64,000 nucleotides of DNA, taken from a virus. The position numbers and the translations under genes were made by a program. Below the pieces are notes generated by a model. That model ran no database searches. It saw only the letters and a program-made list of their open reading frames with translations, and was not told the origin of the DNA. This document shows positions 1 to 64,000 of the stretch, piece after piece. The DNA lies in IMG/VR virus record IMGVR_UViG_3300025009_000054, positions 78,705 through 142,704 of that record. One strand, written 5' to 3'. Within the stretch, counting starts at the first letter, position 1, and the number at the start of each line of letters is the position of its first letter.

Positions 1-1940
1 CATCCGCTAGCCCTTCCCGTATTACACATGACCTCAAGCACACGCCCATCAGTATCCTTATTTACAGTAATATATATACTGCCACAGTTTCCAACCTTAA
101 ATACCGACGTGCTACCAGATAGAAGCTGTGGCCTAGTAGTAGATCTTATATCCTCCGGTGTATGGGTTTTCCCACCAGCAGACATTGGTTGATTCTCACG
201 GCAGTTATTTCTATATACTGTCATTCCTTTACACCCAGTCTCATATGCCAACTTTATAGCACCAGCGACATCTTCAACTGTGGAGTTGTTATTCATATTA
301 ATGGTTTTGCTAATGGATAGATCTATATGCTCCTGAAACGCTGCTTGCATTTTGATATGATCAGACCAATGTATATCGTGCGCACATACAAATAGCCTCT
401 TCAGGGACGACGGGAGTCCTGTAATATTTTGAATTGATCCATCATGTTTTTTTGCAATCTCACTAATTAAATCATTCGACCATATACCAGCACGTTTTGA
501 TTCATCGACAAACATGGGGTGAACTTCACTCATCTCAGTGCCATCAAGTACTGTCCTGGTATAAGCCACTGAGTACATCGGCTCTATACCGCCAGTGACA
601 CCTGCAATTATTGATAACGACCCAGTCGGTGCTACACACGTCCTAGTAGCATTACGGATAGCGTACTTACCATCGTATATACTGCCACTCCACGCTGGAA
701 ATGCACCACGTTCATTAGCCATATAAATAGATTCTTCGGTAGCAATATTTGAGATAGCCTGCATTACCATCTTACCAGTATCACGAGCTTCTTCGGAATC
801 ATATCTCAGTCCAAGTTTGAGTAGCATTTCTGCCCAGCCCATAACGCCTAACCCAATCTTGCGTGTGAGCAGCGTAGCATCTTTGATTTCTGGAAGTGGG
901 TAACAATTGACATCTATTACATTGTCGAGGAATCTTACTGCAGTTCTAACAGTAGATTCCAATATATCCATGTCTATTTTTGGCATATCATCATTAGTGA
1001 CCATTAAAGATAAGTTGATAGACCCCAAATTGCATGACTCGTTGGTTAACTGTGGCACTTCTGCACAGGGATTGCAGCCCTCTATCTCACCAAGATGTGG
1101 AGTTGGATTATATCTATTAATATTACCCCTGAATAGTATTCCAGGCTCTCCAGTTGCATGCGCATTATTAACGAGTGCATCGAATAATTGAACGGCACTA
1201 ATTGTGGTTCTATTTCCAGTTGTAGGACACACAAGGTCATATTTACTATTGGTATTGACGGCATCCATAAACGCATCATCCACTAATACGCTTATATTGA
1301 AATTTTTGAGTTTACTTAGATTACTCTTACACTTAATAAACTCAAAAATATCTGGATGGCCTATGGGCATGAGAGCCATATTGGCACCCATGCGCGCACT
1401 ACCTTGTTGCACAGCATCCGTACAAGCATTGATAGCTTCTATAAACGATATTGGTCCACCGGCCTTACCATTTGTCGATGATACCAGAGCTCCCTTTGGC
1501 CTAATATGACCAAAATTAGCTCCAACCCCTCCACCCGACTTATGAATTAAGGCAAATTGCTTGATCGTATCAAATATACCTTCCATCGAATCTGGTAATG
1601 ATAGCGTAAAACATGCCGCGAGTTGTCCATTATCTCGACCGGCATTGATTAGAGTAGGTGTGTTTGGAAGAAAATGCATATTACTCATTAGCGTGTAGAA
1701 GTCAATGGCCTGGCTTATCACATCTTCCATGGATGACCCATATTGCTTATCAGCCATAGCAATAGCAGCAGCTACACGTGCAAACATATCACGCGGACTT
1801 TCTATGCAGTTACCAGCACTATCTTTACGTAGATATCTCTTAGTAAGTAGTGTAGTAGCATTGTCGCTCAACACAGGATCTAGATCTACCTGAGCGTGTA
1901 TCTCAGCAATAATATCATAGGTGTTAAATTCGATAGGCAC
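1..1940 (-). CDS. nrdJ: Class II (B12-dependent) ribonucleotide reductase, 3' end runs off the window
   Basis: Not in the ORF track because there is no stop in the window. Hand translation from GTG at 1940 (GGAGG upstream) gives KRYLRKD, FLPNTPTLINAG, QLAACF, GGGVGANF, GEPGILF, catalytic NPCAE and SISKTIN, followed by a TSCPD-like C-terminal segment; NPCAE and SISKTIN were checked to be in frame with the start. Confidence 0.92.
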   Translation of the reverse strand, partial: MPIEFNTYDIIAEIHAQVDLDPVLSDNATTLLTKRYLRKDSAGNCIESPRDMFARVAAAIAMADKQYGSSMEDVISQAIDFYTLMSNMHFLPNTPTLINAGRDNGQLAACFTLSLPDSMEGIFDTIKQFALIHKSGGGVGANFGHIRPKGALVSSTNGKAGGPISFIEAINACTDAVQQGSARMGANMALMPIGHPDIFEFIKCKSNLSKLKNFNISVLVDDAFMDAVNTNSKYDLVCPTTGNRTTISAVQLFDALVNNAHATGEPGILFRGNINRYNPTPHLGEIEGCNPCAEVPQLTNESCNLGSINLSLMVTNDDMPKIDMDILESTVRTAVRFLDNVIDVNCYPLPEIKDATLLTRKIGLGVMGWAEMLLKLGLRYDSEEARDTGKMVMQAISNIATEESIYMANERGAFPAWSGSIYDGKYAIRNATRTCVAPTGSLSIIAGVTGGIEPMYSVAYTRTVLDGTEMSEVHPMFVDESKRAGIWSNDLISEIAKKHDGSIQNITGLPSSLKRLFVCAHDIHWSDHIKMQAAFQEHIDLSISKTINMNNNSTVEDVAGAIKLAYETGCKGMTVYRNNCRENQPMSAGGKTHTPEDIRSTTRPQLLSGSTSVFKVGNCGSIYITVNKDTDGRVLEVMCNTGRASG

Positions 1941-1942
1941 TA

Positions 1943-3196
1943 TTATCTTCCTCCAGGGTTTATTGCTCTTTTGATTCTCATAAGCGAGAACCTGTCATAT
2001 CTTATATCGAGATTATCACGATTAAACCGCATACTCTCGACCTTGGCATTATCACACCAGCCACATTCTATCGTAGACGCAGCATAATTACGACCACTAC
2101 TGTATGTGTTGCCATTAGACATATGACTACATGCTATGATATGTGATGCGAATGCTGGTATATCATCATCGGTTCCAGATGCCTTACATATGTTCTGCAT
2201 CATTTTACCCGTATCAACCCCAAGCGACGCTATCACACTATACATTGATTCAATCATGTAGAGAGTTAAATTATACGCTTCGGGATAGATCATTCTCTCA
2301 TTTGCAGAATTTGTTAAATCCCGCTCGTGCCATGTTGGGATGTTCTCCATCGCAACAACCACGTATGATCTGACCATCCTAGCGAGGGAACATATACGTT
2401 CACATAATCCTGGATTTTTACCAGACTTATGTTTCATTGACGACGACCCAGCCGCAGATTCCTTCGACACCTCATATACCTCATCAATTTCCGGACGAGC
2501 GAGGTTTCTTATCTCTGTTGCAATACGCTCTAGGGTGCTAGCTATAAGTGCTAGCTGACATATATACTTAGCATATACCGATCTATCGACGATCTGCGAC
2601 GACGCTGCCGCTGGATATAGTCCCAGTATATAGCACGCTTTCCTCTCGACATCTGGATCGAGTACATTATACGACCCAACTGGTCCAGACATCTTACCAT
2701 AATACTCGTTAGCATTGAGATCATTGATGTGTCTTGTTATATCCCATATCCAGCTAGCCAATTTGCTAGAAAATTTCATTGGTTCTGCCCACTGTCCATG
2801 CGTCCTACCAATAATTATAGCACCAGAATTATCTTTAGCACACTTCTCTATGGCATTTCTAAATTCGACCAGTGAAGACATTATCTGTGTACCACTACGC
2901 ATACACATTAGCGACATCGATGTATCCATAACATCTGATGCCGCTAGTCCATAGTATACTGGAACGCATTCTGGATATTTATCCTCTACCCATGAGATGA
3001 AACCTATCATTTCATGAACATATTCATTGATAAATGCGTTGATAACTGGTAAGTCACCACCTAATATCTCTGGTATGCATTTTTTGGTAGACAAGCCATG
3101 CGATTTAATTACAGCATTCATAACCTGTGCCCAGGTTTGGTATTTGGATAGATCACTCCAAATACCATTACATTTGGTATCGTATCGGCTAGTCAT
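1943..3196 (-). CDS. purB: Adenylosuccinate lyase (divergent PurB)
   Basis: GRTHGQWAEP, GKMSGPVG, QIVDR, ERIATEIRNL, GSSSMKHKSGKNP (variant of SSxMPxKxN), WHERDLTNSANER. Confidence 0.92.
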   Translation of the reverse strand: MTSRYDTKCNGIWSDLSKYQTWAQVMNAVIKSHGLSTKKCIPEILGGDLPVINAFINEYVHEMIGFISWVEDKYPECVPVYYGLAASDVMDTSMSLMCMRSGTQIMSSLVEFRNAIEKCAKDNSGAIIIGRTHGQWAEPMKFSSKLASWIWDITRHINDLNANEYYGKMSGPVGSYNVLDPDVERKACYILGLYPAAASSQIVDRSVYAKYICQLALIASTLERIATEIRNLARPEIDEVYEVSKESAAGSSSMKHKSGKNPGLCERICSLARMVRSYVVVAMENIPTWHERDLTNSANERMIYPEAYNLTLYMIESMYSVIASLGVDTGKMMQNICKASGTDDDIPAFASHIIACSHMSNGNTYSSGRNYAASTIECGWCDNAKVESMRFNRDNLDIRYDRFSLMRIKRAINPGGR

Positions 3197-3198
3197 TA

Positions 3199-4044
3199 TT
3201 AGCCCTCCACACGCACTAACATCTTAATATCGGTAATACCCTTAACACCTTCTAAATAAGCAAACCCATCATTTATTGACATTAATCGATATCTAGTAGT
3301 ACCATGCAACATACGAACTACATCTCCATCATGCAACTCTACACCATGCGCGTCATCATTTTTACCTGGTGTCACTGGCACGTTACTGATTATAGGAACG
3401 TTAGTACTCCTAAGCAGAGTTGATATACCATCTTCCTCAATGCGACCCCACAAACCGCGCAGTACCAGTATCGATATAATCGCATAGTTCGACATGTCGC
3501 CCATGGTTTCAATTACGCTCTCTCCACCATCATCGAGTTTGTTCTGAAGAATATTGCGCATGCGGCATGTCTTATCATGCATTCGGCTGTGAATGCCAGT
3601 AACACCAACGTCAGATAGGTTCTCATTACTGTATTTTCGACCACGCTCAACCATAATGGATAAGTTGCGATCACACATTTTCTTAACCTGCTGATCTACC
3701 TGCGCTGCATCCATATAGATTAGATTGTCCTCATCGAATAATCCTGACGATGCTACTAGCTGTCCAACAACTCCATATACCGCGATTCGCTTAAATATGT
3801 CTATGGCAGCGCAGCAAGCTTCACGACTAATCTCACTACCAGTATATACACACGGCTTTAGGTTGTCAATATCACCCATACCGACGAGCACTCCAGCGTC
3901 TAACCATAACATCTGACACGATGCCAGTATTCCATCTACCCCTATCCTGCTAACGACTGACATTGAACGTGGTGTATCGGTTAGCATGTTGATCGCAGCA
4001 GCCCCAATACTGTCTACTTCTGTACTAAGTATCGATATTTTCAC
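3199..4044 (-). CDS. Protein with Nmad1/DUF1599 (all-alpha NTP-pyrophosphatase-like) domain
   Basis: Central segment RGRKYS...GIHSRMHDKTCRMRN...ESVIETMGDMSNYAII matches the DUF1599 pattern (K..DYG, R..DK..R, ES..DT..D..NY). Start moved to GTG 4044 behind GGAGG. Confidence 0.7.
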   Translation of the reverse strand: MKISILSTEVDSIGAAAINMLTDTPRSMSVVSRIGVDGILASCQMLWLDAGVLVGMGDIDNLKPCVYTGSEISREACCAAIDIFKRIAVYGVVGQLVASSGLFDEDNLIYMDAAQVDQQVKKMCDRNLSIMVERGRKYSNENLSDVGVTGIHSRMHDKTCRMRNILQNKLDDGGESVIETMGDMSNYAIISILVLRGLWGRIEEDGISTLLRSTNVPIISNVPVTPGKNDDAHGVELHDGDVVRMLHGTTRYRLMSINDGFAYLEGVKGITDIKMLVRVEG

Positions 4045-4045
4045 A

Positions 4046-6742
4046 TTACGCCTCCACACTCTCTTGACTACCAGATGGCATCCCACCACCTAGCGTCGGC
4101 TGACCATCGGATGGCTCAAACCACGAAGTCGTTTCGCCATCCCATACTGCATGGACGATACCTTCTCTGCCACCTCTATTCTTACTAATATTAATTATAT
4201 GTCTGCCATACTTAAATCCAATCTCATTTATGATCTTCTCAGGTTTCTTCTGTGGAATCATGAATGTATCGCAGTCAGCCCATATCTTCTTCGATCCACC
4301 AACATGCTCGGCACCTATCGGATTAAATTCTCTCTTTTGATCCATCATGCCAATAGCTGATGCCGATAACTGTGCGGCACACACAGCAGCTATATCTAAA
4401 TTTCCTGCCATATTTTTAATACCGGTGGATACATCTCTATACTCTGCCCATAGTTCACCTGAGGAATGCGACTCGCTTCCGAGTAGCTGTATGTAATCTA
4501 TAAAGACGGCAGATATATCGTATTTCAGTTTATACAAATGGGTGATAGCTGAAACAGCCTGAATTGATGCACCGTACTTTGTTTCAATAAATATGGGCAT
4601 TTGGCTTATGGCATATGCAGCATCTTTAACCATATCGAGTTCTAACTGAGTTAGATACCCGTACTGCATGGCGTTTATGGTCACACGCTGTCCAAACATT
4701 ATCCATATGAGCATTGAGTATAACCTAGTCATAACGTCACCATCTTCCATCTCCATGTTGACGAAGAGGACAGGTGCACCCTGTAATGCCATGACAAGTG
4801 CTATCTTTAGCATAAGCGCACTCTTGCCTTGTCCAGGCAATGCTCCTATGACGATATACTTCTGTTTCCTGATACCGCCAAGTGTAAGCGATAATGCTGG
4901 GAATTGTGGTCTAAGGTCAAATCCTGGTAACGTGCCTGGATTTGCCACCTGGTTTATGATGAACCTCGTAGTCCTATCGACCAGAGCAATCCTATTGTGT
5001 TCTCCATCACCATCAGATGACCCTCTAACAGCGATGGCAACTACGTCACCGCTTATCTTAGATACTATTTCATCAGATGATATCGACGCGTCAATACACA
5101 TCGACATTGTACCAGTCATTTTTTCATATAGGGTACGTCTCTTATACCTATCGATAATTATATCTAAGCACGACTGCCAATCCTCATACGACGCACTAAA
5201 TACAGCATCGACATTCGTTTGAGATACCAAATTGCCTTTACCAGACGCAACTATATTAGAGTGTACGACATGGGCAGTAGGTACTCCGGCCTTGGCACGT
5301 TCTTCTACGATCGCGCTAAATATGAATTTATTTGAGAATACATAGAAGCAGTCCTCTGTCAGCGACGATACACACTGTGCATATATCTGCTCATTACCAG
5401 CCATAGCCGATAATATTTTATTTTCGGACGTCGCATCAGATAATACTGACGTATCATATATTCCAGACGATACGCATGCAGTAATTGTTTGCTGATCGAT
5501 TCCTACGGCATCAGATATGCATTTACACGCTATTGCTTTGTTAAGTGGACTCAATGTATGGACTCTAGAGCGTACCTTGTTTATGAGCATATGTACATCA
5601 AGCACGTTGTCTACTACTGTATCAAGCATAGACTGTTCTATATAGTATTGAGCAAAATGCGTTGCATTGTTGAGCTTATCATCAATTGACGCAATACCAT
5701 GAGTATTTATGACGTCATCTGGGTCTAGTCCTGGTGGCAATGTTACGATATCTAATATCATGCCATCATCTATACTAAGCTGTGATACTAAATTATATAG
5801 ACCTTTTCTGCCACCAGCATCACCATCCCACATTAGCGAAATTCTAGATGCGCCATATTGTTTAGCAGTCATAACCTGTTCTGGCGATAGGTTGACGTTC
5901 ATAACTCCAACTGTAGATAGCCTATTACATGAATGCATGCGCATCACATCGAAAAATCCCTCTACAGCAATGAGCCGACCACTCTCTCTTATATGCTTTC
6001 GAGCTCTATGCATACCATATAACGGTGATGCAATCGGGTATACAGGAGAATTCCTACTGGTACCAGCCCATTTATCCTTTGATGGCGTCATAGCTCTACC
6101 ACGAAAGAATACTATATCACCCTCAGCATCATGTATCGGGAATATCAACCTCCCACCGAATAGATTATCGTTTGTGAGCTCTAACCTATCAATGGTAATA
6201 TCATCAACACCAGCACTACGCATGGCTACGATAAGGTCATGGGCATGCTCCGTATATCCTAAATTGAAGTCGTCCTGTGTCTGAGACGGAATCTGCCTCA
6301 CATCAGTAACATACTCAACTATCTTTTTATTCTGAAGGTACATCTGGTGCATTACGTCAGCGGCCATACCATTGATTCCGCACAAATAGTCATGCCACTG
6401 TTCCTCTATGGTAGGCTCTCTAAGATAATCTTTGATATCTATATTAAAATCGACACTAAATTGTTCAACAGCTTCTATGAACGTCAATCCTAGATATGCT
6501 TGAATAAATCGTATAACATCTTTTCCATGCTTATCGGAACAGCTACCGAAGCATTTCCATATTTGTTTACGATCGCTTACTACGAAACTAGGGTCATTAT
6601 CAGCGTGGAATGGACAACAGCACCTACTTACGGATCCTGCCTTCTCTAAGACTATATATCTACCAATTGCATCTGATAGTGGAACAGCATTTGATATGAA
6701 CTGGATTAGACCTTGTGGGTCACGAACTCTTAATTTTCCCAT
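4046..6742 (-). CDS. DnaG-type primase fused to DnaB-type replicative helicase
   Basis: CHC2 zinc finger CCPFH...WKCFGSC; TOPRIM VEGFFDV, WDGDAGG and DPDD; DnaB N-terminal region; Walker A GALPGQGKS, NMEM, IDYIQLL, AQL, KNRGG. Confidence 0.93.
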   Translation of the reverse strand: MGKLRVRDPQGLIQFISNAVPLSDAIGRYIVLEKAGSVSRCCCPFHADNDPSFVVSDRKQIWKCFGSCSDKHGKDVIRFIQAYLGLTFIEAVEQFSVDFNIDIKDYLREPTIEEQWHDYLCGINGMAADVMHQMYLQNKKIVEYVTDVRQIPSQTQDDFNLGYTEHAHDLIVAMRSAGVDDITIDRLELTNDNLFGGRLIFPIHDAEGDIVFFRGRAMTPSKDKWAGTSRNSPVYPIASPLYGMHRARKHIRESGRLIAVEGFFDVMRMHSCNRLSTVGVMNVNLSPEQVMTAKQYGASRISLMWDGDAGGRKGLYNLVSQLSIDDGMILDIVTLPPGLDPDDVINTHGIASIDDKLNNATHFAQYYIEQSMLDTVVDNVLDVHMLINKVRSRVHTLSPLNKAIACKCISDAVGIDQQTITACVSSGIYDTSVLSDATSENKILSAMAGNEQIYAQCVSSLTEDCFYVFSNKFIFSAIVEERAKAGVPTAHVVHSNIVASGKGNLVSQTNVDAVFSASYEDWQSCLDIIIDRYKRRTLYEKMTGTMSMCIDASISSDEIVSKISGDVVAIAVRGSSDGDGEHNRIALVDRTTRFIINQVANPGTLPGFDLRPQFPALSLTLGGIRKQKYIVIGALPGQGKSALMLKIALVMALQGAPVLFVNMEMEDGDVMTRLYSMLIWIMFGQRVTINAMQYGYLTQLELDMVKDAAYAISQMPIFIETKYGASIQAVSAITHLYKLKYDISAVFIDYIQLLGSESHSSGELWAEYRDVSTGIKNMAGNLDIAAVCAAQLSASAIGMMDQKREFNPIGAEHVGGSKKIWADCDTFMIPQKKPEKIINEIGFKYGRHIINISKNRGGREGIVHAVWDGETTSWFEPSDGQPTLGGGMPSGSQESVEA

Positions 6743-6751
6743 TTATTGCCC

Positions 6752-7369
6752 CTACATATTTGTTAATGAGAACGCTTTTTGTATGTCACTCTTAATAGCA
6801 TCGCGCAGAAACTTGAACTGCTTATATTCAGCCATACGATGCAAATACGACTGATGGAACGTTGGTACTAGTATAGCTGATCCCCACTCAAACTTGATCT
6901 GATTTGTGGTGCCACGTACGGCAGTCATACTCGATGGTCTTTTACCAACGACACTATGGTACGCAGACACACCAAGCGTCATTATAACTGTCGGTCTTAT
7001 TATATCTAATTGCTGCGATAGGTAGGTAGAGCAGCTTACAGACTCCTCCTTATTTGGATCACAGTCAGTGTCTCCATCGTGGGGTCTACATAGTACGGTA
7101 TTGGTAATAAATACATGCTCATCATCTATACCTAGCTCCGTAAGTATCTCATTAAATATGTCACCACCAGGTCCAGCGAGTATATTACCACTAGTTACTT
7201 CCTCGGCACCTGGACACAATCCTATAATTACAAGCTTACTGTGTATTGATCCACGTGGCATTACTGGTACTGGAGACAGTGCCCTAAGTGGGCACTCGTT
7301 ACAGTCCTGCATTTGTCCTACTAGATTTAGAAATTTTACTGTGTCCGGTCTATAACCTTCCATTATCAC
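6752..7369 (-). CDS. Family-4 uracil-DNA glycosylase-like Fe-S protein with atypical active-site motifs
   Basis: CNECPL, GLCPGAEE, TNTVLCRP, conserved Cys, IRPTVIMTLG, PTFHQSYL. Confidence 0.85.
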   Translation of the reverse strand: MIMEGYRPDTVKFLNLVGQMQDCNECPLRALSPVPVMPRGSIHSKLVIIGLCPGAEEVTSGNILAGPGGDIFNEILTELGIDDEHVFITNTVLCRPHDGDTDCDPNKEESVSCSTYLSQQLDIIRPTVIMTLGVSAYHSVVGKRPSSMTAVRGTTNQIKFEWGSAILVPTFHQSYLHRMAEYKQFKFLRDAIKSDIQKAFSLTNM

Positions 7370-7671
7370 CCCTCCACAGTCTTTTTAATATATAATCCAG
7401 GCAACCTACGCGCATCACCATCAAAACTAGTATTGATAGCATATGGCTTACGATACCATGGTTTATACATGAGGCTGACGCCAACACTACCACCACCAGA
7501 GGGTGCATCAATATGTATAGCTATTGGTAGACACGACGCCAGGACAGTCTGCACTAGCTGTATTAGCACATCAGTATGTACATCATATGCTATGTCGATG
7601 GAGTTTGATTCGGTACTATCACAATTCTCGATTTCCTTACTAAAGTCTGAGATAATTTCATCTATTGTCAT
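7366..7671 (-). CDS. Hypothetical protein
   Basis: 101-aa ORF overlapping both neighbours in operon fashion. Confidence 0.6.
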   Translation of the reverse strand: MTIDEIISDFSKEIENCDSTESNSIDIAYDVHTDVLIQLVQTVLASCLPIAIHIDAPSGGGSVGVSLMYKPWYRKPYAINTSFDGDARRLPGLYIKKTVEG

Positions 7672-8308
7672 TGTTCACTCCTAATCCCATCATCATATCC
7701 CATTCATACATATTCTTGTTAGCATTAACTTTCTCGCATTGTACACCTGGGACAGCGATATTAATCGTTCTCTTCATAACATTAGCTGTTGCATGCTCAG
7801 CACTAGCCTTATCGCTAGCAATACTAGTAAAGTCTGACTGCAATACACGCAAGGCATATGTAATATGTCTGGCTCCAGCAGATATAGATTGCTCGATAGC
7901 GTACGATATCTGCTCATTCGATGGCTTCATAGTAAACATTTGCCAGAGTGATGTAAATTGCGATGAATCGAAATCCGACATCATCAGGTTTGTGGTTATT
8001 GAGTTATATATATTCTGAAATTCTTCATTATATATGACATCTGAGTATCTAGCATTATTCTTGAGGTAGTTCACTAATCCTGGGTAGAAATACACTATTC
8101 CAGTGGCGACTTTATCAATACTCTTTGGGGTTGACCATTTCGACATCAATTCCATTACGGCTTTGACAGGATAGTTATACGCCATCAAATCAGCATGACA
8201 CAAATCTACAGGGGTGCACTGAGCGGTCACCCCTGTAGACTCACATATACTTCTATGATGCGCAATAAGCGTCCTTCCACCGTATGTCATTGGACGCTCA
8301 CTAATCAT
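7658..8308 (-). CDS. Protein with DnaD/DnaB_2-like domain (possible helicase loader or initiator)
   Basis: EQISYAIEQSISAGARHITYALRVL resembles the DnaD-domain consensus; lies upstream of the primase-helicase. Confidence 0.5.
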   Translation of the reverse strand: MISERPMTYGGRTLIAHHRSICESTGVTAQCTPVDLCHADLMAYNYPVKAVMELMSKWSTPKSIDKVATGIVYFYPGLVNYLKNNARYSDVIYNEEFQNIYNSITTNLMMSDFDSSQFTSLWQMFTMKPSNEQISYAIEQSISAGARHITYALRVLQSDFTSIASDKASAEHATANVMKRTINIAVPGVQCEKVNANKNMYEWDMMMGLGVNNDNR

Positions 8309-8683
8309 TTATTCCTCCACACCACCATCGACTATCTGGACAGGTGGTACTGTATCATTGGATTCTTCAGATTTTGCATTACTACATGCGCACTGATGAC
8401 CTCCATCATCTACTGCCATAACAGCCTGGAGCAGTCCTAGCGTCTGTCTCTCGGTAATTGGTGCAGATGCCATCATCTTCCCATACTCAACAAGACCCAT
8501 CTGCAGCATAGTATCTGCGCCGAATGGTACGTACTCATATCTAGGCTGGTGAGTATCTGGGTCAACTTTCACACCAATGAGTACAAATGCAGCATATCCA
8601 GCATCACGCGCAAACCTCTTAATCGGATCCTCTCCTACGATCGGTATATTTCCACCGATAGGGATTCCTCTACCACTTGACAT
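8309..8683 (-). CDS. Hypothetical protein
   Basis: AGGAGG RBS; abuts the next gene. Confidence 0.7.
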   Translation of the reverse strand: MSSGRGIPIGGNIPIVGEDPIKRFARDAGYAAFVLIGVKVDPDTHQPRYEYVPFGADTMLQMGLVEYGKMMASAPITERQTLGLLQAVMAVDDGGHQCACSNAKSEESNDTVPPVQIVDGGVEE

Positions 8684-8730
8684 TTAATTCTCCTCCTATG
8701 TTGTATATAAATCTAAAGACAGGTGACATT

Positions 8731-9444
8731 CTAAGCAGATTTGATCATGCGGCCAATGATCATCGGTTGTCCGACTGAAGGTACGACAACTTCCCACACA
8801 TATTCGGCTCCAATAAGATTGAGCTTCTTTACTCCAAACTTGATATTACCGTTCATATCTACTTTTGAATGCTTAGTTCTATGCACATACGACGAATCAC
8901 ACTGAGAGTGTGAACCTACGATAGTAACACTATTTTTATAAAACATAGCCCACGCTATCTGTCCAATATCAAATACTTTATTCGTGACCATTACCGGTAT
9001 TGTTAATACTCCATCATTACCGGCTACACTATGCCATCCATCATTATGCCTCTTCGTAGTATTTGGTCCTCTACTGCGTCTAGGCTTCTTGGGTGCTATC
9101 GAATTCGGAATGGTCGCTGGTGATGAGCAATACATCGCAAGTCCTAAAGACGGGTTCTCTTCTACTATCATTCCACCTGGATGATCAGCCACACTCTTGC
9201 CAATCGGATGATATACAAGTACCCCAATGTCAGTACCAGACATATTACCCATAGTCTGCAAATAATCTTTGGTCATCTCGCCATTATTCCACATAGATAT
9301 AACAATCGGTCTAACATCACTATGTGGAGCCCATAGCCCATCACCACGTACCTTTATAGTAACGTCGTAGGCGGTAAACACTATTCCGCTTGAAACATAG
9401 TCAACTACTGTATCCCTTATTGCAACCTCTAATGATGCGTTCAT
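8731..9444 (-). CDS. Hypothetical two-domain protein coupled to PARP; C-terminus resembles duplicated AbrB/MraZ-like hairpins
   Basis: Start re-called at ATG 9444 (GGAGGGAG RBS), immediately after the PARP stop. N-terminal FTAYDVT..VR...VYHP domain, basic linker, then SVAGNDGVLTIP and KVDMNGNIKF repeats. Confidence 0.6.
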   Translation of the reverse strand: MNASLEVAIRDTVVDYVSSGIVFTAYDVTIKVRGDGLWAPHSDVRPIVISMWNNGEMTKDYLQTMGNMSGTDIGVLVYHPIGKSVADHPGGMIVEENPSLGLAMYCSSPATIPNSIAPKKPRRSRGPNTTKRHNDGWHSVAGNDGVLTIPVMVTNKVFDIGQIAWAMFYKNSVTIVGSHSQCDSSYVHRTKHSKVDMNGNIKFGVKKLNLIGAEYVWEVVVPSVGQPMIIGRMIKSA

Positions 9445-9445
9445 A

Positions 9446-10717
9446 TTATCTCCCTCCATCTGTGAACTCAATCAGGTATTTTGGATTTATCTGATCAGTT
9501 CTATACACAATCCACTCATTGTTCATTACTCCAGACTTATTTGCTTTCGCAAAAGTGGAGTCATGCCCACTCTTTGGTAGATTCTCGCCATAGTTATTTG
9601 GTACGTAATATTTGCCCATTGCCACATCACAAAGGAACATATAGCATGAGCTACTTCTAGTACCAGACCAATACCCATCTGAGTAATTCAACGCTTTGGT
9701 TGATTGGTCTGATGTATATATGCCATTGCCAAACATACGCCCAGTACAATATGGAGCATTACTTGGTGGGATAATAAAACCTTTTTGCATAATACTTAAT
9801 AGATTTCCAGACCTAGTACCATGCCATCCATCCCATATATTAGGTAGATTTGCTCCATAATTGGCAAAAGCATTCGACATGGATGCTATCTCAACCTTAA
9901 ATACCTTATGTGGACGAAGTCTAGAGCTTGAATGCATACTTTGTTGGGTAGATACATAGAGCTTTGTTATACGATCGATAACACTCTTGTCAGTAACTAA
10001 ACTTAATGATACCTCAAATAATTTTGGCTCTTCATTAGGTTCATTACCACTAGATACTACCATCTGAACAGATGACTCAAGAGAATCTAAAATACTATTT
10101 TGCTTTTGAATAGCATCAATATTTGGATATAGGTACTTAAGATTGGGTTTCCTCATACCTATATTCTGTGGGATAAGTTGTAGGTACTCGTTAACAGAAT
10201 CTATGAACGAAGGTGATTCATAATCATTGACTATCACATATTTACTTATACTATCAAGTAATAATCTGGCACATGAAATAGCCTCTGCCGTAACTACTCC
10301 AAGCGGTGTAGAATATGTGCCACGGCTTTCATCGTACTGTATTGTGGTATTGGAGAGGATGTTATGTCGATTTACACTGACAAGATACGAAACCAAATCT
10401 CTGGTTTCGTTATTATCTGTTTGTATCTGTCCTGTTGCCACTTGCGCCAGTCTTCCTGACGTAACTGTTTTACCGCTCTCCGTAGAGGTACCCCGTATAG
10501 TTTGCGTCGCCTTGTAACCATGGGATCCCTTCTCAATGACCTTTTGGTCATAGAAACCTTTGCCATGGCCAATGACTTTTCTTTGGCCACTATATCCGAC
10601 ACGGCCCCAGTGAGTTTCTACTGCACCGTCGTCATATAAATAAATAGACCAAAACTTATTATTGTTTTCACTAACATCTGCCTTATTAAAATGACGCTCT
10701 TCCACTATATTTGCCAT
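9446..10717 (-). CDS. Poly(ADP-ribose) polymerase-family protein (WGR + helical regulatory + catalytic domains)
   Basis: WGR: NNNKFW...HWGRVG; helical domain PLG...YLQLIPQ; catalytic WHGTR, GRMFGNGIY, KALNYS, FLCDVAMG, NNEWIVY, QINPKYL. Confidence 0.93.
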   Translation of the reverse strand: MANIVEERHFNKADVSENNNKFWSIYLYDDGAVETHWGRVGYSGQRKVIGHGKGFYDQKVIEKGSHGYKATQTIRGTSTESGKTVTSGRLAQVATGQIQTDNNETRDLVSYLVSVNRHNILSNTTIQYDESRGTYSTPLGVVTAEAISCARLLLDSISKYVIVNDYESPSFIDSVNEYLQLIPQNIGMRKPNLKYLYPNIDAIQKQNSILDSLESSVQMVVSSGNEPNEEPKLFEVSLSLVTDKSVIDRITKLYVSTQQSMHSSSRLRPHKVFKVEIASMSNAFANYGANLPNIWDGWHGTRSGNLLSIMQKGFIIPPSNAPYCTGRMFGNGIYTSDQSTKALNYSDGYWSGTRSSSCYMFLCDVAMGKYYVPNNYGENLPKSGHDSTFAKANKSGVMNNEWIVYRTDQINPKYLIEFTDGGR

Positions 10718-10814
10718 ACCGATAACTCCGTTTCCGCCCCTACAGGGCTACATGAGTTGTACATCGAACAAGCTAATTGCGTGATCACTATAAAACGGAT
10801 ATGCCCAAAGAAGT

Positions 10815-11204
10815 CTATGTCAAGCTTGACTCTAAAGCATGCTTATCATCCTGAGCAGATGTAGAGCCAGCTCCCATACCACCCTTGTCTGGATCACTAG
10901 CCCAATCACGCTTAAATACCTCTGTTGATACTTCGGTAATCGCGTCCTGCAAATCTATGCCCTCGGCACTACAATACCCAGCTAGAAATACTATAACATC
11001 AGCAACAGCGTCTCTAGCCTTTGATAGATATGTCTCTCTTGTCATGCCACGTATACCCTGAACACTCTTTAGATGCGCGTGTGCTAATTCACCTATTTCC
11101 TCTACGGCTCCAAGTAGACAGTGATACGGCACTTGCTCACCAAAATTCCTATCAGACCACTCCTTTTGATTTCTCTGTAATTCTCGAAATGTTAGCTCAC
11201 TCAC
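10815..11204 (-). CDS. MazG-like nucleotide pyrophosphohydrolase (MazZ candidate)
   Basis: ELQ...W..RNF, EEIGELA, DAVADVIVFL, GIDL, KRDW: single-domain all-alpha NTP-PPase. Confidence 0.85.
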   Translation of the reverse strand: MSELTFRELQRNQKEWSDRNFGEQVPYHCLLGAVEEIGELAHAHLKSVQGIRGMTRETYLSKARDAVADVIVFLAGYCSAEGIDLQDAITEVSTEVFKRDWASDPDKGGMGAGSTSAQDDKHALESSLT

Positions 11205-14137
11205 AGTGATAGTACCTCATACCCTTCATCAGTCGCGTATTTTACCCTATTTCTATGATGCTTCGATAGATACCTACAATTCATATCGGCAATGTCAAGA
11301 ACAAGACCATTCTTCTTATCAGGTCTATTTGGATCTTTCCTCATGACACGACCAACACGCTGTATATACATGCCACGCTCAGCACCATCAACCACCACAA
11401 TTAAGTCTAAACTAGGAACATCAACACCCTCATTAATGAGTGTAGTTATCATGCATTTAAGCTCACGGCTCTTAAGTTTAGTAAATGCACGTTTTCTATC
11501 GCCTTTACTATCACTACTAATAAGCAAGATAGCACCAGGTATTAGGGGTAGTAAATTTTTACCATGCTCCACTTTACTAATAGCTATAGCTACAGTAGAT
11601 CCACTATCCATAGCACGTATTACACTATCGGCTATCATTTGGTTACGTTCTGCATTGTCTATAATGAGTTGTCTATAGACATCGTTATATGATATGTCAA
11701 TTTCCTTACGACATTTTGGACAATAACCTTTGTGGCCTACGAACGATGCTGAGAATTCGATTACATTACCACATTTGCCCTTACCGACCTTAGTTGGGCA
11801 TATAACCTTAATAATATTTTTAGAATGATCAAATTTCTCGCACCTGATAATGGGCGGGACCAATATTCCAGCATCTATAATCTCTTTTGGACGTGCCATA
11901 TACAGCATCCTCGGAAGAGCCGCTTCAATAAGCAGGTCTGTGTCATCGTCACGGTAAGGCGTCGCTGAGTTATGTACTAATACCCCATTAGCCACAAACG
12001 ATGGATGCCCATCCATTTCTAAATCATATACATAGTCGATACTATCAAATACTGATAGTCCAGTATCCTTGATTTGCACCTCATTAAATGAGTAGTTACT
12101 ATGGCAATATTTTGATCTTGTACCGCTACGACCATTATTCTTACCATTCATAGCATTAGTAGACCATGTTACTATATATGACGGATGTTTACCGATAATT
12201 TTCCTACCATACACAGTTCCACCATCACGTGGTCCGGATTTTGGTGATGTAGATCCCGAAACACCTATACTACGAAGCAAACACAGAATATCCATAACTA
12301 ACTTATAGGATGTCGTGGTGTAATAACACCTTTTGCGATTTCTCGATCTTTCTGCACTATGACCATCAGAATCTATTAATCCATTTAATAATTGACGTCT
12401 AGACTGATATGACCATGAAAAAAGACACTCACCTGGTATATGCTTCGTTAAATGGTTTACCTTACCAAAATACGATTGGAATATATCGACTAATATAGCA
12501 CTATTTATCTCTACCTGGGTAGATCCATCTCGTTTATCAAGTGTTAGATTACAATGTAGCCATGACATACTATTCACTTTACTGATAAATGCATCAACAT
12601 CTTCACTACATATCGAAAAACACAATTGATTTGTATCTATCCAACCATCTCCAATAAAATAGCCCATAATATATGCTAAATCTACAGTTGGAATGTACGC
12701 ATCCACCCACCCACCATGTGAATTACCAGAATAGATCCTAGTTGGTTTTGGCAATATATTTTTATGTTGTTTATATATACTTAACGACAAATAGTGTCCA
12801 TACTGACCACGATTCCTAAACCTAAACCATGCTTTTGGGTCCAAATTTAATGCTCGACGATTAGTACTCGTCAAATCAACACATACTAGGGTTCCTGAGT
12901 CATCAGCTCTATCTGACGCGTCGATCATATCAATACCACGATCACACCAATCTATTCCATCATCTCCAATTAATACATCACCAATAATCAAATCCTGGGC
13001 TGATGCTTCAGACACTATAACCTGATGTTTGGTATCTCCAATATTTCTACCACCAGGTACTATCTTATATATGGAATGATCATTCGTCGTATTTAGCCAA
13101 GTTCCGTATACACGTACACCTGGTAGCTCACTAGATGCCGGTACATGCCTAATAAAATTTTTGATAGGTTTCCATGCAAACTTATCACCAGTCCAACCAC
13201 GTGACATTATGCCCTGACCAGATACATCTATAATCTCATATCCATCAGATGTTATATGTGATGCCATGTCAGTACAAGAAGCAATATAGAAAGCATCTGC
13301 GATTTTACAATGTTGTCCAGTCCCAAAAGGACCACCAATAAGCTCTACATACGATTCGCTATGAACTGATAAACCTACGCGTACGTCGGCCTCGGAAAAG
13401 GCTCCGAAGGTATCGAAAACTGTCTGGGCTCGTAGGTGGTGCATTTCATCGCAAAACACGACTCTCGTGTTTTTAATCATATTCTTAAGGTCATTTGTCC
13501 GATAATCGTCCTTTGAACTCATGATCTTACCAATAGTCTGCAATGTCGCAACAGTCACCACATTAGGTTCAAATACAGTATCACCAACTATTCCAATACC
13601 GGTACTCGGTAAATACTCCTTAAATGATTCATATGTCTGATATAAGAGCTCTATATTATGTACCAGAAACACTGATGGAACACCCATTTCAGCTATGGCG
13701 TGAGCGGCAAGTAGTGTCTTACCAGACCCAGTAGGGAGACATATCACGCCACATTTCTTCTCAAGTATTGCTTGACACGCGGCCTTCTGATAATCTCTAG
13801 GATCTCTATTGGGTGTCCAATCGAACTTATCCTCATACCCCTTCTGAATACGATGGTCAATAATATCAATCTTAATATCTGGTCTAGCCTTAGATATAGC
13901 CCATTTTACTCTATCGACAAGTCCTGTTGGAAATTCATATGTGTCAGAGTTAAAAACTGATACAATGCCCGACATATTCTTTTGTGCCCATTTAGACCTA
14001 TGTTTAAACCCAGGATCCTTATATGAGCACACTGAGCACGCATGGCCTACAGCATTTATTGGGTCGTAATCGCACTCTTCAATAATTATTTTACTATACG
14101 CAGACCTTACATCTATTTTCATTACTGGTTTCCCCAT
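11201..14137 (-). CDS. SF2 DNA helicase (UvsW/XPB-like) interrupted by an intein
   Basis: Q motif PRDYQ, LPTGSGKT, DEMHH, motif III GL|SATP split by the intein, EGVDVP, QRVGRVMR; extra CxxC-type zinc ribbon in the C-extein. Confidence 0.92.
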   Translation of the reverse strand: MGKPVMKIDVRSAYSKIIIEECDYDPINAVGHACSVCSYKDPGFKHRSKWAQKNMSGIVSVFNSDTYEFPTGLVDRVKWAISKARPDIKIDIIDHRIQKGYEDKFDWTPNRDPRDYQKAACQAILEKKCGVICLPTGSGKTLLAAHAIAEMGVPSVFLVHNIELLYQTYESFKEYLPSTGIGIVGDTVFEPNVVTVATLQTIGKIMSSKDDYRTNDLKNMIKNTRVVFCDEMHHLRAQTVFDTFGAFSEADVRVGLSVHSESYVELIGGPFGTGQHCKIADAFYIASCTDMASHITSDGYEIIDVSGQGIMSRGWTGDKFAWKPIKNFIRHVPASSELPGVRVYGTWLNTTNDHSIYKIVPGGRNIGDTKHQVIVSEASAQDLIIGDVLIGDDGIDWCDRGIDMIDASDRADDSGTLVCVDLTSTNRRALNLDPKAWFRFRNRGQYGHYLSLSIYKQHKNILPKPTRIYSGNSHGGWVDAYIPTVDLAYIMGYFIGDGWIDTNQLCFSICSEDVDAFISKVNSMSWLHCNLTLDKRDGSTQVEINSAILVDIFQSYFGKVNHLTKHIPGECLFSWSYQSRRQLLNGLIDSDGHSAERSRNRKRCYYTTTSYKLVMDILCLLRSIGVSGSTSPKSGPRDGGTVYGRKIIGKHPSYIVTWSTNAMNGKNNGRSGTRSKYCHSNYSFNEVQIKDTGLSVFDSIDYVYDLEMDGHPSFVANGVLVHNSATPYRDDDTDLLIEAALPRMLYMARPKEIIDAGILVPPIIRCEKFDHSKNIIKVICPTKVGKGKCGNVIEFSASFVGHKGYCPKCRKEIDISYNDVYRQLIIDNAERNQMIADSVIRAMDSGSTVAIAISKVEHGKNLLPLIPGAILLISSDSKGDRKRAFTKLKSRELKCMITTLINEGVDVPSLDLIVVVDGAERGMYIQRVGRVMRKDPNRPDKKNGLVLDIADMNCRYLSKHHRNRVKYATDEGYEVLSL
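11969..13369 (-). mobile_element. Intein (467 aa) with LAGLIDADG homing endonuclease in helicase motif III
   Basis: Begins SVHSESYV (Ser1), block B TTNDHS, IMGYFIGDG and LLNGLIDSDG, ends YVYDLEM...NGVLVHN followed by Ser+1; removal restores GLSATP. Confidence 0.92.
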
Positions 14138-14469
14138 TTCTTAGAACCAGTCATTGATAGCTCTGGTTCGCGTAAACTACCGCGCCTCGACGTAACATCG
14201 TATAAAAACTTTATGGAGTGCATTACTTCTCTTAAGTAATCACGTTTTGTAATTTGATCTTTACTACCATGATCACGTACCGAATGATCAAGTCTAGACC
14301 ACAAACCAACAACATATGAGTAATATGATGGTAACACCATAAACATTTTATCTACTTCATCACCAGGCACTACTGAGGGTACAGACATTCTATGATATGG
14401 TTCTATCGATTCAAATAGTTCCTCATAGGACACGCTCTCAACATTGTACACTGATATTTCTATTGACAT
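14122..14469 (-). CDS. Hypothetical helical protein (possible UvsY-like recombination mediator)
   Basis: GGAGG RBS before ATG 14469. The ORF is solid; the function is inferred only from size and position between RecA and the helicase. Confidence 0.45.
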   Translation of the reverse strand: MSIEISVYNVESVSYEELFESIEPYHRMSVPSVVPGDEVDKMFMVLPSYYSYVVGLWSRLDHSVRDHGSKDQITKRDYLREVMHSIKFLYDVTSRRGSLREPELSMTGSKKWGNQ

Positions 14470-14485
14470 ATCTGTACCCTCCAAA

Positions 14486-15298
14486 TCATACGCCATATAA
14501 ATCTAGATTTATAATCGCGTTTTTATATGTAGCCTCTACTAAGTCATTTCCTGTATAGTTTCTCCCCTCTTGTAACGAAGCTATACCCATACTAGCAGTA
14601 CCACAAAATGGATCTATTATGGTCTGTCCAGGGTCTGTATATGTAAGAACTAACCTTCTACATATCTCAATTGGTAACTGGTTTAGGCCAAGACGAGGGC
14701 TCCCCTTCTTATGAAATGATCTAGATATGGTACTACATATATCGGAGATCAATCTACCACCAGGATTCCTCTTATCCTCTTTACCACCATAATCAGATAG
14801 ATACTTCTTACAATGTCTACATACTACATGGGGTTCACGTATGCGATGAAACGTCGACTCATATTCACTGAACCTATCATTCGGCATCCTACGCTTTCTA
14901 AGGACTAAGAACGCATAATGCCTAGGATATAGACCATACTTTTTGGGTCGAGCCCCACTAGGTGCATCCCAAGCTATCCAATGTGCGAACTCTATCCAAT
15001 GATTTGTGCATATCTGCGCACCAGCCATCATAGTCTCATATGGCATGTGATGTAGTATGATCCATCCACCTGGCTTCACAGCAACAGCAGCATCTTCAAC
15101 CCAACGATAGAGTTTTGATAAGTATATCCCATTATCTATACTGTCATTGACACTATCACCATACTGTACGTCTAAATTGAATGGTGGATCAAGAAATACC
15201 ATATCTGGCCTATTATTGCGACTAAGGATTGACTTTATAAAATCGTTATATTCCTTATTATGCATTTCATACGGCATTATTAGATATCCTTTAACCAT
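14486..15298 (-). CDS. Amino (N4-C/N6-A) DNA methyltransferase, beta-class order
   Basis: Catalytic DPPF N-terminal, SAM-binding DPFCGTAS C-terminal, internal CRHC. Confidence 0.88.
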   Translation of the reverse strand: MVKGYLIMPYEMHNKEYNDFIKSILSRNNRPDMVFLDPPFNLDVQYGDSVNDSIDNGIYLSKLYRWVEDAAVAVKPGGWIILHHMPYETMMAGAQICTNHWIEFAHWIAWDAPSGARPKKYGLYPRHYAFLVLRKRRMPNDRFSEYESTFHRIREPHVVCRHCKKYLSDYGGKEDKRNPGGRLISDICSTISRSFHKKGSPRLGLNQLPIEICRRLVLTYTDPGQTIIDPFCGTASMGIASLQEGRNYTGNDLVEATYKNAIINLDLYGV

Positions 15299-15585
15299 GA
15301 CATAACATCGTCAGCTATATTATCGCCACGGAATACCTTCACAATAACATCTACGTCCCAACCAAATTTCTTTATAGTCTCATTAATAACATTGTCGTGA
15401 ATATTATCATAAACTACTCCCCACATATCGCTTGGACCCATATCAACCATCGGCTTCGCTACAAAACCGATAGCCATCATCACTAACTGGTCAATCAAAT
15501 GTAAAGTCTTTTCACTTGAATCGAGCATTACTATCGATTTATTATCATCATATTTCTGTATCGTTATCTTCATGGCATACTCCAT
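15280..15585 (-). CDS. Hypothetical protein
   Basis: About 100-aa ORF overlapping the methyltransferase start. Confidence 0.55.
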   Translation of the reverse strand: MEYAMKITIQKYDDNKSIVMLDSSEKTLHLIDQLVMMAIGFVAKPMVDMGPSDMWGVVYDNIHDNVINETIKKFGWDVDVIVKVFRGDNIADDVMSWLKDI

Positions 15586-15594
15586 ACAAAATTA

Positions 15595-15660
15595 AAGCCG
15601 TACCCATACTATAAAGAGGAAGAGGAATGACCTCCTAACTCTACGCATTGGGTACGGCTT
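15595..15660. repeat. 12-bp perfect inverted repeat enclosing an internal SD/anti-SD-like pair; possible terminator or structured RNA
   Basis: AAGCCGTACCCA (15595-15606) / TGGGTACGGCTT (15649-15660); followed by TAATTTTG on the minus strand. Confidence 0.6.
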
Positions 15661-15696
15661 CATGGTATAATAAGCTACCACACCAATATAACTAAA

Positions 15697-15843
15697 TCAT
15701 TGGTTTTCGATAAACTTAGCGTATTGCAGTATCATCGATGCAGCATTAAGTCGATCTTGATCAGATGTCGGTATTGTTCCATTAACTAATTTCTGCAGAT
15801 ATTCTATTGATTCACCAACAGCAGTAGCAAGGTTCTTATTCAT
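15697..15843 (-). CDS. Small hypothetical protein (48 aa), below the ORF-track cutoff
   Basis: GGGAG RBS, MNKNLATAVGESIEYLQKLVNG...YAKFIENQ*; fills the gap after the HNH gene. Confidence 0.65.
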   Translation of the reverse strand: MNKNLATAVGESIEYLQKLVNGTIPTSDQDRLNAASMILQYAKFIENQ

Positions 15844-15854
15844 TCTGACACTCC

Positions 15855-16505
15855 CTACTCAGATTTATCTGTAACATATCCAGCGCGGTTTCTATGAACG
15901 CCCTCTGAACAGTTACAGTTCCAACAAAGCACTCTTAATCCTAAATTATCTGGGTATCCATTATTGCGCAACCATCGATAAAACTTCTCACCACCACGCT
16001 TACCATTAATATTAGAGTGTATAATACCATCTTTATATGAGTGGTCTATTGTTAAAAACAATAGATTAGTCTCATGACAGACTACGCATTCGCTTCCATA
16101 ATGAGATATGGCGTCGTACTTCAAACGACGTGAGTATTTCGTATAGTAATTGCTAGACTCAACTATGCCATTATGAGGACATTGCCCACTATTAATAGAT
16201 CTCCCAGAGTTACAATTCCAACACAATAATCTATAACAAGTTGGATATCCATCACGGACTATCTGACGATACAAAGCATGAGTATTTCCAGCTTCCCTAA
16301 GATGTGCTTTACCACCACCATCAATATGATCTAAAGTTAGGAAATCAATATTACTGATACCACAACATGAACATTTACCACCATAATGCTCAATAATCAA
16401 TATGCGGGCTTTCTCTCTGTATCTACGTTTTATAGATTTAATGACATCTGGATGTGACTGGCGATACTCAGCATTCATAACTTTACGCTGTTCTTTACTT
16501 ACCAT
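15855..16505 (-). CDS. Free-standing HNH endonuclease with two tandem HNH domains
   Basis: Two copies of HYG..CxxC...FLT(L/I)DH...R(L/V)LCWNCN. Confidence 0.88.
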   Translation of the reverse strand: MVSKEQRKVMNAEYRQSHPDVIKSIKRRYREKARILIIEHYGGKCSCCGISNIDFLTLDHIDGGGKAHLREAGNTHALYRQIVRDGYPTCYRLLCWNCNSGRSINSGQCPHNGIVESSNYYTKYSRRLKYDAISHYGSECVVCHETNLLFLTIDHSYKDGIIHSNINGKRGGEKFYRWLRNNGYPDNLGLRVLCWNCNCSEGVHRNRAGYVTDKSE

Positions 16506-17010
16506 CTAATAGTCCAGCCATTTTACACATCGTTACCCAATCGGACATTTGCATAACAACAAATCTATTAGTATCTCCCTTGATATGAAAACCCATCCAC
16601 GGAATCTTAGGCGGGCTACACTCGCCTGCATCTCTTATTATATCGTCTAAATCTTTTCTTGGTAACACAATATTCTTCTGCACTACACTATGTGGAGTAA
16701 TATCTTTACACTCACCAAGTAATTTGTTACTAACAATATCACCTTTACCGAACTCTTTACTACTACCGGAGTATGGTACTCGATCAGAACCTGTAGCCTT
16801 AGCAAATGCTTTTTCATTTGCCTTACCACGTGCGCGGTTTCTACGGTTTCGCTTTATACGCTCAAATTTGTCAACACGTGCCTTTTCTAGTATATCGGCT
16901 TTCGCAGTATCTGTAAGCGTATCAAGCACTAACTTATATTTATCAAGAGCCTTCGTCTGTTCCGCTGGAGTTAGTATTGTGTTCTCCAGAGTCACCTTCT
17001 TTGATCTCAC
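16495..17010 (-). CDS. PD-(D/E)xK nuclease, Holliday-junction-resolvase-like
   Basis: GKANEKAFA...RVPYSGS...GDIV...GECKD; directly downstream of RecA. Confidence 0.65.
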   Translation of the reverse strand: MRSKKVTLENTILTPAEQTKALDKYKLVLDTLTDTAKADILEKARVDKFERIKRNRRNRARGKANEKAFAKATGSDRVPYSGSSKEFGKGDIVSNKLLGECKDITPHSVVQKNIVLPRKDLDDIIRDAGECSPPKIPWMGFHIKGDTNRFVVMQMSDWVTMCKMAGLLDGK

Positions 17011-17989
17011 TTGGCATACCAGCTTTCTGTCTTACAACGGCTATTAAATCCATAATATGCTGACAAAACACTGGATCTGATCTTAACGCAACATCTATAG
17101 CCTTCTTACCATTCCACTTTTTGTCAGTGTTAGCAAGGTAAAACCACGACGACACTTGCGTTATAATATTAAGCGAGATTGCCTCTTCGATTAGATTACC
17201 AATTATATCTATACCAGAATCAAATCTAAAGTCATACTCACCCTTGCCATACGGTGGAGCAACTGATGATTTCTCAACAATAACTCTAACTCTGTGACCT
17301 ACAACATCATCGCCCAATTTGATCTGTTCAAGTCTTTTTAGTTCTAGTCTAAGCGATGCCCAGAATTTGAGAGCCCTTCCACCGGCTGTATCTTCATTTT
17401 TACCGAACATAACCATTGGCTTAGAACGCTTCTGGTTGATAAATACTACTATACACTTCTTTTCGGCAACCTTCGGACCAATCTTCCTTAGTGCCTCAGC
17501 CATAAGTTTCGAAGTTGGTGCGATGTGGGTATCACCAATATCACCCTTAGCTTCATCTTCTGTTACAAGAGCAGCTACACTATCTAGAACGATAAAATCG
17601 AAAATATCCGCATCGATAGCATCTTCAAGTATCTGTAATGCCTCTTCACCAACCATCGGACGTGCATATACAAGTCGATCCGGATCCATTCCTAGCATCA
17701 ATGCGAATGCACCCCAGAATCTACGTTCCATATCTATCCACAGAACGTTACCACAAACATTTTTCTGTATAGACGCACCCCATACCATAGCTAAAGCTGA
17801 TTTTCCGACAGCCTCATCTCCAAATATCTCTACAATAATGCCACGCGGTGCACCACCAAGCTTGATAGCTTTATCGAGTGCTGGTATTCCTGTGGATATA
17901 ACTTCTCCAGGTGGTGGGACCTCTGTACCAACTCTACCTGGGTGTTTTTTACTCTGGGATGTTATAAAATCAGTAAGGGGACCTGCCAT
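16943..17989 (-). CDS. recA: RecA/UvsX recombinase
   Basis: ISTGIPALD, GIIVEIFGDEAVGKS, IDME, LDSVAAL, FINQ, GGRALKFWASLRL, VAPPY. Confidence 0.96.
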   Translation of the reverse strand: MAGPLTDFITSQSKKHPGRVGTEVPPPGEVISTGIPALDKAIKLGGAPRGIIVEIFGDEAVGKSALAMVWGASIQKNVCGNVLWIDMERRFWGAFALMLGMDPDRLVYARPMVGEEALQILEDAIDADIFDFIVLDSVAALVTEDEAKGDIGDTHIAPTSKLMAEALRKIGPKVAEKKCIVVFINQKRSKPMVMFGKNEDTAGGRALKFWASLRLELKRLEQIKLGDDVVGHRVRVIVEKSSVAPPYGKGEYDFRFDSGIDIIGNLIEEAISLNIITQVSSWFYLANTDKKWNGKKAIDVALRSDPVFCQHIMDLIAVVRQKAGMPSEIKEGDSGEHNTNSSGTDEGS

Positions 17990-18017
17990 GTTGGGGGATT
18001 ACCTCCGATATTAATGG

Positions 18018-18051
18018 ATGTGGGGGTACCACATGCACCGGCACCCCACAT
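18018..18051 (-). terminator. GC-rich hairpin between SSB and recA (terminator or processing site)
   Basis: ATGTGGGG(G)TACC ... GGCACCCCACAT imperfect inverted repeat; no clear U-tract. Confidence 0.4.
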
Positions 18052-18070
18052 TCCCGCGTCTGACTAGTCG

Positions 18071-19297
18071 TTAAGCTACAATGCTAGTTAGCTTAGTATC
18101 AAGCAATCTTAGCTCTTCAACCGTAAGCATATTGATATCGGCTGTTCTTCCATTGCTAGCATCCTTGATGTAAGACGCCAGCTCTGCAAAATTACTGCCA
18201 GTATCAAGTTTACGAAGCTTATCAGCAACTGCAGTACCGATTACTACCCTCTCATCAACCGGTGCCTGAGGAGGATGAACGGTTGCTGTCGGTACAGACG
18301 TCATGTTGACAAGTGCCATATCAAACGCACTCTTTAGCAGGCCAGCAGGAAGACCTGTACTGAACTCTGTCGCGTACTGTCGGTCCATTGACACTATATC
18401 CCCGACCGTCTTCCCAGGGTACTTTCCCGTTGGGCATACAATAGCTACCGCCTCATTCGGGTTTATCCTGATTTCTGATGGTCCAGGAGTGCCCATATCA
18501 CCAACTGGTCCGGACTGACCAAACTGGCCGTTAGGCATCGCAGGTGGTGGTCCGTAGGACTGCATTGGCATCGGAGCAGGTGCCCCGAACTGCTGTCCTG
18601 GTTGTGGTGCACCGAACTGCTGTGGCTGTCCGTATGACTGCATCGGAGCCGGTGCACCGAACTGCTGTGGCTGTTGTGTTTGCATACCGAACTGCTGTGG
18701 GGGAGCAGCCATTCCACCCATATTACCAACTGGCATATTAAGCTGTTGGATTAGCATTTGAATCTGTTCCATGCTTTTAGCCTGGAGTTCATCTACGGCA
18801 TCAATATCAATGAGGTCTGCTTCATTGAACTGAATCGGAGCCTGATTAGCCATAGGAATGACAGTATACTGTCCACCTTTAGCCTGTGGCCTTGTGATAA
18901 TGAAATCCACACAGGACACATCTTTATTATACGCTGTGTAAATAGCACCAATCGGATTCCAAATCTGCGTACCACCAACAAGAACCTTATGCTCAGGTTT
19001 AGGTGTATCGAGGACTAGCACGTTACATGCATGTCTCATTGCAGAAGGAAATCTCTGTCTATTCACGCACATTGGGCAAAGACCCTGGCCAAGGCACTTC
19101 TCGTAGCCTCTCCACTGTCCCCTACCATTTTCACCTTGTGGGTTATATTCATACAGCGAATGACCCCACCAGCTACACAGGTCACCAAACTTCGGATGGC
19201 CTGGTACAAAGAGCAATCTCACTCTATGAGACTCTCCAGCTTTGAATTGCAGAAGCTTACCGCTCCCACCGACTCCGTTTACGTCATTAAAAGACAT
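18071..19297 (-). CDS. gp32-like single-stranded DNA-binding protein with a Q/P/G-rich low-complexity linker
   Basis: Start re-called at ATG 19297 (GAAGGGAG). RVRLL, zinc ligands H..C..CPMC, RHACNV, DFIITR...QYTV; QQFG repeats; PTGKYPGK motif; next to recA. Confidence 0.72.
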   Translation of the reverse strand: MSFNDVNGVGGSGKLLQFKAGESHRVRLLFVPGHPKFGDLCSWWGHSLYEYNPQGENGRGQWRGYEKCLGQGLCPMCVNRQRFPSAMRHACNVLVLDTPKPEHKVLVGGTQIWNPIGAIYTAYNKDVSCVDFIITRPQAKGGQYTVIPMANQAPIQFNEADLIDIDAVDELQAKSMEQIQMLIQQLNMPVGNMGGMAAPPQQFGMQTQQPQQFGAPAPMQSYGQPQQFGAPQPGQQFGAPAPMPMQSYGPPPAMPNGQFGQSGPVGDMGTPGPSEIRINPNEAVAIVCPTGKYPGKTVGDIVSMDRQYATEFSTGLPAGLLKSAFDMALVNMTSVPTATVHPPQAPVDERVVIGTAVADKLRKLDTGSNFAELASYIKDASNGRTADINMLTVEELRLLDTKLTSIVA

Positions 19298-19389
19298 TCG
19301 TAATCTCCCTTCAGGAATTTGAATTTTGTCTGAACTATGTATAAACCCAGAGCCAACGAACATGCAAACCGACGTTGGCCCCGTAGATA

Positions 19390-20592
19390 TCAGTACTTGC
19401 TTTGATAGGCCGGTTCGAAGTCCCTCTTATATCCAGGCTTCGATGATGATTCAGGCGATAGTATGCCGGATTTGAATGCAAACTCTCTAAGTTTACCTGG
19501 ATGCATAGTGATTATATGTTCTGGGCGTGGACCCGTACTTAGCCACCCAATAGAATCAAATAAATCATATTCTGCAGCGAATTTGGCCACCCATTCTTTA
19601 CTAACCTGGGACAGACCTTCCCAAGCATTTTTACCATAGTCAATCGCGGCGATATAATCTATGAACGTGACCATTATCGATCCTGGTCGATTAATAGCAA
19701 GGGCTTTTCTAAACAATTTAGGACTAATCTCACCAACTCTTCTAACTCTCTTCGTAACAGTCGTCATTTCAATAACAGGCTTAGACGATCCACTACGAGT
19801 CTGAATTTCTTCCCACGTGAGTTCCTGAACATTCTCGTCTTCATACCCAAATGGTCCACTGTTGCCAGCAACCCTAATTGGATATGTTCTCATAACACCA
19901 TATATACTACGTACGGACATTGGTGATAGTCCAGCTTCTGCAAGCCAGTTTGCTGCGTTTGTATCTCTGGACGTAGTTTTTGGATATAAACCATGGTACA
20001 TCGATAAAGCCATTCCCTGAGTTCCTTCGAGCATAACGGGAAATCCATTGTTTACCATATTATTGAGTATCATGCATGTATCGCCGATGTAGGGTTTAAG
20101 ATAACTCACATCTTTGGCTAAGGTCACATCACCCTGCCTTTTAATCCTATCAATGAGAGCCGCACCACACCCTTCACGTGTACTACCAATAGCTTCGAAC
20201 AGATCTTTACTACCATCTTTTCCATGCTCAGCATCAATATGTTTCTGCTCAATCAGAATGGCATTTGGATCAATGACGAGTCTACCATCATCCCATACCT
20301 TTTCTTCCTTCAGCCAACCGATTTCCCGATCTAGTACGGTTGGAATAATCATAGCACCAGCACCAATTACGAGCTGTGCTTTTGGTGCCGCTATAGACCC
20401 GCATGGAATGGTTTGAAAAGCAAGCTTCTTCTTTCCATCTTTACTATAGACATAATGGCCAGCATTCGGCGATCCTGTACGCACTAAAGCACCATTATTA
20501 TATTGCCCAGCAATATGTTCACACAATTTTCCTTTTGCTTCAGAACCAAATGCGAGTCCGACGACGATATCTACGCACCTATTAGTGATCAT
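19390..20592 (-). CDS. purZ: PurZ0-like N6-succino-2-amino-deoxyadenylate synthetase (PurA family)
   Basis: GSEAKGK (Ser where PurA has Asp), PNAGH, IGST, LEGTQG, YPKTTSRD, RTYPIRV (Ile where PurA has Thr), TTVTKRVRRVG, TFID and STGP. Confidence 0.82.
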   Translation of the reverse strand: MITNRCVDIVVGLAFGSEAKGKLCEHIAGQYNNGALVRTGSPNAGHYVYSKDGKKKLAFQTIPCGSIAAPKAQLVIGAGAMIIPTVLDREIGWLKEEKVWDDGRLVIDPNAILIEQKHIDAEHGKDGSKDLFEAIGSTREGCGAALIDRIKRQGDVTLAKDVSYLKPYIGDTCMILNNMVNNGFPVMLEGTQGMALSMYHGLYPKTTSRDTNAANWLAEAGLSPMSVRSIYGVMRTYPIRVAGNSGPFGYEDENVQELTWEEIQTRSGSSKPVIEMTTVTKRVRRVGEISPKLFRKALAINRPGSIMVTFIDYIAAIDYGKNAWEGLSQVSKEWVAKFAAEYDLFDSIGWLSTGPRPEHIITMHPGKLREFAFKSGILSPESSSKPGYKRDFEPAYQSKY

Positions 20593-20608
20593 ACTAACTA
20601 TCCTCCTA

Positions 20609-20878
20609 TTAACGTCTTACGGGATCTGACATACGACGTGGTACTTCCCTATCACCACCAGTCTTATTTACTTTAGTAATCTTTACCTCTGCAGAGGCAA
20701 TTAATTCAAGCTGCTCCTCATCAAAAAACGAAGTATCTACTGGTACTCCATCTTTAAGTTCTTGAGATTGAACACCCATCCGAACGCACTTATTGAGATA
20801 TTCAGATCTCACTGTGACTATACCAGTAAACCCAGTAATAATATCTCTTACTTTATCGCCTAATCCAATTCTCGACAT
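20609..20878 (-). CDS. Small hypothetical protein (SH3-like beta domain)
   Basis: GAGGAGG RBS; LGDKVRDIITGFTGIVT pattern common in small phage proteins. Confidence 0.65.
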   Translation of the reverse strand: MSRIGLGDKVRDIITGFTGIVTVRSEYLNKCVRMGVQSQELKDGVPVDTSFFDEEQLELIASAEVKITKVNKTGGDREVPRRMSDPVRR

Positions 20879-20958
20879 ATTATCCTCCTCGCCAATCACA
20901 TCAAAATTATAAATATCAATATCGCAGAACGTCTAAGAAGACCTATACTCACGGACAA

Positions 20959-21588
20959 TCATTTCTTCTTTTTAGGTATTGTAAATGCTCCTGGCTTATT
21001 ACCTCCAGTCTGTGAGAACTTATTCGATAGCGATAATGCAACTATTTTTGCACCAGGGTACTGTTCTTTATATTGGGCGCACTTCGTGGCGTGTACAGCA
21101 TTTAGATGAGTGACGAGTGATTTGCCTTTAAATCCGCATATCTGGCATACCACTTCATCGCCAGAAGCCTCAGGTATAACAGTGTTACTATCAACTTTAT
21201 GAATAATTTCCACAGGTAATTCAATACTACCCCTACATAACGCAAACACAGACTTAATAGTCTCCCTAGCCCATTTACCATCATTAGTTTTACCGGATAC
21301 ATTTGCTAGATCATTTACACTTTCTATTAAGCTTGAGCTCGATCCATCAGAGTATATGAATCCACAAAATTTGCCAGGCTCCATAACCCTTGGATGGATC
21401 ATATGAACTCCTTTACGTATCCACGGCACGCCTCTAGGAGATACATTCCATTCTGTATCTATTTCTTTCTTCCATCCAGAGCCGGTATGGAATGGACATG
21501 GTTTGACATTTTCAGATACCGTACACCAAAAACAACCAGGTTCAGCACATTGTATTTTTGTCTTGCCTTCAGCAATATCATAACTCAT
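20959..21588 (-). CDS. Zinc-finger protein
   Basis: N-terminal Cys cluster; C-terminal CQICG...LVTHLNAVH...YKEQYPG C2H2 finger. Confidence 0.65.
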   Translation of the reverse strand: MSYDIAEGKTKIQCAEPGCFWCTVSENVKPCPFHTGSGWKKEIDTEWNVSPRGVPWIRKGVHMIHPRVMEPGKFCGFIYSDGSSSSLIESVNDLANVSGKTNDGKWARETIKSVFALCRGSIELPVEIIHKVDSNTVIPEASGDEVVCQICGFKGKSLVTHLNAVHATKCAQYKEQYPGAKIVALSLSNKFSQTGGNKPGAFTIPKKKK

Positions 21589-21600
21589 AGTGATACCTCA

Positions 21601-22755
21601 TCATTTATTCTCATAACGAGCGTACGCTCTATTAAAATCTTTTAAACCTACAATTTGTAACCATTCATCGTGAAAGAAGTCTAGTGCTGCTCTAAATCCA
21701 CGGTTTTTATATGTATTTACTGCGGTACGTGAAATATCAAGCTTAGTTGCTATATCTGCAGGGCATAGTCCTTCTATGAGTAATGACATTACATCCTTTA
21801 CACGTCCATGTAATGTCATTATGAATTTATCACTTTCCATACCATCAAGGATATTAGCTACCCAATGATCAGTATCAACGCATTGAGTCATATCCTCCGC
21901 TATCGAACGTGATGAATCACTATCATCACCGTGGAGATTATCAGATGTTGATGTTTCTATGGTACTTACATGGGTGGAACCACACGATCTACATACTGGC
22001 TTACGGCCAACAGTCAGACGTTTTACACGCGTCAATAGATGTCTATGGATTCCCCATCGATCTGGAAGGTATAGATGGTACATTGATTCGATGTGAGTGC
22101 GTTTCATTCTCTCTGCATACTGGATTTCAGCATCTTCCTCAGTTATTCCAGCAAGCATCATGCGGTTGATTATAAAACCTTTATAAGTGGTGCAATCTTC
22201 AACTATCATGTCTATGTACGCTCGATAGTCCTTCATGCAATAAAAGAATCTATTAAGACTCTTTGCAGTTCTACATGCGGGTTCGTCATTATGATGTGTA
22301 CGAGCGGGAACAGTCTTCTTTATCATCGCCCCTTTATCATCAGCAATAAATGTCGATACGCAATAGTTACATTCATTGTATGGGTGTGGGCATGAATACA
22401 TATTACCAGTATATGTAATCCGTTGTCTATGGCTACATTCGCGGCATATCTGTTCAGTACCAGCCTTTATCTTTACCCCAATATCAAACGCAAGAAATCT
22501 ACTTCTAGCCTGTGATATTAAGTATTTTACTGGGTCACCACGATCAAGATTAACTGTTGGTAATACTTCGAGTACGCGTTCTAAGAATAATGGTCTTAGA
22601 TCATCACTATCAATAATTCTATTCCTACCAACATATCTGGCAGTAATACCTGGCGCTATATCCCTATCGACTTCTCGTATGAAATCATTGAGATAGGAAC
22701 TGTTCGTCGGGATTGACTGCTGTGCACGAGCAATTGCTTCCCTGGTTATAGGCAC
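21601..22755 (-). CDS. Sigma-70-family (ECF-like) factor with a large Cys-rich insert
   Basis: Region-2-like DDLRPLFLERVLEVLPTVNLDRGDPVKYL...RSRF; region-4 HTH EGLCPADIATKLDISRTAVNTYKNR; AGGAGG RBS. Confidence 0.75.
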   Translation of the reverse strand: MPITREAIARAQQSIPTNSSYLNDFIREVDRDIAPGITARYVGRNRIIDSDDLRPLFLERVLEVLPTVNLDRGDPVKYLISQARSRFLAFDIGVKIKAGTEQICRECSHRQRITYTGNMYSCPHPYNECNYCVSTFIADDKGAMIKKTVPARTHHNDEPACRTAKSLNRFFYCMKDYRAYIDMIVEDCTTYKGFIINRMMLAGITEEDAEIQYAERMKRTHIESMYHLYLPDRWGIHRHLLTRVKRLTVGRKPVCRSCGSTHVSTIETSTSDNLHGDDSDSSRSIAEDMTQCVDTDHWVANILDGMESDKFIMTLHGRVKDVMSLLIEGLCPADIATKLDISRTAVNTYKNRGFRAALDFFHDEWLQIVGLKDFNRAYARYENK

Positions 22756-22801
22756 CTAGATTATCCTCCTATTCAAATGTGAGACTTCTTCCGCCTCCAA
22801 A

Positions 22802-22834
22802 AGTGCAGACGTGCATAGATTCGTGAGTGGTGCC
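22802..22834 (-). promoter_or_regulatory. Putative phage-sigma promoter, copy A (upstream of the sigma gene)
   Basis: GGCACC-N17-CGTCTGCACT on the minus strand; same spacing as copies B and C. Confidence 0.7.
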
Positions 22835-23058
22835 AATCTGTGCTTAAGTTTGTGACGATTGTATATTTAAATACCAACTGACTCCGATGGCACTTCAGAT
22901 TGCTGTAGTAGTTCGCAGTAAAGAGGAGTAAGCGCGGTCCGGAATCATTCTATCTATATCAATAAGATTTAACTCAGATATCTAATACTCATCACTTTAT
23001 TTGATATATTGTCTTTCGACAGGCACATTTCCCAATAAGAACGGGACCGATAAAAGAT

Positions 23059-23547
23059 TTAATCTGAACACAAAATGGGGCTTGCTAAGATCATCTTCGC
23101 AACTTTCTCAGATTTCATCATGATATCTCGTATATCTTCAACTGCTGATTCACACGTACTAGCATTAATAATCTCTATTCCACTATGTATTGCGACCGGT
23201 ATAAATGATCTGTTGATGGCAGATATAGACATTTTAAAAGTACCAAAGTTATGTCCATCTCTCCAATCCCACTCAGTAAGCCCACCGACGGCACCACAAA
23301 TATGCATGAATGGTCTATGTAATTCTACTATTACATGTTCCAATAGATGTGGGACCATACCACATGACAATTCTTCAATTACAAGTAAATTATCATCATT
23401 AATACACCTGTGTCCGCCAATATTTGGGATGGCGGACACAATATTACTTATCATTCCACAGTAATAGGATACATTCAACGGTGGATCCATAATAACATCA
23501 AACATAAAATCATTATTGTATTTTGATATCGGTCCTATTACTATCAT
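23059..23547 (-). CDS. Stand-alone cyanophycin synthetase N-domain-like protein (inverted zinc motif HxxEH)
   Basis: PNIGGHRC-x18-HLLEHVIVEL...GGLTEW. Confidence 0.62.
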   Translation of the reverse strand: MIVIGPISKYNNDFMFDVIMDPPLNVSYYCGMISNIVSAIPNIGGHRCINDDNLLVIEELSCGMVPHLLEHVIVELHRPFMHICGAVGGLTEWDWRDGHNFGTFKMSISAINRSFIPVAIHSGIEIINASTCESAVEDIRDIMMKSEKVAKMILASPILCSD

Positions 23548-24773
23548 ATATTAATAATACCTGGAGGTCTATGGCCATCTTTCATTGATATGAGGTGTGC
23601 GTAGACATATGGTGTTTTATTCTCTATATGCCAATCACTAGGAAATCCAGTATATAACCTCATAGATTGAAATCTAACTGGTGTGTTTATGTATTTAGCT
23701 TGGTTTTTATTTGTGTAGTATAGAAATGAGTTTTCATTCCAAAAAGAACAATGCGTAGGGTCTTGAAATGCACCTCTACCATCTGTTGATGGTGTCATTG
23801 ATAGAAGATAGCCACCTGGTACTAATACTCTATATATCTCCTCCATAGTAAATATAGGATCTTTTAAGTGTTCAAATATGTCGTGGGCTCTTATAACTCC
23901 AACTGAATTATCTTCAAATGGCCATTTAGTATTAAGATCGGCAATGGTATCGGCACCTTCGAGATCAACACTATTCCATCCATTTGGGCAATCAAACCTT
24001 CCACCAAGGTCTAGTTTTAACAATCCGTGACTATTAGACCACTGTTCACATAGACTGTAGATATATTTATCATAGATTCGCATGACATTATTTTGTATTT
24101 CGCTATTATTTTGTAGCCATACATTGTCGCCATGAATTCTATACAAATATAGACATTTATCTATATGGTAGAACATAGTTGCAGAATAGGTTCTTGACAT
24201 GAGCTCTTGATCATCTAGAACTCTCATATCAGAATTATGCCCACCGACCGCCCAATAAATATCTGATCTCCAAGCGCGTAAATGATTGGGTGCAAACCAT
24301 ATTCTACTAACTGATGATGGAGTTGCATCAAAGGCCACCACTTCATCAACTATATGGCCTTTAAAGTACGTATCGTTACGGTATCGCCATCCATATTCCT
24401 CGCTATACCTATCTACGCTTTTGATATTTCCTTGAAAATTTGCACAATTTGAATACACAAACCCTACATTACTATCACGTTCAAATGCAAGTATAACTTC
24501 AGATATTGCATTAGGCATTAGTAAGTCATCATGGTCAACTTCTAATAATATATCTCCAGAACAATATTCACAAGCTGTGTGCTTTAGTGCACCGACATAT
24601 GGAATATGATTATTAATGATGATAGGTTTGATTCTATCATCATTAAAATCTATCACCTTCGCTCCACCATTATAAAGAATTACCCACTCATAAAATGGTT
24701 GATCTTTAATACTATCATACAATTGACACAAATATCTAGTGTCATGAGTTGGCGTAAAAATTGATACTTTCAT
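23544..24773 (-). CDS. GT2 glycosyltransferase fused to a class I SAM methyltransferase domain
   Basis: VSIFTPTH, EVDHDD (DxD), DDQELM; then KLDLGG, DLNTKWPF, HDIFEHL, EIYRVLVPGG, QDPTH. Confidence 0.85.
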   Translation of the reverse strand: MKVSIFTPTHDTRYLCQLYDSIKDQPFYEWVILYNGGAKVIDFNDDRIKPIIINNHIPYVGALKHTACEYCSGDILLEVDHDDLLMPNAISEVILAFERDSNVGFVYSNCANFQGNIKSVDRYSEEYGWRYRNDTYFKGHIVDEVVAFDATPSSVSRIWFAPNHLRAWRSDIYWAVGGHNSDMRVLDDQELMSRTYSATMFYHIDKCLYLYRIHGDNVWLQNNSEIQNNVMRIYDKYIYSLCEQWSNSHGLLKLDLGGRFDCPNGWNSVDLEGADTIADLNTKWPFEDNSVGVIRAHDIFEHLKDPIFTMEEIYRVLVPGGYLLSMTPSTDGRGAFQDPTHCSFWNENSFLYYTNKNQAKYINTPVRFQSMRLYTGFPSDWHIENKTPYVYAHLISMKDGHRPPGIINI

Positions 24774-24827
24774 AAAATCCTCCGATAGGATTATAAGATC
24801 TCAAATAGCAGTAAGCCAATTGAATAA

Positions 24828-25082
24828 CTACTCCGCTATTGTCTGGAATTCTTCACAAGCATGTATACATGCTTGTTCAACTTCTTCTTCAGTTAGATAA
24901 TTACCAGCAGGTATCACTATATCATATTCTCTAATTGGTTGATGATTGCCTATAGCAGTTTCATCTGCATATCCATTAAGATGCACATTGAGCGTATTAC
25001 TGATAAAGTCAGGCGTTATTAACCCTATTTTCCATACAGTAGCGTCTATTCCAAAGTTTGTTGCAAGTGTTTTTTGTATCAT
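24828..25082 (-). CDS. Small tail-fibre-associated hypothetical protein
   Basis: Follows the fibre genes in the same operon. Confidence 0.55.
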   Translation of the reverse strand: MIQKTLATNFGIDATVWKIGLITPDFISNTLNVHLNGYADETAIGNHQPIREYDIVIPAGNYLTEEEVEQACIHACEEFQTIAE

Positions 25083-25094
25083 AATTATTGTCCT

Positions 25095-25781
25095 TTATAT
25101 TAGATATGCTTGAACTGTTGGCGTTGCGGCTGAACCTGCCGCGTTAAAAGCAACTGTATAACTGTAAGTATAATAACCAATATTATTGCCATAGTTAATT
25201 ACCTCATTTTTTACACCAGTTGCACCCGCCGCCGCTTGAACCTCATAATTAGTGGTTAAAGCGCGTCCTAAAATAGCCGCAGTACCGAGTAAAGTCTCAC
25301 CTGCTGGCACTGAGTCTATTGTCCAAGCGCCAAGTCCTTGTACAAAAGTAAACGCAGTTAATACTAAACTATCTGCTGTAATTGCAGTTAAAGAAGGTGC
25401 TGGAACTGTTTGTGGTGAAGTCGCCGCCCATATGCTTTGTCCTGCATCTTTAATAAATGCTGGTTCACCTGTATTTTTACGGAATGCACCAAGCACACCT
25501 ATCAGAACCCCAGTTGGTAGCCCAGTCCATGTATAGGATGTTGGTTCACTAGCCCCCGCTAACTTCCAGTAAACTCTAAAATAATTAGAATTTGTTGTAT
25601 TAGCCTCTACATTCTGCCAACCTGTCATATTCATTGCATCTAATACAGCCGTAGCAGACGCATTTAAAAATAACACCATTAAGTCACCTTGTATTGTATT
25701 GGTTGGTTTTGAAATACTATAACTAGTGACTGTTGGTGGGGCTTTTAAGCCCGTTGTTGCAGTTCTTATTGTCCAAGACAT
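25095..25781 (-). CDS. Ala/Thr-rich beta-sandwich virion or fibre-associated protein
   Basis: KPTNTIQGDLMVL, VYWKLAGASEPTSYTW, APSLTA..DSLV pattern typical of phage fibre and surface domains. Confidence 0.55.
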   Translation of the reverse strand: MSWTIRTATTGLKAPPTVTSYSISKPTNTIQGDLMVLFLNASATAVLDAMNMTGWQNVEANTTNSNYFRVYWKLAGASEPTSYTWTGLPTGVLIGVLGAFRKNTGEPAFIKDAGQSIWAATSPQTVPAPSLTAITADSLVLTAFTFVQGLGAWTIDSVPAGETLLGTAAILGRALTTNYEVQAAAGATGVKNEVINYGNNIGYYTYSYTVAFNAAGSAATPTVQAYLI

Positions 25782-25793
25782 AATATTTTATCC

Positions 25794-27146
25794 TTAACTA
25801 ATTATCATAATAAGTCCTACCACTACACTTGTAACTGTAGACGAACTATCAACAATAAATTCAAGCACATCCCCTGCCGATACAGCGATTGATAACCCAG
25901 TTGCTTCATTTTTTTGTGCAGTAGACAATGTAGGTTTACCACTTGCAAATAATGTGGCATTTGTCGGATAACCAGCATACGTCGAAGCGTGAACATCCAC
26001 AACTATACTTCCGCTTTGATCTGCAAATATAGTCCAACCAGTAATAGTACCAGCATAAGGTATACTAATAAAACCCTTACTACCTGTGGTAATTGCTACA
26101 CCACCGCCATTAATAACATATGGAACACCTCTAATTTGCATATTATCAGTCGGCGTGTAGGTTGTTCCGTCAGTACCAGCGACGCCTTGTATTCCCTGTT
26201 CTCCTTGTATACCTTGAATACCCTGTTCTCCTTGAATACCCTGTTCTCCTTGTGGTCCTTGTGGTGCTGAGAATTCTAACCAATTAGTAGGGTCTTCTTT
26301 AGGTGCATTGATATCTTCGTTTATTATATTCTGACAAAAGTATATACTATTAATGCCAGTAAAGTCAGATGATTCCGCCAATACATAATCACCAACAACA
26401 TATGAATCACCGTATACCCATTCACCTTTATATATAAGCGATTCTCCATCTACGCCTTGTATGCCCTGCTCACCTTGTATACCCTGTATACCAGTATCGC
26501 CTTTCGCACCTCTCGGTGCGCTAAATTCTAACCAATTTGTAGAGTCTTCTTTCGGTGCAACAATATCGTTAATTAAAATATCTTGGCAAAAGTATATTGA
26601 ATTATAACCAAGAGCGGTAGAAGATTCGGCAATTACATAATCACCAGAATCATAGTCACTGCCTGATAGCCATTCACCTTTATATATGAGTGATTGCCCA
26701 TCTGCTCCAGCCGCTCCAGCCGCTCCAGGTTCACCAGGTACTCCAGCCGCTCCAGGCTCCCCAGGTACTCCAGGTACTCCAGCCGCTCCTTGTGACAATG
26801 GTACCAAGTAAATAGAATCACCAATAATTAGTGTGTTACCTGTTGGTATAGAGATATTATTACAAATACAATATCTATCACTTCCATTCGCAACAGCAAC
26901 ATACACTACGACAGAATCAGTATCTAGATTAACAATTTTTACATCCTTAATCATTCTAACTGTACCAGCCACAGGTGTTGTTGCTGCAACCACTTCTGTT
27001 GCATTATTCAATGTGCCATAAATACTGCCAGGTGTAAACCCACTTGCATTATTATCACCATATGTTGTTGAAAATTGGGGTTGATTTTCTGACACATTAC
27101 CACCCAATTTTATCACTAATGTATTGCCATGAATTAAATTAATCAA
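25794..27146 (-). CDS. Collagen-like fibre protein with two CBM5/12-like repeats
   Basis: Three Gly-X-Y blocks separated by two ~65-aa repeats SLIYKGEW..GDYV.AESS..NSIYFCQ..APKED.TNWLEFSAP. Confidence 0.78.
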   Translation of the reverse strand: MINLIHGNTLVIKLGGNVSENQPQFSTTYGDNNASGFTPGSIYGTLNNATEVVAATTPVAGTVRMIKDVKIVNLDTDSVVVYVAVANGSDRYCICNNISIPTGNTLIIGDSIYLVPLSQGAAGVPGVPGEPGAAGVPGEPGAAGAAGADGQSLIYKGEWLSGSDYDSGDYVIAESSTALGYNSIYFCQDILINDIVAPKEDSTNWLEFSAPRGAKGDTGIQGIQGEQGIQGVDGESLIYKGEWVYGDSYVVGDYVLAESSDFTGINSIYFCQNIINEDINAPKEDPTNWLEFSAPQGPQGEQGIQGEQGIQGIQGEQGIQGVAGTDGTTYTPTDNMQIRGVPYVINGGGVAITTGSKGFISIPYAGTITGWTIFADQSGSIVVDVHASTYAGYPTNATLFASGKPTLSTAQKNEATGLSIAVSAGDVLEFIVDSSSTVTSVVVGLIMIIS

Positions 27147-27176
27147 TGTATTATCCTAATCTAATTTTCTATATGG

Positions 27177-29021
27177 TTATAAAAACCACGCAAGAGCAGA
27201 TATGCCATTTGTAATGCCCTGTGTACCTTGATACCCTTGATATCCTTGTACCCCTTGATATCCTTGCACACCACGCAATCCCTGATAGCCCTGATTACCT
27301 TGTACACCCTGGTAGCCCTGATTACCTTGTACACCCTGGTAGCCCTGATTACCAGTTTCTCCCTGCTGACCAATAACACCTTGGTCACCCTGTACACCTT
27401 GGTCACCCTGTACACCTTGGGGGCCATTAGGCTCACCCTGCGGACCCTGTATTGAATCACCCTGAAATCCCTGATCACCTTGTGTTCCCTGATCACCTTG
27501 TGTTCCCTGAAATCCCTGATCACCTTGTGTGCCCTGAAATCCCTGATCACCTTGTAGTCCAACATACCCCTGGTCGCCTTGTGCACCCTGGTCGCCTTGT
27601 GCACCCTGGTCGCCTTGATCACCTTGTGCACCTTGGGGGCCATTAGGCTCACCCTGCGGACCCTGAGGTCCAATCCCACCAAAGTCTCCTTGTACGCCCT
27701 GGCTACCTTGTACGCCCTGGCTACCTTGGTATCCATTATTACCTTGTACACCCTGTACACCTTGATTGCCCTGTACACCTTGATCACCCTGAAATCCCTG
27801 AAATCCCTGATCACCCTGAAATCCCTGATCACCCTGAAATCCCTGAGGACCACCAGGATCACCTTGTAAACCCTGAGGACCACCAGGATCACCTTGTAAA
27901 CCCTGAGGACCTTGAGGACCATCGATGCCTTGATACCCCTGGTCACCATTTATACCTTGGGGTCCACTTGTCCCTTGTGGACCCTGGACACCATCGTTTC
28001 CTTGTGGACCCTGGACACCATCATTTCCTTGAACTCCAATACTACCCTGTACACCCTGTGGACCACCGTACGCACCCTGGTATCCCTGAAGTCCACGTAC
28101 ACCCTGGTATCCCTGTGCACCTTGATATCCCTGGTACCCTTGGTATCCACGCACACCTTGTGTACCCTGTGTACCTTGTGTACCCTGTGTACCTTGTTCG
28201 CCTTGTCCACCACGAAGTCCTATGCCAGTATCACCCTGAGCACCCTGAGGACCTTGTATTCCCTGTGGAGTGGCATTTTTAAATAATTTCAGTGTACCAT
28301 CATATACAAGTGATTGACCATTTGTAGGCGTGGTCACCTGAATTCCAGCTAACGTAGTGATATTGATAGACTTGGGAACAATCTTGTCAGTTGTAATAGT
28401 ATTAGCAGCAATCTTAGATCCAGTAACTGTCAAATCTGATAGATGCCATCCATATACTGAACCAGGTGGATGGTCAATAATCGATTTTCGTCTATGTGAT
28501 ACCATACCACGCGTATAATTAATATTGGGAACTGAATCCTCAACACTATTAAACGCTACCATATTTGATGTCGCTACAGCTTTTGCTAGTAATACACACC
28601 CAGGCACAACATTGCCGGTATTATTTGTATATCCTAACCAATCCCCATTAGTAGTAGAAGATTGTGTAGAACTCTCAACTATCTTGGCATATAGATACGT
28701 AGTGGTACTTAATGGTATTTCCCATCCGTCTCTTTCTACAGAATTATATATGTATACACCATCAGCTATAGCATCTAGCGATTGTATACGTATTTTCATC
28801 GCGGTACCATCACTATTGCCACCAAAATATAAATTACCCATGGCGATGATAGCACTGGAGCTAGATGTAAAATTACACATACTCCTTATCGATAGAGATA
28901 AGTGCGAGTCTATAATTTTCGATATTCTTTGTTCTTCAGACTCACTACTAAGGTCACCATTAGACCAAATTGGAATTTTTAGTTTTAATGTTTTATTACT
29001 ATATGACATTATGGACCACAC
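27177..29021 (-). CDS. Long collagen-like (Gly-X-Gln) fibre protein
   Basis: About 250-aa N-terminal domain followed by about 350 aa of nearly continuous QGx triplets. Confidence 0.85.
27220..28265. repeat. Degenerate 9/18/27-bp tandem repeats encoding Gly-X-Gln
   Basis: For example repeated CCCTGATCACCTTG and CCCTGAAATCCCTGA units. Confidence 0.9.
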
Positions 29022-29257
29022 ACCTCTCCACTATTGCCACAGATCGCTATGCCACAGATCGCTATGCCAGTACCGGTACCAGGCAATATATCCACTGGGA
29101 TTGGTACAAAAAATAATTGTGAATTGATAGCCGTAATATCATCATTATGAGATTGACTAATACTAGTAGTAGAATCAGTATCAAGCGACACGGATTTATT
29201 TACGATATCTATCATACTATCTATGCGTCTTTTTTCATATATTTTAAAGATACGCAT
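29009..29257 (-). CDS. Small tail-associated protein
   Basis: MRIFKIYEK...; C-terminal [11 protein letters not shown] from a 15-bp tandem repeat. Confidence 0.6.
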
Positions 29258-29262
29258 GAAGA

Positions 29263-29427
29263 TTAGCTACTTCCCTTAAAATATGTCTGAGAATTCGCAG
29301 CGGTCATTTTTTTGCCATATGTACGGTTTATGGTGGTACATAGGTCAGTACGATGCCCAATAGTACCGTTAATAACCTCATTAGCCTGTTTACTATATTT
29401 TTTCTCATAAATCTTATACTGTCTCAT
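29263..29427 (-). CDS. Small protein (54 aa) with an N-terminus similar to the downstream gene; not in the ORF track
   Basis: AGGAG RBS; MRQYKIYEKNIVKQANEVIN... to TAA at 29263. Confidence 0.62.
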   Translation of the reverse strand: MRQYKIYEKKYSKQANEVINGTIGHRTDLCTTINRTYGKKMTAANSQTYFKGSS

Positions 29428-29436
29428 GTCGCACTC

Positions 29437-31848
29437 CTAATATATGGGATCATACGAATATATGGGGTCAACCCATTCGCCATCAATACTGTGCGTATAT
29501 TCTTTAGATTCAGCATTAGATAAATCGTACGATATGCTAATGATGCGGAATCTAGGATCACTAATTACACTTCCTATACCATCATATGCACCATTAGTAA
29601 TTGGTGTATCTATGCGGGCAATGTAATACGGAAAGTACACACCGCCAATTATGGAGAGTCCAGTCATAGGTCTTGGCCTAGTGGCACGCGAGAAGATATT
29701 GTGTGCTATATTACTAGTAATCTCTGGTGATATAAATTGCACATTTTTCATTATGTGCCACCTATACCACGGCATATAATTAGATACTGATGCATCCGAT
29801 AAATTCGCCTTCACTATAGACATAATAGGAGTGATGTGCTGGAAATCCAATCCTTGTACCATTATTGCATTTTTAACAAAACTGGTTGGATATTTTACCG
29901 TTATTGATTTAAGTAGCTCAGTATAATCAGTAACGGCATCCTCAGTTAGTGTACAATCGTACGCATTTGAATTTGTATTATCCCTATATAGCGGATTAGT
30001 ATCATCCTCAGGTGACTGATATATGAGATTGCCCCAATTATTTATAAACATCCATGACATGCTCCATGTGCGGATTTGTTGCATGCAATCATAAATAGGA
30101 ACTGAGTCTTCAAATTTGTACATTGGGTTATCAGTCCACGACATACTCGGAAGTATTTTATGATTACATTTCCCAATAGAGCATAATGAGTCAACTACGC
30201 CGTAGTGATCGCGTATCGTAGCATACTGACCAGTTACCTGGTCTTGCCATGCTAATAAGCCTGGTGCTAAATCTGATGGATCATCTTGGCACCCAGCATG
30301 ATATCCAAGTTGCAATATAGCCCACAACTCGCATGTTCCATCGAGTGGTGGTATAGCTATAGCTGGTGTGTCACGCAGTATCGCCGCAGCATCAAGTAAT
30401 TGCCAAGAAACATCGGCAGTAGAGTCATTATGTGTATATTCTGGCTCCCAAATCCAACCAGTATAGATACGCACAGTGTCATATCCTGCATATTCGCCGG
30501 TATCTTCATCAACAAAATGCCATCCAGCGTCTACATATATACGCTTTGCACCAGATAGTCCAGTAAATTTACCATCAGGGTTTTGATTACTAAATGTTAT
30601 TGTACCATTATATCCTTCGGTATCAGCCCTAATATTTAGACTTGTAACATCAGCGCCACTAAGTGATGGAAGCTCTGGCCATTCTATATCAATAAATTCA
30701 GGACCTTTATGTAGGTTTACTCCCCAAAACACCGGACTATATATACCAGATGTTGACATGCCCATATCCACTTGATAGTATACACAGGTTTTATCTCCAA
30801 CCATCGCATTTGTACCACTAGCTGAAAAAGTACCATCGCAATTAGATGAGTACACACCCCAGTCTGCATTCATATCAAAGTCTGATTGAGAAAAGTCATG
30901 TGGTATATATGGTGATAAGATTTGTCCACCAGTAACAAATCTTATAGGTAATAGTGCTATCATGGCGTCAGTGTTATACAGTTCAATTATCAATTTATAT
31001 GGTACGCTACTATTGATAGCTGGATAATCTAATCCGTCCTCAATAGCGGGGTACATATTATTTGTATTCCAATTATAATCAGTGCACTTATGGAACCACG
31101 TCGATTCCCTACTATGATCAAGACCATTTGATATCTCTATAGTATCCCATAGCGTACGAACCACTAATGTGTCGGTAATACCAACATTAAACATATCGGA
31201 TGGACCAACACTGACTTGATCGTATATACCAGTATCTCCATTAAACTGGAATAATGACGGTGCCTTTGTTTGGTATAATCCAATGCACCATTCGGATACT
31301 CCTCCGAAATATACATACACTACTGTGTTATCGGGATCTACACCACGCTGTGGCACAAATCTTTTAATCGACAATGCAAACCATTCACCCTCTTGAATAG
31401 TATAATCTGTGGATATATACCTATATCTATTACTGGATAGGGCATCATCATTAGTATCAGACGATATTATATGAGCGAATTGTGCACCATCACCAATAAC
31501 ACTTTTCCACGTACCATCACCATCCCATATAACAGTATCATCAGCATCAGCATTTGATGGTAAATCTATACCGCTAAATGTGTTGTCATATCCGTGTATA
31601 TACGATCTGAGATGCATACCACCAGTAATCGGATCATACTCAAAATCGCGTGTCATGTCTTTGTCGTTACAACTATCAAAGTATGCATTGTCATACGACA
31701 CAAAGAAGCCACCATCATCGCGACCTATAGATAGGCCATTCCATATGGATCCGGCAGCATCGTGCCTACTCATACCATTTCGGATGCATGCCTGTGCTGG
31801 ATTAGCCCAACCGACATCAACGCATGGAAGAGAACGTACTATACTCAT
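29437..31848 (-). CDS. Tail tip / hub-like structural protein
   Basis: 803 aa in the tail module; C-terminal half has hub-like features (WMFINNWGNLIY, VKNAIMVQG, FRIISISYDL). Confidence 0.6.
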   Translation of the reverse strand: MSIVRSLPCVDVGWANPAQACIRNGMSRHDAAGSIWNGLSIGRDDGGFFVSYDNAYFDSCNDKDMTRDFEYDPITGGMHLRSYIHGYDNTFSGIDLPSNADADDTVIWDGDGTWKSVIGDGAQFAHIISSDTNDDALSSNRYRYISTDYTIQEGEWFALSIKRFVPQRGVDPDNTVVYVYFGGVSEWCIGLYQTKAPSLFQFNGDTGIYDQVSVGPSDMFNVGITDTLVVRTLWDTIEISNGLDHSRESTWFHKCTDYNWNTNNMYPAIEDGLDYPAINSSVPYKLIIELYNTDAMIALLPIRFVTGGQILSPYIPHDFSQSDFDMNADWGVYSSNCDGTFSASGTNAMVGDKTCVYYQVDMGMSTSGIYSPVFWGVNLHKGPEFIDIEWPELPSLSGADVTSLNIRADTEGYNGTITFSNQNPDGKFTGLSGAKRIYVDAGWHFVDEDTGEYAGYDTVRIYTGWIWEPEYTHNDSTADVSWQLLDAAAILRDTPAIAIPPLDGTCELWAILQLGYHAGCQDDPSDLAPGLLAWQDQVTGQYATIRDHYGVVDSLCSIGKCNHKILPSMSWTDNPMYKFEDSVPIYDCMQQIRTWSMSWMFINNWGNLIYQSPEDDTNPLYRDNTNSNAYDCTLTEDAVTDYTELLKSITVKYPTSFVKNAIMVQGLDFQHITPIMSIVKANLSDASVSNYMPWYRWHIMKNVQFISPEITSNIAHNIFSRATRPRPMTGLSIIGGVYFPYYIARIDTPITNGAYDGIGSVISDPRFRIISISYDLSNAESKEYTHSIDGEWVDPIYSYDPIY

Positions 31849-31851
31849 ATC

Positions 31852-34800
31852 TTATGTACTCCATGAACTACCATTAGTGGAAATGCTAACGTGTGGAATT
31901 CCTTTATCATCATAGTAGGCAACAGATATTGTATTTGATGGTAATATCTGTATAGAAGGTGAGTGCATCATGGTTGGAGTGTGAACTTTACTATTAATAT
32001 TTACACCATATTCACTACGTGGCATATCCACGTACCATACCGTATTATCACTTCTAATAACATCAGCAATATGTATCGATCCACTATTAGTATCGACGGC
32101 AATATCAGGTGCAAGATCTGTTGTGCCAATTAGTACAGGTGTACTCCACGTAACACCACAGTCAGTACTGATAATTTTGTATAAATCGTGTGGAGCTTTA
32201 TTTACAACTTTTGCATATACAGCAATTATGACATTTTCTTTAGAATTATACCATAGTGATGGTTTATGTTTAGGTATATCACCACTCACTAAGGTTAGGT
32301 TATCAATACCATTGGCCATATTGTGATCAGAAATAGAAATGGTGCCCCAATACAGTTGATAAGTACTCTTACTGTATAGCATTAGCCCAATCTTAGCTCG
32401 ATCAGGTATATATACTGCACTAACACTATCGTACCCTTCGCACAATACCTTCTTATTAGTATTACGCCAAGTTGTTATGTTGTGGGAAGTATTATATGAA
32501 TATATCACTTCTCTGGTATCATAGTCTACGTATATTAGGCATTTACCGTTAGACCTATCAATCATAATATTTGGGGATATATACCTACTAGTATCAGCTA
32601 TGGTTGTATCTTCCTCTATTTTATCATGATCATCAATAATACATACAGATAGTCCGTCATCTTGATTGATGTAATATAACTCATTACGTCCATTAATCCT
32701 AACATGATCAATAGACATTCCTGACAATCTAGGTCTAAAGTTAATAACCATCCTAGTATTGTGCCTATCGAAGTGAGCTAATGGTTGTACAATTCTACCA
32801 TTACAGCTAATGCCATATGCTGCTGGTATCCTATCAAATTCATACTGCCCAGAGTTAAACGTTTCAGTATTACCAACACTACTACTATAATGTACTCCTG
32901 AGTAGTATGTGAGGGATTCACTAGTGTCTGGATTATATAGTCCCATATTCGGATCGTATAGAAAATCGTCAAATGCATCATCTGGGTACACTGGAATAAA
33001 GAAGTTACTCCAATTATCTACTGATATACCACTGATACTCTCAACAAACAATCCGCTACTAAATGATGGTGTAAGTACGCTTCCATCATCCATGTTTACG
33101 CCATTGTCGTATGCGTGCCCATATATCTTACCCTGTGCAACGCGTGTGAAGTAGAACTTTAATACCCCACCTGTAGATATGCCATCACCATATAATGCAT
33201 GGGCAGTTGCCGATGAGTATTTTGGTCTTACATACACACTCATACTTGTATCTATGGAAGCATCATGTGGCCCCATGCACATTTCAACCGGTGCAATATA
33301 GTTTGCGTTATCATATGAGATTGGATAACTATCATAGTAACTACCTAAAGCTTCTTCAGGATACGATCCATTTGATGGGTTAATATCAAATGACGATATT
33401 GGTAGTGTTGTTATGTTTTCAATACTACGTATATCATAATCATCAAAGGTTACTATGCCACTATATGGTATATAATATGAAACGGGATCATAATTAATGC
33501 CATCGCCATAGTCATTTCGATCAAGATATGTAATCGCGTACACACCAGATGTATCGGGTATATATGTATGAAAATCCCACCAATTTCTACCATCAACACA
33601 GACTGATATTGTAGGCATTGGCACCACGTCTCTACTACCGATAATATATTTATTAATATCAAAATCATCAAATTCTGTGGATATCGGATATGCCACACCG
33701 CTGACATCCACAGGTGCATTATTGTAATTATCGTTGTAATGGTATACACCGGACGAATCGATATTACTACAACCAGCAATGACGACATTATTATTCGACA
33801 CGGTACTACCAGTACCATTAACGTACTTACTAATATCACCAGTAGATTTAGCCACCATTGACTTAAAAGTATATTCCATGCCTGGGATGAGCCCATCGAA
33901 GAATATGCCGCTTATATGTCCAATACCCCACGACCATCGTAGGTAATCACCAGGCCAATTCTGATCATGCAGATTATTTGATACTGGAGCATCTTCCACA
34001 TATCTATTTAAAGGTCTAATTTGCTCAATCAATGATGTTATATAGTCAATATCATCTGGAGGATTTGATGGCATATACGTATCTATATTAATACCACTAC
34101 CACTAAATTCTAGATACCATGCCTTTGGTGTGTCTCCAGTACATAGTACTGGAGCATGCGCTTCATATATTGTACCACCACCATCAACTGGAAAATTATA
34201 CACATCGCCATTTATCGATGAGTAATATGTATAATATGGGTGATATTCTGTTGAATTAACCCATTTCATTTTCTCTTTATTATCAACTAGTGGTGGCCAT
34301 TTATATTTTAATCCAACATCAGTAGTTGATAACACACATGACGCCCCATCAGTAGCATCAACATCTAACTGCCACCATCTATGTGGTGGCATATATGTGG
34401 GGTCGAAAGTTCTATGTATTGACCCATGTGGACCAACATCATGCACATACAGACCACTACTTGTATAATCAACTACACAGTCAACACCTGACCATCCAGT
34501 TGAGAAATCTTCGATTGTAATATCACTAGTATCAACTTCGAGGTCGTACATGTGGAATGATTTAGGATACGATAGAAGTACGTCCTTATTTGACGGCATG
34601 TTATCAAATTGTTCAGGATTTAGAAGTTTTAATCCGTACGTATGTTTCCCTAGTGGTTCATAAACACCATTTTTTAACACACACCACCCTGGCTTATGTT
34701 CCCAACTATAGTCAACTTGATCAACATCGTTAGGGAATACACCATCATATCTGTATGTATCATCATCTTCACGATATACTAAGAATCCTGGTGTTACTGA

Positions 34801-36123
34801 TAACGTACGACCCTGATAATTTGGTCTTTTATCTACGTGTATTTGGAAATATGGTTCCGGAGTAAACACTGGAGATATATTACCACGCCAGTGTTTACTA
34901 TCAAAAATATCAATGTAATGTGGTGTAGCTTCCGGTGTACTACCATCTATATTCTTAAGGTCACCAATATATTGATACGACGGTGGTGGGGTTACTGGCC
35001 ATTTAAGATTTATACCAATTCCATTATGTTCAATATTGGTCCTTACAAAACGACTGTATTGGTACCAACCAGTACCCGTTTGCGTTCCATTTATCTTGTC
35101 CCACGATATATATTGGCGTGGTATATCCTGAGCATATGCTTCACAAGAAATGACACCATCAATGACTCTAGCATTACTATCCATGCCAGCCATTTCGTAT
35201 GTCTTACCAGCAGTATTCCATGAAACATTAGATGATGAGAAGTTAGCCGTAGCACTACTACCATAATTTCCGAGGTAATCATCAATATCTATGGTTATGG
35301 TCTCACCACCGATTATAAATCTATATAAATGTGTTTCAGCAAAATCACCGATTGGTATATAATCTAGATTTGGTGGAGGGTCACCAATTGGAAGACCTGG
35401 ACCATAAAAAGTTGGACCATCTCCATCGCTATTGACTTTATGAACATATGGTTCTCTATATATACCATTTACGTAGAAACAGAACGACACTCCTTGACCA
35501 CAATCTACCCCTATATCTACTTTTGGTGTTAAAATACTAGTAACATCCACAAATGGATTTACACTGGATCCACCGATATCCTTGAGCTTTGGCCCACTCA
35601 TAGTTAATATATATTTAGTAACACCACTTCCAAATGCAACATGTATCGGAATACCAATCGTAGCGTTGCTATTATATTCAGACCAGCTAATATAATTTAT
35701 AACTAGATCTTGCCAGTCTTTTAGTGCTGTCCAATATGAACCATAACCATCAGTAATCTCTGCTATATATTTATTAGGAAATGATATTGTACATGATTCA
35801 TATATAGTGCCTCCACCACCACTACCGTATAATGCCCTAGTATCCTCATCTAATCTTTTTTTATCATGATCACTTAGTCCATTGTAATATAAGTAATGTT
35901 CATAACTAGTATGTATGCTCAGGTAGTTTGTATTTATTACCGAGCTATATAATGAGTTTAGTAGGTTACAATTAAGGTATCCCCTACCACCAATACCACG
36001 CGTTACCCTACATACTATACCATGGCCAGCATCATAATAAGTTATTGTTTTATTTGGTGAGTAACTAGTATTAAATTCATAGCTGAACATAGAGCCTGTG
36101 CGCCCAGTTTCAAAATACGGCAT
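31852..36123 (-). CDS. Large tail-tip / receptor-binding protein with C-terminal Asp-box propeller
   Basis: 1423 aa directly after the tape measure; Tyr/Asp/Gly-rich; STDCGVTW and STNGSSW BNR-like motifs. Confidence 0.6.
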   Translation of the reverse strand: MPYFETGRTGSMFSYEFNTSYSPNKTITYYDAGHGIVCRVTRGIGGRGYLNCNLLNSLYSSVINTNYLSIHTSYEHYLYYNGLSDHDKKRLDEDTRALYGSGGGGTIYESCTISFPNKYIAEITDGYGSYWTALKDWQDLVINYISWSEYNSNATIGIPIHVAFGSGVTKYILTMSGPKLKDIGGSSVNPFVDVTSILTPKVDIGVDCGQGVSFCFYVNGIYREPYVHKVNSDGDGPTFYGPGLPIGDPPPNLDYIPIGDFAETHLYRFIIGGETITIDIDDYLGNYGSSATANFSSSNVSWNTAGKTYEMAGMDSNARVIDGVISCEAYAQDIPRQYISWDKINGTQTGTGWYQYSRFVRTNIEHNGIGINLKWPVTPPPSYQYIGDLKNIDGSTPEATPHYIDIFDSKHWRGNISPVFTPEPYFQIHVDKRPNYQGRTLSVTPGFLVYREDDDTYRYDGVFPNDVDQVDYSWEHKPGWCVLKNGVYEPLGKHTYGLKLLNPEQFDNMPSNKDVLLSYPKSFHMYDLEVDTSDITIEDFSTGWSGVDCVVDYTSSGLYVHDVGPHGSIHRTFDPTYMPPHRWWQLDVDATDGASCVLSTTDVGLKYKWPPLVDNKEKMKWVNSTEYHPYYTYYSSINGDVYNFPVDGGGTIYEAHAPVLCTGDTPKAWYLEFSGSGINIDTYMPSNPPDDIDYITSLIEQIRPLNRYVEDAPVSNNLHDQNWPGDYLRWSWGIGHISGIFFDGLIPGMEYTFKSMVAKSTGDISKYVNGTGSTVSNNNVVIAGCSNIDSSGVYHYNDNYNNAPVDVSGVAYPISTEFDDFDINKYIIGSRDVVPMPTISVCVDGRNWWDFHTYIPDTSGVYAITYLDRNDYGDGINYDPVSYYIPYSGIVTFDDYDIRSIENITTLPISSFDINPSNGSYPEEALGSYYDSYPISYDNANYIAPVEMCMGPHDASIDTSMSVYVRPKYSSATAHALYGDGISTGGVLKFYFTRVAQGKIYGHAYDNGVNMDDGSVLTPSFSSGLFVESISGISVDNWSNFFIPVYPDDAFDDFLYDPNMGLYNPDTSESLTYYSGVHYSSSVGNTETFNSGQYEFDRIPAAYGISCNGRIVQPLAHFDRHNTRMVINFRPRLSGMSIDHVRINGRNELYYINQDDGLSVCIIDDHDKIEEDTTIADTSRYISPNIMIDRSNGKCLIYVDYDTREVIYSYNTSHNITTWRNTNKKVLCEGYDSVSAVYIPDRAKIGLMLYSKSTYQLYWGTISISDHNMANGIDNLTLVSGDIPKHKPSLWYNSKENVIIAVYAKVVNKAPHDLYKIISTDCGVTWSTPVLIGTTDLAPDIAVDTNSGSIHIADVIRSDNTVWYVDMPRSEYGVNINSKVHTPTMMHSPSIQILPSNTISVAYYDDKGIPHVSISTNGSSWST

Positions 36124-39100
36124 TACACTGTCCCACCTGCCACTTGATACCAGTAGGCTTTCATAGCCTCACTATCGAGTGTAAGCTTGCCAACCTTTTG
36201 GGAGCCTATCTGAACGTCTATGGAATTTGACCCAGATGGCATATGCTGTTGTGTATTACTAGATTGCCGACCTACCGGTGCAAGTTGCATCTGTAATTCG
36301 CCACCTTGATTTCTAATATTCTGCATTTCTTGAAAATCAGGTGTAGGCAGCGTTATTATAGTCTGAACATCGGGTTCATTGTAGGTATATCCACTATTAC
36401 GGTTATCACTTATTTCCTGAGACCCAGGTACCGACGACGGTATAGGCGCAGATTCAGTAGGAATAACATTGTTTATGTCCTGACCAAACATGTCATTAGC
36501 GGTATCTGTAGAGTATGCGGTGTTTCCAGGCTGTACATAACCATTAATGCCCCACGCTTGTCCTACAACGTCTCTAAATTTATCGACACCTTCTTTAAAC
36601 CTGTCAGCAGAATTCTTCTCTATATTTGCTGTAGATGCTTGTCCACTCAATAAATACTTAAACGAATCATTGAGTGTATCTGTTACTCCATTATCCTTCA
36701 TCATGCTAACAGCTTTATCATAGAAACCCTTGTGCATAGATGTGTATGAGCCGATACCTCCGCCATATTCATCCCTAGATTGTTTGTATGGGTAGAATCC
36801 GGAACCTAACATCTGCCAGTTAGACGCACCAACTGGCATAGTATATGTTCCACCATCAAGCTGCATACCTTGTTCGGTTATCATAGATGCCCACGATTGT
36901 CGAACATAATCTATTTGATTGTATAGACCCTCATATTCCCCACGAAGTTCCTTAACCCTATCTCGCCATTGCGATGACCCCTTTGCACCATTCTGCTCCA
37001 TCTCTTTCATGACATTCATGATCATGTGCATACGGCGATTCGTATCATCGATCTGTTCATACAGAATTGGCATCTGTTCGGTTGCTGGTCTATGTTGAAT
37101 TTGCATCACTCTAAGTTGAGTTTGTCTAAATTCAGATATATTCCGTTCAACATCCATATTATTTTGATATCGGAGGGCAATCTTTTGTCTCTCTATTCTG
37201 ATAAGGTCCTGCTCACCAGCATATATCTGCTGTCTGAGTGCAAATTCCTCAGCAGCAGTATGCACTTGTGATTTCATTACCTCAAGCTTCTCTTTATTAT
37301 TCTTAAGATCACGAGTAGTTAATGATACACCCTCATCAATCATGTCGATTTGCTTGCGTATATCGACACCAAATATTTCCGATGTACTAATGCGTTCCTG
37401 CAAAAGACCCTTCTCAAATCCAATCTTTTGCGAACGCATCTCATATGGCACGAGAGCAATACGAGCCTTTAGCTCAGCTTCCTCTCTATCTATCTGCAAT
37501 AATCTTTGCTTAAACTGAAATACTTCCTGAATACTGTATCCATACTCTTTCCAGTTCTTAATACGATCTTGAAGATCATTACGCTCTATTTGATTTATCG
37601 CTGACTGTTCCTTACCGTATTTAACGATATCTTGCCATGGTGCTGGTCCTTTACCGGAACCGTAATCTTCAAACGCTTTACCCCAGTCACGTGGGGCATT
37701 TTCAGATTTCCATTGTTTATATTGAGCCTCAGCACGTGGAAACTCAACCTTTTCAGTCATTTTCTGTTCGCGCTCAAGATTACGAATTTCCTTACCAAGT
37801 TGCACAATGTTCATGGACGTATGCATAATACGAGTATTCATCTCCATAAGTCCTTGAACGTCATCTGGACTTAATTTATGGGCTTCCTCACGCAGTAATG
37901 CAAGTTGTTGTTTTGCAATCTTAACCGAGGCAGATAAAGCATCGGATTGACCCTTCCAATCCCCACCAATGGTGCGCTCTCCACCAGGAATAGCCCATTT
38001 CATCTTGTAATCACCTTCGCCAACTTCACCTTTACCTGGCATACCAAGTTGAAATGTGCCACCACCGCGTCTAGCCATATCATACATAGAAGAAGCTACT
38101 TCAGATTGATTTTGTAATGTTGGGTATAGAATAGTTTTAAGGTTTTGTATCCATTCGACCATCATACGAGATTTATCAAAACCTTCTATGCTAATACGGT
38201 TGCCCCTTTTATTCATTTCTGCTACTGCAGCTTTATCATCCATTTGAATAGAATTGAATGATTTTTCATAATTCTTAATATCCGCACCAGCGATAGTTTT
38301 TTTCATGCGGTCAGCTACGGCTTTTAGGAGTTCAGGATCTTTATCACCTACCATTTTTAGTGGCACAGGTTGAAAATCTCCAGGTTGAGTGCGCCTGAAC
38401 CCAGGTTGAGGACGATCCTTACTAATACGCTCTCTTTCTTCTTCTGTTATTTGATGTTTAACCGATTCATATCGCGCCTTAAAATCGTTAGTTTTACTAG
38501 AATAGCTATCTCTTTCAATCTCACGAAATTTCTCAATTTGCGATTTGTACCACTCAAATTGTCCTTGTGGATCTTTTGGCATTGGCTTACTACCCAATTC
38601 ATTCAATTGGGCATATTTGTGAGCTATTCCCTGTTTAAATTCTTTTAATGCATCGCCAGCAGCTTTAGTTTGACTTCTAAAACTAACTATTCCGGCTATT
38701 AGCCCGCTAATAGCCCCAATAAGTAACCCCCAATATCCAGTGAACGAAAATGCTAGCGCTGTTGTTGTACCAACACCTACACCAACAGCAATAGCGCCAC
38801 CAACAGATGGCTTTTGTTTCTCTCTGGCATTTTGCATAACATATGAATTTGCCATATATGTAGCAAACCCAGCTAGTAATGCAGGACCCATTGACCTCAT
38901 AAATTGAGCTCCAGACTCACCCCTAGTCATACCGGTACCTAAGCGTCCACCAAACATGGTAAATGGGTCATTTGGATTTCGTATTGCAAAAAGCCCTCTC
39001 ATGCTACCTAATGCGACCCCAAGTTGTCCTGGTACTAATAATCCTGGTAAGGCTGACAATGCTGGTGCCATCCCAACTCTTCTTGCAGCCATAAGTCCAG

Positions 39101-39944
39101 CGGCAGTCATGCCACCATATGCTAATAAATGCCCACCACCTGTACCTACCCCACCACCAAGTTTACTAGAGAGTTGCCCGATTGCGACACCAACATTACG
39201 CATGTCACCCAAAAATGTAGTTATTGTCTTCTGCCATGCAAGTGACATGTCTATAATCGCATCATTGAAATCACGCTTTACTGACATCTGAAAATCTTGG
39301 AATTCACGTAGTTTCTTAAATTCAGGATCATCAACTTTTACTTTTGCTTCATTAAACCTACGGACCAATACAGCAGTTTCATAGTTGTATTGACGCATTA
39401 CTGATATGAAGTCCTGTCCACTCATGGCTCTTTTACCAGTAAATACGTCTTGCATTGTAGGCATTTGCTCAATAAGTTTATTGAACTGACCCATCATTTG
39501 TGGAGCTTGATCTCTGAATACATACGCCATTTTATTCATATAGTCGTCAAGGTCTTTATTATTAAGACTTCTGACATTAAGACGTACTCCAGCCACAGAT
39601 CTGGATAGCCCGTCAAGCATAGATATGATATCTGCACGTGGTATATTCATTGATTTTGATAGACTTACGACATTAACTTTAAGTCTATCGACTTCTTGTG
39701 CACTGATATGTAGGTTTTTCGACAAATTGTAGAGGCTTACTGTATATGATAGTACGCTTGCTTGCATAGCACCAAAATTAAGCGCACTTCCCATTTCACC
39801 TGACATGCCTTTTGCAGCGTCTGATACTGCATGCATAGATGTAGCTATACCAAGAACACTATCTGCCAGTATAGCACCAGGGCTAGCACCGGCACCAGCT
39901 AAAAGAGCTGCGCCAGCTAAATTTTCTCCTATGATGTTTGCCAT
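36123..39944 (-). CDS. Tape measure protein
   Basis: 1273 aa, helical and coiled-coil, with a central Gly/Ala-rich hydrophobic segment; downstream of the tail chaperones. Confidence 0.8.
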   Translation of the reverse strand: MANIIGENLAGAALLAGAGASPGAILADSVLGIATSMHAVSDAAKGMSGEMGSALNFGAMQASVLSYTVSLYNLSKNLHISAQEVDRLKVNVVSLSKSMNIPRADIISMLDGLSRSVAGVRLNVRSLNNKDLDDYMNKMAYVFRDQAPQMMGQFNKLIEQMPTMQDVFTGKRAMSGQDFISVMRQYNYETAVLVRRFNEAKVKVDDPEFKKLREFQDFQMSVKRDFNDAIIDMSLAWQKTITTFLGDMRNVGVAIGQLSSKLGGGVGTGGGHLLAYGGMTAAGLMAARRVGMAPALSALPGLLVPGQLGVALGSMRGLFAIRNPNDPFTMFGGRLGTGMTRGESGAQFMRSMGPALLAGFATYMANSYVMQNAREKQKPSVGGAIAVGVGVGTTTALAFSFTGYWGLLIGAISGLIAGIVSFRSQTKAAGDALKEFKQGIAHKYAQLNELGSKPMPKDPQGQFEWYKSQIEKFREIERDSYSSKTNDFKARYESVKHQITEEERERISKDRPQPGFRRTQPGDFQPVPLKMVGDKDPELLKAVADRMKKTIAGADIKNYEKSFNSIQMDDKAAVAEMNKRGNRISIEGFDKSRMMVEWIQNLKTILYPTLQNQSEVASSMYDMARRGGGTFQLGMPGKGEVGEGDYKMKWAIPGGERTIGGDWKGQSDALSASVKIAKQQLALLREEAHKLSPDDVQGLMEMNTRIMHTSMNIVQLGKEIRNLEREQKMTEKVEFPRAEAQYKQWKSENAPRDWGKAFEDYGSGKGPAPWQDIVKYGKEQSAINQIERNDLQDRIKNWKEYGYSIQEVFQFKQRLLQIDREEAELKARIALVPYEMRSQKIGFEKGLLQERISTSEIFGVDIRKQIDMIDEGVSLTTRDLKNNKEKLEVMKSQVHTAAEEFALRQQIYAGEQDLIRIERQKIALRYQNNMDVERNISEFRQTQLRVMQIQHRPATEQMPILYEQIDDTNRRMHMIMNVMKEMEQNGAKGSSQWRDRVKELRGEYEGLYNQIDYVRQSWASMITEQGMQLDGGTYTMPVGASNWQMLGSGFYPYKQSRDEYGGGIGSYTSMHKGFYDKAVSMMKDNGVTDTLNDSFKYLLSGQASTANIEKNSADRFKEGVDKFRDVVGQAWGINGYVQPGNTAYSTDTANDMFGQDINNVIPTESAPIPSSVPGSQEISDNRNSGYTYNEPDVQTIITLPTPDFQEMQNIRNQGGELQMQLAPVGRQSSNTQQHMPSGSNSIDVQIGSQKVGKLTLDSEAMKAYWYQVAGGTV

Positions 39945-40024
39945 GATGGTATACCTCTCGAAGTGTAATCTATGAATATAATAGGTGTAATGTTGGGGAG
40001 TGTTTACTACTAATGTACGAAAGT

Positions 40025-40369
40025 CTAATACACACTACCTGGAGCATCAATGATTGCCTGTCCAGTCGATATTAGCCAATGGATAATAAGTAAGAATATA
40101 ATTACCAATATGATCTCAAAGAATGTCTGCGTGAGACAGCATCCACATCCACACCCAGTACCAGAATCTTCATTAGATGGATATCCATGGACGGTCTGAT
40201 TAGGCTCTTCATGATATGGGTTATGGTATTCCTTCCCATACATACCATCTGGAGGATCAATACCTGGATGATCGCGCATCCACTTGTCTACGGCTTTTTC
40301 TTGATCTCTCCTATAGCTATCTTTTAATAGTTTTGCTGGTATCAATGGCCACCACCACATAATGTACAC
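40025..40369 (-). CDS. Small membrane protein with a Cys-rich pre-TM motif
   Basis: GCGCGCC followed by TM helix FFEIILVIIFLLIIHWLI; has its own promoter (copy B). Confidence 0.65.
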   Translation of the reverse strand: MYIMWWWPLIPAKLLKDSYRRDQEKAVDKWMRDHPGIDPPDGMYGKEYHNPYHEEPNQTVHGYPSNEDSGTGCGCGCCLTQTFFEIILVIIFLLIIHWLISTGQAIIDAPGSVY

Positions 40370-40401
40370 CTCTCACGTCAAAGTGATATTCCTACCTCAA
40401 A

Positions 40402-40434
40402 AGTGTAGACGCACGAAAAGGGATAGATGGTGTC
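40402..40434 (-). promoter_or_regulatory. Putative phage-sigma promoter, copy B
   Basis: GACACC-N17-CGTCTACACT on the minus strand. Confidence 0.7.
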
Positions 40435-40461
40435 AACATGGTTTCTACAATGGCCGAGACG

Positions 40462-40505
40462 ACCGTTCCCGCCCAAAGAGGAGTGCCTCTTTTATCAAGA
40501 ACGGT
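40462..40505. terminator. Nested hairpin after the holin-like gene
   Basis: Outer ACCGTTC/GAACGGT and inner AAAGAGG/CCTCTTT stems. Confidence 0.4.
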
Positions 40506-40546
40506 TTATAAGACCCATGGGGCTTTTGGAATAACAAGAAACGCGT

Positions 40547-40951
40547 TTACGGACCAGGTTTGCCTTTAATAATATCGACAATACTACTGGATTGCTGTAT
40601 CATGTGTGTCGCCAGTTGTTGCCATGTCCAATACCACCCGCCGAATGCAAATGCTATTGTCGCGGCAACAACTGTCCAAAATTTCGAATTGAGGATTTTT
40701 ACCTGAATTTTAAGTCCTTTAATACTACCTTCGCAATCAGCAATTCTACTATCACCACTATCGGCATGCCATAATTGTTTATCGGCACGTGACATAAAAT
40801 CCTGACATTGTCCACATCTACTAAGTAATGGTCCTATACTACTACTCATATATGTAACAGTTTCAGTAAGAGCGTCGATTTTAGCACCTAAAACTGCAAT
40901 ATCAACTTTCTCAGATTGATCGTCTCTAGGTGCAGCCACGGCATCCTCCAC
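40547..40951 (-). CDS. Coiled-coil plus C-terminal TM protein (holin/XhlA-like)
   Basis: Coiled-coil N-terminus, then a single TM segment FWTVVAATIAFAFGGWYW. Confidence 0.5.
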   Translation of the reverse strand: MEDAVAAPRDDQSEKVDIAVLGAKIDALTETVTYMSSSIGPLLSRCGQCQDFMSRADKQLWHADSGDSRIADCEGSIKGLKIQVKILNSKFWTVVAATIAFAFGGWYWTWQQLATHMIQQSSSIVDIIKGKPGP

Positions 40952-41017
40952 TAATTACTATACTAACTAAGCGCCTGGTACTGAGCGGCACTCAGCAATA
41001 TAGTAGTTGGAGACGCA

Positions 41018-41518
41018 TTACGACAGCACTTTCTCATCGTATGTCTGAAGTATTTTTGCAAGGATAGCAGTAGGGAGGCTACGTCTTATATTCTTGACTG
41101 TAGATGCATCTAGCTGTTCCACTTCAAACAAGGTAACAAGCTTGAGAGGCATGTCGATTGTCCAGTCTTTGAGCAAATACTTGATCTTTGCAAATCTGAC
41201 ACTTGAAGGATCATGGTAGTATCCAAGTATGGGATTATTCACTATCGATTCCTGACTAATAAGTGCATCGAGCTCAGCGTTAGTAGCTACCATCTTAGCT
41301 TCTTCACGTGTATAATCAGACGGTACAAATTGTATATTCAGATCGTCAGTAGATTCTGTACCTTCATCTTTATTATTTGGTGTATATCGCTGCACAAACG
41401 ACTCATATTCCTCAAGAGATAGTACACTCGATCTTGTATGGTCTTCATTCACAGCAACATATATGACTATAGGAATGCGCTTATTGGTATCTACTCTATA
41501 TTTAGAAAGATTTGACAT
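41018..41518 (-). CDS. Tail assembly chaperone paralogue
   Basis: KIKYLLKDWTI matches KYKYLLRGWSI of 41797-42303; similar length. Confidence 0.6.
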   Translation of the reverse strand: MSNLSKYRVDTNKRIPIVIYVAVNEDHTRSSVLSLEEYESFVQRYTPNNKDEGTESTDDLNIQFVPSDYTREEAKMVATNAELDALISQESIVNNPILGYYHDPSSVRFAKIKYLLKDWTIDMPLKLVTLFEVEQLDASTVKNIRRSLPTAILAKILQTYDEKVLS

Positions 41519-41533
41519 GACTAAGATTCTCCT

Positions 41534-41799
41534 TTACGAAAATGGACAGCCTGACCCACTATTTGGGTTTAGCTCTCTACGTATTTGTAGTGCGAGTAAT
41601 ATGCGTTCTACTTTCTGTGGATCCATATTATGAAAGTCAGCCCAGGAGATACCCAGATCTTTCCATAGTATTCTAGCTATCTCGAACTCATACAATTCTA
41701 ATATGTCAGCACTCATATCAACGATGCCACTATTCTTGCGATTACTATAAAACCCTGCGGCATACTTCTTAAATGAGCGATGACGATCTCCTGGGCTTA
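41534..41799 (-). CDS. Frameshift extension (gpT-like) of the tail assembly chaperone
   Basis: The -1 frame is open from the slippery site (ISPGDRHRSFKKY...) into the MSADILEL...LGISWADF ORF. Confidence 0.8.
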
Positions 41800-42303
41800 T
41801 TTTTTTGGGTTTGGTTTGTCGAGATCAGAATCGCGCATACCTAGTTCCAATACCATATCAGCTTTATCAATAAACGCATCAAGTATGATGGGGTCTATAG
41901 CATGTGGACCATTTATACTATCACGCACAAATGTTAGGTCTAACTGAGTTCCTTCGGGATTAAGCTTTACATTAATCGGCGACCCATCATCCTCTGTGAT
42001 ACTCCAACCGCGCAGTAGGTATTTGTACTTATTATGCTTCCTAAGTATAGGATTAATGTAGTGGGTGCCACTAGTCCTATCAAACAATGTTGACTGCATA
42101 TCTATTTCTAGTTTTGTTTGATAGTCCCAATGTAAAAACTCAGCCCATTCAGTAACTATCTGCGATTGATCATATCCACGCGATAGTAGATCATGCTTAT
42201 GTGATTCACTACGTATAATTGATATGCCGCTTTTTGTCTGAAGAACATCTATGTTAACGCGGAATGTATCACCTTGCTTCCTATATCCCATAACATATAT
42301 CAC
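41797..42303 (-). CDS. Tail assembly chaperone (gpG-like)
   Basis: LLRGWSITEDDGSPI motif; ends in the slippery sequence AAC CCA AAA AAA TAA. Confidence 0.8.
   Translation of the reverse strand: MIYVMGYRKQGDTFRVNIDVLQTKSGISIIRSESHKHDLLSRGYDQSQIVTEWAEFLHWDYQTKLEIDMQSTLFDRTSGTHYINPILRKHNKYKYLLRGWSITEDDGSPINVKLNPEGTQLDLTFVRDSINGPHAIDPIILDAFIDKADMVLELGMRDSDLDKPNPKK
41800..41809 (-). other. Programmed -1 ribosomal frameshift site CCCAAAAAAA
   Basis: X XXY YYZ heptamer (C CCA AAA) just before the stop; frame arithmetic joins it to the ORF ending at 41534. Confidence 0.82.
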
Positions 42304-42327
42304 CTCCCATCTTGTATTGGGAGGATA

Positions 42328-43164
42328 TTATGTTAATCCATCCCAATCACCAGTAATGACGTATATTGGTCTGTAAACATAGTCACCAACAGATGTAAAA
42401 CTAAACTTCTGCGTTATTCGATTACTATGATTATCAAGATCTGTGGGATCTTCATCCCAGATAGCAGAGTGTACTCTTAACCCTATATCATCATTATCTA
42501 TTGATTCACCTAGAAGAAAGTCAATTGATTCACTACCACGTAACTCTTGTCTTTCTATAGTTGTAATCGAACCTGAAACATCCACAGCGCCAATGCCAAC
42601 ATGACTAAATGATCTATAACCATCCCACGTATGTTTATAAACATTATTACGCTTAATAGATATAGACCACTCGGAAACGTTGTCAGTAATTATATCGCAT
42701 CCAGATACTGCTGTTCTATATGATGTTACCAATTTTTGTGGGTATGTCTGACCTATATCTGTCGGATAAGTACTATATTCCCACCCTTGAGATGATACTT
42801 GTACGTCACACGATACGTATGATCCATTGCCACAATTTATATTTACTGCGTCTATATAGCAATTGTAAAATACACGAACATCTGATACATAATCTACAGT
42901 TATATCTATTGGTTCTACCGTATTGAGGACACCATTGAGTACCTGCAAAAAATCACATGAAGCATCAGTGTCGTATATGTCATATGCGGGGATACTGATG
43001 AGGCCACCAGATGTTGATGGCCCCATCGTTACTGACGAAGAATATGAGTCCGGCACCGGCCTACGACTCAAGTTATATACGTTCGATGTATTGAGGGTAC
43101 ATCGACTCCAAGCTATAGGCAGTCCGCCGAAGCATACTCTAGATTTATATATGCCATCGGCCAT
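42328..43164 (-). CDS. Tail tube-like protein, paralogue 2
   Basis: Shares VSEWSISI...VSGSIT with the upstream gene (VSGWSISL...CSGNIT), and RITQK with RITQR. Confidence 0.6.
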   Translation of the reverse strand: MADGIYKSRVCFGGLPIAWSRCTLNTSNVYNLSRRPVPDSYSSSVTMGPSTSGGLISIPAYDIYDTDASCDFLQVLNGVLNTVEPIDITVDYVSDVRVFYNCYIDAVNINCGNGSYVSCDVQVSSQGWEYSTYPTDIGQTYPQKLVTSYRTAVSGCDIITDNVSEWSISIKRNNVYKHTWDGYRSFSHVGIGAVDVSGSITTIERQELRGSESIDFLLGESIDNDDIGLRVHSAIWDEDPTDLDNHSNRITQKFSFTSVGDYVYRPIYVITGDWDGLT

Positions 43165-43182
43165 AACCTTAAACCTCCAATA

Positions 43183-44163
43183 TTACGCTGTATCTGTCCA
43201 AGTAGTAGAAGCACTGACCCTCAACAAGAATGAATCAGTAGAGCTATCTGTTTCTGGTATAAGATTATTAGCTACTTGGTATCCGAGTCTTTGCGTAATC
43301 CTAGTATTTGGCTCTGGGAGCGGCACACCATATTCACCAAACTTAACAATTGGTATGAAAATCGTACCTGGTGTACCCTTATATCCATATGTGCCACCAG
43401 AATCATCATGCCCGTAGTCGCGTATATCGTACACTGAGATTCTTATACAAGTGCCATTAGGCTTACTCTTAAAGTTACCATCAATGTATGGATTGATAAG
43501 CGTGATGTTTCCACTACACTTCTGTTGACCCATATGCAATCTCTCGCCCTGTGGATCAATTGCCGTTGCTGCTGATATGAATGTTCCCCCGATCTGATTA
43601 TCGAGGCTAATGCTCCATCCAGATACATCATCGGCAACCCAGTTTGCGTCTACAGCACTCCACACACCACTTGCCGATGTTCCGACCTCAACTAGAGTTC
43701 TCCAGAATGGAATCTGTGGCTTATCGACATATTTAGAATCGAGTGTTCCACCAGTAGAATCACCGTATGTGATTACATCTGTACTATCAACTACGCCACA
43801 TCTGATACCACAGGTAGCAGATAAACCTCCACCTGGATCCGCAGTAAGTTCAAATGTGCCTAGAGCACCGTGATACGTTTGTCTTGAAAAGCTATTATCA
43901 ATTATGATAGTCCTATTCGCTCTGCGTTCGGTTTCGGACTTGATAAATAGCTGTAGCATGTCATAGAGCATTGCACGTCCCAATATTGGGAATGTAATGT
44001 TACCCTGACGAGTGAGCCCACCTTCACTAATTCCTAAGGAAGTGGGTGACCCATTAACGTCTGGTGTAATAATATTCTGTGTCTCAGCGATAGTTTCATT
44101 AGTGTATGGATACCCAACACCATCTATCGTGACTATACCCTTGTATCCTGCTGCACCCTGCAT
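43183..44163 (-). CDS. Major tail tube protein
   Basis: Lies between tail terminator and chaperone; strong AGGAGG RBS; beta-rich, 326 aa. Confidence 0.68.
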   Translation of the reverse strand: MQGAAGYKGIVTIDGVGYPYTNETIAETQNIITPDVNGSPTSLGISEGGLTRQGNITFPILGRAMLYDMLQLFIKSETERRANRTIIIDNSFSRQTYHGALGTFELTADPGGGLSATCGIRCGVVDSTDVITYGDSTGGTLDSKYVDKPQIPFWRTLVEVGTSASGVWSAVDANWVADDVSGWSISLDNQIGGTFISAATAIDPQGERLHMGQQKCSGNITLINPYIDGNFKSKPNGTCIRISVYDIRDYGHDDSGGTYGYKGTPGTIFIPIVKFGEYGVPLPEPNTRITQRLGYQVANNLIPETDSSTDSFLLRVSASTTWTDTA

Positions 44164-44185
44164 TGGTAGTCACCTCCTGAAATCG

Positions 44186-44204
44186 TAGATGATACTATCA
44201 TCTA
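44186..44204. promoter_or_regulatory. 19-bp palindrome TAGATGATA-C-TATCATCTA in the tail tube leader
   Basis: Perfect 9-bp arms, between a CTACTAT motif (44211-44217) and the RBS. Confidence 0.5.
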
Positions 44205-44227
44205 TTACCTATAGTAGCGTGATGTAC

Positions 44228-44725
44228 TCATGGGTCATATAATGCTGTTGGTATATCAATTTTGAACGTAGCAGTCATTGACCCAGTCCTTACTCCCTTG
44301 CCCATACGCTCGGTATAATTAATACTAAGAGGCATTTGTAAGTCCCATACGGTTAGTACGGTTGTCCCAACAGTAATCTGCAGATTAATACCACGTAAAC
44401 AAAGTGTCCTAATGGCATCTATAAATACTGCAGTCATACTCTCTAGAGTTGCTGCATCATTAGATTTAGCATTTGCCTGTATTGTATACGAATGTAATTC
44501 TGCAAACACACCAGTTGATAACCTATTTTGCTGTTCTGGACCGTGTTGCATATAGATATTGGGGAAATGCGGTGCTACCTGTGGCGCAGTATATACGACG
44601 AATTCATCACTAGTATACGCAGACAAAGCGGTATTAATAAACGTATTATTGGCATCCAATTCAAGCCATGCTTTAAAAGCATCACGTATTTTGTTTTGTA
44701 TATCGGGCGGTGGTTTTAATACCAT
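44228..44725 (-). CDS. Tail terminator / completion protein
   Basis: 165 aa with FPNIYM motif, immediately upstream of the tube gene. Confidence 0.55.
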   Translation of the reverse strand: MVLKPPPDIQNKIRDAFKAWLELDANNTFINTALSAYTSDEFVVYTAPQVAPHFPNIYMQHGPEQQNRLSTGVFAELHSYTIQANAKSNDAATLESMTAVFIDAIRTLCLRGINLQITVGTTVLTVWDLQMPLSINYTERMGKGVRTGSMTATFKIDIPTALYDP

Positions 44726-44728
44726 TTA

Positions 44729-44884
44729 TTACACCTCAGATGACAACATATCATGTACTGATTCTATGAAACTGCTGAACACCTTAATAGTCAATTTCTC
44801 ATCGGAATCTAGTATTTCAGAAACATTATTGAGATCGTCTGCCTGTACTGCTATCTTGTCTAGGATTGGTCTAACGTCTGTCAT
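44729..44884 (-). CDS. Small acidic protein (51 aa); not in the ORF track
   Basis: GAGGGG RBS, MTDVRPILDKIAVQADD...; its 3' end supplies the RBS of the next gene. Confidence 0.55.
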   Translation of the reverse strand: MTDVRPILDKIAVQADDLNNVSEILDSDEKLTIKVFSSFIESVHDMLSSEV

Positions 44885-44989
44885 ATTACACCCCTCGTAA
44901 TTTCGTTATGACATGCCTAAATGCGTAACAAAACGACACTCCTATAATTGCAACTACTAAAATACCAAAGACAATTTTAATTACTAACA

Positions 44990-45457
44990 TCATTTTGCTA
45001 CCTCTCCAGAGGGGCCAGCCGATGCCTGTATTGATGGTGTTACACCATGCGATCTAGCTTTTCTACGTTGTCCATCAATCACTGACTGACCGGTTATGTA
45101 TGGCAACATTATTTTGTCAAACTCACTAGCAAGGTCTACTGCGCGTTGCGACATTGCCGGATCTATTTCACCAAATATTGAACTCAATACCATCGACCCA
45201 GCTAGAATTGCGTTAGCTCTAACAATATCATAGTGATACTCAGTAGTACCATATGTATCTGTATTCCGCGATATTGTTTTACGTAAAGGTGTGAAATACA
45301 TGTGCGATAAAACGCCATTAATCCGGCCATACGCACTCTTAACATGCTTTTCAATATCAGCATCGGCTACTTCACCTTTTGCAGGGTTAGTACCAAATAC
45401 CACTATACGCCGTAGAACATCTTTCACATCCTGACTAGTACAATATAAATCACTCAC
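44990..45457 (-). CDS. Head-tail connector/adaptor (Mu gp36-like)
   Basis: YCTSQDVK...AYGRINGVLSHMYFTPL. Confidence 0.72.
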   Translation of the reverse strand: MSDLYCTSQDVKDVLRRIVVFGTNPAKGEVADADIEKHVKSAYGRINGVLSHMYFTPLRKTISRNTDTYGTTEYHYDIVRANAILAGSMVLSSIFGEIDPAMSQRAVDLASEFDKIMLPYITGQSVIDGQRRKARSHGVTPSIQASAGPSGEVAK

Positions 45458-45484
45458 TAAATGTCACCTCCTAACGTACCAATA

Positions 45485-46639
45485 TTACGTCATAATTCCA
45501 GCGTATTGTCTCCAGTTTGTGCCAGTAACTCTACCAGGCACTCTGTACTTACCAGACGCTATGACATTAGGACTAACCAGACCTCTTCTCTTGGTTTCTT
45601 TGACCATTGCTTGAAAATCAACGTTTACCTGTGTATAAAGCGTTTGTACTAGTGGAATGGCATTGTCACCAGCCAGGATGAGCTGTGTATCCCTAAACAT
45701 TAAACCTTGTAGTATACGTCTAAGAGCTAATCTATATGCACCATATAGTATCGGAGCATCCCATGGTCCAGGTGTGGTTCCTAATGCGAAGTCCGTATAT
45801 GGTTTCTTAATATTTATCTCGTTTAATGATTGACTGATGAATTTACTAAGCGATTCATCAGTAAAGTACCTGAACGTATAATCGGCAGTAACACTACTAC
45901 CGTACGGTATACCCGACACACCAACTATGCCATTATTATAGTCAATATAATTCTTAGATGTTAAAATTATGCCATTATCGACAAAAAATTGTGGTGGTGT
46001 GTCTATACCCCAGTTTTTAAATGCAAATTTGAATAGTGAGCCACCAGTATTCATTTCAACGACACTCTCATTACTAACGTGTATGTGTTGAAATTCGAAT
46101 AAGAGGTCGTTCAATGTATCTAGTATGCCTACCATATATCTAGACACTGATAGACTATCGGATCCGAGTAAAGTATCACCATCGTACGCAGATATAGTAT
46201 AGTCGCCATCAGGAGCCGTAATCAATATCTGTCCTGAATACGATCCAAACTCGTCTGTTTCTATACTCCACGTGGACACCACAGTGGCACCCTTGAGGAG
46301 TTTTATCGAGATACTACCAATCACATATGTTCCGATAGAAATATCGACGGTGCCCCCAGATGATATATAATCCTGGTATACCTGCACTCCGTACTGGTTT
46401 ACTATTGATGCACTAAACGTTTGGGCTTTTCCACTAGATTCAAGTGGTCCGCCAGCGTTATCATATCTAGTATATATCTTGTACCAATTAGTGGGAGTAC
46501 CACTAGGATCAACGTATGACGTAACACCAGCACCTACAACATCATCGACGTCTTCATATGTGCCAAGCGAGTTGTTAGCGCGTGTTATATGATATCCATA
46601 CACACCGGACGCGGCAGTTTGTGACCACATTATATCCAT
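45485..46639 (-). CDS. Neck/adaptor protein with N-terminal FN3/Ig-like domains
   Basis: GYHITRA...TSYVD...WYKI FN3-like start; C-terminal FTDESLSKFISQSLNEIN adaptor-like helices; follows the capsid gene. Confidence 0.6.
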   Translation of the reverse strand: MDIMWSQTAASGVYGYHITRANNSLGTYEDVDDVVGAGVTSYVDPSGTPTNWYKIYTRYDNAGGPLESSGKAQTFSASIVNQYGVQVYQDYISSGGTVDISIGTYVIGSISIKLLKGATVVSTWSIETDEFGSYSGQILITAPDGDYTISAYDGDTLLGSDSLSVSRYMVGILDTLNDLLFEFQHIHVSNESVVEMNTGGSLFKFAFKNWGIDTPPQFFVDNGIILTSKNYIDYNNGIVGVSGIPYGSSVTADYTFRYFTDESLSKFISQSLNEINIKKPYTDFALGTTPGPWDAPILYGAYRLALRRILQGLMFRDTQLILAGDNAIPLVQTLYTQVNVDFQAMVKETKRRGLVSPNVIASGKYRVPGRVTGTNWRQYAGIMT

Positions 46640-46691
46640 GATATCACCACCTATTCAGTATCACAAACATAGTAGTATCTAAACATAACAA

Positions 46692-46717
46692 AGGGGAAGG
46701 CATTTCTACCTTCCCCT
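46692..46717 (-). terminator. Intrinsic terminator after the major capsid gene
   Basis: AGGGGAAGGTA-GAAA-TGCCTTCCCCT (11-bp stem with one G-U pair, GNRA loop) followed by TTGTTATGTTT. Confidence 0.8.
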
Positions 46718-46766
46718 AAGTACCAGCCTAATAAAAGCTAGTCAATATAATAGCTAGTCGCCCAAC

Positions 46767-47690
46767 TTAGGAAAGCTGGAGGACTGATACGCCATAGTTA
46801 TTTGCGATTACAGATGCTACGTATTCGTAGAACACCCAACCGAGCAACAGGTTGTCAGGATCCTGTGCGTCCATCTGGTCCAGGTCAAGCCTGACAGCAT
46901 GTACACCAAGGAAGTCCTGCTCAGCCAAGCAGTAAACGGTCTTTGCTTCCATCTTTCGGCTCACGCGGACCTGAGCATTCCAGATGTCGCCGACGTAACC
47001 GGTCTTAATCAACTCACGCTGACTGACAGGATCAAAGTCGGTGTTAGACCATGTTCGGAATCCTCTGTAGCCATTGGCATTCATCAGAATGTTGGCAACA
47101 GGAGCATCCCACTGTTCAACTTGCGTAAATGCAGCGGCAAGCTGGGTTCTGCTCAGTGTATCACTACCGTTAGCTGTGATGGCATTTCTACCAGCAGTAG
47201 CAGTAGCGGAAGCGTACGTTGCAGTACCTTCGGTCGGTGTCAGATAGCTGTCGGTCCAGAAGATCGACTTGAGTGCGCGGAAGAACTCCACGTCCTCAGC
47301 AGCGGCCATTTCAGCGCGTGCCCTAGTCTGCTCACGATCAAGGATATTGAATCGTCTTACGGCGACTTCAAGTGCAGGGATTCGGACGTATGCAACGATC
47401 GCATAGGGAGAAGGAGTGATCCTAGTACCTTCGATCTGCTGATAAGTCGGTCCACCTCTCTTGGAGAGTACCGTAGCGTATACGTCAGGATCTTTATCAT
47501 ACCACATTGGAGCACCGGTAGGTAGTTTATCTACCCAAAGGCACTTTCTGGTAAGACCTACGTAATCCCGTCCTTTACGAATGGGTTCCATCATACTCTG
47601 ACCGATACGAGATTTACCCTGAGGGTTTCGTATCTGTCGCTCGATATAGCGATCGAGCTGCGCTCTTGACATTCTCATCTTAAGATTCAC
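46767..47690 (-). CDS. Major capsid protein (HK97 fold)
   Basis: 307 aa after the scaffold and decoration genes, followed by a terminator. IGQSMMEPIR..DYVG.TRK, RRFNILDR, AAEDVEF, ELIKTGYVGDIWNAQV resemble (from memory) Bxz1-like large-phage capsids. Confidence 0.85.
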   Translation of the reverse strand: MNLKMRMSRAQLDRYIERQIRNPQGKSRIGQSMMEPIRKGRDYVGLTRKCLWVDKLPTGAPMWYDKDPDVYATVLSKRGGPTYQQIEGTRITPSPYAIVAYVRIPALEVAVRRFNILDREQTRARAEMAAAEDVEFFRALKSIFWTDSYLTPTEGTATYASATATAGRNAITANGSDTLSRTQLAAAFTQVEQWDAPVANILMNANGYRGFRTWSNTDFDPVSQRELIKTGYVGDIWNAQVRVSRKMEAKTVYCLAEQDFLGVHAVRLDLDQMDAQDPDNLLLGWVFYEYVASVIANNYGVSVLQLS

Positions 47691-47707
47691 CTCCCCGTTC
47701 TAAATTA

Positions 47708-48121
47708 TTAGGATGCTATTAGTGTTGCTCCACCGAACCACCAGAAGTGCAACGGAACCGTCGCGCTTGGTGTATTGATGGCGATACCGACTACTCTATC
47801 ACCTGCTGCAGCGACCTTAAACTTACCAGTCGTTGCATCTATGCCCAGCGACCCGCCAAAGGTGAGTCCTGATACGATAACCTGATCGGTACTTCCTTCG
47901 AAGTCACCCATTACTACTGTTGCTAGACTACCAGCAACCGGTGTAACCTCAGTAACTGAGTCATCGAAGAATATACCAACCGCAAGTGCCGCGTCATCGC
48001 ACAGCGCAACGGTGTCACTTGCAACAATCTTAGCTGCCAGACCTGGCACGAATGCTGCAGTCGTAGTAGCTGCTAAGGATACCCTGTATCCACCCCGCAA
48101 TACTTTAAACATATTAGTCAC
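47708..48121 (-). CDS. Capsid decoration/cement protein
   Basis: Small Ala/Gly/Val-rich protein between scaffold and capsid; TGKF...VVGIA pattern. Confidence 0.7.
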   Translation of the reverse strand: MTNMFKVLRGGYRVSLAATTTAAFVPGLAAKIVASDTVALCDDAALAVGIFFDDSVTEVTPVAGSLATVVMGDFEGSTDQVIVSGLTFGGSLGIDATTGKFKVAAAGDRVVGIAINTPSATVPLHFWWFGGATLIAS

Positions 48122-48149
48122 CTCCTACTAGTAATAATAGACTGAGCCA

Positions 48150-51100
48150 TTACTCGTCTGATAGATCTATTCCAGATGCCTCAAGTAATTCGTCTGACGG
48201 TGAGCTTAACTGTAGCCCTATGTCAAGCGTTTCACTATTGTCATCATTGTCTTCTGTCACGTTTTCGAAATCATCATCAACCAACATGGTATCCAACTCT
48301 ACATCGGTAATATCATTAGACTGTGCCTGACGTGAATTTCGAGATGCGCTTCTAGTTGACGGTCTACTCTCATCAATTTCTATAGGAGTGGACCACAACT
48401 GCATTTCACCACCACCGGCCATTTCATCAGCATCAGCGATAGATGTACCCATTGTATCCTGCTTAACCTGTGCGACAGCCCTCATACCATTCTTTGGAGC
48501 AGGTATGGTCTGAGACGCTGTTCTATTAGGAGCATCAGATACTGTCCTAACAAATGTCTCAAACGATTGATCATCCATAGCTAACAAATCGCTAGCTAGT
48601 CTTTTCTTATTTTCCTGTGCCTTACGTCGTGCAGTAATCTCAGGGACACCAGTAGACATCATAGATGTACCATCATCCAACATGCCCTTCTCTTCCATAG
48701 CACTAAGGACTTTTGATACACGCTTAGCTTGCATCCCCTTAGATTTCTCAACCTTGGCCTCAGATAGCATATCAAGTGCCTGTTTTACAGACTTCTGATC
48801 ACCATTGAAGAGCCCATTGACGAAATCCGCAGGAAAGATCTGTCTGTAATATGCAGCCTCGTCCTCTGATTTTGGTGCACCTACAGAGCCAACTTCTGCC
48901 TTTCGGTCCTGAAGGAATGTAGGCACTTTCTTTTTACTAACGTCGTCATCATCATCTTCCTTCTTGCCAAAAGGTGGCTTCTTACCACCAAAAGGAGGAG
49001 CCTGTTTACCACCAAAAGGAGGCTTCTTATCTTTATGTTCACTAGCCTCTTCCTTTGGTGTCTCCTTATCTTCGTGTGCCTTGCCTTCATCTTCATCAGC
49101 GTCTTCACCTTCATCAGGTTTCTCGCTCTTAATTTTAGGCTTTCCACTACCAGGCTTATCACCATCTCCGCCCTTAAGTTCGTCTATGCTATCCTGGAGA
49201 TTTTCCATAAACCCATCCATACCATCACCAGATATGCCTTGTAACCATGACTTAATTTCATCGACGGTATAATGGCCATCCTCAGCTACAAGGACAGCAA
49301 AGATACCAGAAATAAGTTCATCTAGTGGAATCTTACCGGCACCATCTTCATCACTCATTTTATCAGATGCATCAGGAGATGGATTTAATGGTTTATGATT
49401 GCCTTCTGGCATACCACCAGCACCCTTCGGTTCATCACCAAGGAGTTGCGCACCAATCTCTCTAGCAATAGCCTGTATACCACGTTCTTTTATTGCTTCT
49501 GTTACCATACCAGCATACTCATCAGAACTAAACCACTCGTAATTACCCTTAGTGTCAATGGGAAACGCATTAGACGCAGTAATCTTCATTATTGGTTTGA
49601 TGCCAGATGTGATCATCCAATGACTCTTAGAATACTGATCATTGGCAACAAACGATGCCTTAATATTACGAGCGGTGACGGTAGGTATACCCTCGCTATG
49701 AGGTTTACCCTTCTTCTCAGCATCAATAAACGATTCGGGGTCCTTACCCTCAGCAGGATACTTCGGAAGTTTCCCACTTTCCATAGCACCAGACGGAATC
49801 TTAGAACCGCTAGCATCGGAACCATCGGCAACCTCTGGAATAGTCACACTATGAGCGGCACCGGCCTTTTCAGGTTTAATAAGTCCATCAGGATCTTTTC
49901 CTTCAACCGAATAAGACGGCAATTTACCACTATCAGTGACCGCCGCACTAGGAATAGCTGCGCCAGCCGCTCTCATACCAGCTTCTACACCGGCCTGTAC
50001 TGCGGTATTCAGCATCGCCTGTACTGTAGGGATATCAATAGAGTAGGACTTACCAGGATTCTCTCCATTAATCATTGATGCAGGATCGGTATTAACTTTG
50101 GTATTCTTCATAGGATTTTCCATCGACGCACTCGGAATGGTCGTCTTAGTTAGATCAGCGTCGGTATCAGTATCATCGTTTGGAATTTCAACGGAATGGG
50201 ACTTACCAGGCTTCTCTCCACTAATCATAGAGGCAGCATCATCACTCTTATTACCAACAGGTGCCGCAGTATTGTGCAGCGATGCACTAGGTATGTCGGA
50301 CTGAGCCTTAACACCCATTGCAGCCAATCTCTCATTAACAATAGCTCGAATAGCTTCTTCGTCCGTACCAGCCACCCCACCAGCACGTCCAACGGAAGTA
50401 CCGAGTTTCGCGAGTTCCGCTTTCACTATCATATCAATTTTCTCCTCCATAGACATTTCTGGTTCTATGTGGCTAGACGTGCCACTGAGCTCAGCTTCCA
50501 GAATGCTGATTTGATTATCAAAGCTCTTTACAGCCCTTGAATCTTCACCATGTGATATAGCAAATTTAGCACGCATTGATCTCGTGCTAGCTATTTGCTG
50601 TCTTATATCTTCAACATTTGGCCTAGAAATAGTAGGAACAGTATTATCGATCTCTTCAATCTCCGACATAAGATCTCTCTCTTCTGCTACAACAGTACTA
50701 GGTCCATCAATTAGCTCTGGGTGTTGTGCAAGTAGTTTATCTAGCATGGCGAGTTTCTGTTCTACACCAGGGGGCAGTATGATAGACGACGGCGCGCTAT
50801 TGGGGTCTATCATAGACTTACCATTTAACCCCAAATTCGCGATACGCTTTGCATTAGCTACATCGTCGTTATTTACGCCACTAGACGCAACACCACCACC
50901 GACACCGTTGGACCTCTGTACTTTACTAAACGCCATTTCGTCTTCACCTGCCAATGTCATTCTATATTTCGCATCAGAGTCAGCACCCGAACCACCAACA
51001 ATCCATGATATTTCCATACCAGTAATATCACGATTATCTTCATATACCTTGGTGCCATCGCCATCCATGTCTCTACCTTTATAGTAGCGCAAACAGTCGC

Positions 51101-51638
51101 ACCAATTTTCCTCTGCCGTAGCAAGATGTCCGCACCTACCACAAAGTGACCAATCTACCCAACATCCCATACTAACATCGGTTACGGCACCCTCATCAAT
51201 TGCCCTTACTAACCATGGTGCTTTACGCTTATCAACAGCCACGAGGAAATCGACGCGTTTATCATCATGGATAGGATATGTATCTATGATCGTGCCGACC
51301 CTATTGGGATTATTCCAATCTTCTGGTATAGAATTATGATTAATATAGCTACCGCGATTGTTCCACGTTTGGTAGGTATATACCGGTAATTTATGCTGTG
51401 CTGGATCACTAGATTGAGCCATTAGAATAGATGGCCTTATCTTTAATAGCTCTTCAGCATATCTGAAGTAATCACCATTATTATTTGGTGTATCCCCATG
51501 AATACCAGTAACGATATAATACTTCATATTAGGATCGCGCTGCATTAATTGGCGTGATGCAGTCCTATTAGACTTATATATAGAGTCTAAATCAGGATTC
51601 GTATTAACTATCTCTGCACGTGCCTGTCTGTACATCAT
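48150..51638 (-). CDS. Prohead protease fused to a long scaffold region
   Basis: PNNNGDYF, YINHN, GTIIDT, DVSMGC, CGRC...CDC, EISWI..GAD; then acidic, low-complexity and repeat-containing scaffold. Confidence 0.8.
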   Translation of the reverse strand: MMYRQARAEIVNTNPDLDSIYKSNRTASRQLMQRDPNMKYYIVTGIHGDTPNNNGDYFRYAEELLKIRPSILMAQSSDPAQHKLPVYTYQTWNNRGSYINHNSIPEDWNNPNRVGTIIDTYPIHDDKRVDFLVAVDKRKAPWLVRAIDEGAVTDVSMGCWVDWSLCGRCGHLATAEENWCDCLRYYKGRDMDGDGTKVYEDNRDITGMEISWIVGGSGADSDAKYRMTLAGEDEMAFSKVQRSNGVGGGVASSGVNNDDVANAKRIANLGLNGKSMIDPNSAPSSIILPPGVEQKLAMLDKLLAQHPELIDGPSTVVAEERDLMSEIEEIDNTVPTISRPNVEDIRQQIASTRSMRAKFAISHGEDSRAVKSFDNQISILEAELSGTSSHIEPEMSMEEKIDMIVKAELAKLGTSVGRAGGVAGTDEEAIRAIVNERLAAMGVKAQSDIPSASLHNTAAPVGNKSDDAASMISGEKPGKSHSVEIPNDDTDTDADLTKTTIPSASMENPMKNTKVNTDPASMINGENPGKSYSIDIPTVQAMLNTAVQAGVEAGMRAAGAAIPSAAVTDSGKLPSYSVEGKDPDGLIKPEKAGAAHSVTIPEVADGSDASGSKIPSGAMESGKLPKYPAEGKDPESFIDAEKKGKPHSEGIPTVTARNIKASFVANDQYSKSHWMITSGIKPIMKITASNAFPIDTKGNYEWFSSDEYAGMVTEAIKERGIQAIAREIGAQLLGDEPKGAGGMPEGNHKPLNPSPDASDKMSDEDGAGKIPLDELISGIFAVLVAEDGHYTVDEIKSWLQGISGDGMDGFMENLQDSIDELKGGDGDKPGSGKPKIKSEKPDEGEDADEDEGKAHEDKETPKEEASEHKDKKPPFGGKQAPPFGGKKPPFGKKEDDDDDVSKKKVPTFLQDRKAEVGSVGAPKSEDEAAYYRQIFPADFVNGLFNGDQKSVKQALDMLSEAKVEKSKGMQAKRVSKVLSAMEEKGMLDDGTSMMSTGVPEITARRKAQENKKRLASDLLAMDDQSFETFVRTVSDAPNRTASQTIPAPKNGMRAVAQVKQDTMGTSIADADEMAGGGEMQLWSTPIEIDESRPSTRSASRNSRQAQSNDITDVELDTMLVDDDFENVTEDNDDNSETLDIGLQLSSPSDELLEASGIDLSDE

Positions 51639-51651
51639 TTATTATATCCAC

Positions 51652-51840
51652 CTAACTACCAGAAGTACCAGAAGGTACATCAGTCGTATTATTAGCTCCA
51701 CAATGTGGACACCTTGGTGCTATCATTGGCATGTACTTTCCACACTTACACGGAATCTGATCACTAGCATCACGTATCATGCCTTTACTGGACGTCATAT
51801 TAGACGCTGTAACATACCTTACCATTGGCATCATTATCAC
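51652..51840 (-). CDS. Small zinc-ribbon protein
   Basis: CKCG...CPHCG. Confidence 0.55.
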   Translation of the reverse strand: MIMMPMVRYVTASNMTSSKGMIRDASDQIPCKCGKYMPMIAPRCPHCGANNTTDVPSGTSGS

Positions 51841-51867
51841 CTCTTATAGTAGTTAAGCTACTCATCA

Positions 51868-54531
51868 TTACATCGTATTGGGTAGATTCACATTACTAGT
51901 AGCCTCAGGCGGAAGACCTTCTGGCATACTTTCTATTGGCATCTCACCCATGTCCTCCGGACCAAATCCAGCCTCAGGTAGTCCCATACCACCATCTGAT
52001 GGTAGCATTGGCATATCAGGTCCTGGTGGTACGGGACCACCACCAGGAATTTTCATCGCTTTATCAAATACAGTACCCTTTTCTTTTTCAATACCCTCAA
52101 TAGCAACCTTAGGATTAATGCCAACAGATTTGAGTACCGTTGATGCAGGAATAAGTCCTTTGTCATATAATGCTTGCATTAGCTGTATTTTCTGCAAGTC
52201 ATCCCTCAAGTTTGCCTTAGACCAATGAATTTCAGGGTACCAAGGCACTCTATCTCTGCCACTAACGCGGTAACGACCCAACAATTCACTATCTACAGGT
52301 TTATATACGTTATGTATCCTAAGGATAGGACCAAAGAAATGGACTTTTAACCATTGCTCGACCTTCTTACGTAGGAATAGGTATCTATTGATTAAGACAT
52401 CCATAGCTACACTTGTTGCTGAGAATCCTGGTCCTGTTCCATCAATAAACCCTCTAGACATCAACATTCCGGCAAGGATGTTCTTTTCTATATTATCAAA
52501 TTCTGCATTCAGAGGTAGAATACGTCCTGAGTTACCGTGTATCGCCAACTTGCCATTCCTACGAGTTACAAATAGACCATTAGGAACTGTTACGCACCAT
52601 ACCTTACCATTATATTTAGTAATATTAATATCACCACTATTAACATGTGGATATTTTCCTATATCATTTTTAGTGGTCCAATATACCGCATAACAGTCGC
52701 GACGATTATCAAACCCACCTTTCTGTTCAGGTGTATATGGTTTAATAGTAGGAGCGTATCCACACTTCCACGCCAATTCCTGAATATCATCAGCTAATTT
52801 CACTGAAGTCGTCCAATATGTCCAGTAACCGGACCCACGATGATCACACCCATCACCATCACAGACAGCATCAAGAAATATCTGTATATAGCGCGGCGGT
52901 AGGTTTTTGATCCATTGTGGTACGCATTTTTTGTGCCACAGATGTCCAAAATCATCAGCAAGTTTTCTTGTTAAATCTGTATCACTACAGATTAGTCGCA
53001 CACATCTATTACCAACTTTATTGGGAGACGATACGTACTCAAAATGCGGTATTTTGGTATCAGACATTAAAGTGCGCATGTCATCTAAGACGCGAGTATT
53101 TTCATTTTGCGATATATAGAATCTGCCATCAGTGTCCGATCTAAAGTACGACGACCCCTCAGACGCAAAATATCCACCGAGTCTTAGATATTGACCAATT
53201 GTGATACTAAGGTTACCTATATCTATAGTATCACAATCAAGTTTAGTACCATGCCACTCTGCACCGACGCGGAACTTATAATCACCGCGCAACTCATCAG
53301 CACGTATTATTTCGTAGTCTGCATACTTGCGGACCCCATTTGCTCTTTTACGACGACTAACTAACATTCTATGATTCGGTGTCACCATAGTATCTACTTT
53401 ATTATCAGTGGAAAAATGGTACATATCGCCATCGTAGTCGTATATGTGTATAGCTTCAGGATTATGATATTCAATTATTCCAGTACCTTGATTTAGAGTC
53501 GCTATTTCATCATTAAGTGATAGCTCATTATAATACTTAAAGCCATCCCTAGTGAGACATTCAGTTTGATCATCATGGCAGGCACCCTCCCACTGAATGC
53601 GGAGTGCGTGATGCCACACTATTGCTTGATTTGGTTGTGTCCATGATGCCTCAAGTGCATCTTTAAATGAGTTAAGCTCTTCCTGATCTGCAGGCTCACC
53701 AGCTTCACCAATCATGTAGAACTCTTTTGGTGTTACGTGGCGATCTGCAATAGCGTATTGAGCTTCTCTCAATTTCTCCCTGTACATTAATAATTTGAAA
53801 CACGCGAGAAGTAATGGAGTTCCACGTTCATTATGAACATTGCCCATACTCTTAACGTGCGATGCACATATTGGGTCGAGGGGCATCGGTTCGTCTCGCA
53901 TGACGTAATATATCACATCTTCTGGCATATTACGATATATTTCGCCAGTGTTGGGATCATTAGGACCATTCGCTACAATACGTTTAGTAATAGGGTCTGG
54001 CAGTTTATTAATCCTTTTCGATGCAAGACCATGTGCCATTGGTAGCGAGAATACATCTACATAATCTGGATCTAAACATATGAATTTGTCCCACATTGTA
54101 GGATTGTCTGGATCGTCCAGTATGCCAAATGGGAAAAATTCGCCAACTGTCCAGTATTCAAGCACAGCATCCATTAGAAAATCGAATATTTCTGCCCTAT
54201 CAATCATTTCCTGGCATAATGCTTGTATAGCCGGATCTTCGTGTTCTACATATATATCTGATAACGGAAATTCAGTATGTAGAGTAAGAGCAGCTCTAAC
54301 AATTGGCTCTGAATCAAAGAAATATCTGCACCATGCATTTATCTTCCTTCGATCTTTTGGCACCTCCATAGTACTCATTTCCCAAAATGGGTTGAAATAC
54401 TGTTGGGTCATAAGGTCTACAGATCCGCCAGCGCTGCGTTTCATATTATTACGTGCGCCATCACTCATTGGAATGCCATTTAAGGCATTCGTGAACTCAT
54501 TATTCAGATTGGAGGTGATTAACCTACCCAT
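51868..54531 (-). CDS. Portal protein interrupted by an intein
   Basis: WCRYFF.EPIVRAA, EYWTVGE, LDPDYV, RGTPLL, AQYAIADRH; Pro/Met/Gly-rich tail; directly upstream of the protease. Confidence 0.82.
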   Translation of the reverse strand: MGRLITSNLNNEFTNALNGIPMSDGARNNMKRSAGGSVDLMTQQYFNPFWEMSTMEVPKDRRKINAWCRYFFDSEPIVRAALTLHTEFPLSDIYVEHEDPAIQALCQEMIDRAEIFDFLMDAVLEYWTVGEFFPFGILDDPDNPTMWDKFICLDPDYVDVFSLPMAHGLASKRINKLPDPITKRIVANGPNDPNTGEIYRNMPEDVIYYVMRDEPMPLDPICASHVKSMGNVHNERGTPLLLACFKLLMYREKLREAQYAIADRHVTPKEFYMIGEAGEPADQEELNSFKDALEASWTQPNQAIVWHHALRIQWEGACHDDQTECLTRDGFKYYNELSLNDEIATLNQGTGIIEYHNPEAIHIYDYDGDMYHFSTDNKVDTMVTPNHRMLVSRRKRANGVRKYADYEIIRADELRGDYKFRVGAEWHGTKLDCDTIDIGNLSITIGQYLRLGGYFASEGSSYFRSDTDGRFYISQNENTRVLDDMRTLMSDTKIPHFEYVSSPNKVGNRCVRLICSDTDLTRKLADDFGHLWHKKCVPQWIKNLPPRYIQIFLDAVCDGDGCDHRGSGYWTYWTTSVKLADDIQELAWKCGYAPTIKPYTPEQKGGFDNRRDCYAVYWTTKNDIGKYPHVNSGDINITKYNGKVWCVTVPNGLFVTRRNGKLAIHGNSGRILPLNAEFDNIEKNILAGMLMSRGFIDGTGPGFSATSVAMDVLINRYLFLRKKVEQWLKVHFFGPILRIHNVYKPVDSELLGRYRVSGRDRVPWYPEIHWSKANLRDDLQKIQLMQALYDKGLIPASTVLKSVGINPKVAIEGIEKEKGTVFDKAMKIPGGGPVPPGPDMPMLPSDGGMGLPEAGFGPEDMGEMPIESMPEGLPPEATSNVNLPNTM
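52531..53580 (-). mobile_element. Intein (350 aa) with LAGLIDADG domain in the portal
   Basis: Starts CHDDQTECLT, block B VTPNHRM, GYFASEGS and FLDAVCDGDG, ends VWCVTVPNG...IHGN followed by Ser+1. Confidence 0.92.
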
Positions 54532-54549
54532 AGTACCTCCGATGTACGC

Positions 54550-55914
54550 TTACATTTGCGATTGTGGATTTTGCGGATTTGGTTCAGGGTTAACAATACT
54601 CATAACTCTATCGTTAGTCTCATCTGCTACAACAGTTGATATCTCATCAACGACACGTTCAATGAGTTTTTTCATACTCTCATCAGAGAGATTCGTACGC
54701 CAAATAGATTTAGTGACTTGCTTAACAATATCTTCAAGCTGGTTCATATTGTTTTCAACTTCACCACGTCTATCATCATCACCACCAATATTATCATCTT
54801 GTTCGGGTGTACGCTGCGGCATGTTTTCTATTGGCATTTGCGGTGGTGCAGGACTAGGTGGTTGCCCTGGTCCAGGTTGCAGTCCTGGTGGAGGCATTTG
54901 CGGACCACCAGCGGGACCTAGATTGGGACGCGCTCCTTGTGGAGGCGGAACCATCTGTGCAGAAACTGGCCTATTAGTGATGGAACGTGTTGACATTGTA
55001 CGTACTGCTAGTGCTTTTCTATTAGTAAGAGTACCGGTTGAATCACACTCTCCATATCTTCCCTTTTTGTCATAAATCTTCACTACACTATCTTCCTTAA
55101 CCCATACGATACTCGCTGGCTTGTCGATCAATACTCTATACTCTTTACCACCAGTACTATACTCACGCATCGCAAGTATAGTACCCATTGTGACTTTACC
55201 TTGATATATCACTTTTACTCTAGTTGTACCATGATCAACATTGGCATCTCCATTGGCTGCAGATTTCTCCATGCCATTACCAGACATCTCTTGTATTGCT
55301 GACTGTGCATCTTGTAATGATGCATACTTACCATTAAGGATGCTAGGTGGGTCAGATACAGTATCCATGATGTAGTGCCCATTATCGGTATCTATCACAC
55401 CGAATGGCATACCATCGTAATATTTACCGAATGACATACGTGCTGTACGACTATCTGGATCCTCTTTCGTAATACTACCAACAACGTTACGTGCCTCTAG
55501 TGGAGAGCTATATCCATGTCCTATATATTGTGGTGGATCCTGGCTAGTGTCTATTACCCAAGATGCGCCAGTTCGAATATTGTGTATGATGGCATATGGT
55601 GGTACGCTATCTATACTAGCAAAATTATACGCACCAGCACGTCTATATGCTCCATGAGATATTGGTGCGTAAACACCAACAGTCACTAGTGACTGTTGTA
55701 TATCATGCCACTGTCTAATAGGTACATTGTGTTCAATGAGGTACTCTTCAAGAACCGATCCAGGTTGATTTCCAGTGAGCTGCGCAATAGCAACAACTTC
55801 ATGAGCATGATCACATGATGTAACAACCATGGAATGCTCCGCTTGTTCTATATGCATCGCTTTTTTCACAAACGATGCAACACTATTCATACCCCTACTG
55901 ATCGCATTAAACAT
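54550..55914 (-). CDS. Hypothetical head-associated protein
   Basis: 454 aa directly upstream of the portal; internal duplication (IDTSQDPP / MDTVSDPP), Pro/Gln-rich tail. Confidence 0.65.
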   Translation of the reverse strand: MFNAISRGMNSVASFVKKAMHIEQAEHSMVVTSCDHAHEVVAIAQLTGNQPGSVLEEYLIEHNVPIRQWHDIQQSLVTVGVYAPISHGAYRRAGAYNFASIDSVPPYAIIHNIRTGASWVIDTSQDPPQYIGHGYSSPLEARNVVGSITKEDPDSRTARMSFGKYYDGMPFGVIDTDNGHYIMDTVSDPPSILNGKYASLQDAQSAIQEMSGNGMEKSAANGDANVDHGTTRVKVIYQGKVTMGTILAMREYSTGGKEYRVLIDKPASIVWVKEDSVVKIYDKKGRYGECDSTGTLTNRKALAVRTMSTRSITNRPVSAQMVPPPQGARPNLGPAGGPQMPPPGLQPGPGQPPSPAPPQMPIENMPQRTPEQDDNIGGDDDRRGEVENNMNQLEDIVKQVTKSIWRTNLSDESMKKLIERVVDEISTVVADETNDRVMSIVNPEPNPQNPQSQM

Positions 55915-56096
55915 GCGGACCCTCCATATGAGAAAATTACCGCCTCAGCATGTGTTCACTTATACCGCACAGGGCAGCACACCAATATAATAGTCGAACA
56001 TACTCATTACAGGCGTTTGCCCTACTATGCATATTGGATTATAAATCGATTATGTTATATTGATAAATGGGATAAAGATTAGGGAGGACTGTAGAG

Positions 56097-56693
56097 ATGA
56101 ATGGTTCTGATATTATATATAAGCCTATGACAGAGGTTATGGTACACATAGCACAAACAGAAGTAGCTCCAGACACCATGCCTGATGACCAATTTTATGA
56201 TTGGTTTGCGGGTATTAGCTCTGGTGAGGCGACTTTTTATTCACGTATGAAGGAACTGCCATCCGGCAATACCACCGTTTACAATGAATTTAAAATAACG
56301 CTCCGTGTCGACGACAAACCACTCCTTGATACAATACAAAGACGACTTGGTGTTGGGATGGTACATAGAGTGAAGGCGTATGGTGGTGCTAAAGCCCAGG
56401 CAAGTTTTAGAGTCATAGATAAGCATCAGCAGTTTTATGTATTGGTACCAATATTTGACGAACACCAACTAGAGTCTAAAAAGGAAAGAGACTATGAGGT
56501 ATGGCGAGAGATTGTCCATATCTCAGTTACCTCTGACCCCACGGAGCATGCTGAGGAACTAGCCGAATTAGTACGCAAACTCCGTGAGGGTAGAGAGAAG
56601 TTCATTAATGAGAAATCTTACGGAATAGATCCAGAGGAATCAGTCCAATCCGTGGACACGGCTCCGGCACTTACGGCAGACAAGGATCGTTAA
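56097..56693 (+). CDS. Free-standing single-motif LAGLIDADG endonuclease-like protein; the only convincing plus-strand gene
   Basis: GGGAGG RBS; WFAGISSGEATF, FKITLRVDDKPLL..IQRRLGVG, LVPIFDEHQLESKKERDYEVW. Confidence 0.85.
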   Translation: MNGSDIIYKPMTEVMVHIAQTEVAPDTMPDDQFYDWFAGISSGEATFYSRMKELPSGNTTVYNEFKITLRVDDKPLLDTIQRRLGVGMVHRVKAYGGAKAQASFRVIDKHQQFYVLVPIFDEHQLESKKERDYEVWREIVHISVTSDPTEHAEELAELVRKLREGREKFINEKSYGIDPEESVQSVDTAPALTADKDR

Positions 56694-57131
56694 TTTATCT
56701 ACATCTTCTGATTGACAGGCTGGGCATATCAATTTTTGTTCAGCCTGTCTAGCGTTCTCCTCATTTATGGCGATCTGTGCAGTATTACCACTAAATACAG
56801 GCTCACCGCACTGTCTATGTTTAGCTCTAATAAGTTCCTTCAGTTCTTGGACATTATCGGATTCTTCTATGTTTGCAGTCCACTCGCTCAAATCATGCTC
56901 AAATTGAGCATTAATATTATCCAGTATATCATCGGTAATTCTAGGTCCATACATGTCAGCGATAATATCTATTAACGGCTTTGGGACATCTATGCAAAAT
57001 TTATTTTGCATATACTCTATACCAGGTATCAATCCCATTTCAGAAAATATATGGGCTACGTACCTCTGAGCATTCTTCGATGTTATCAAGTAAAGATCAC
57101 GGTTTGGCACTGGGCTTCTCCTTCCAGACAT
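56640..57131 (-). CDS. Hypothetical protein with C-terminal zinc ribbon
   Basis: CPAC...CRKC; 3' end overlaps the convergent LAGLIDADG gene by 54 nt. Confidence 0.6.
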   Translation of the reverse strand: MSGRRSPVPNRDLYLITSKNAQRYVAHIFSEMGLIPGIEYMQNKFCIDVPKPLIDIIADMYGPRITDDILDNINAQFEHDLSEWTANIEESDNVQELKELIRAKHRQCGEPVFSGNTAQIAINEENARQAEQKLICPACQSEDVDKLTILVCRKCRSRVHGLD

Positions 57132-57381
57132 TTCTAAGTGATGGTGCTATACCTGGTCCATACTGATCTTCATATTCAGATAGAGACATTCCATCATGTA
57201 CTATAGTGATATGGCTAATAAGACTATTTGCAGAGTAGTCTATACCATCATTAGCACAAATGCGGCATGTTACAGCATCGTCACGCAGTTTCTTCTGTGT
57301 CATATATATCCTCACTAACATTTCTATATCTACTAAGAACAACAGCTCTCCATAAGTAGCATGGAGAGCTGTAAACCGCAC
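57097..57381 (-). CDS. Small C2H2 zinc-finger protein
   Basis: CRIC...LISHITIVH..MSLSEY..QYG, the same finger type as 20959-21588; true start may be the downstream ATG. Confidence 0.6.
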   Translation of the reverse strand: MRFTALHATYGELLFLVDIEMLVRIYMTQKKLRDDAVTCRICANDGIDYSANSLISHITIVHDGMSLSEYEDQYGPGIAPSLRNVWKEKPSAKP

Positions 57382-57400
57382 TTAATATGGAATTCTAATA

Positions 57401-57868
57401 CTATATGATCCTCATAAATTTATGATGGTCAGGAACGTAAACGCGAGTATTACTACAAACCTCACGTCCTTCGCGGCTCCCGTTACTATTAGAATTACCC
57501 TCTATTGAGACAAATCTTGTTCCCTTAACACTCTCAACAAATCCGATATGAGCATACCTCTTAAGTTCCTTGCTCCACACGAAGAAGATTTTACCAGCTT
57601 CAGGAGTATTACTGATGTAACCCCTATTTTCTGCCCAATTATAAAGACCCTGAACATATCCTGTCTTTGGTAATATTGACTTTGTTTTGAGTTCACCTGC
57701 TGCCTGGTGCACCTTATATAAGACAAATGCACAACACCATGGGGCTGGTGTGAATATATTCACAAATTTTAGGTACACTGATACCCATTTACCCCAATTC
57801 GGTTTTTCCTCGCGCACACCTATAGATTGTTTCGCACGTTCGATTGTAAGTGCTGAAAGTTTATCCAT
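57401..57868 (-). CDS. CHAP-domain peptidoglycan hydrolase (endolysin candidate)
   Basis: Start re-called at ATG 57868 (AGGAGG). IGVRE, PWCCAFV (catalytic Cys), HIGFV (His), IEGNSN. Confidence 0.88.
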   Translation of the reverse strand: MDKLSALTIERAKQSIGVREEKPNWGKWVSVYLKFVNIFTPAPWCCAFVLYKVHQAAGELKTKSILPKTGYVQGLYNWAENRGYISNTPEAGKIFFVWSKELKRYAHIGFVESVKGTRFVSIEGNSNSNGSREGREVCSNTRVYVPDHHKFMRII

Positions 57869-57956
57869 GGAAGCACCTCCTAGTGATATAGTAGTGGTGT
57901 TTTGATGGAGGATGGTATGTATGGGGCCAATCCTGGTTGGGCTACTTATTAAGGGG

Positions 57957-57991
57957 CTGGTGGCGCAATGTGGTATGCATTGCGCCACCAG
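57957..57991. terminator. 14-bp perfect hairpin after the ligase gene
   Basis: CTGGTGGCGCAATG-N7-CATTGCGCCACCAG. Confidence 0.65.
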
Positions 57992-57996
57992 TGTAT

Positions 57997-59172
57997 CTAT
58001 AGTATATCTCGTTCAGGTCTAACAGCAACACCTACCGCAAATTGAGGGATACCGTCTTTAGTAAGGTCTTGATATCTCACCGTAAGCCACTTACCGACAT
58101 AGTTATCGGAGTGTGCGCGGAAATCGTGCCATATTCTTTGTCTTTCGGTGAGTTCACCCTCAGGATTCACGGTAAATGTGACGCCCGATGTAGTCATGCA
58201 GACGTACATGGCACACTCGGCGTGACTTCCAGTACCGTTCGTCACATCGATTATCCTAAACTCACCATCTTTAAAGTCCTTAAGTTTCTGGAGCTCTGCC
58301 ACACGATGGCCGAATTTATATTGCCCATCATATGACCGAATGATAGTACCCTCGAATCCCCACTTGGTAAACCGTGAGTGATACATCATGACGTCAGCTT
58401 CATCTTGACAGAGGTATGTTGGTACACGTCGAATACTACCTGGTGCTACAATACTGGCAAACATGTTATCGAGCCGTATATTACGTTGATAAAATGGATC
58501 ATTTTCATCCATAGTATCAAATATCCAGTACTGTAGGTTACTACTAGCGTACTCACTATCGTCAGGGTAGTACTTACTGATTGCGTGAGACGTATCCTGC
58601 AATAGTCTAAACTTTGGTATTGGGTCATTCTCTGTACCGCGAACCGTCAATAATAATTCACCATCGGTAGGAGCACCACCAAGTATATGTGCTTTCATCG
58701 GTATATGCTGTACAACCTCTGGTATGTGTGGTAGACCAGTCCTTGTCCACCAATCATCACCATCAGTACCAGCTCGTTCACCGTTCAGCTTAGGTTGTGC
58801 CCAACATGGGTATTTTACACGATGTTTTGCATCGGTAAACTTGAGAGCCTTCATAGCTAGCGGTTTACCGGAATATACTTCGCCTTCACCAACGTAGCTC
58901 TCATCACGTTTCTTTTTCATACGTGAGTTCATTTCAGATAATGCCTGATCATGCGGTGTTGTCTCATTAGCCTTACCAATATTCTTTGGTATCGCCATTT
59001 TAGGTATACTCGATACCATCTTCGAATATCCAACACCACCAGAAAGTTCTGACCAAGTAGTTGTGGTCACGTAACAGTTCTCACCATCAGTAACCACCTG
59101 ACCCATCCAATATTGATTAAGACCACTCACGTTCTTCTTATGCAGGATTGGTGTTTCATTCAGGATCTGCAT
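57997..59172 (-). CDS. ATP-dependent DNA ligase
   Basis: QPKLNGER (adenylated Lys), DGEL, IFD, EGTIIR, LQKLK, LTVRYQDLTKDGIP; start re-called at ATG 59172 (GGAGG). Confidence 0.93.
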   Translation of the reverse strand: MQILNETPILHKKNVSGLNQYWMGQVVTDGENCYVTTTTWSELSGGVGYSKMVSSIPKMAIPKNIGKANETTPHDQALSEMNSRMKKKRDESYVGEGEVYSGKPLAMKALKFTDAKHRVKYPCWAQPKLNGERAGTDGDDWWTRTGLPHIPEVVQHIPMKAHILGGAPTDGELLLTVRGTENDPIPKFRLLQDTSHAISKYYPDDSEYASSNLQYWIFDTMDENDPFYQRNIRLDNMFASIVAPGSIRRVPTYLCQDEADVMMYHSRFTKWGFEGTIIRSYDGQYKFGHRVAELQKLKDFKDGEFRIIDVTNGTGSHAECAMYVCMTTSGVTFTVNPEGELTERQRIWHDFRAHSDNYVGKWLTVRYQDLTKDGIPQFAVGVAVRPERDIL

Positions 59173-59740
59173 CACTACCTCCAATATCCTCTGTACCAAC
59201 AGGCACGTTGATCTCCTGCTCGTCCACTTCTAATTCATCGGAGAACATTCTGAGCATTTGCCCAAGTCTTATTACAGCATCAAGGTGTGGAAACCATATA
59301 TTTAATTCACGATCAGCCGATTCAACAGAATCTGATGCGTGAATTAAATTTTTTGGCAACTCGCCACCAAAATCCCCACGAATTGTACCCTTTTCCGCTT
59401 TAGACGGATCCTTGTTACCTATCATATCGCGTACCACCTGTACGCAATTCTCGCCCTCGACTGCCAATAGGAGTAATGCACCGGACATCATATGATCTAT
59501 GTTACGCTGGTAGAAATCTTTACCCTCATGCTCAGCGTAGAGTTCTTTCAGAGCTTTTAGTATTTTGCCATTTTCATCGTGTGTGGGGTCTATCATGGCA
59601 TAGTGCAGACACCCTATACCAGCATTTTTGAATCGATCCATAATTTGATCTGCAGTACATGGATCGATTCCAGCCTTGATATCTTCATTACTTCTCTCTA
59701 ACGCGTCCGGTTTTAGTATTATTAACGTTCTCTGAATCAC
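59156..59740 (-). CDS. ndk: Nucleoside diphosphate kinase
   Basis: RTLIILKPDA, YAEH, MMSG, GTIRGDFG, NLIHASDS (phospho-His). Confidence 0.95.
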   Translation of the reverse strand: MIQRTLIILKPDALERSNEDIKAGIDPCTADQIMDRFKNAGIGCLHYAMIDPTHDENGKILKALKELYAEHEGKDFYQRNIDHMMSGALLLLAVEGENCVQVVRDMIGNKDPSKAEKGTIRGDFGGELPKNLIHASDSVESADRELNIWFPHLDAVIRLGQMLRMFSDELEVDEQEINVPVGTEDIGGSDADPE

Positions 59741-59764
59741 TGACTTCTCCTTATATTTATTATA

Positions 59765-60226
59765 CTACACAGGCTCTATATCGTCGTCTAGTACTACTAT
59801 CTCTAGATTAGACATCTTCATTAGCTCTACCGAGAATTCGTCTGGGTATGGATTCCAATACACCAGTCTCGATATTCCGGCATTTATCATAAGTCGTAAG
59901 CACATGGAACACGGCTGTCCGTTGACATAAAGAGTCGCCCCTTTTATCGAAATACCATGCAATGCCGCTTGAGCGATAGCATTCGTCTCCGCGTGTACTG
60001 CCATACACATCTCTTGACGTGTTCCAGAGACAATTCCAAGGTCATTACGCATGCACCCATGTTCATCGCAATTCTTGAATCCAACTGGTGAGCCGTTATA
60101 TCCGGTACATAGTATACGGCGATCCTTAACTATGACAGCTCCGAAGTGGTGACGTTTACAAGTTGATCTACTTGCAACTACCTCAACAATATTACGGAAA
60201 TAATTGTCAAATGATGGTCTTTGCAT
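59765..60226 (-). CDS. dCMP deaminase
   Basis: RSTC, GAVIV, TGYNG, HAETNA, PCSMC; start re-called at ATG 60226 (AGGAGG). Confidence 0.93.
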   Translation of the reverse strand: MQRPSFDNYFRNIVEVVASRSTCKRHHFGAVIVKDRRILCTGYNGSPVGFKNCDEHGCMRNDLGIVSGTRQEMCMAVHAETNAIAQAALHGISIKGATLYVNGQPCSMCLRLMINAGISRLVYWNPYPDEFSVELMKMSNLEIVVLDDDIEPV

Positions 60227-60267
60227 TATGCCTCCTGTTTGATGTGGACTGCTAAATGTGGTGTGCA

Positions 60268-60328
60268 TGAGCGTGGGTGATAGGCCCCACGCTCACTGTG
60301 GCACAATGCTCGGAAACTCATCCGAGCA
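60268..60328. repeat. Two adjacent hairpins in the leader of the dCMP deaminase-ndk-ligase operon
   Basis: TGAGCGTGGG/CCCACGCTCA (60268-60295) and TGCTCGGA/TCCGAGCA (60307-60328). Confidence 0.6.
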
Positions 60329-60364
60329 ATCTATCGAAATATTGTATCCTATCATACGACGCAG

Positions 60365-60619
60365 CTACTTAATACTAATAGAAGCTTTATAACTTCGGCA
60401 CTTACCATTTGGGCTCATTGCCTTATTACCACGTACACGCTCCGGATTCGTATACACGTGGCATTGGCATTGTTTGTCATCGTCGCAATATACCTTATCG
60501 CAGGTGCTACACTCAGTAGGCCATGTGTCGGGTATAACGATCTTATCTGCTGTCATTGATATTCCTTCCATAAACTGTGGTGTGGAACCATAGGTAACTA
60601 GTCCCACACCACCATACAT
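60365..60619 (-). CDS. Small Cys-rich hypothetical protein
   Basis: CSTC, C..CQC, C; the real start may be MTADKI behind GGAAGG. Confidence 0.55.
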   Translation of the reverse strand: MYGGVGLVTYGSTPQFMEGISMTADKIVIPDTWPTECSTCDKVYCDDDKQCQCHVYTNPERVRGNKAMSPNGKCRSYKASISIK

Positions 60620-60624
60620 TACTA

Positions 60625-61689
60625 CTACTTTTTAGCCTTGATATTGAGGATGTCAGCCAGTATGTTTTTAGCTTCTGCTGTCACCTCTTGGATTTGACCA
60701 TGTCTAACTCCAGCAGTTTGGAGTGCTGCTTGCATCAAGCTATCGTATTTATATCCCAAATTTGGGTGTATAACCTCTAGGAGTGGTATAAGACTAGACT
60801 CAACGAATGTCTTAGTCCTGCTTACCTTGTCCTGAAGGTGCAATGCTTCATCTTCATATAGGTCGCGCTCTTCCTTAAGGGTAGATACCTGATGCTGTAG
60901 ACTTGACACCTTATGTCTCATTATGATGAGCTCGTCACGATACTCATTGCGCTCAATCTCTAGTGGTCCATAGTTAACGATAACTTCACCAGCATTCTGG
61001 AATGCTTCACCCAGTGCCTTCATCGCAGCCTCAGATGCCGATTTACGTATTTCTTGCATTGTAGATGTTACGCCATCACGTATTTCTTTGACAATAGACG
61101 CAACATCTACGATTGGAGCTATTGGTATAGGGATCTTAAGTTCATCCAAGTAATCATCTTCCATCTCAGGGATAACCATGTCGTCACTTACGATAACCGC
61201 AAACTCTTCTGTAGTTGCGGCTTCTTCTTGTATAGATTCCACTATGCTACTAACGATAACCTCTGGCGATTCTGATTCAACGACGTCTACAGGTAATTCC
61301 TGTTCGACAATAGTATCCTCAACAACAACTGGTGTTGTATCATTAAGGTTCTTCGCTTTCTTCATGTCATCTAATACAGCCTTAACACGCGCCACATCAT
61401 CATGGAACGCCTCTGTCGGTCCGTACTTGTTGAGCATATATGTACCGCTGGTACGACCCACTGGTCGCTGTATGACAGCAATAATTCTGTTTCTCTCTAG
61501 TTCATTCAGTATAGGCTCGTAATCGCTACCCAAATGAGCGTCTGTGGCCATCCTCTTGATGCTCGTTCTGAATGGATCGCCTATCGACTTTCCCATCTTA
61601 CGCATTTCATCTGTGAATGCCGCGTGTAGTCGATCGACTTGATCCATACGAAAGTCCATCGCTCTTTTTGCCTTTTGAGTTTCTGTCAT
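60625..61689 (-). CDS. Hypothetical protein (possible winged-helix N-terminus, acidic linker, coiled coil)
   Basis: GGAGG RBS; preceded by promoter copy C. Confidence 0.65.
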   Translation of the reverse strand: MTETQKAKRAMDFRMDQVDRLHAAFTDEMRKMGKSIGDPFRTSIKRMATDAHLGSDYEPILNELERNRIIAVIQRPVGRTSGTYMLNKYGPTEAFHDDVARVKAVLDDMKKAKNLNDTTPVVVEDTIVEQELPVDVVESESPEVIVSSIVESIQEEAATTEEFAVIVSDDMVIPEMEDDYLDELKIPIPIAPIVDVASIVKEIRDGVTSTMQEIRKSASEAAMKALGEAFQNAGEVIVNYGPLEIERNEYRDELIIMRHKVSSLQHQVSTLKEERDLYEDEALHLQDKVSRTKTFVESSLIPLLEVIHPNLGYKYDSLMQAALQTAGVRHGQIQEVTAEAKNILADILNIKAKK

Positions 61690-61752
61690 TGTACCACGCC
61701 TCCATCTTGTAATATCCTCCTATCAAGGAGAAGAGCATGTTCGCCCCTCAAG

Positions 61753-61785
61753 AGTGTAGACGCGTGAAGAGAGCTGAGCGGTGCC
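61753..61785 (-). promoter_or_regulatory. Putative phage-sigma promoter, copy C
   Basis: GGCACC-N17-CGTCTACACT on the minus strand. Confidence 0.7.
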
Positions 61786-61799
61786 GATTCTGGCAGAGT

Positions 61800-62729
61800 C
61801 TATTCGGAAGAACCTACCGTAGTTTTACTACCGTCCCATGGCATATTTACCCAGCAGCTAATTCGATTATTTGGGTCTACCATAAGCCTTGCAACAATAT
61901 CGCAGAATTCATTCCATAATGGCATATTTTCTGCAACCGCACCATCTACGATAGCGTTCCAGGTTACAGTACCAAAATCTTCCATATTATGGTAAGTATT
62001 TTCGTAACACTTCTTTATGAAGCCTACACTAGTGTCTCGTTCTACTTTCAGTTCATCGATAATGGCACCATACTTAGTAGATATATTTCTTATTGATGCT
62101 AGGTACCGTTGGTACTGAACCGAGGAATCACCAGATTTCTTACTATTTTCATAGCGAGTACTAGCAGAATTCATAAGTCTATTTTTCACGCCAATAGCTT
62201 TATTAATCTTAGTATCGATATGTCTGATCTTAGTGCTACTGGCAATATCTTTACTAATAGCACTTTCAATATTTTCGAGCCAATTCAGTTTAGCGCATTT
62301 TATACTACGACCTATATCAGAGGTGGTCCTACTGCGTATATTCGACATATGTATATATTTGGCATACGCCTCGTCTAGTTCCTTTCGTTCAGATCTGCTA
62401 AGTTTTTCATATCTAAACATACTCAAAACACTATGGCTACAATGCTGCCCATTGTTTCTTACCCATTCAAGAGTCTTTTCTATCGTGGAGAAAAGATTTT
62501 CATAGTATGCCGTGACCATATCATTTTCTTCCTGGTCTAATATGAACTCACTCCCTTCTAATCTCCATGATCTAACGATTAGTGAATACTGTATTTTCGC
62601 ACCAGCATCAGGTTTTAGTCCAAGTCTCGAAAGTATATCGTCGTGTGACGACATATGCGGAAATGTTACAATGCGATCATTAGAATGACTCTCTCTGAGT
62701 AGGATTATATTGCAATTACCAGAACACAT
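61800..62729 (-). CDS. Hypothetical helical protein
   Basis: 309 aa, AAGGAG RBS. Confidence 0.65.
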   Translation of the reverse strand: MCSGNCNIILLRESHSNDRIVTFPHMSSHDDILSRLGLKPDAGAKIQYSLIVRSWRLEGSEFILDQEENDMVTAYYENLFSTIEKTLEWVRNNGQHCSHSVLSMFRYEKLSRSERKELDEAYAKYIHMSNIRSRTTSDIGRSIKCAKLNWLENIESAISKDIASSTKIRHIDTKINKAIGVKNRLMNSASTRYENSKKSGDSSVQYQRYLASIRNISTKYGAIIDELKVERDTSVGFIKKCYENTYHNMEDFGTVTWNAIVDGAVAENMPLWNEFCDIVARLMVDPNNRISCWVNMPWDGSKTTVGSSE

Positions 62730-62748
62730 ATTTACTCCTTTCGTATAT

Positions 62749-62779
62749 ATTGTGGCTGAACGGTAAATTCAGCCACAAT
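62749..62779. terminator. 12-bp perfect hairpin
   Basis: ATTGTGGCTGAA-N7-TTCAGCCACAAT in an intergenic gap. Confidence 0.6.
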
Positions 62780-62796
62780 TTACCTAAAAGAATGCA

Positions 62797-63153
62797 TTAC
62801 GCATCATCGATACTAGGTAGCTCATCGATGTCTTCGATTAGACCACTATGTATTTCGTGGTGATGACTATCGATGTCATCGTCGACTTCAATCGTAGGAT
62901 TAGATCTCTGTCTCTTTCTATGACTTACTCTCTCCACACTTGCGCCATCATCGACTTTATACCACGGTCGTATCTGATATGTAAGTGGATTCTCTAAATC
63001 AGTGTCCCTCATGCGGATAATATCGCATGGTCCACTATACATAACAACGCAGCGAGAGTCGATTTTGGCGTACGACATGCTACACTTACATCTACGCTGT
63101 CTATCATTGATAGAGACGATATCCTTACACGATCTACACCTAAGCAGGTACAA
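62797..63153 (-). CDS. Small zinc-binding hypothetical protein
   Basis: CRSCKDIV...CKC; AGGAGG RBS. Confidence 0.6.
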   Translation of the reverse strand: MYLLRCRSCKDIVSINDRQRRCKCSMSYAKIDSRCVVMYSGPCDIIRMRDTDLENPLTYQIRPWYKVDDGASVERVSHRKRQRSNPTIEVDDDIDSHHHEIHSGLIEDIDELPSIDDA

Positions 63154-63156
63154 TGA

Positions 63157-64000
63157 TTACCCTCCTGATTTACGCTGCAATATGCACGCTTGGTTAATGG
63201 CACGCCTATTTGCTAGCTTTGTAATAGACTCCGTTAAATGTCTACCGATTAATACGTAGTCAGTGCCATCTGCCTGGTTTTTCTTATACAAGATCTGGTC
63301 TGCTGTGATAACTATCTCCCTAATCATCGACCCACTCGGTTCGCACAAGAGCTTATGTGCGAGTTCCGATGCATTCTTCAAGTCCATGAATGATATATCA
63401 TTCTGTTCTGGGAGATTTTTCTTGAGTATCATTGCAATAGCTTCTGGCGATGGCTGATCGAACGGACATATGAGGTCGAACCTGCCTGGTCTATCGCCAA
63501 GGGCAGCATCTAGCATACCATTCTCATTTGTTGTGGCAACCGTGATAATATCGATATTATCATCGACACCATCGAGTTGGTTGAGAAGTTCGCCAAGGAT
63601 AGCGTCCTTGGCTGACGCGTTCATATTACGCTTGCTTCCAATAAGGTCAAGGTCCTCAACTACCACCATGGTTGGAGCAAGTTGTCTTGCTAGATCGTAC
63701 GTAAACCTGACAGCATCTGGACCGTGGCTAGTTATATCTGGAGTTAATATGATTACTGTCCATGGGTATGCGTGGGTAAGTATAGTTGATGTAAGGGTTT
63801 TGCCAGTACCAGGTTTACCAACCAGCATCACCCCTCTTTTTCTCGGTAATCCCTTGGACTTAAGTTCATCGCTTCTCTCGATTACACTAACCGTATTGAG
63901 GATGATATCGTCGCGCATTGGTGTGGGTAATATTACATTATCCCATGTCATATCGCGTGGCTCTATGAACACAGGTTGCAGACCGTACCTACCGTACGTG
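63157..64000 (-). CDS. AAA+ ATPase (Cdc48/proteasome-like clade), 5' end beyond the window
   Basis: TWDNVIL, GKPGTGKT, VEDLD, LLNQLDG, TTN, DRPGRFD; the frame stays open to the window edge. Confidence 0.9.
   Translation of the reverse strand, partial: TYGRYGLQPVFIEPRDMTWDNVILPTPMRDDIILNTVSVIERSDELKSKGLPRKRGVMLVGKPGTGKTLTSTILTHAYPWTVIILTPDITSHGPDAVRFTYDLARQLAPTMVVVEDLDLIGSKRNMNASAKDAILGELLNQLDGVDDNIDIITVATTNENGMLDAALGDRPGRFDLICPFDQPSPEAIAMILKKNLPEQNDISFMDLKNASELAHKLLCEPSGSMIREIVITADQILYKKNQADGTDYVLIGRHLTESITKLANRRAINQACILQRKSGG

Follow-up and report, generated by a model that had tools for sequence, protein, structure and literature searches.

Does this locus encode a pathway by which a large phage makes 2-aminoadenine (Z) nucleotides with enzymes of its own? 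Z-genomes have been documented in small phages that replicate with PolA (DpoZ) or PrimPol and borrow host PurB, Gmk, and Ndk (PMC8342488, PMC12884076, PMC12783734, bioRxiv 2025.10.22.683976). The DNA analyzed here (the window) is 64,000 nt of IMGVR_UViG_3300025009_000054, a 142.7-kb contig from an uncultured large phage, for which a sequence-only reading had proposed a near self-contained Z pathway. Profile searches of the window open reading frames (ORFs) confirmed the genes and coordinates listed in that reading, all on the minus strand.

3..1940, minus strand: class II (B12-dependent) ribonucleotide reductase NrdJ (TIGR02504, 645 bits, above cut-off)
1943..3196, minus strand: PurB-like adenylosuccinate lyase, 417 aa, fast-evolving, with altered signature loop GSSSMKHKSGKNP (Lyase_1, E 1e-28)
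3199..4089, minus strand: DUF1599 (Nmad1)-like protein, 296-aa ORF (DUF1599, E 0.0034)
10815..11204, minus strand: candidate MazG/HisE-like NTP pyrophosphatase, 129 aa (PRA-PH, 21.4 bits; PHROG 715)
19390..20592, minus strand: Ser-type PurA homologue, candidate PurZ-like succino-amino-deoxyadenylate synthase, 400 aa (PF00709, E 8.9e-48)
59156..59740, minus strand: nucleoside diphosphate kinase (NDK), 194 aa including an insert and an acidic tail (PF00334, E 3.9e-36)
59765..60268, minus strand: dCMP deaminase, adjoining NDK (PF00383, E 2e-22)

The reductase does lie directly downstream of purB, and its ORF, 752 aa long in the contig, continues past the first letter of the window. It belongs to one tight co-directional run with the DUF1599-like gene, purB, thyX, and a Dut fusion with permuted NDT motifs that lies 1.5 kb beyond the window. 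As had been reported, the window holds no monophosphate kinase, DatZ, or polymerase. The rest of the contig supplied a DNA polymerase gene, of the DnaE type (Pol III alpha), and no NMP kinase, DatZ, DUF550, or PolA; we counted the lack of DatZ, DUF550, DpoZ, and an NMP kinase from all 142.7 kb against the Z reading. Also counted against it was a beta-class methyltransferase with a DPPF motif, probably of the N6-adenine type. Among the counter-defence genes of the phage are Gad1, an ADP-ribosyltransferase, and a gene for a ppApp-hydrolase-like HD protein.

Residues and phylogeny of the synthetase

The residue pattern supports a putative PurZ-type synthetase with a GTP-type donor site. Its P-loop reads GLAFGSEAKGK, in which Ser17 stands where PurA has the catalytic Asp13, a residue that is 99% conserved in the PurA group and replaced by Ser in 147 of 147 phage PurZ/PurZ0 sequences (PMC12884076). 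Further PurZ-type marks are F15, P238, W260, G268, T277, an AGNSGP insert following YPIRV, and TVTKRVRRV, the TVTK(K/R)xRR form that replaces TTGRxRR of PurA. In the alignment, the synthetase matches S14, F12, T262, P233, W252, and G256 of phiVC8 as well as the loop insert after RV. [quoted passage not shown] None of the residues by which PurZ is known to differ from PurA is missing, so the PurZ-diagnostic substitutions claimed for this gene hold up. At the donor site (F310-D312-Y313), D312 occupies the position of the Asp in PurA and PurZ0, which in phiVC8 is N297. Canonical PurA motifs are absent: the protein has GSEAKG rather than GDEGKG and TVTKRVRRVGE rather than TTGRxRRxGW.

The Ser is carried by all 120 of the 120 nearest homologues and by 124 of the 128 cluster representatives with a readable motif (143 were checked, 15 of them without one). 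Profile scores were counted against the Z reading: the synthetase reaches 214.7 bits with the NCBIfam PurZ model NF038379, below its cut-off of 300, and is outscored by the archaeal PurA model PRK04293 at 257 bits, itself below a cut-off of 368. The same residue marks also occur in hundreds of cellular Ser-type genes within non-phage operons, and in one 2.2-Mb cellular genome the Ser-type gene is the only PF00709 gene. The Ser mark must therefore be read with caution: it defines a very large family, mostly of cellular proteins, with chemistry established for two sub-clades only.

Phylogenetic analysis placed the Ser-type proteins, the synthetase among them, in one clade (SH-aLRT 95). Within it, the synthetase falls in a separate 25-row clade (SH-aLRT 97) of phages of 100-180 kb, all encoding a DnaE-type polymerase; PurZ0 and PurZ lie in two halves that bracket this clade, which sits on the PurZ side. 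The assignment to PurZ0 made from the sequence alone did not survive: forced monophyly with Wayne, Ghobes, and Archimedes cost 48.6 lnL (AU p 0.018, for a constrained group named after the tree had been seen). Joint monophyly with classical PurZ was not rejected (AU p 0.117). Traits of the classical, ATP/dATP-using PurZ sub-clade are absent, with D312 in place of Asn/Gln, a GSE rather than GST P-loop, and no HD_3/DatZ in the contig. That the synthetase represents a third viral clade, neither PurZ nor PurZ0, is well supported by these sequence comparisons.

The characterized pathways resemble the window phage in part. PurZ0 actinophages, such as Gordonia phage Archimedes (PDB 7VF6), Ghobes, and Arthrobacter phage Wayne, have DutZ, DmtZ, DUF5664-1, and DpoZ-1 (PMC12884076); in the PurZ0 sub-clade, dutZ is present in all 98 genomes, usually with dmtZ and a DpoZ-1 PolA. 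The window synthetase shares with PurZ0 the Ser for Asp13, the FGSEAKG P-loop, the AGNSG loop, the TVTxKxRRVG motif, and the GTP-type donor Asp, at 34-37% identity, and in both systems NDT-like sequence precedes a Dut domain (in the window phage by a permuted profile match only). Unlike the PurZ0 phages, however, the window phage has a donor site of F-D-Y rather than M/F-D-Q, a DnaE rather than PolA replicase, a genome of at least 143 kb rather than ~40-45 kb, NDT motifs in permuted order, its own PurB and NDK, and MazG-like and DUF1599-like helpers instead of DUF5664-1. Classical Z-clusters (Vibrio phage phiVC8, Acinetobacter phage SH-Ab 15497, and cyanophage S-2L) combine PurZ and DatZ with MazZ or DUF550 and with DpoZ or PrimPol. 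They have the same dGMP-pocket residues and a MazG-family helper in common with the window phage, but classical PurZ has the ATP-type Asn/Gln where the window has Asp312, and GST where it has GSE. In addition, no HD-type DatZ, PolA, or PrimPol was found in the window phage, whose PurB and NDK are phage-encoded whereas classical phages borrow both from the host (PMC8342488).

PurB and its coupling to Ser-type synthetases

The predicted lyase is a diverged PurB-like protein. Its best family is TIGR00928 (242 bits, below the cut-off of 326) and its best PDB match is 1C3U, the adenylosuccinate lyase of T. maritima (E 2e-61). The frame is intact and keeps both His residues, including the catalytic one within RTHG, together with the Ser that belongs to the SSxMPxKxN loop. 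That signature loop reads GSSSMKHKSGKNP, with a Pro-to-Lys change and a 2-residue insert. No ADSL_C domain was detected, with matches stopping near residue 341 of 417. In the PurB tree, the window protein sits on a long branch (1.43) and groups with PurBs partnered to Asp-type PurA, which we counted against the Z reading.

Some 170-190 places across 2.9 million IMG/VR contigs have PurB-like genes, yet PurB is present in 5 of the 26 viral records with a PurZ-like gene. This frequency lies far above background and indicates that the co-occurrence, which the sequence-only reading had suggested looking for, is not chance. The closest relative has a Lyase_1 gene directly upstream of its synthetase gene. 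Among 80 viral PurB loci, 12 lie no more than 10 kb from a Ser-type partner; these include Streptomyces phage Hiyaa and a contig with classical PurZ and DatZ. At least four separate origins of the Ser partnership are needed on the PurB tree. These patterns support a genetic coupling of phage-own PurB to putative PurZ-type, Ser-bearing synthetases in several independent lineages.

As a contrast set, PurB occurs with a normal Asp-type PurA in ~17-20 viral loci, suggesting that AMP-seeking phages use the Asp form. Such pairs (for example IMG/VR L240, L259-L264, and L275) likewise place synthetase and lyase in the phage, and the window PurB is nearest to this group; they keep GDEGKG and a PurA-type pocket, however, and the window synthetase has neither.

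The gene set is not unique: Hiyaa (MK279841) was already annotated with PurA-like (gp67) and PurB-like (gp76) genes and also has an NDT-Dut gene and PolA. Keanu and Spocter are listed with Hiyaa and are annotated with a PurA-like synthetase, a PurB-like lyase, an NDT-dUTPase, and DNA polymerase I. Hiyaa, which has been cultured, thus parallels the window phage in its phage PurB, its Ser-type synthetase (~5 kb apart in Hiyaa), and its NDT-Dut fusion. Among six PurA/PurZ queries its synthetase was nearest to Wayne PurZ0 (311 bits, a placement by tblastn rather than by tree). It differs from the window phage as an 83-kb actinophage with a PolA replicase, a PurB of another lineage, and no NDK.

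Helper proteins and nucleotide supply

The reading of two all-alpha pyrophosphatases stood in part: the families of both proteins have ties to PurZ-like genes, but the MazG-like match is at threshold and the DUF1599 match falls below its cut-off. The MazG-like gene, directly after an intein-bearing helicase, scores 21.4 bits with PRA-PH against a cut-off of 21.3, matches PHROG 715 "MazG-like pyrophosphatase" at 2e-6, and gives pairwise E values of 0.001 to S-2L MazZ and 7.5e-5 to an Acinetobacter phage dATP/dGTP pyrophosphohydrolase. VEEIGE and ADVIVF are possible counterparts of the acidic EExxE...D metal site of such enzymes. At loci L118, L150, and L183, homologues (39-46% identity) occur as fusions with NDT-like domains in the neighborhood of PurZ-like genes.

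The DUF1599-like protein, which probably begins at 4044 or lower, matches PF07659 weakly (E 0.0034; 18.1 bits, below the cut-off of 25), while an NDT-fused homologue with 35% identity (L122) passes at 26.9 bits. It has a conserved all-alpha core at about residues 116-216, and its all-alpha AF2 model (pLDDT 79) best matches the structure 2P06 (Z 8.8), followed by PRA-PH and MazG chains. Homologues directly follow PurZ-like genes at six loci (L122, L123, L125, L128, L130, and L142), and two homologues are fused to NDT domains. These arrangements support assigning both helpers to families found elsewhere, adjacent to PurZ-like genes, as neighbors or fusion partners of NDT (DmtZ-like) domains. In the Dut fusion, the Dut domain is 39% identical to Wayne DutZ. 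Its N-terminal part matches the DmtZ/NDT profile (88.7% probability, E 2.6e-6) only once circularly permuted, and the NDT assignment rests on this permuted alignment, the predicted fold having a pLDDT of 36; this too was counted against the Z reading.

NDK is a clear family member (PF00334, 124 bits, above cut-off) with its catalytic His motif, NLIHASD, at residue 131. It was found in 1 of the 26 viral records carrying a PurZ-like gene, namely this one. Because it lies beside the dCMP deaminase and far from purZ, it looks like part of a general dNTP supply. NDK, RNR, ThyX, dCMP deaminase, and Dut are also usual in large phages with ordinary DNA, and this was counted against the Z reading. Of the proposal that the phage carries steps normally left to the host, the part concerning PurB, with its coupling to synthetases, is upheld, but the part concerning NDK is not. 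A near self-contained pathway was likewise an overstatement, given an NDK in 1 of 26 records and a 142.7-kb contig with no dZMP/GMP kinase and no DatZ.

A candidate Z pathway and its alternatives

We consider it probable that the phage runs a variant Z nucleotide pathway, with Z-DNA as a likely outcome. Gene identities, residue patterns, phylogeny, and recurrent linkage were observed, and from them we infer which substrates and which donor nucleotide are used and that the DNA contains Z. The MazG-like, DUF1599-like, and Dut-domain proteins would convert dGTP and dATP to monophosphates. The Ser-type synthetase would then join dGMP to aspartate, probably with GTP as donor (Asp312), and the phage PurB-like lyase would release fumarate to give dZMP. 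Formation of dZDP would rely on a host kinase or on a gene within the 18% of the genome that is missing, after which the phage NDK would produce dZTP, plus other dNTPs from the class II RNR. The DnaE-type replicase would place Z opposite T, and the NDT-like/Dut fusion would clear dATP and dAMP, like DmtZ-DutZ of PurZ0 phages. In a metaGPA study, dZ-enriched contigs encoded 29 PF00709 proteins, 28 of which clustered with PurZ.

One alternative, which we regard as unlikely, is that the synthetase acts on a guanine nucleotide without a full Z genome: Z might be partial, the dGTP/dATP pools might be drained or reshaped against nucleotide-based host defences, or the product might be an undescribed purine nucleotide such as cellular members may make. 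The family is indeed large and mostly cellular, and it occurs in operons with dCTP-deaminase-like, dNK-like, M78-peptidase, and DUF7002 genes as well as in kinase fusions, all of which resemble pool-manipulating modules. The phage has other counter-defence genes, as listed above, and no recognizable dATP triphosphohydrolase or Z-selective PolA. Yet PurB has been recruited beside Ser-type synthetases repeatedly and independently, which speaks for a conversion carried through to an adenine-type nucleotide rather than for depletion alone, and the NDT/Dut-type helpers are those of the characterized PurZ0 pathway (PMC12884076).

Less probable still is an ordinary purine-boosting pair, in which IMP or dIMP would be converted to AMP or dAMP, feeding the phage RNR and NDK for dATP in a phage with normal DNA. 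Asp13 has become Ser, five further pocket positions are of the PurZ type, and the loop insert would crowd the 2'-OH; moreover, viruses that pair PurB with PurA for AMP have the Asp form, and the MazG-like, DUF1599-like, and NDT-like/Dut families accompany PurZ-like genes. These features outweigh, in our assessment, the existence of viral PurA+PurB pairs, the grouping of the window PurB with partners of Asp-type PurA, the archaeal PurA model as best NCBIfam match, the Ser-type protein as sole PF00709 gene of a cellular genome, and the failure to find DatZ or a Z-specific polymerase. Finally, a chance assembly of unrelated nucleotide-metabolism genes with a decaying PurB is very improbable: the genes are spread across 58 kb, NDK is unique to this record, and PurB, long-branched and with an altered loop, shows no ADSL_C domain, but its catalytic His and Ser and its frame are kept, its linkage to PurZ-like genes recurs far above background, and it shares the tight co-directional run with the DUF1599-like, RNR, ThyX, and Dut-fusion genes.

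Returning to the Z pathway, we advance a broader proposal only tentatively: that in a lineage of 100-180-kb phages with DnaE-type (family C) replicases, adenine is largely or wholly replaced by 2-aminoadenine. These phages would make Z with a third PurZ-type lineage, neither PurZ nor PurZ0. The window phage in particular would also have recruited a fast-evolving PurB of its own, apparently drawn from the viral PurA/PurB pool, and would clear dATP with the permuted NDT-Dut fusion and the MazG-like and DUF1599-like proteins rather than with DatZ. If so, Z-DNA would extend beyond small sipho- and podoviruses, and a replicase of the Pol III type would be able to copy it.

New here are a putative PurZ-type enzyme encoded by large phages that form a separate clade and have a family C replicase, the repeated coupling of phage-own PurB to such synthetases, and the tie of MazG-like and DUF1599-like helper families, often NDT-fused, to PurZ-like loci. 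They yield concrete enzymes to assay and a test case for the handling of dZTP by Pol III-type polymerases, with Hiyaa as a cultured stand-in for the pairing of PurZ and PurB.

Position of the synthetase in the PurA family

Our preferred reading, which we hold to be probable, is that this is a large DnaE-replicating phage with a variant of the Z-type pathway, drawing on a synthetase of a third PurZ-type lineage, a lyase encoded by the phage itself and non-canonical helpers for dNTP clearance. Every gene named in the sequence-only reading was recovered where that reading had placed it. The features considered here are listed below, in window coordinates except where the contig (the whole record) is named.

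1943-3196, minus strand: PurB-like lyase, 417 aa
9446-10717, minus strand: PARP-like protein (PF00644, E = 2.6e-26) made up of WGR, regulatory and catalytic domains, between the MazG-like gene on one side and the UDG gene on the other
11201-14137, minus strand: UvsW-like helicase (ResIII/DEAD) split by an intein that carries a homing endonuclease of the LAGLIDADG type
14486-15298, minus strand: beta-class DNA methyltransferase with motif IV DPPF (PF01555), probably of the N6-adenine type
18071-19363, minus strand: conserved protein, 430 aa, always between the PurZ-like gene and recA
19390-20592, minus strand: PurA homologue (the synthetase), 400 aa
25794-29021, minus strand: a pair of neighbouring proteins, probably tail fibres, that contain collagen triple-helix repeats (PF01391; the 614-aa member at E = 2e-45)
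contig 76346-77239: Dut fusion, 297 aa, 1.5 kb before the window, part of one run of genes in the same orientation that also includes ThyX, RNR, PurB and the DUF1599-like gene

The synthetase belongs to PF00709 (E = 8.9e-48), and its residues were compared using aligned PDB matches and a 71-sequence alignment, which were in agreement. In common with the PurZ of phiVC8 and S-2L and the PurZ0 of Archimedes, Wayne and Ghobes, it has Ser17 for the catalytic Asp13, F15 and YPIRV. Also as in PurZ/PurZ0, it has a two-residue AGNSG insert after Arg-Val, W260, G268 and T277, and TVTKRVRRV replaces TTGRxRRxGW. Canonical, Asp-type PurA proteins in the alignment lack these shared marks. The insert has been assigned a role in crowding the 2'-OH (PMC8342488; bioRxiv 10.1101/2025.10.22.683976); serine occurs in 147/147 phage PurZ/PurZ0 sequences, and the PurA group shows 99% conservation of Asp13 (PMC12884076). 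At the donor site (F310-D312-Y313), Asp312 is the GTP-type residue, as in PurA and PurZ0, whereas this position is Asn or Gln in classical PurZ. The original residue reading is thus borne out. Serine was also found in all 120 of the nearest proteins in a search of 5.8 billion, and in 124 of the 128 representatives (50% identity) with a readable motif (143 checked, 15 unreadable).

When a maximum-likelihood tree is rooted with Asp-type PurA, the Ser-type proteins fall together in a single clade (SH-aLRT 95). The synthetase falls in a clade of 25 rows (support 97), metagenomic proteins from long contigs, outside the PurZ0 and PurZ clades (support 100 each). Constraining it to group with PurZ0 was rejected (AU p = 0.018), and grouping with PurZ was not (p = 0.117). 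Its scores also fall short of the curated cut-offs, for the PurZ model as for that of archaeal PurA. The PurZ0 label first given to this gene does not hold: judged from sequence, its donor site is PurZ0-like, yet it is no member of PurZ0, a group reportedly defined by Tong et al. in 2023 (in Nat Microbiol). On either side of the synthetase's clade lies one half of the tree, one with PurZ0 and the other with PurZ, so phylogeny moderately favours the predicted use of dGMP. Neither the synthetase nor the lyase had a match in PADLOC.

Cellular genomes from many phyla also carry the PurZ-type residue marks, at no fewer than 557 places (examples are loci L028-L107, such as L038:6001-8701 and L045:3809-7679), and two operon types are conserved among them. 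In one operon type (A), the synthetase is followed by a dCTP-deaminase-like (DCD-like) gene and a dNK-like kinase; in another (B), it lies between an M78 peptidase with capP-like and DarG-like (tail) parts and DUF7002. Cellular Ser-type synthetases, often those of operon B, are found fused to an N-terminal P-loop kinase, an adenylate-kinase-like family is among the fusion partners of PurZ-like proteins in cells, and in one 2.2-Mb cellular genome the sole PF00709 gene is Ser-type. The marks are thus best taken to define a family rather than a proven activity. Operons A and B look like nucleotide-pool modules and may serve in defence; PADLOC 2.0 does not include them.

Genome content and pathway steps

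The window forms the final 64 kb of its parent record, which is 142,704 bp long and 82% complete (CheckV). GC content is about 41% and nearly all genes are on the minus strand; a megablast search with a 25-kb query found no DNA-level match among GenBank phages. In the window, a replication and nucleotide block is followed by structural genes. The block holds a class II RNR (NrdJ), the lyase, the DUF1599-like gene, a primase-helicase, UDG and the PARP-like gene, and then the MazG-like gene, the intein-bearing helicase, the methyltransferase, RusA, RecA and the synthetase; ligase, NDK and dCMP deaminase lie at the far end of the window. Upstream of the window, the contig encodes ThyX, the 297-aa protein with a C-terminal dUTPase domain, a DHH protein, methyltransferases, glycosyltransferases, a giant sigma fusion, Gad1 (E = 2e-67), RtcB, an ART-PolyVal ADP-ribosyltransferase and Pol III alpha (DnaE; 1053 aa, with a PHP domain). 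Elsewhere in the genome (ORFs of loci L003-L005) are a HAD_SAK_2 domain, a CoaBC-like flavoprotein and several Ros/MucR-like proteins.

The sequence-only reading had proposed a near self-contained pathway, with the remaining genes to be sought outside the window. There, the DNA polymerase was found (DnaE), and gmk/dNMP kinase and datZ were not; across the 142.7-kb contig no NMP or guanylate kinase, DatZ, DUF550/DUF5664 or PolA was detected. Two candidates were rejected: a small HD protein (contig 29245-29691), as DatZ, is (p)ppApp-hydrolase-like (7SMG, E = 5e-18), and a Walker-A protein (63157-63972), as NMP kinase, is an AAA ATPase. The NDK assigned to the pathway is a clear match that keeps its catalytic His, and among 26 IMG/VR records with a PurZ-like gene only the window's has one. 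It adjoins dCMP deaminase, 39 kb from the synthetase, and together with RNR, ThyX and Dut fits general dNTP supply. Because the kinase and DatZ were not found and NDK fits such a general role, we regard the pathway as extended, not self-contained. Guanine-nucleotide chemistry that stops short of a Z genome is a rival reading that we consider unlikely.

DnaE is encoded in 12 of the 26 records, including every member of the window's clade, dUTPase in 13, and HD_3 (DatZ) in 3, all small DnaE phages. Small phages (35-53 kb; the records behind L115, L147, L166 and L170) carry PurZ-like, DnaE-type polymerase, Dut and HD_3 DatZ-like genes, and one of them, G039, has PurB as well; they represent another architecture of the Z cluster in which the replicase is of family C. 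The window's clade includes IMG/VR records 3300033145_001136, 3300033149_003588, 3300009506_000019 and 3300032516_000004, and synteny in it runs from the synthetase through a 380-550-aa unknown, RecA, a nuclease, a helicase and sometimes a PRA-PH gene to the primase-helicase. The UvsW-like helicase of relatives is without the 500-aa insert seen in the window.

The 430-aa protein between synthetase and recA has counterparts at L108:11270-12652, L109:11279-12418, L110:11989-13644 and L111:11855-13330. A low-complexity linker rich in Q and P joins its conserved N-terminal domain of about 200 aa to a short C-terminal stretch that is likewise conserved, and the protein matched no family. As a candidate for the missing kinase it was rejected for want of a P-loop; it is likely a DNA-binding or recombination partner.

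Pairing of the lyase with Ser-type synthetases

The lyase belongs to Lyase_1, with purB by far the top family and T. maritima adenylosuccinate lyase as the nearest relative of solved structure (2e-61). It retains the two catalytic His residues as well as the loop Ser. Its signature loop has changed (GSSSMKHKSGKNP), and no C-terminal domain could be recognised. In the closest relative, the lyase gene lies immediately upstream of the synthetase.

The proposed co-occurrence of purZ-like genes and purB was found in both directions. Lyase_1 is present in 5 of the 26 records with a PurZ-like gene. In the reverse search, from 80 viral PurB loci, 33 had a PurA-family gene within 10 kb; the partner was Ser-type at 12 (including one classical GSTGKG+DatZ contig and Streptomyces phage Hiyaa) and Asp-type at about 17-20. 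The PurB tree requires several independent origins of the Ser partnership, and the window's lyase is a long branch amid PurBs with Asp-type partners. We read these patterns as repeated recruitment of a lyase to PurZ-type synthetases, which argues for a completed two-step conversion.

On at least 17 viral contigs, an Asp-type PurA lies about 1-2 kb or less from PurB (L232, L240, L244, L247, L248, L251, L253-L255, L259-L264, L268, L269 and L275); these are plain AMP-synthesis auxiliary pairs and a useful control set. That the synthetase and lyase here are likewise an ordinary AMP-boosting pair is quite improbable in our view. The occurrence of such Asp-type pairs counts against seeing no more than an AMP booster in the Ser-type pair. 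That the genes are unrelated to each other is highly improbable.

In the literature searched, we found no account of a Z pathway that includes a PurB encoded by the phage, nor of PurZ occurring together with a family C replicase. A PurA-like/PurB-like pair is already public in the annotation of the cultured Streptomyces phage Hiyaa (MK279841; L276, 49800-56661), whose Ser-type synthetase (gp67, PurA-like) is accompanied by an NDT-dUTPase (gp69), a PurB-like lyase (gp76) and PolA. This actinophage is a ready experimental system for a phage-own lyase.

Candidate dNTP-clearing partners

In PurZ0 phages, the enzymes characterised as clearing dATP and dAMP are DmtZ (NDT-type) and DutZ (Dut-type) (PMC12884076). 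The Dut fusion upstream of the window contains both NDT hallmark motifs in reversed order. When circularly permuted, its N-terminal part gave a one-piece match to the DmtZ/NDT profile (probability 88.7%, E = 2.6e-6); in native order there were just two short matches (E = 1.7e-4 and 7e-4; hhalign). A word-indexed search returned Dut-domain relatives only, and the AF2 model of the N-terminal 170 aa has a pLDDT of 36, too low for fold reading. A permuted NDT-Dut protein remains a lead.

The two all-alpha pyrophosphatases proposed at the outset are present as genes, with weak profile scores: MazG/PRA-PH exactly at threshold, and DUF1599 at 18 bits against 25. A model of the DUF1599-like core is all-alpha (pLDDT 79) and best matches AF_0060 (2P06; Z 8.8, with 85 residues superposed at rmsd 3.6); PRA-PH and MazG chains come next (Z about 6). 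A profile search of PDB sequences found no match, and Foldseek none that was significant (best E 1.3), with MazG and PRA-PH chains dominating the top of the list. The modelled helical bundle may, at most, hint at a likeness to PRA-PH/MazG.

Homologues of the DUF1599-like core directly follow PurZ-like genes in six viral contigs with DpoZ-like PolA and DutZ-like genes, and in 2 of these are fused to a nucleoside 2-deoxyribosyltransferase (NDT) domain, one scoring above the DUF1599 cut-off. MazG-like homologues (39-46% identity) are fused to NDT-like domains 1-4 kb from PurZ-like genes in 3 contigs. NDT (DmtZ-like) fusions adjoin PurZ-like genes in IMG/VR at L122:11016-11786, L142:9078-9956, L183:2677-3381, L150:2144-2929 and L118:11286-12569. 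The partners of NDT domains near PurZ-like genes are Dut, DUF1599 or MazG-like domains, and this suggests that the three may be interchangeable dNTP-pyrophosphatase partners of the NDT enzyme.

What the first reader, a model, noticed from the sequence alone, without database searches (positions are those of the whole stretch)
9446..10717. Phage-encoded PARP3-like enzyme with an intact H-Y-E triad
Seen: a WGR DNA-break-sensing domain, a helical auto-inhibitory domain, and a catalytic domain with His (WHGT), Tyr (GIY) and Glu (NNEWIVY). Established: this architecture matches eukaryotic PARP2/3 and the few bacterial PARPs, whereas classical phage ADP-ribosyltransferases (T4 Alt/Mod) are R-S-E type. 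Inference: a DNA-activated ADP-ribosylation system embedded among recombination and replication genes. Possible roles are marking or protecting phage DNA ends, modifying host defence proteins, or draining NAD+.
Basis: partly seen in the sequence, partly recalled or inferred. Interest (0 to 1): 0.78.

Follow-up and report, generated by a model that had tools for sequence, protein, structure and literature searches.

The report
Phage PARP with conserved DNA-binding partner
A large uncultured phage encodes a genuine PARP-type ADP-ribosyltransferase of a kind already noted in phages and bacteria, and what is new is that it is tightly coupled to a previously unnamed DNA-binding partner gene that accompanies this PARP subclade in phages and bacteria.

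Summary
Window 9446-10717 (-) encodes a 423-aa WGR-helical-catalytic PARP with His299, Tyr334 and Glu401 aligned to PARP1 H862, Y896 and E988. The contig is a 142.7-kb phage record.

The novelty claim is weakened. Phage PARPs with intact H-Y-E triads were reported in 2014 and again in 2021-2024 surveys. I found 18 GenBank phage records, 49 IMG/VR contigs, over 450 metagenome stretches and a PHROG family. None has been assayed biochemically. "PARP3-like" is not specifically supported: the best matches are PARP1 and PARP2.

No PARG, macrodomain, ARH, NADAR, Nudix or NAD-salvage gene is in the contig.

One thing was not found in the searched literature. The downstream gene (8731-9444) is translationally coupled to the PARP. 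It belongs to a large unnamed family with a winged-helix domain and a MraZ/AbrB-like domain. It lies co-oriented with the PARP in 44 of 54 closest metagenome loci, 20 of 47 viral loci and 12 of 67 bacterial loci.

Best reading: a DNA-discontinuity-activated PARP acting with a DNA-bound partner in phage DNA replication, recombination and repair. Function is inferred, not shown.

Earlier scan notes on overlapping windows of this same genome flagged both genes. The scan showed no such note on other DNA.

The parts
9446..10717 (-). PARP gene, 423 aa, WGR-HD-ART architecture
   Evidence: ORF; Pfam PARP 2.6e-26, WGR 3.3e-8, PARP_reg 1.1e-4; PDB PARP1/PARP2; PHROG 23333 6.5e-56; model and Foldseek
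10493..10708 (-). WGR domain (about residues 4-75). N18-N19-N20-K21-x-W23, G38-R39 and K63...G67-Y68 are invariant; W37 is conserved in at least 90%
   Evidence: Pfam WGR; invariant columns in A1; beta-strands plus helix in the model. The three conserved blocks look like the three co-evolving WGR regions described for bacterial PARPs (PMC5966428); that correspondence is inferred from pattern and spacing, not aligned
10052..10456 (-). Helical (auto-inhibitory type) domain, about residues 88-222
   Evidence: Pfam PARP_reg 22.7 bits, below the 26.8 cut-off; phmmer alignment to the PARP1 HD from residue 134; helices in the model; many relatives carry PF02877
9458..10012 (-). ART catalytic domain, about residues 236-420. 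His299 is at 9821-9823, Tyr334 at 9716-9718, Glu401 at 9515-9517
   Evidence: Pfam PF00644; residue-by-residue alignment to PARP1; invariance in A1
9453..9457 (-). GGAGG Shine-Dalgarno for the partner gene. It lies inside the last PARP codons, 8 nt before the partner ATG. The PARP TAA stop is at 9446-9448, followed by one base and then the ATG at 9442-9444
   Evidence: Sequence read directly; no terminator-like site between the two genes on the minus strand
8731..9444 (-). Conserved partner gene, 237 aa: winged-helix N-domain, S/T/P/A-rich linker, MraZ/AbrB-like C-domain
   Evidence: Co-oriented with the PARP in 76 loci; 2,237 cluster representatives at E<=1e-3; no Pfam or PHROG hit for the window copy
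9175..9444 (-). Partner N-domain (residues 1-90): three helices plus a beta-hairpin. F23, A25, D27, T29, R33, H41 and Y61 are 92-99% conserved across the family
   Evidence: pLDDT 85-97; Fur/PadR winged-helix matches at Z 6-8.1 and Foldseek prob 0.9-0.96; conservation
8734..9042 (-). Partner C-domain (residues 135-237): tandem swapped-hairpin, MraZ/AbrB-like. The window copy lacks both Arg of the family's first D-x-R-G-R hairpin
   Evidence: Profile against PDB: AbrB and SpoVT are the top hits at E 0.05-1.4; single members hit Pfam AbrB-like 3e-4 and MazE_antitoxin 3.1e-4; MraZ 1n0e Z 7.2, rmsd 2.9 over 93 residues; Foldseek MraZ prob 0.9-0.94; Atlas MraZ cluster. pLDDT is only 50-76

Best explanation
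The ORF encodes a catalytically competent PARP-family (H-Y-E, diphtheria-toxin-like) ADP-ribosyltransferase with the WGR-helical-ART architecture of PARP1-3 and of the bacterial PARPs. It is co-transcribed and translationally coupled with a conserved DNA-binding protein made of a winged-helix domain and a MraZ/AbrB-like domain. Proposed mechanism, all inferred: the WGR domain binds nicks, gaps or ends that arise in replicating and recombining phage DNA. That binding unfolds the auto-inhibitory helical domain and opens the NAD+ site. The enzyme then uses host NAD+ to ADP-ribosylate itself and DNA-bound proteins. The partner is the most likely dedicated acceptor or adaptor. The modification would mark or clear the lesion so that the phage's own RecA, resolvase, helicase and ligase can act. 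Shown here: the domain architecture, the catalytic residues, the operon structure, the gene linkage and the repair-type contexts. Not shown: enzymatic activity, DNA dependence, mono- versus poly-ADP-ribosylation, any PARP-partner contact, and any biological role.
For: Domains and triad. The catalytic and WGR residues are invariant or nearly so in 27 relatives at 48-55% identity, which implies purifying selection on activity and on DNA sensing. The two bacterial enzymes of this architecture that have been assayed (Herpetosiphon, C. difficile) make PAR in vitro, and the Herpetosiphon enzyme needs DNA (PMC8120803; PMC4245714). Operon: the SD lies inside the PARP 3' end, there is a 1-nt gap, and no terminator. 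Linkage: the partner is present in 44/54 metagenome, 20/47 viral and 12/67 bacterial PARP loci that have at least 1.5 kb downstream. All 76 are on the PARP strand, and the partner is the only real neighbour family found in more than 9 loci. Searching from the partner side, 2 of 3 informative contigs carry a PARP upstream. Two close-clade phages without an adjacent partner encode it 11-14 kb downstream on the same strand. Context: phage replication and recombination genes in the window. Elsewhere there is a PARP - ATP-dependent DNA ligase - partner arrangement and Rnl1, Rnl2, a topoisomerase subunit and nucleases near phage PARPs. A Blastocatellia chromosome has ExoIII-family nuclease - PARP - short partner - SRAP, with RuvB, a Metallophos phosphoesterase and an SbcC-like ATPase nearby.
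Against: There is no biochemical evidence for this protein or for any phage PARP. No eraser (PARG, macrodomain, ARH, NADAR) was found in the contig, so a reversible signalling cycle would depend on host enzymes or would not exist; the record is only 82% complete. The residue at the position of PARP1 Ser904 is Ala in this copy, though Ser in most relatives. The position of PARP1 Tyr986 is Asn in the whole clade, so polymer formation is uncertain. The window PARP sits on a long terminal branch of 0.63. The window's partner has lost both arginines of the first hairpin motif, so its DNA binding may be weakened. The partner's C-domain model has low confidence. Cultured PARP phages of Klebsiella, Xanthomonas and Cellulophaga lack the partner altogether, so PARP function does not generally require it.
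Confidence: 0.55

Rival explanations
1. Host-takeover or counter-defence effector. The PARP modifies host proteins such as RNA polymerase, the translation apparatus or defence proteins, as T4 Alt/ModA/ModB do, or it reshapes the NAD+ pool. DNA sensing would be secondary.
For: This is the reading proposed for phage PARPs in comparative surveys (PMC7824862; PMC9503650). The distribution among phages is patchy and shaped by horizontal transfer. No eraser is present in the contig.
Against: The WGR and helical domains are retained with invariant or near-invariant DNA-sensing residues. The same PARP-partner pair sits in bacterial chromosomes among repair genes rather than in conflict islands. The gene lies in the replication and recombination module, not near head or packaging genes where injected ARTs are usually encoded (PMC9503650).
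Confidence: 0.2
2. Toxin-antitoxin-like or superinfection-exclusion module. The PARP acts as an NAD+-consuming or protein-modifying toxin. It is held in check or transcriptionally autoregulated by the partner, which would be an AbrB/MazE-type plus winged-helix antitoxin.
For: AbrB/MazE/SpoVT and wHTH folds are typical antitoxin DNA-binding modules (Pfam MazE_antitoxin 3.1e-4 in one member). The pair is a tightly coupled two-gene cassette. The cassette moves between phages and several bacterial phyla. Some phage ARTs belong to type II TA systems (PMC9503650).
Against: The PARP already carries its own auto-inhibitory domain. The toxin-first gene order is the less common one. The partner has two DNA-binding-type domains and no recognisable toxin-neutralising segment. 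In about a third of linked loci other genes, such as a DNA ligase, lie between the two, and the distance reaches 14 kb; this is unusual for TA pairs. Many PARPs in the clade and all cultured phage PARPs lack the partner.
Confidence: 0.12
3. DNA-end modifier. The enzyme ADP-ribosylates terminal phosphates of phage DNA breaks or genome ends, protecting them from host exonucleases or priming them for ligation.
For: Mammalian and plant PARP1-3 ADP-ribosylate DNA strand-break termini in vitro (PMC5861426, PMC5725667, PMC5843604, PMC7726343; listed). Ligases (an ATP-dependent DNA ligase, Rnl1, Rnl2) recur next to phage PARPs.
Against: It is purely analogical. Nothing in the sequence distinguishes DNA acceptors from protein acceptors. 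It gives no role to the conserved partner.
Confidence: 0.1
4. Decaying or catalytically dead passenger gene acquired recently from a bacterium.
For: Long terminal branch of 0.63. Ala at the Ser904-equivalent position. The window copy of the partner has a degenerate hairpin motif. The window PARP is nested in a clade dominated by bacteria.
Against: The reading frame is intact. H, Y, E, G300, K341 and Y345 are all kept, and so are the WGR residues. Translational coupling is preserved. Ala at that position also occurs in other full-length relatives.
Confidence: 0.03

Closest known systems
Bacterial PARPs (Herpetosiphon aurantiacus HaPARP, Clostridioides difficile CdPARP)
   Same: Compact WGR-PARP_reg-PARP_cat architecture without zinc fingers or BRCT, an intact H-Y-E triad, and about 420-450 aa. 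In the PARP tree the window protein nests among bacterial sequences from Armatimonadota, Blastocatellia and Gemmataceae (PMC5966428; PMC8120803).
   Different: It is encoded by a phage. No PARG or macrodomain is in the contig, whereas HaPARP and CdPARP have cognate PARGs (PMC8120803). It is coupled to a winged-helix/MraZ-like partner that those papers do not mention.
Previously noted phage PARPs (Cellulophaga phi4:1, Aeromonas Aeh1, Xanthomonas XacN1 and Xoo-sp13, Klebsiella 05F01 and FBKp34; PHROG 23333)
   Same: Same family and architecture. The window protein is 22-36% identical over about 95% of its length to most of them (PHROG 6.5e-56). These were reported in PMC4245714, PMC7824862 and PMC9503650.
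   Different: The window protein belongs to a different subclade, nearest to bacterial copies. The cultured phages I checked have no partner-family gene anywhere in their genomes.
Human PARP1 and PARP2 (DNA-break-activated PARPs)
   Same: Best sequence and structure matches across WGR, HD and ART. His, Tyr, Glu, Gly863, Lys903 and Tyr907 all have equivalents.
   Different: No zinc fingers, BRCT or N-terminal tail. About 20-24% identity. The Tyr986 position is Asn and the Ser904 position is Ala in this copy. No HPF1 homologue is known here; whether the partner is any kind of functional analogue is speculation.
T4 Alt/ModA/ModB ADP-ribosyltransferases
   Same: Phage-encoded NAD+-dependent ARTs.
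   Different: They belong to the R-S-E (cholera-toxin-like) clade, are mono-ARTs, some are packaged in the head, and they target host proteins (PMC8120803). The window enzyme is H-Y-E and carries DNA-sensor domains.
MraZ and AbrB/SpoVT/MazE swapped-hairpin DNA-binding proteins (compared with the partner's C-domain)
   Same: Tandem hairpin repeats with a family consensus D-x-R-G-R-x-x-I-P followed by V-D-x-x-x-N-x-R. MraZ is the best structural match for residues 135-235.
   Different: The similarity is marginal (E about 0.05, Z 7.2). The domain is fused to an N-terminal winged helix through a low-complexity linker. The window copy lacks the first-hairpin arginines.

Membership tests
PARP / ARTD (H-Y-E ADP-ribosyltransferases with the PARP catalytic domain) | Catalytic domain matches PF00644 above its curated cut-off | tested here: met
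   92.8 bits against 26.7, residues 248-418 covering profile positions 5-197 of 199
PARP / ARTD | His-Tyr-Glu triad at the NAD+ site | tested here: met
   H299, Y334 and E401 align to PARP1 H862, Y896 and E988 and are invariant in 27 relatives
DNA-dependent PARPs (PARP1-3 and bacterial PARP type) | WGR domain N-terminal to the catalytic region | tested here: met
   PF05406 34 bits against 22, although only profile positions 3-47 of 79 are matched. G38 and R39 are invariant and W37 is at least 90% conserved. Full-length alignment to PARP2 from residue 7. Foldseek match to DNA-bound PARP1 and PARP2
DNA-dependent PARPs | Helical (PARP_reg, auto-inhibitory) domain between WGR and ART | tested here: met
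   Pfam PF02877 scores 22.7 bits, under its 26.8 cut-off. However, phmmer aligns residues 134-250 to the PARP1 HD, the model is helical over residues 88-222, and relatives carry PF02877
DNA-dependent PARPs | NAD+-dependent ADP-ribosyl transfer stimulated by DNA breaks | not testable with these tools
   Needs purified protein. It has been shown only for HaPARP, and activity for CdPARP (PMC8120803)
Poly- versus mono-ADP-ribosylating PARPs | Acceptor-site residues that support elongation (catalytic Glu plus the PARP1 Tyr986 and Lys903 positions) | tested here: inconclusive
   The Glu and the Lys903 equivalent (K341) are present. The Tyr986 position is Asn in the whole clade (N399-N400-E401 invariant). 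My reading of the role of Tyr986 rests on general knowledge, not on a test here
   The best PDB sequence hits are PARP1 (4e-23) and PARP2 (9e-20), followed by PARP4 and tankyrases. No PARP3 chain is among the 60 shown of 69 matches. The top Foldseek rows are PARP2 and PARP1
Reversible PAR system (writer plus eraser) | PARG, macrodomain, ARH or NADAR hydrolase encoded with the PARP | tested here: not met
   No match for PF05028, PF10021, PF01661, PF03747 or PF08719 in the 142.7-kb record. Positive controls responded for four of the five families. The record is 82% complete
T4 Alt/Mod-type phage ARTs | R-S-E active-site motif (cholera-toxin-like clade) | tested here: not met
   The active site is H-Y-E and the domain is PF00644
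Type II toxin-antitoxin pair (ART toxin plus AbrB/MazE-type antitoxin) | Adjacent small gene with an antitoxin-type DNA-binding fold | tested here: inconclusive
   An AbrB/MazE-like C-domain is supported only weakly. The partner is 237 aa with two DNA-binding-type domains. The spacing to the PARP is variable, reaching 14 kb
Type II toxin-antitoxin pair | Toxicity of the first gene that is neutralised by direct binding of the second | not testable with these tools
   Needs expression tests
MraZ / AbrB swapped-hairpin family (partner C-domain) | Tandem hairpin motifs with conserved Asp and Arg, and the swapped-hairpin barrel fold | tested here: inconclusive
   The family consensus is D-x-R-G-R ... 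V-D-x-x-x-N-x-R. AbrB profile hits at E 0.05. MraZ at Z 7.2. The window copy lacks the first-hairpin arginines, and the model's pLDDT there is 50-76

The most novel reading that the evidence does not exclude
The winged-helix/MraZ-like protein is a dedicated, co-evolved component of a prokaryotic and phage PARP pathway. It could be a DNA-bound acceptor whose ADP-ribosylation releases it from DNA, or an adaptor that directs the PARP to particular DNA structures. In that sense it would play a role comparable to the accessory factors and chromatin acceptors of eukaryotic PARP1/2. The pair would then be a minimal, tractable two-protein DNA-damage ADP-ribosylation module that is shared by bacteria and their phages and has not been described.
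Probability: 0.3. Interest if true: 0.7.

Novelty: new member of a known kind. Interest (0 to 1): 0.45.

Why it matters
Prokaryotic and phage PARPs have been catalogued for over a decade, but they have no known physiological role, substrate or partner. This window adds one more phage PARP, which is ordinary in itself. It also exposes a strongly linked, unnamed partner family of about 2,200 sequence clusters that gives a concrete first candidate for a substrate or cofactor. A two-protein system from phages or bacteria would be a simple model for how WGR-type PARPs are activated and what they modify. It could also clarify why large phages invest in NAD+-consuming DNA-damage signalling. If the pair instead behaves as a toxin-antitoxin or exclusion module, that would be a new use of a PARP.

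Tried and rejected
1. Complex prediction on PARP (A1) with the partner (A3) gave 'no answer', score 0.00 against a mark of 0.32. This is no evidence either way.
2. A single-sequence search of viral contigs found no relative. An alignment query was needed.
3. The partner alignment was too divergent for pattern-based locus retrieval. The word-indexed protein search found only the partner itself. The exhaustive profile search was needed.
4. Megablast of 15 kb of the window against GenBank phages found nothing, so there is no close cultured relative.
5. Searches of the record for PARG (two families), Macro, ARH, NADAR, NAPRTase, NMNAT-type and Nudix all found nothing. The PF05028 control did not respond in any genome, so that single negative is uninformative.
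6. I tested the idea that the partner's basic linker patch (PKKPRRSRG) is a conserved ADP-ribose acceptor or binding element. Across 146 family members the linker is S/T/P/A-rich, 8-87 residues long, with median net charge 0. The basic patch is not a family feature.
7. Pfam and PHROGs gave nothing for the window's partner or for the three small ORFs further downstream at 7366-8683.
8. No tRNA genes are in the window. Promoter-like and terminator-like counts around the operon do not exceed shuffled expectation.
9. The Aravind et al. ART review (PMC6126934) is not held, so I could not check whether it mentions the partner.
10. Feature-based ESM Atlas search of the partner gave no usable hit.
Full report
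OBSERVATION. The ORF exists exactly as described: window 9446-10717, minus strand, ATG start, 423 aa.
- Pfam gives PARP catalytic domain PF00644 at 2.6e-26 (92.8 bits against a cut-off of 26.7; residues 248-418).
- WGR PF05406 scores 3.3e-8 (34 bits against 22; residues 8-48, the N-terminal half of the profile only).
- PARP_reg PF02877 scores 1.1e-4 (22.7 bits, just under its 26.8 cut-off; residues 135-214).
- phmmer against PDB puts the PARP1 catalytic fragment first (4e-23, aligned from residue 134/136 and so through the helical domain). Full-length PARP2 follows at 9e-20 over residues 7-369.
- In the printed alignment WHGT pairs with PARP1 LWHGSR, GIYTSD with GIYFAD, TKALNY with SKSANY, and NNEWIVY with YNEYIVY. 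So His299, Tyr334 and Glu401 occupy the H862, Y896 and E988 positions, and K341 and Y345 occupy the K903 and Y907 positions.
- An AlphaFold2 model built on 27 relatives (mean pLDDT 83.2) shows a beta-rich N-domain, a helical domain and the ART fold.
- Its best Foldseek matches are WGR-HD-ART chains of human PARP2 and PARP1 bound to DNA breaks (E 5e-28 to 1e-26, about 485 columns).

WHAT GENOME. The window is the last 64 kb of a 142,704-bp IMG/VR virus record that CheckV estimates to be 82% complete. It carries a portal, a tail fibre, an ATP-dependent DNA ligase and a PurZ-like enzyme. Every ORF of 195 aa or more outside a longer minus-strand ORF is on the minus strand; the longest plus-strand ORF not wholly inside one (56097-56693, 198 aa) partly overlaps a minus-strand ORF. 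Around the PARP lie these genes:
- RNR large subunit, a PurB-like lyase and a primase-helicase.
- UDG, a MazG-like pyrophosphatase and an SF2 helicase interrupted by an intein with a LAGLIDADG endonuclease.
- A DNA methylase, an HNH endonuclease, a RusA-like resolvase and RecA.
There is no close cultured relative at the DNA level.

IS IT NEW? No, not as a class.
- tblastn finds homologues in 18 GenBank phage records, at 36% identity or less over about 95% of the length for most of them. They include Klebsiella 05F01, FBKp34 and KP13-16, Xanthomonas XacN1 and Xoo-sp13, Stenotrophomonas CM1 and RAS14, and the Cellulophaga phi4:1 group. Several are already annotated as poly(ADP-ribose) polymerase.
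- The protein matches PHROG 23333 at 6.5e-56.
- The 5.8-billion-protein index holds 1,383 relatives at E<=1e-10. The nearest are 46-55% identical and 420-440 aa long.
- Two short peptide patterns retrieved 49 IMG/VR contigs, many of 150-476 kb, at least 459 metagenome stretches and 84 stretches in GTDB species genomes.
- Perina et al. 2014 listed PARPs in Aeromonas phage Aeh1 and Cellulophaga phage phi4:1, noted their conserved H-Y-E triad and suggested that they are active (PMC4245714).
- Iyer et al. 2021 and 2022 describe PARP/PART enzymes in jumbo phages and rank them among the most frequent viral HY-[EDQ] ARTs (PMC7824862; PMC9503650).
- A 2024 gut jumbo-phage study invokes phage 'PARP1' in DNA repair (PMC11662467).
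- Two bacterial enzymes of the same architecture are active in vitro, and HaPARP is DNA-dependent (PMC8120803).
I found no report of biochemistry on any phage PARP.

'PARP3-like' is not specifically supported. The best matches are PARP1 and PARP2. Only the absence of zinc fingers and BRCT resembles PARP2/3, and all bacterial PARPs share that feature.

(a) Erasers and NAD salvage. The contig has no match for eukaryote-type PARG, microbial PARG, macrodomain, ARH, NADAR, NAPRTase, NMNAT-type or Nudix families. Controls responded for all except PF05028. The record is incomplete, so absence is provisional.
(b) Tree against bacterial PARPs. In a FastTree of 185 PARPs, the window protein falls in a clade of 31 with SH-like support 96. 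The other members of that clade are Armatimonadota, Blastocatellia and Gemmataceae genome sequences plus unassigned metagenome contigs. Some of the bacterial copies lie on contigs of 0.8-6.1 Mb in cellular contexts. The window PARP is the only viral-collection member of that clade and has a long terminal branch (0.63). This suggests exchange between such bacteria and their phages. The direction cannot be inferred because the tree is unrooted.

THE PARTNER GENE. The gene immediately downstream (8731-9444, 237 aa from the ATG) is translationally coupled. The sequence reads GAT GGA GGG AGA TAA T ATG, with GGAGG 8 nt upstream of the ATG and inside the last PARP codons. No terminator lies between the two genes.

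The window copy has no Pfam or PHROG hit. Clustering all ORFs in the PARP loci showed, however, that it is the only real neighbour family shared by many loci. The other large clusters are shadow ORFs inside the PARP gene itself.

An HMM built from the family found it in PARP loci that have at least 1.5 kb downstream as follows:

| Collection | Loci with partner |
|---|---|
| Metagenome (the 80 PARPs most similar to the query) | 44 of 54 |
| Viral | 20 of 47 |
| Bacterial genomes | 12 of 67 |

All 76 partner genes are on the PARP strand and nearly all lie downstream, most of them within 600 nt. Further evidence on the linkage:
- Searching from the partner side, 2 of 3 informative contigs carry a PARP just upstream, one with an ATP-dependent DNA ligase in between.
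- In two close-clade phages without an adjacent partner, it is encoded 11-14 kb downstream on the same strand.
- The distant cultured PARP phages lack it entirely.
- An exhaustive profile search finds 2,237 cluster representatives at E<=1e-3 and 1,330 at E<=1e-10, mostly 200-240 aa.

WHAT THE PARTNER IS. The N-domain (residues 1-90, pLDDT 85-97) has three helices and a beta-hairpin. It matches winged-helix regulators such as Fur, PadR and LmrR at Z 6-8.1 and Foldseek probability 0.9-0.96. F23, A25, D27, T29, R33, H41 and Y61 are 92-99% conserved across 146 diverse members.

A variable S/T/P/A-rich linker of 8-87 residues with no consistent charge follows.

The C-domain has the family consensus D-x-R-G-R-x-x-I-P followed by V-D-x-x-x-N-x-R. 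Four lines of evidence bear on it:
- Profile search of PDB ranks AbrB and SpoVT first, at a marginal E of 0.05-1.4.
- Single members hit Pfam AbrB-like and MazE_antitoxin at about 3e-4.
- The model's residues 135-235 match MraZ at Z 7.2, rmsd 2.9 over 93 residues, and at Foldseek probability 0.9-0.94.
- The ESM Atlas model matches an MraZ cluster.
Each line is weak, but they are independent and they agree. The model confidence there is only 50-76. The window copy lacks both arginines of the first hairpin (G-N-D-G-V-L-T-I-P), so it is a divergent member. Short forms of 126-170 aa next to Blastocatellia PARPs appear to keep mainly the N-domain.

I found no paper linking a PARP with such a gene; one relevant review was not available. 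An earlier first-reader note on this window (e1-5763813) proposed the same domain reading and the same coupling. I reached it independently and have now tested it.

MECHANISM. Shown: the architecture, the catalytic and WGR residues under conservation, the operon, the linkage and the repair-type contexts. Those contexts are:
- The phage replication and recombination module in the window.
- PARP - DNA ligase - partner in L055.
- Rnl1, Rnl2, a topoisomerase subunit and nucleases near other phage PARPs.
- ExoIII-family nuclease - PARP - short partner - SRAP in Blastocatellia, with RuvB, a Metallophos phosphoesterase and an SbcC-like ATPase nearby.

Inferred: WGR binding to DNA discontinuities relieves the helical domain's auto-inhibition. 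The enzyme then uses host NAD+ to modify itself and DNA-bound proteins. The partner is the best candidate acceptor or adaptor.

Uncertain: poly versus mono activity, because the Tyr986 position is Asn throughout the clade and the Ser904 position is Ala in this copy. Reversibility is also uncertain because no eraser was found.

Rivals are a host-takeover or counter-defence ART (0.2), a toxin-antitoxin-like or exclusion cassette (0.12), a DNA-end modifier (0.1) and a decaying passenger gene (0.03). The complex prediction returned no verdict and is not used as evidence.

VERDICT. This is a real PARP, correctly read by the first stage, but it is a new member of a kind already known in phages and bacteria. 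The added value is the conserved, unnamed winged-helix/MraZ-like partner. It turns an orphan enzyme into a testable two-gene module. Interest is moderate at 0.45.

Noticed in passing
window 11201-14137 (-): An SF2/ResIII-type helicase of 978 aa is interrupted by an intein carrying a LAGLIDADG homing endonuclease (Pfam LAGLIDADG_3 3.6e-11, Intein_splicing 9e-4, Hom_end 2e-3; helicase motifs on both sides).
   Followed up: no
window 19390-20592, 1943-3196, 10815-11204 (all -): A PurZ-like enzyme (phrog_1211 1.5e-67), a PurB-like lyase (Lyase_1 1.1e-28) and a MazG-like pyrophosphatase directly upstream of the PARP. Together they suggest a 2-aminoadenine (Z-base) DNA pathway, as earlier first-reader notes on this genome also propose.
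   Followed up: partly
window 51868-54531 (-): The 887-aa portal protein (phrog_16240 4.5e-42) has an internal stretch, residues 313-426, that hits phrog_85 'thymidylate synthase' at 5.8e-13. This is an odd combination that I did not examine.
   Followed up: no
L055:906-4373: A metagenome-derived contig has a longer PARP (530 aa), an ATP-dependent DNA ligase and the partner in a row on one strand. Cellulophaga phage phi4:1 also has a DNA ligase two genes downstream of its PARP (L054).
   Followed up: partly
L219/L220:7973-11530: On a Blastocatellia chromosome contig the PARP is flanked by an ExoIII-family nuclease upstream and, downstream, a short partner homologue and an SRAP (abasic-site sensor) protein. 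RuvB, a Metallophos phosphoesterase and an SbcC-like ATPase are nearby. This is a cellular DNA-repair neighbourhood.
   Followed up: partly
L218:10338-11393: In a Chthonomonadaceae chromosome the PARP is followed not by the partner but by a WD40 beta-propeller protein (351 aa) and an unknown 375-aa protein.
   Followed up: no
window 7366-8683 (-): Three consecutive ORFs of 124, 216 and 101 aa between the partner and UDG have no Pfam or PHROG match. tblastn found no homologue of them in the 49 viral PARP loci.
   Followed up: partly
window 16495-17989 (-): The RecA gene (16943-17989) overlaps the start of the RusA-like resolvase ORF (16495-17010) by 68 nt as listed. The resolvase probably starts at a later codon.
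   Followed up: no

Follow-up and report, generated by a model that had tools for sequence, protein, structure and literature searches.

A probable PurZ-family synthetase with PurZ0-like residues in a large uncultured groundwater phage

The synthetase gene and its source

The DNA analysed here, hereafter the window (64,000 nucleotides in full), is the last 64 kb of a linear viral record (G000) of 142,704 bp that is about 82% complete, has a GC content of about 41% and carries nearly all of its genes on one strand. The same DNA was found in groundwater metagenomes from a single study, and the source is a large uncultured groundwater phage. Positions 19390-20592 correspond to exactly one open reading frame including its stop codon, which starts with ATG on the minus strand and encodes a 400-amino-acid protein, P0001. 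An AGGAGGA Shine-Dalgarno site precedes the ATG at a spacing of 9 nt and the open reading frame upstream stops 16 nt before it, so the gene is intact and tightly packed. No tRNA genes were found in the window, and a megablast search of the P0001 region against 50,697 phage records gave no match. The window and the adjoining part of the record contain the following features.

19390..20592, minus strand: probable PurZ-family synthetase P0001, PurZ0-like by residues, 400 aa (PF00709, 8.9e-48)
3..1940, minus strand: ribonucleotide reductase (RNR) large subunit, N-terminal 646 of 752 aa in the window (PF02867, 5.5e-134; PF00317, 5.8e-23)
1943..3196, minus strand: PurB-like adenylosuccinate lyase, 417 aa (PF00206, 1.1e-28; PDB 1c3u, 2.4e-61)
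3199..4089, minus strand: orf296, a DUF1599 (Nmad1)-like protein, 296 aa (middle domain PF07659, 0.0036, under the cut-off)
10815..11204, minus strand: MazG/HisE-like all-alpha NTP pyrophosphohydrolase, 129 aa (PF01503, 3.4e-4; 21.4 bits against a cut-off of 21.3)
14486-15298: DNA N6/N4 methylase
59156..59740, minus strand: nucleoside diphosphate kinase (NDK), 194 aa (PF00334, 3.9e-36)
59765-60268: dCMP deaminase
G000 77715-78338, about 0.4 kb before the window: ThyX
G000 76346-77239, about 1.5 kb before the window: P0265, 297 aa, with a C-terminal dUTPase domain (PF00692, 3.9e-22)
G000 63026-66187: DnaE-type PolIII alpha, the only polymerase found in the record

The PF00709 match denotes adenylosuccinate synthetase homology. 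The sequence matches of P0001 in the PDB are 5k7x (Pyrococcus horikoshii PurA, 4.6e-45), 7vf6 (PurZ0 from Gordonia phage Archimedes, PMC12884076; 9e-37), 6fm1 (phiVC8 PurZ, 2e-35) and 7odx (S-2L PurZ, 1.7e-24). An AlphaFold (AF2) model built from an input alignment of 16 sequences (pLDDT 87.3, pTM 0.88) superposes on P. horikoshii PurA, phiVC8 PurZ and the PurZ0 7VF6, and Foldseek ranked the same four entries as 5k7x (TMt 0.90), 6fm1 (0.85), 7vf6 (0.82) and 7odx (0.78). P0001 is thus a homologue of the adenylosuccinate synthetases and has their fold.

Active-site residues and family placement

The modified base Z (2-aminoadenine) replaces A in the DNA of some phages. One Z-phage package comprises PurZ, DatZ, MazZ and a PolA-type DpoZ (a PrimPol in S-2L), and another comprises PurZ0, DutZ, DmtZ and a second PolA-type DpoZ. 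We aligned P0001 with E. coli PurA, four archaeal short PurA, four PurZ0, three PurZ and the protein of Bacillus phage vB_BpsS-140, taking the definition of PurZ0 from PMC12884076, a 2025 bioRxiv preprint and PDB titles. The P0001 motifs G16-S17-E-A-K-G-K, Y237-P-I-R-V, T277-T-V-T-K-R282, T309-F-I-D312 and S352-T-G-P occupy columns homologous to those of the PurA, PurZ0 and PurZ references and are not chance strings. The residue states are given below.

E. coli D13: PurA Asp; P0001 S17; PurZ0 Ser; classical PurZ Ser
E. coli E14: PurA Glu; P0001 E18; PurZ0 Glu; classical PurZ Thr
Thr of P/S-T-R-V: PurA Thr; P0001 I239; PurZ0 Ile; classical PurZ Ile
Gly before T-V-T: PurA Gly; P0001 T277; PurZ0 Thr; classical PurZ Thr (phiVC8 T262)
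E. coli R303: PurA Arg; P0001 R282; PurZ0 Lys; classical PurZ Lys or Leu
E. coli T330: PurA Thr; P0001 T309; PurZ0 Thr or Ser; classical PurZ Asn
E. coli K331: PurA Lys, Gly or Cys; P0001 F310; PurZ0 Met or Phe; classical PurZ Phe
E. coli D333: PurA Asp; P0001 D312; PurZ0 Asp; classical PurZ Asn (phiVC8, Acinetobacter) or Gln (S-2L)
E. coli V334 (from the printed alignment): PurA Val, Lys or Arg; P0001 Y313; PurZ0 Gln or Ser; classical PurZ Tyr
E. coli S414-P417: PurA STGP (one archaeal GTGP); P0001 STGP; PurZ0 GTGP, ATSP, TTSP; classical PurZ GFGP or GWGD

On the substrate side, P0001 has S17 in place of the catalytic Asp (E. coli Asp13), a residue that 99% of the PurA group retain (PMC12884076), and I239 and T277 in place of the IMP-pocket Thr and Gly. 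This Ser/Ile/Thr set occurs in all seven PurZ and PurZ0 references and in none of the five PurA. The loop after P-I-R-V carries a two-residue insertion, as in phiVC8 PurZ and PurZ0, that has been tied to a Val pushed toward C2' (PMC8342488). The initial annotation of this DNA had reported G-S17-EAKGK in place of GDxxKG, YPIRV in place of the PurA Thr motif and retention of the Arg in TTVTKR. The alignment bears out all three, placing S17 opposite PurA D13 and the Ser of the seven PurZ and PurZ0 references, I239 within Y237-P-I-R-V, and R282 at the position of E. coli R303. Beyond that annotation, T277 is a third PurZ-type change, and at F310 and Y313 P0001 has the same residues as ATP-using PurZ.

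The E. coli PurA substitution D333N changes donor specificity from GTP to XTP, and we therefore take the Asp at this position, D312 in P0001, as a guanine determinant. The same position is N297 in phiVC8 PurZ and Q308 in S-2L PurZ. The classical PurZ signature, G-S-T-G-K-G-L together with Asn or Gln at the D333 position and Asn three residues before, is absent from P0001, which has E18 after the Ser (G-S-E, as in PurZ0, not the Thr of PurZ), D312 and T309. D312, T309 and S352-T-G-P form a PurZ0-type guanine donor pocket, but the adenine-pocket residues of PurZ, F310 and Y313, are present too. In S-2L PurZ, N305 and Q308 bind the 6-amino group of adenine and F306 stacks on the base (PMC8342488), and in phiVC8 PurZ, F295 and Y298 stabilise the adenine ring of ATP (2025 bioRxiv preprint). 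The alignment thus supports a PurZ-type substrate side and PurA/PurZ0-type base-recognising donor residues, and in these terms the donor pocket reads as a hybrid, with guanine-type D312, T309 and STGP alongside the PurZ aromatic pair. The earlier description of the C-terminal motifs as GTP-type and not ATP-type accordingly stands for T309, D312 and STGP, to which F310 and Y313, of the PurZ kind, are added here. By its residues P0001 is PurZ0-like, and it would probably convert dGMP, Asp and GTP to the succino precursor of dZMP; F310 and Y313 make GTP a less certain choice of donor.

Among isolated phages, the best matches to P0001 are actinophage PurZ0 (31-37% identity), followed by Vibrio and Acinetobacter phage PurZ (28-30%). 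Metagenome databases contain many closer relatives, at up to 51% identity, and an exhaustive search with P0001 returned 603 cluster representatives at E <= 1e-30. Databases label relatives 'adenylosuccinate synthase', much as the initial annotation had expected of pipelines, which it thought would call the gene purA. P0001-like genes were found on 256 IMG/VR stretches and on more than 550 stretches of prokaryote genome contigs, the latter including probable prophages in many phyla as well as CPR and DPANN genomes. Three of five genomes examined, those of two DPANN archaea and a member of the Saccharibacteria (CPR), have a Ser-type homologue as their sole PF00709 gene, and therefore Ser/Ile may not always mean Z-DNA synthesis.

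We surveyed residue states in 257 P0001 homologues of at least 300 aa. Ser is present in 252 and Ile in 256; at the D312 position, 200 retain Asp and 56 carry Asn. Phe at the F310 position (225/257) and Tyr at the Y313 position (250/257) occur whatever the residue at 312. Ser, Glu and Asp are found jointly in 182 homologues, so the combination that the initial annotation had matched to the PurZ0 intermediate is the commonest state and not a rare one. To judge from these sequences, P0001 is typical of its family, which is large and mostly unstudied.

Quick IQ-TREE searches (LG+C20+F+G4 by PMSF) were run on 114 rows and on 88 rows with long bacterial-type PurA as outgroup, and the supports quoted are SH-aLRT values from these searches. 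All Ser-type homologues, P0001 among them, form one clade apart from the short archaeal Asp-type PurA (100 with 114 rows, 99 with 88 rows); P0001 does not group with bona fide PurA. The four PurZ0 references and two viral contigs form a tight clade of six rows (99) without P0001. The phiVC8, S-2L and Acinetobacter phage PurZ form a long-branch clade (100) that groups with vB_BpsS-140. The smallest supported clade holding P0001 has 19 rows (97), all metagenomic, including L095, L096, L097, L099 and L101 (contigs of 103-184 kb) and P0005, the row most similar to P0001 (52-53%). P0001 thus belongs to a separate supported clade and not to the named actinophage PurZ0 clade, and the match to PurZ0 claimed initially holds for residues and fails for clade membership. 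The backbone between the Ser-type clades is nearly a polytomy. Both quick trees place P0001 in a group that also holds classical PurZ (95 and 83); this grouping is not robust, as forcing the 43-row group of P0001 and the 21-row group with PurZ0 into one clade was not rejected (AU p 0.53), and the trees are compatible with P0001 being nearer to either PurZ0 or PurZ. At least two groups that stand apart in the trees show the Asp-to-Asn donor switch: classical PurZ and a 335-aa group in CPR bacteria.

The actinophage PurZ0 (Archimedes 7VF6, Ghobes, Wayne, Hiyaa) share with P0001 the motifs G-S-E-A-K-G, P-I-R-V, T-T-V-T and R-R-V-G and the Asp at the guanine-specifying position, but have Lys for R282, M/F and Q/S for F310 and Y313 (three of the four lack the Phe and all four the Tyr), and GTGP, ATSP or TTSP for STGP. 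Archaeal short PurA, represented by P. horikoshii PH0438 (5K7X/2D7U; 34% identity, the top PDB match in both sequence and structure), shares the short architecture, the Asp, STGP and the Arg equivalent to E. coli R303, and differs in having GDEGKG, P-T-R-V and G-T-V-T where P0001 has S17, I239 and T277. Classical PurZ (phiVC8 6FM1, S-2L 7ODX, Acinetobacter phages) has the same Ser, Ile and Thr substrate pocket and the Phe and Tyr of F-x-x-Y, but combines them with G-S-T-G-K-G-L, N-F-x-N/Q-Y and G-F-G-P and lacks the Asp. The unstudied 'purA' of vB_BpsS-140 is likewise of the Ser-Glu type; it is 30.5% identical to P0001 and has Asn in place of the Asp (L-N-F-A-N-Y).

Accessory genes and replication

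The phage encodes a PurB-like lyase whose PDB match, 1c3u, is an adenylosuccinate lyase. It is 34% identical (E 1e-50) to the PurB-like protein of Streptomyces phage Hiyaa, and L095, the nearest viral relative, has a PurB-like gene immediately before its PurZ-like gene on the upstream side. Directly downstream of purB, and adjoining it, is the gene for the RNR large subunit, which serves general dNTP supply. Residues 128-224 of orf296 match small open reading frames near PurZ-like genes in six other viral contigs, at most ~2.5 kb downstream in five and ~50 bp upstream in the sixth. All five of these that were scanned match DUF1599 (one above the cut-off); two of them also carry a fused NDT domain. 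A word-index search with orf296 matched only itself, and its neighbourhood makes it a candidate nucleotide-pool enzyme of the module.

Compared along its length with S-2L MazZ, the MazG-like protein shows 26% identity (pairwise E 6e-5), a distant similarity, and it has MazG-like SSO3215 as its best PDB match (1e-3). It is a candidate MazZ analogue that may supply dGMP from dGTP. PurZ0 genomes carry dutZ, usually together with dmtZ and often as a fusion. As in the actinophage PurZ0 genomes, a gene with a dUTPase domain is present, and the PurB-like gene has a counterpart in Hiyaa. The dUTPase domain of P0265 is 39% identical to the DmtZ-DutZ fusion of phage Wayne. Its N-terminal 170 aa have no PF05014 match and bear a weak likeness to DmtZ/NDT, as a circular permutation (hhalign probability 45-56%); a word-index search with this part matched only itself, and AlphaFold without an alignment gave P0265 a pLDDT of 31.8. 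Dut genes occur at 40 of the 80 PurZ-like loci in viruses, and for most of those listed the start falls no more than ~200 bp past the end of the PurZ-like gene. The Dut gene lies a few genes downstream in the actinophages and about 21 kb off in the P0001 genome. We considered an upstream 106-aa open reading frame as a frameshifted missing first half of an NDT domain, and rejected it on reading the frame.

The 430-aa neighbour of P0001 (18071-19363) was rejected as a pathway enzyme, as it has no family match and contains a Q/P-rich linker. It is weakly similar (E 3e-5) to the equivalent gene of vB_BpsS-140, where the order of a purZ-like gene, a ~400-aa gene and recA is the same, and shows no similarity to Hiyaa gp68. 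A role as a DNA-binding partner for RecA seems more likely.

The 142.7-kb record, at about 82% completeness, gave no PF00476 (PolA/DpoZ) match. Searches of the same record for HD/DatZ, DUF550, DUF5664 and NDT Pfam families also found nothing, which at this completeness is not proof of absence. Classical PurZ is accompanied by DatZ and a PolA-type DpoZ or PrimPol, none of which was found in the record, and the actinophage PurZ0 genomes are 43-83 kb with PolA, whereas the P0001 genome exceeds 143 kb and has DnaE. Among the five nearest viral genomes, four (two of them rated complete) have DnaE and this enzyme without PolA, and the fifth has PolA. A search of a limited library of literature found no paper tying PurZ to a DnaE-type phage polymerase.

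Predicted activity, alternatives and significance

Given the residues and genes described above, we propose, at a probability of roughly 0.7, that P0001 is a PurZ-family enzyme and not a working PurA, most likely using dGMP and Asp with GTP as donor to form N6-succino-2-amino-2'-deoxyadenylate. The assignment to the PurZ family is made because of the fold, S17/I239/T277, the placement in the Ser-type clade and the Z-type gene context. GTP is preferred as donor because D312 aligns with the Asp of E. coli D333, archaea and PurZ0, the S-2L N305 position is Thr, and STGP is identical to that of PurA. If the substrate and donor that we infer for P0001, the predicted roles of the accessory genes and the presence of Z in virion DNA are all correct, the MazG-like, DUF1599-like or Dut-like enzymes would produce dGMP from dGTP, and P0001 would join dGMP with Asp, using GTP, to give the succino intermediate. 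The phage PurB-like lyase would release dZMP from it, as its homology suggests, a host or other NMP kinase would form dZDP, phage NDK would yield dZTP and the phage DnaE-type polymerase would insert it into DNA. By analogy with DutZ/DmtZ (PMC12884076), the Dut-like fusion may lower dATP. Several observations run against this proposal: F310 and Y313 leave room for ATP or dual donor use, and R282 for GMP as substrate; neither DatZ, DUF550, DUF5664, NDT nor PolA/DpoZ was found in the incomplete record; the phage encodes a DNA N6/N4 methylase; and three of the five genomes examined rely on a Ser-type homologue as their sole PF00709 gene.

Alternatively, P0001 may act on dGMP with ATP or dATP, or with either purine triphosphate, as a functional PurZ or a dual-donor form. 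F310 and Y313 correspond to the ring-stabilising F295 and Y298 of phiVC8 and, at F310, to the stacking F306 of S-2L; most of the actinophage PurZ0 references lack this Phe and all of them lack the Tyr, and the quick trees place P0001 with classical PurZ. We nevertheless regard this alternative as unlikely, since D312, T309 and STGP are guanine-type, the residues N297/Q308 and N305 of ATP-using PurZ are missing, the Phe and Tyr do not track the Asp-to-Asn switch across the family, and the grouping with PurZ is the one that is not robust. A departure on the substrate side, use of the ribonucleotide GMP, would have PurB produce 2-amino-AMP, which would be phosphorylated and reduced by the phage RNR and finished by NDK, giving dZTP or a Z ribonucleotide with another use. 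R282 speaks for such a route: its E. coli counterpart, R303, touches both the O2' of IMP and the aspartate substrate (PMC8342488), and the characterised PurZ and PurZ0 enzymes carry Lys or Leu at this position. The phage encodes purB, the RNR large subunit and NDK, with purB abutting the RNR gene, and certain CPR and DPANN genomes have no PurA homologue other than a Ser-type enzyme. However, the insertion after P-I-R-V, with its Val toward C2', is that of phiVC8 PurZ and PurZ0, RNR and NDK are common in phages unconnected to Z, and dNMP-making MazG-like and Dut-like proteins are present, so that we think the GMP route quite improbable.

Least probable of all, and in our view very doubtful, is that P0001 is an ordinary PurA which, with the phage PurB, boosts conversion of IMP to AMP during infection as an auxiliary metabolic gene. 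The GTP-type pocket, R282, the co-encoded PurB and the top PDB match to P. horikoshii PurA would fit this role, but the Ser at the near-invariant catalytic Asp, the Ile and Thr at the IMP-pocket Thr and Gly, and the split of the Ser-type clade from Asp-bearing archaeal PurA (support 99-100) all argue against it.

Returning to the proposed dGMP- and GTP-dependent PurZ-family enzyme, we tentatively suggest, at somewhat less than even odds, that the P0001 phage and its nearest relatives form a lineage of phages of ~100-170 kb that makes ZTGC-DNA with a family-C (DnaE-type) replicase and without DpoZ or DatZ. The route would be largely self-encoded: a PurZ0-like synthetase, PurB, NDK, MazG-like and DUF1599-like pyrophosphatases and a permuted NDT-like/dUTPase fusion. 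Entry at the ribonucleotide level, through GMP and the phage reductase, is a possible twist on this scheme.

The enzyme class is already known; the novelty lies in its lineage, in its hybrid donor pocket and in an accessory set combined with a family-C polymerase. With P0001, the PurZ0-like residue state is seen in a further, distinct clade, carried by large groundwater phages with their own PurB, NDK and DnaE-type polymerase. If the phage DNA contains Z, then a family-C polymerase would replicate Z-DNA, and adenine would be kept out by a different set of pool enzymes. As regards annotation, three residues (Ser, Ile and Thr) tell such proteins from PurA, although pipelines call them adenylosuccinate synthase. 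The findings also bear on the proposal that archaeal PurA gave rise to PurZ by way of PurZ0: Ser-Glu-Asp is the majority state of a very large family and not a rare intermediate.

Gene neighbourhood of the PurZ-like gene

The PurZ-like gene lies in a block of minus-strand genes that includes recA.

window 18071-19363, minus strand: protein of ~400-430 aa with a Q/P-rich linker, between the PurZ-like gene and recA
window 16943-17989, minus strand: recA, following the 18071-19363 gene
window 14486-15298, minus strand: DNA N6/N4 methyltransferase (PF01555, 2.9e-22)
window 11201-14137, minus strand: superfamily-2 helicase of 978 aa, split by an intein-like insert
window 23544-24773, minus strand, and positions 71232-73313, 69569-70216 and 68922-69572 of the whole record (G000): glycosyltransferase / SAM-methyltransferase genes

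The 18071-19363 protein gave no family match. Bacillus phage vB_BpsS-140 has the same order (purZ-like gene, ~400-430 aa protein, recA), with an HNH endonuclease gene inserted after purA. Several viral relatives likewise encode RecA no more than ~3 kb from their PurZ-like gene. The helicase insert contains a LAGLIDADG domain (PF14528, 3.6e-11) and a weak, below cut-off match to Intein_splicing. The glycosyltransferase and methyltransferase set includes a GT2 and methyltransferase fusion, as well as a 693-aa GT9 and GT1 protein. The DNA N6/N4 methyltransferase is encoded in a genome that is itself predicted to replace A with Z.

Ser-type homologues in cellular genomes

In three of the five genomes checked, a Ser-type protein, with Ser in place of the PurA catalytic Asp (G-S-E-A/G-K-G) and the P-I-R-V motif, was the sole PF00709 homologue found.

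L016/L177: Saccharibacteria (CPR), 484-kb contig, genome of ~0.6 Mb
L019/L178: Nanoarchaeota (DPANN)
L018/L179: Aenigmatarchaeota (DPANN)

Unlike these CPR and DPANN genomes, those of Archaeoglobaceae and Cenarchaeum encode a Ser-type protein alongside a normal Asp-type PurA. The homologue from an Archaeoglobaceae MAG (L052/L186), which clusters with the viral contig L119 in the tree, has Gly at the catalytic Asp/Ser position (G-G-E-G-K-G), in agreement with the archaeal sequences with Ser or Gly at this position mentioned in PMC12884076. In a 335-aa CPR group of homologues, the donor Asp is replaced by Asn (F-L-N-Y).

Many Ser-type homologues from bacterial genomes are fusions of 500-750 aa that carry, at the N-terminus, one or two P-loop NMP-kinase-like domains matching AAA_18, AAA_17 and AAA_33 (for example, proteins P0155, P0163, P0143, P0230 and P0245). 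Further examples (L035, L046 and others) come from chromosomes of Bacteroidota, Ignavibacteriota, Acidobacteriota and Planctomycetota. Another Ser-type homologue, P0222, has a dCTP-deaminase/dUTPase-like domain at its C-terminus.

A possible NDT-like domain in the phage, and NDT domains in other viral contigs

The phage also encodes a dUTPase fusion ~1.5 kb ahead of the window start.

G000:C1:76346-77239 (L005:16346-17239), minus strand: P0265, 297 aa

The N-terminal 170 aa of P0265 weakly resemble an NDT/DmtZ-like (SLOG) domain in circularly permuted form. In hhalign, the DmtZ-like domains of actinophages Wayne and Hiyaa align with it in two pieces, their first half with residues 98-135 (Y-L-S-G-P-M-D...) and their second half with residues 9-63 (..D-L-S-I-G-T-A-Q-E-L-E-Y-A..), at probabilities of 45-56%. 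NDT and 'circularly permutated YpsA SLOG' are among the ESM Atlas structure leads for this region, for which a word-index search found no sequence homologues.

Two IMG/VR contigs encode a protein with DUF1599 (Nmad1) and nucleoside 2-deoxyribosyltransferase domains.

L104:11058-11786: directly downstream of the PurZ-like gene
L122:9078-9956: directly upstream of the PurZ-like gene

This pairing beside PurZ-like genes connects the NDT/DmtZ branch of Z metabolism with DUF1599.
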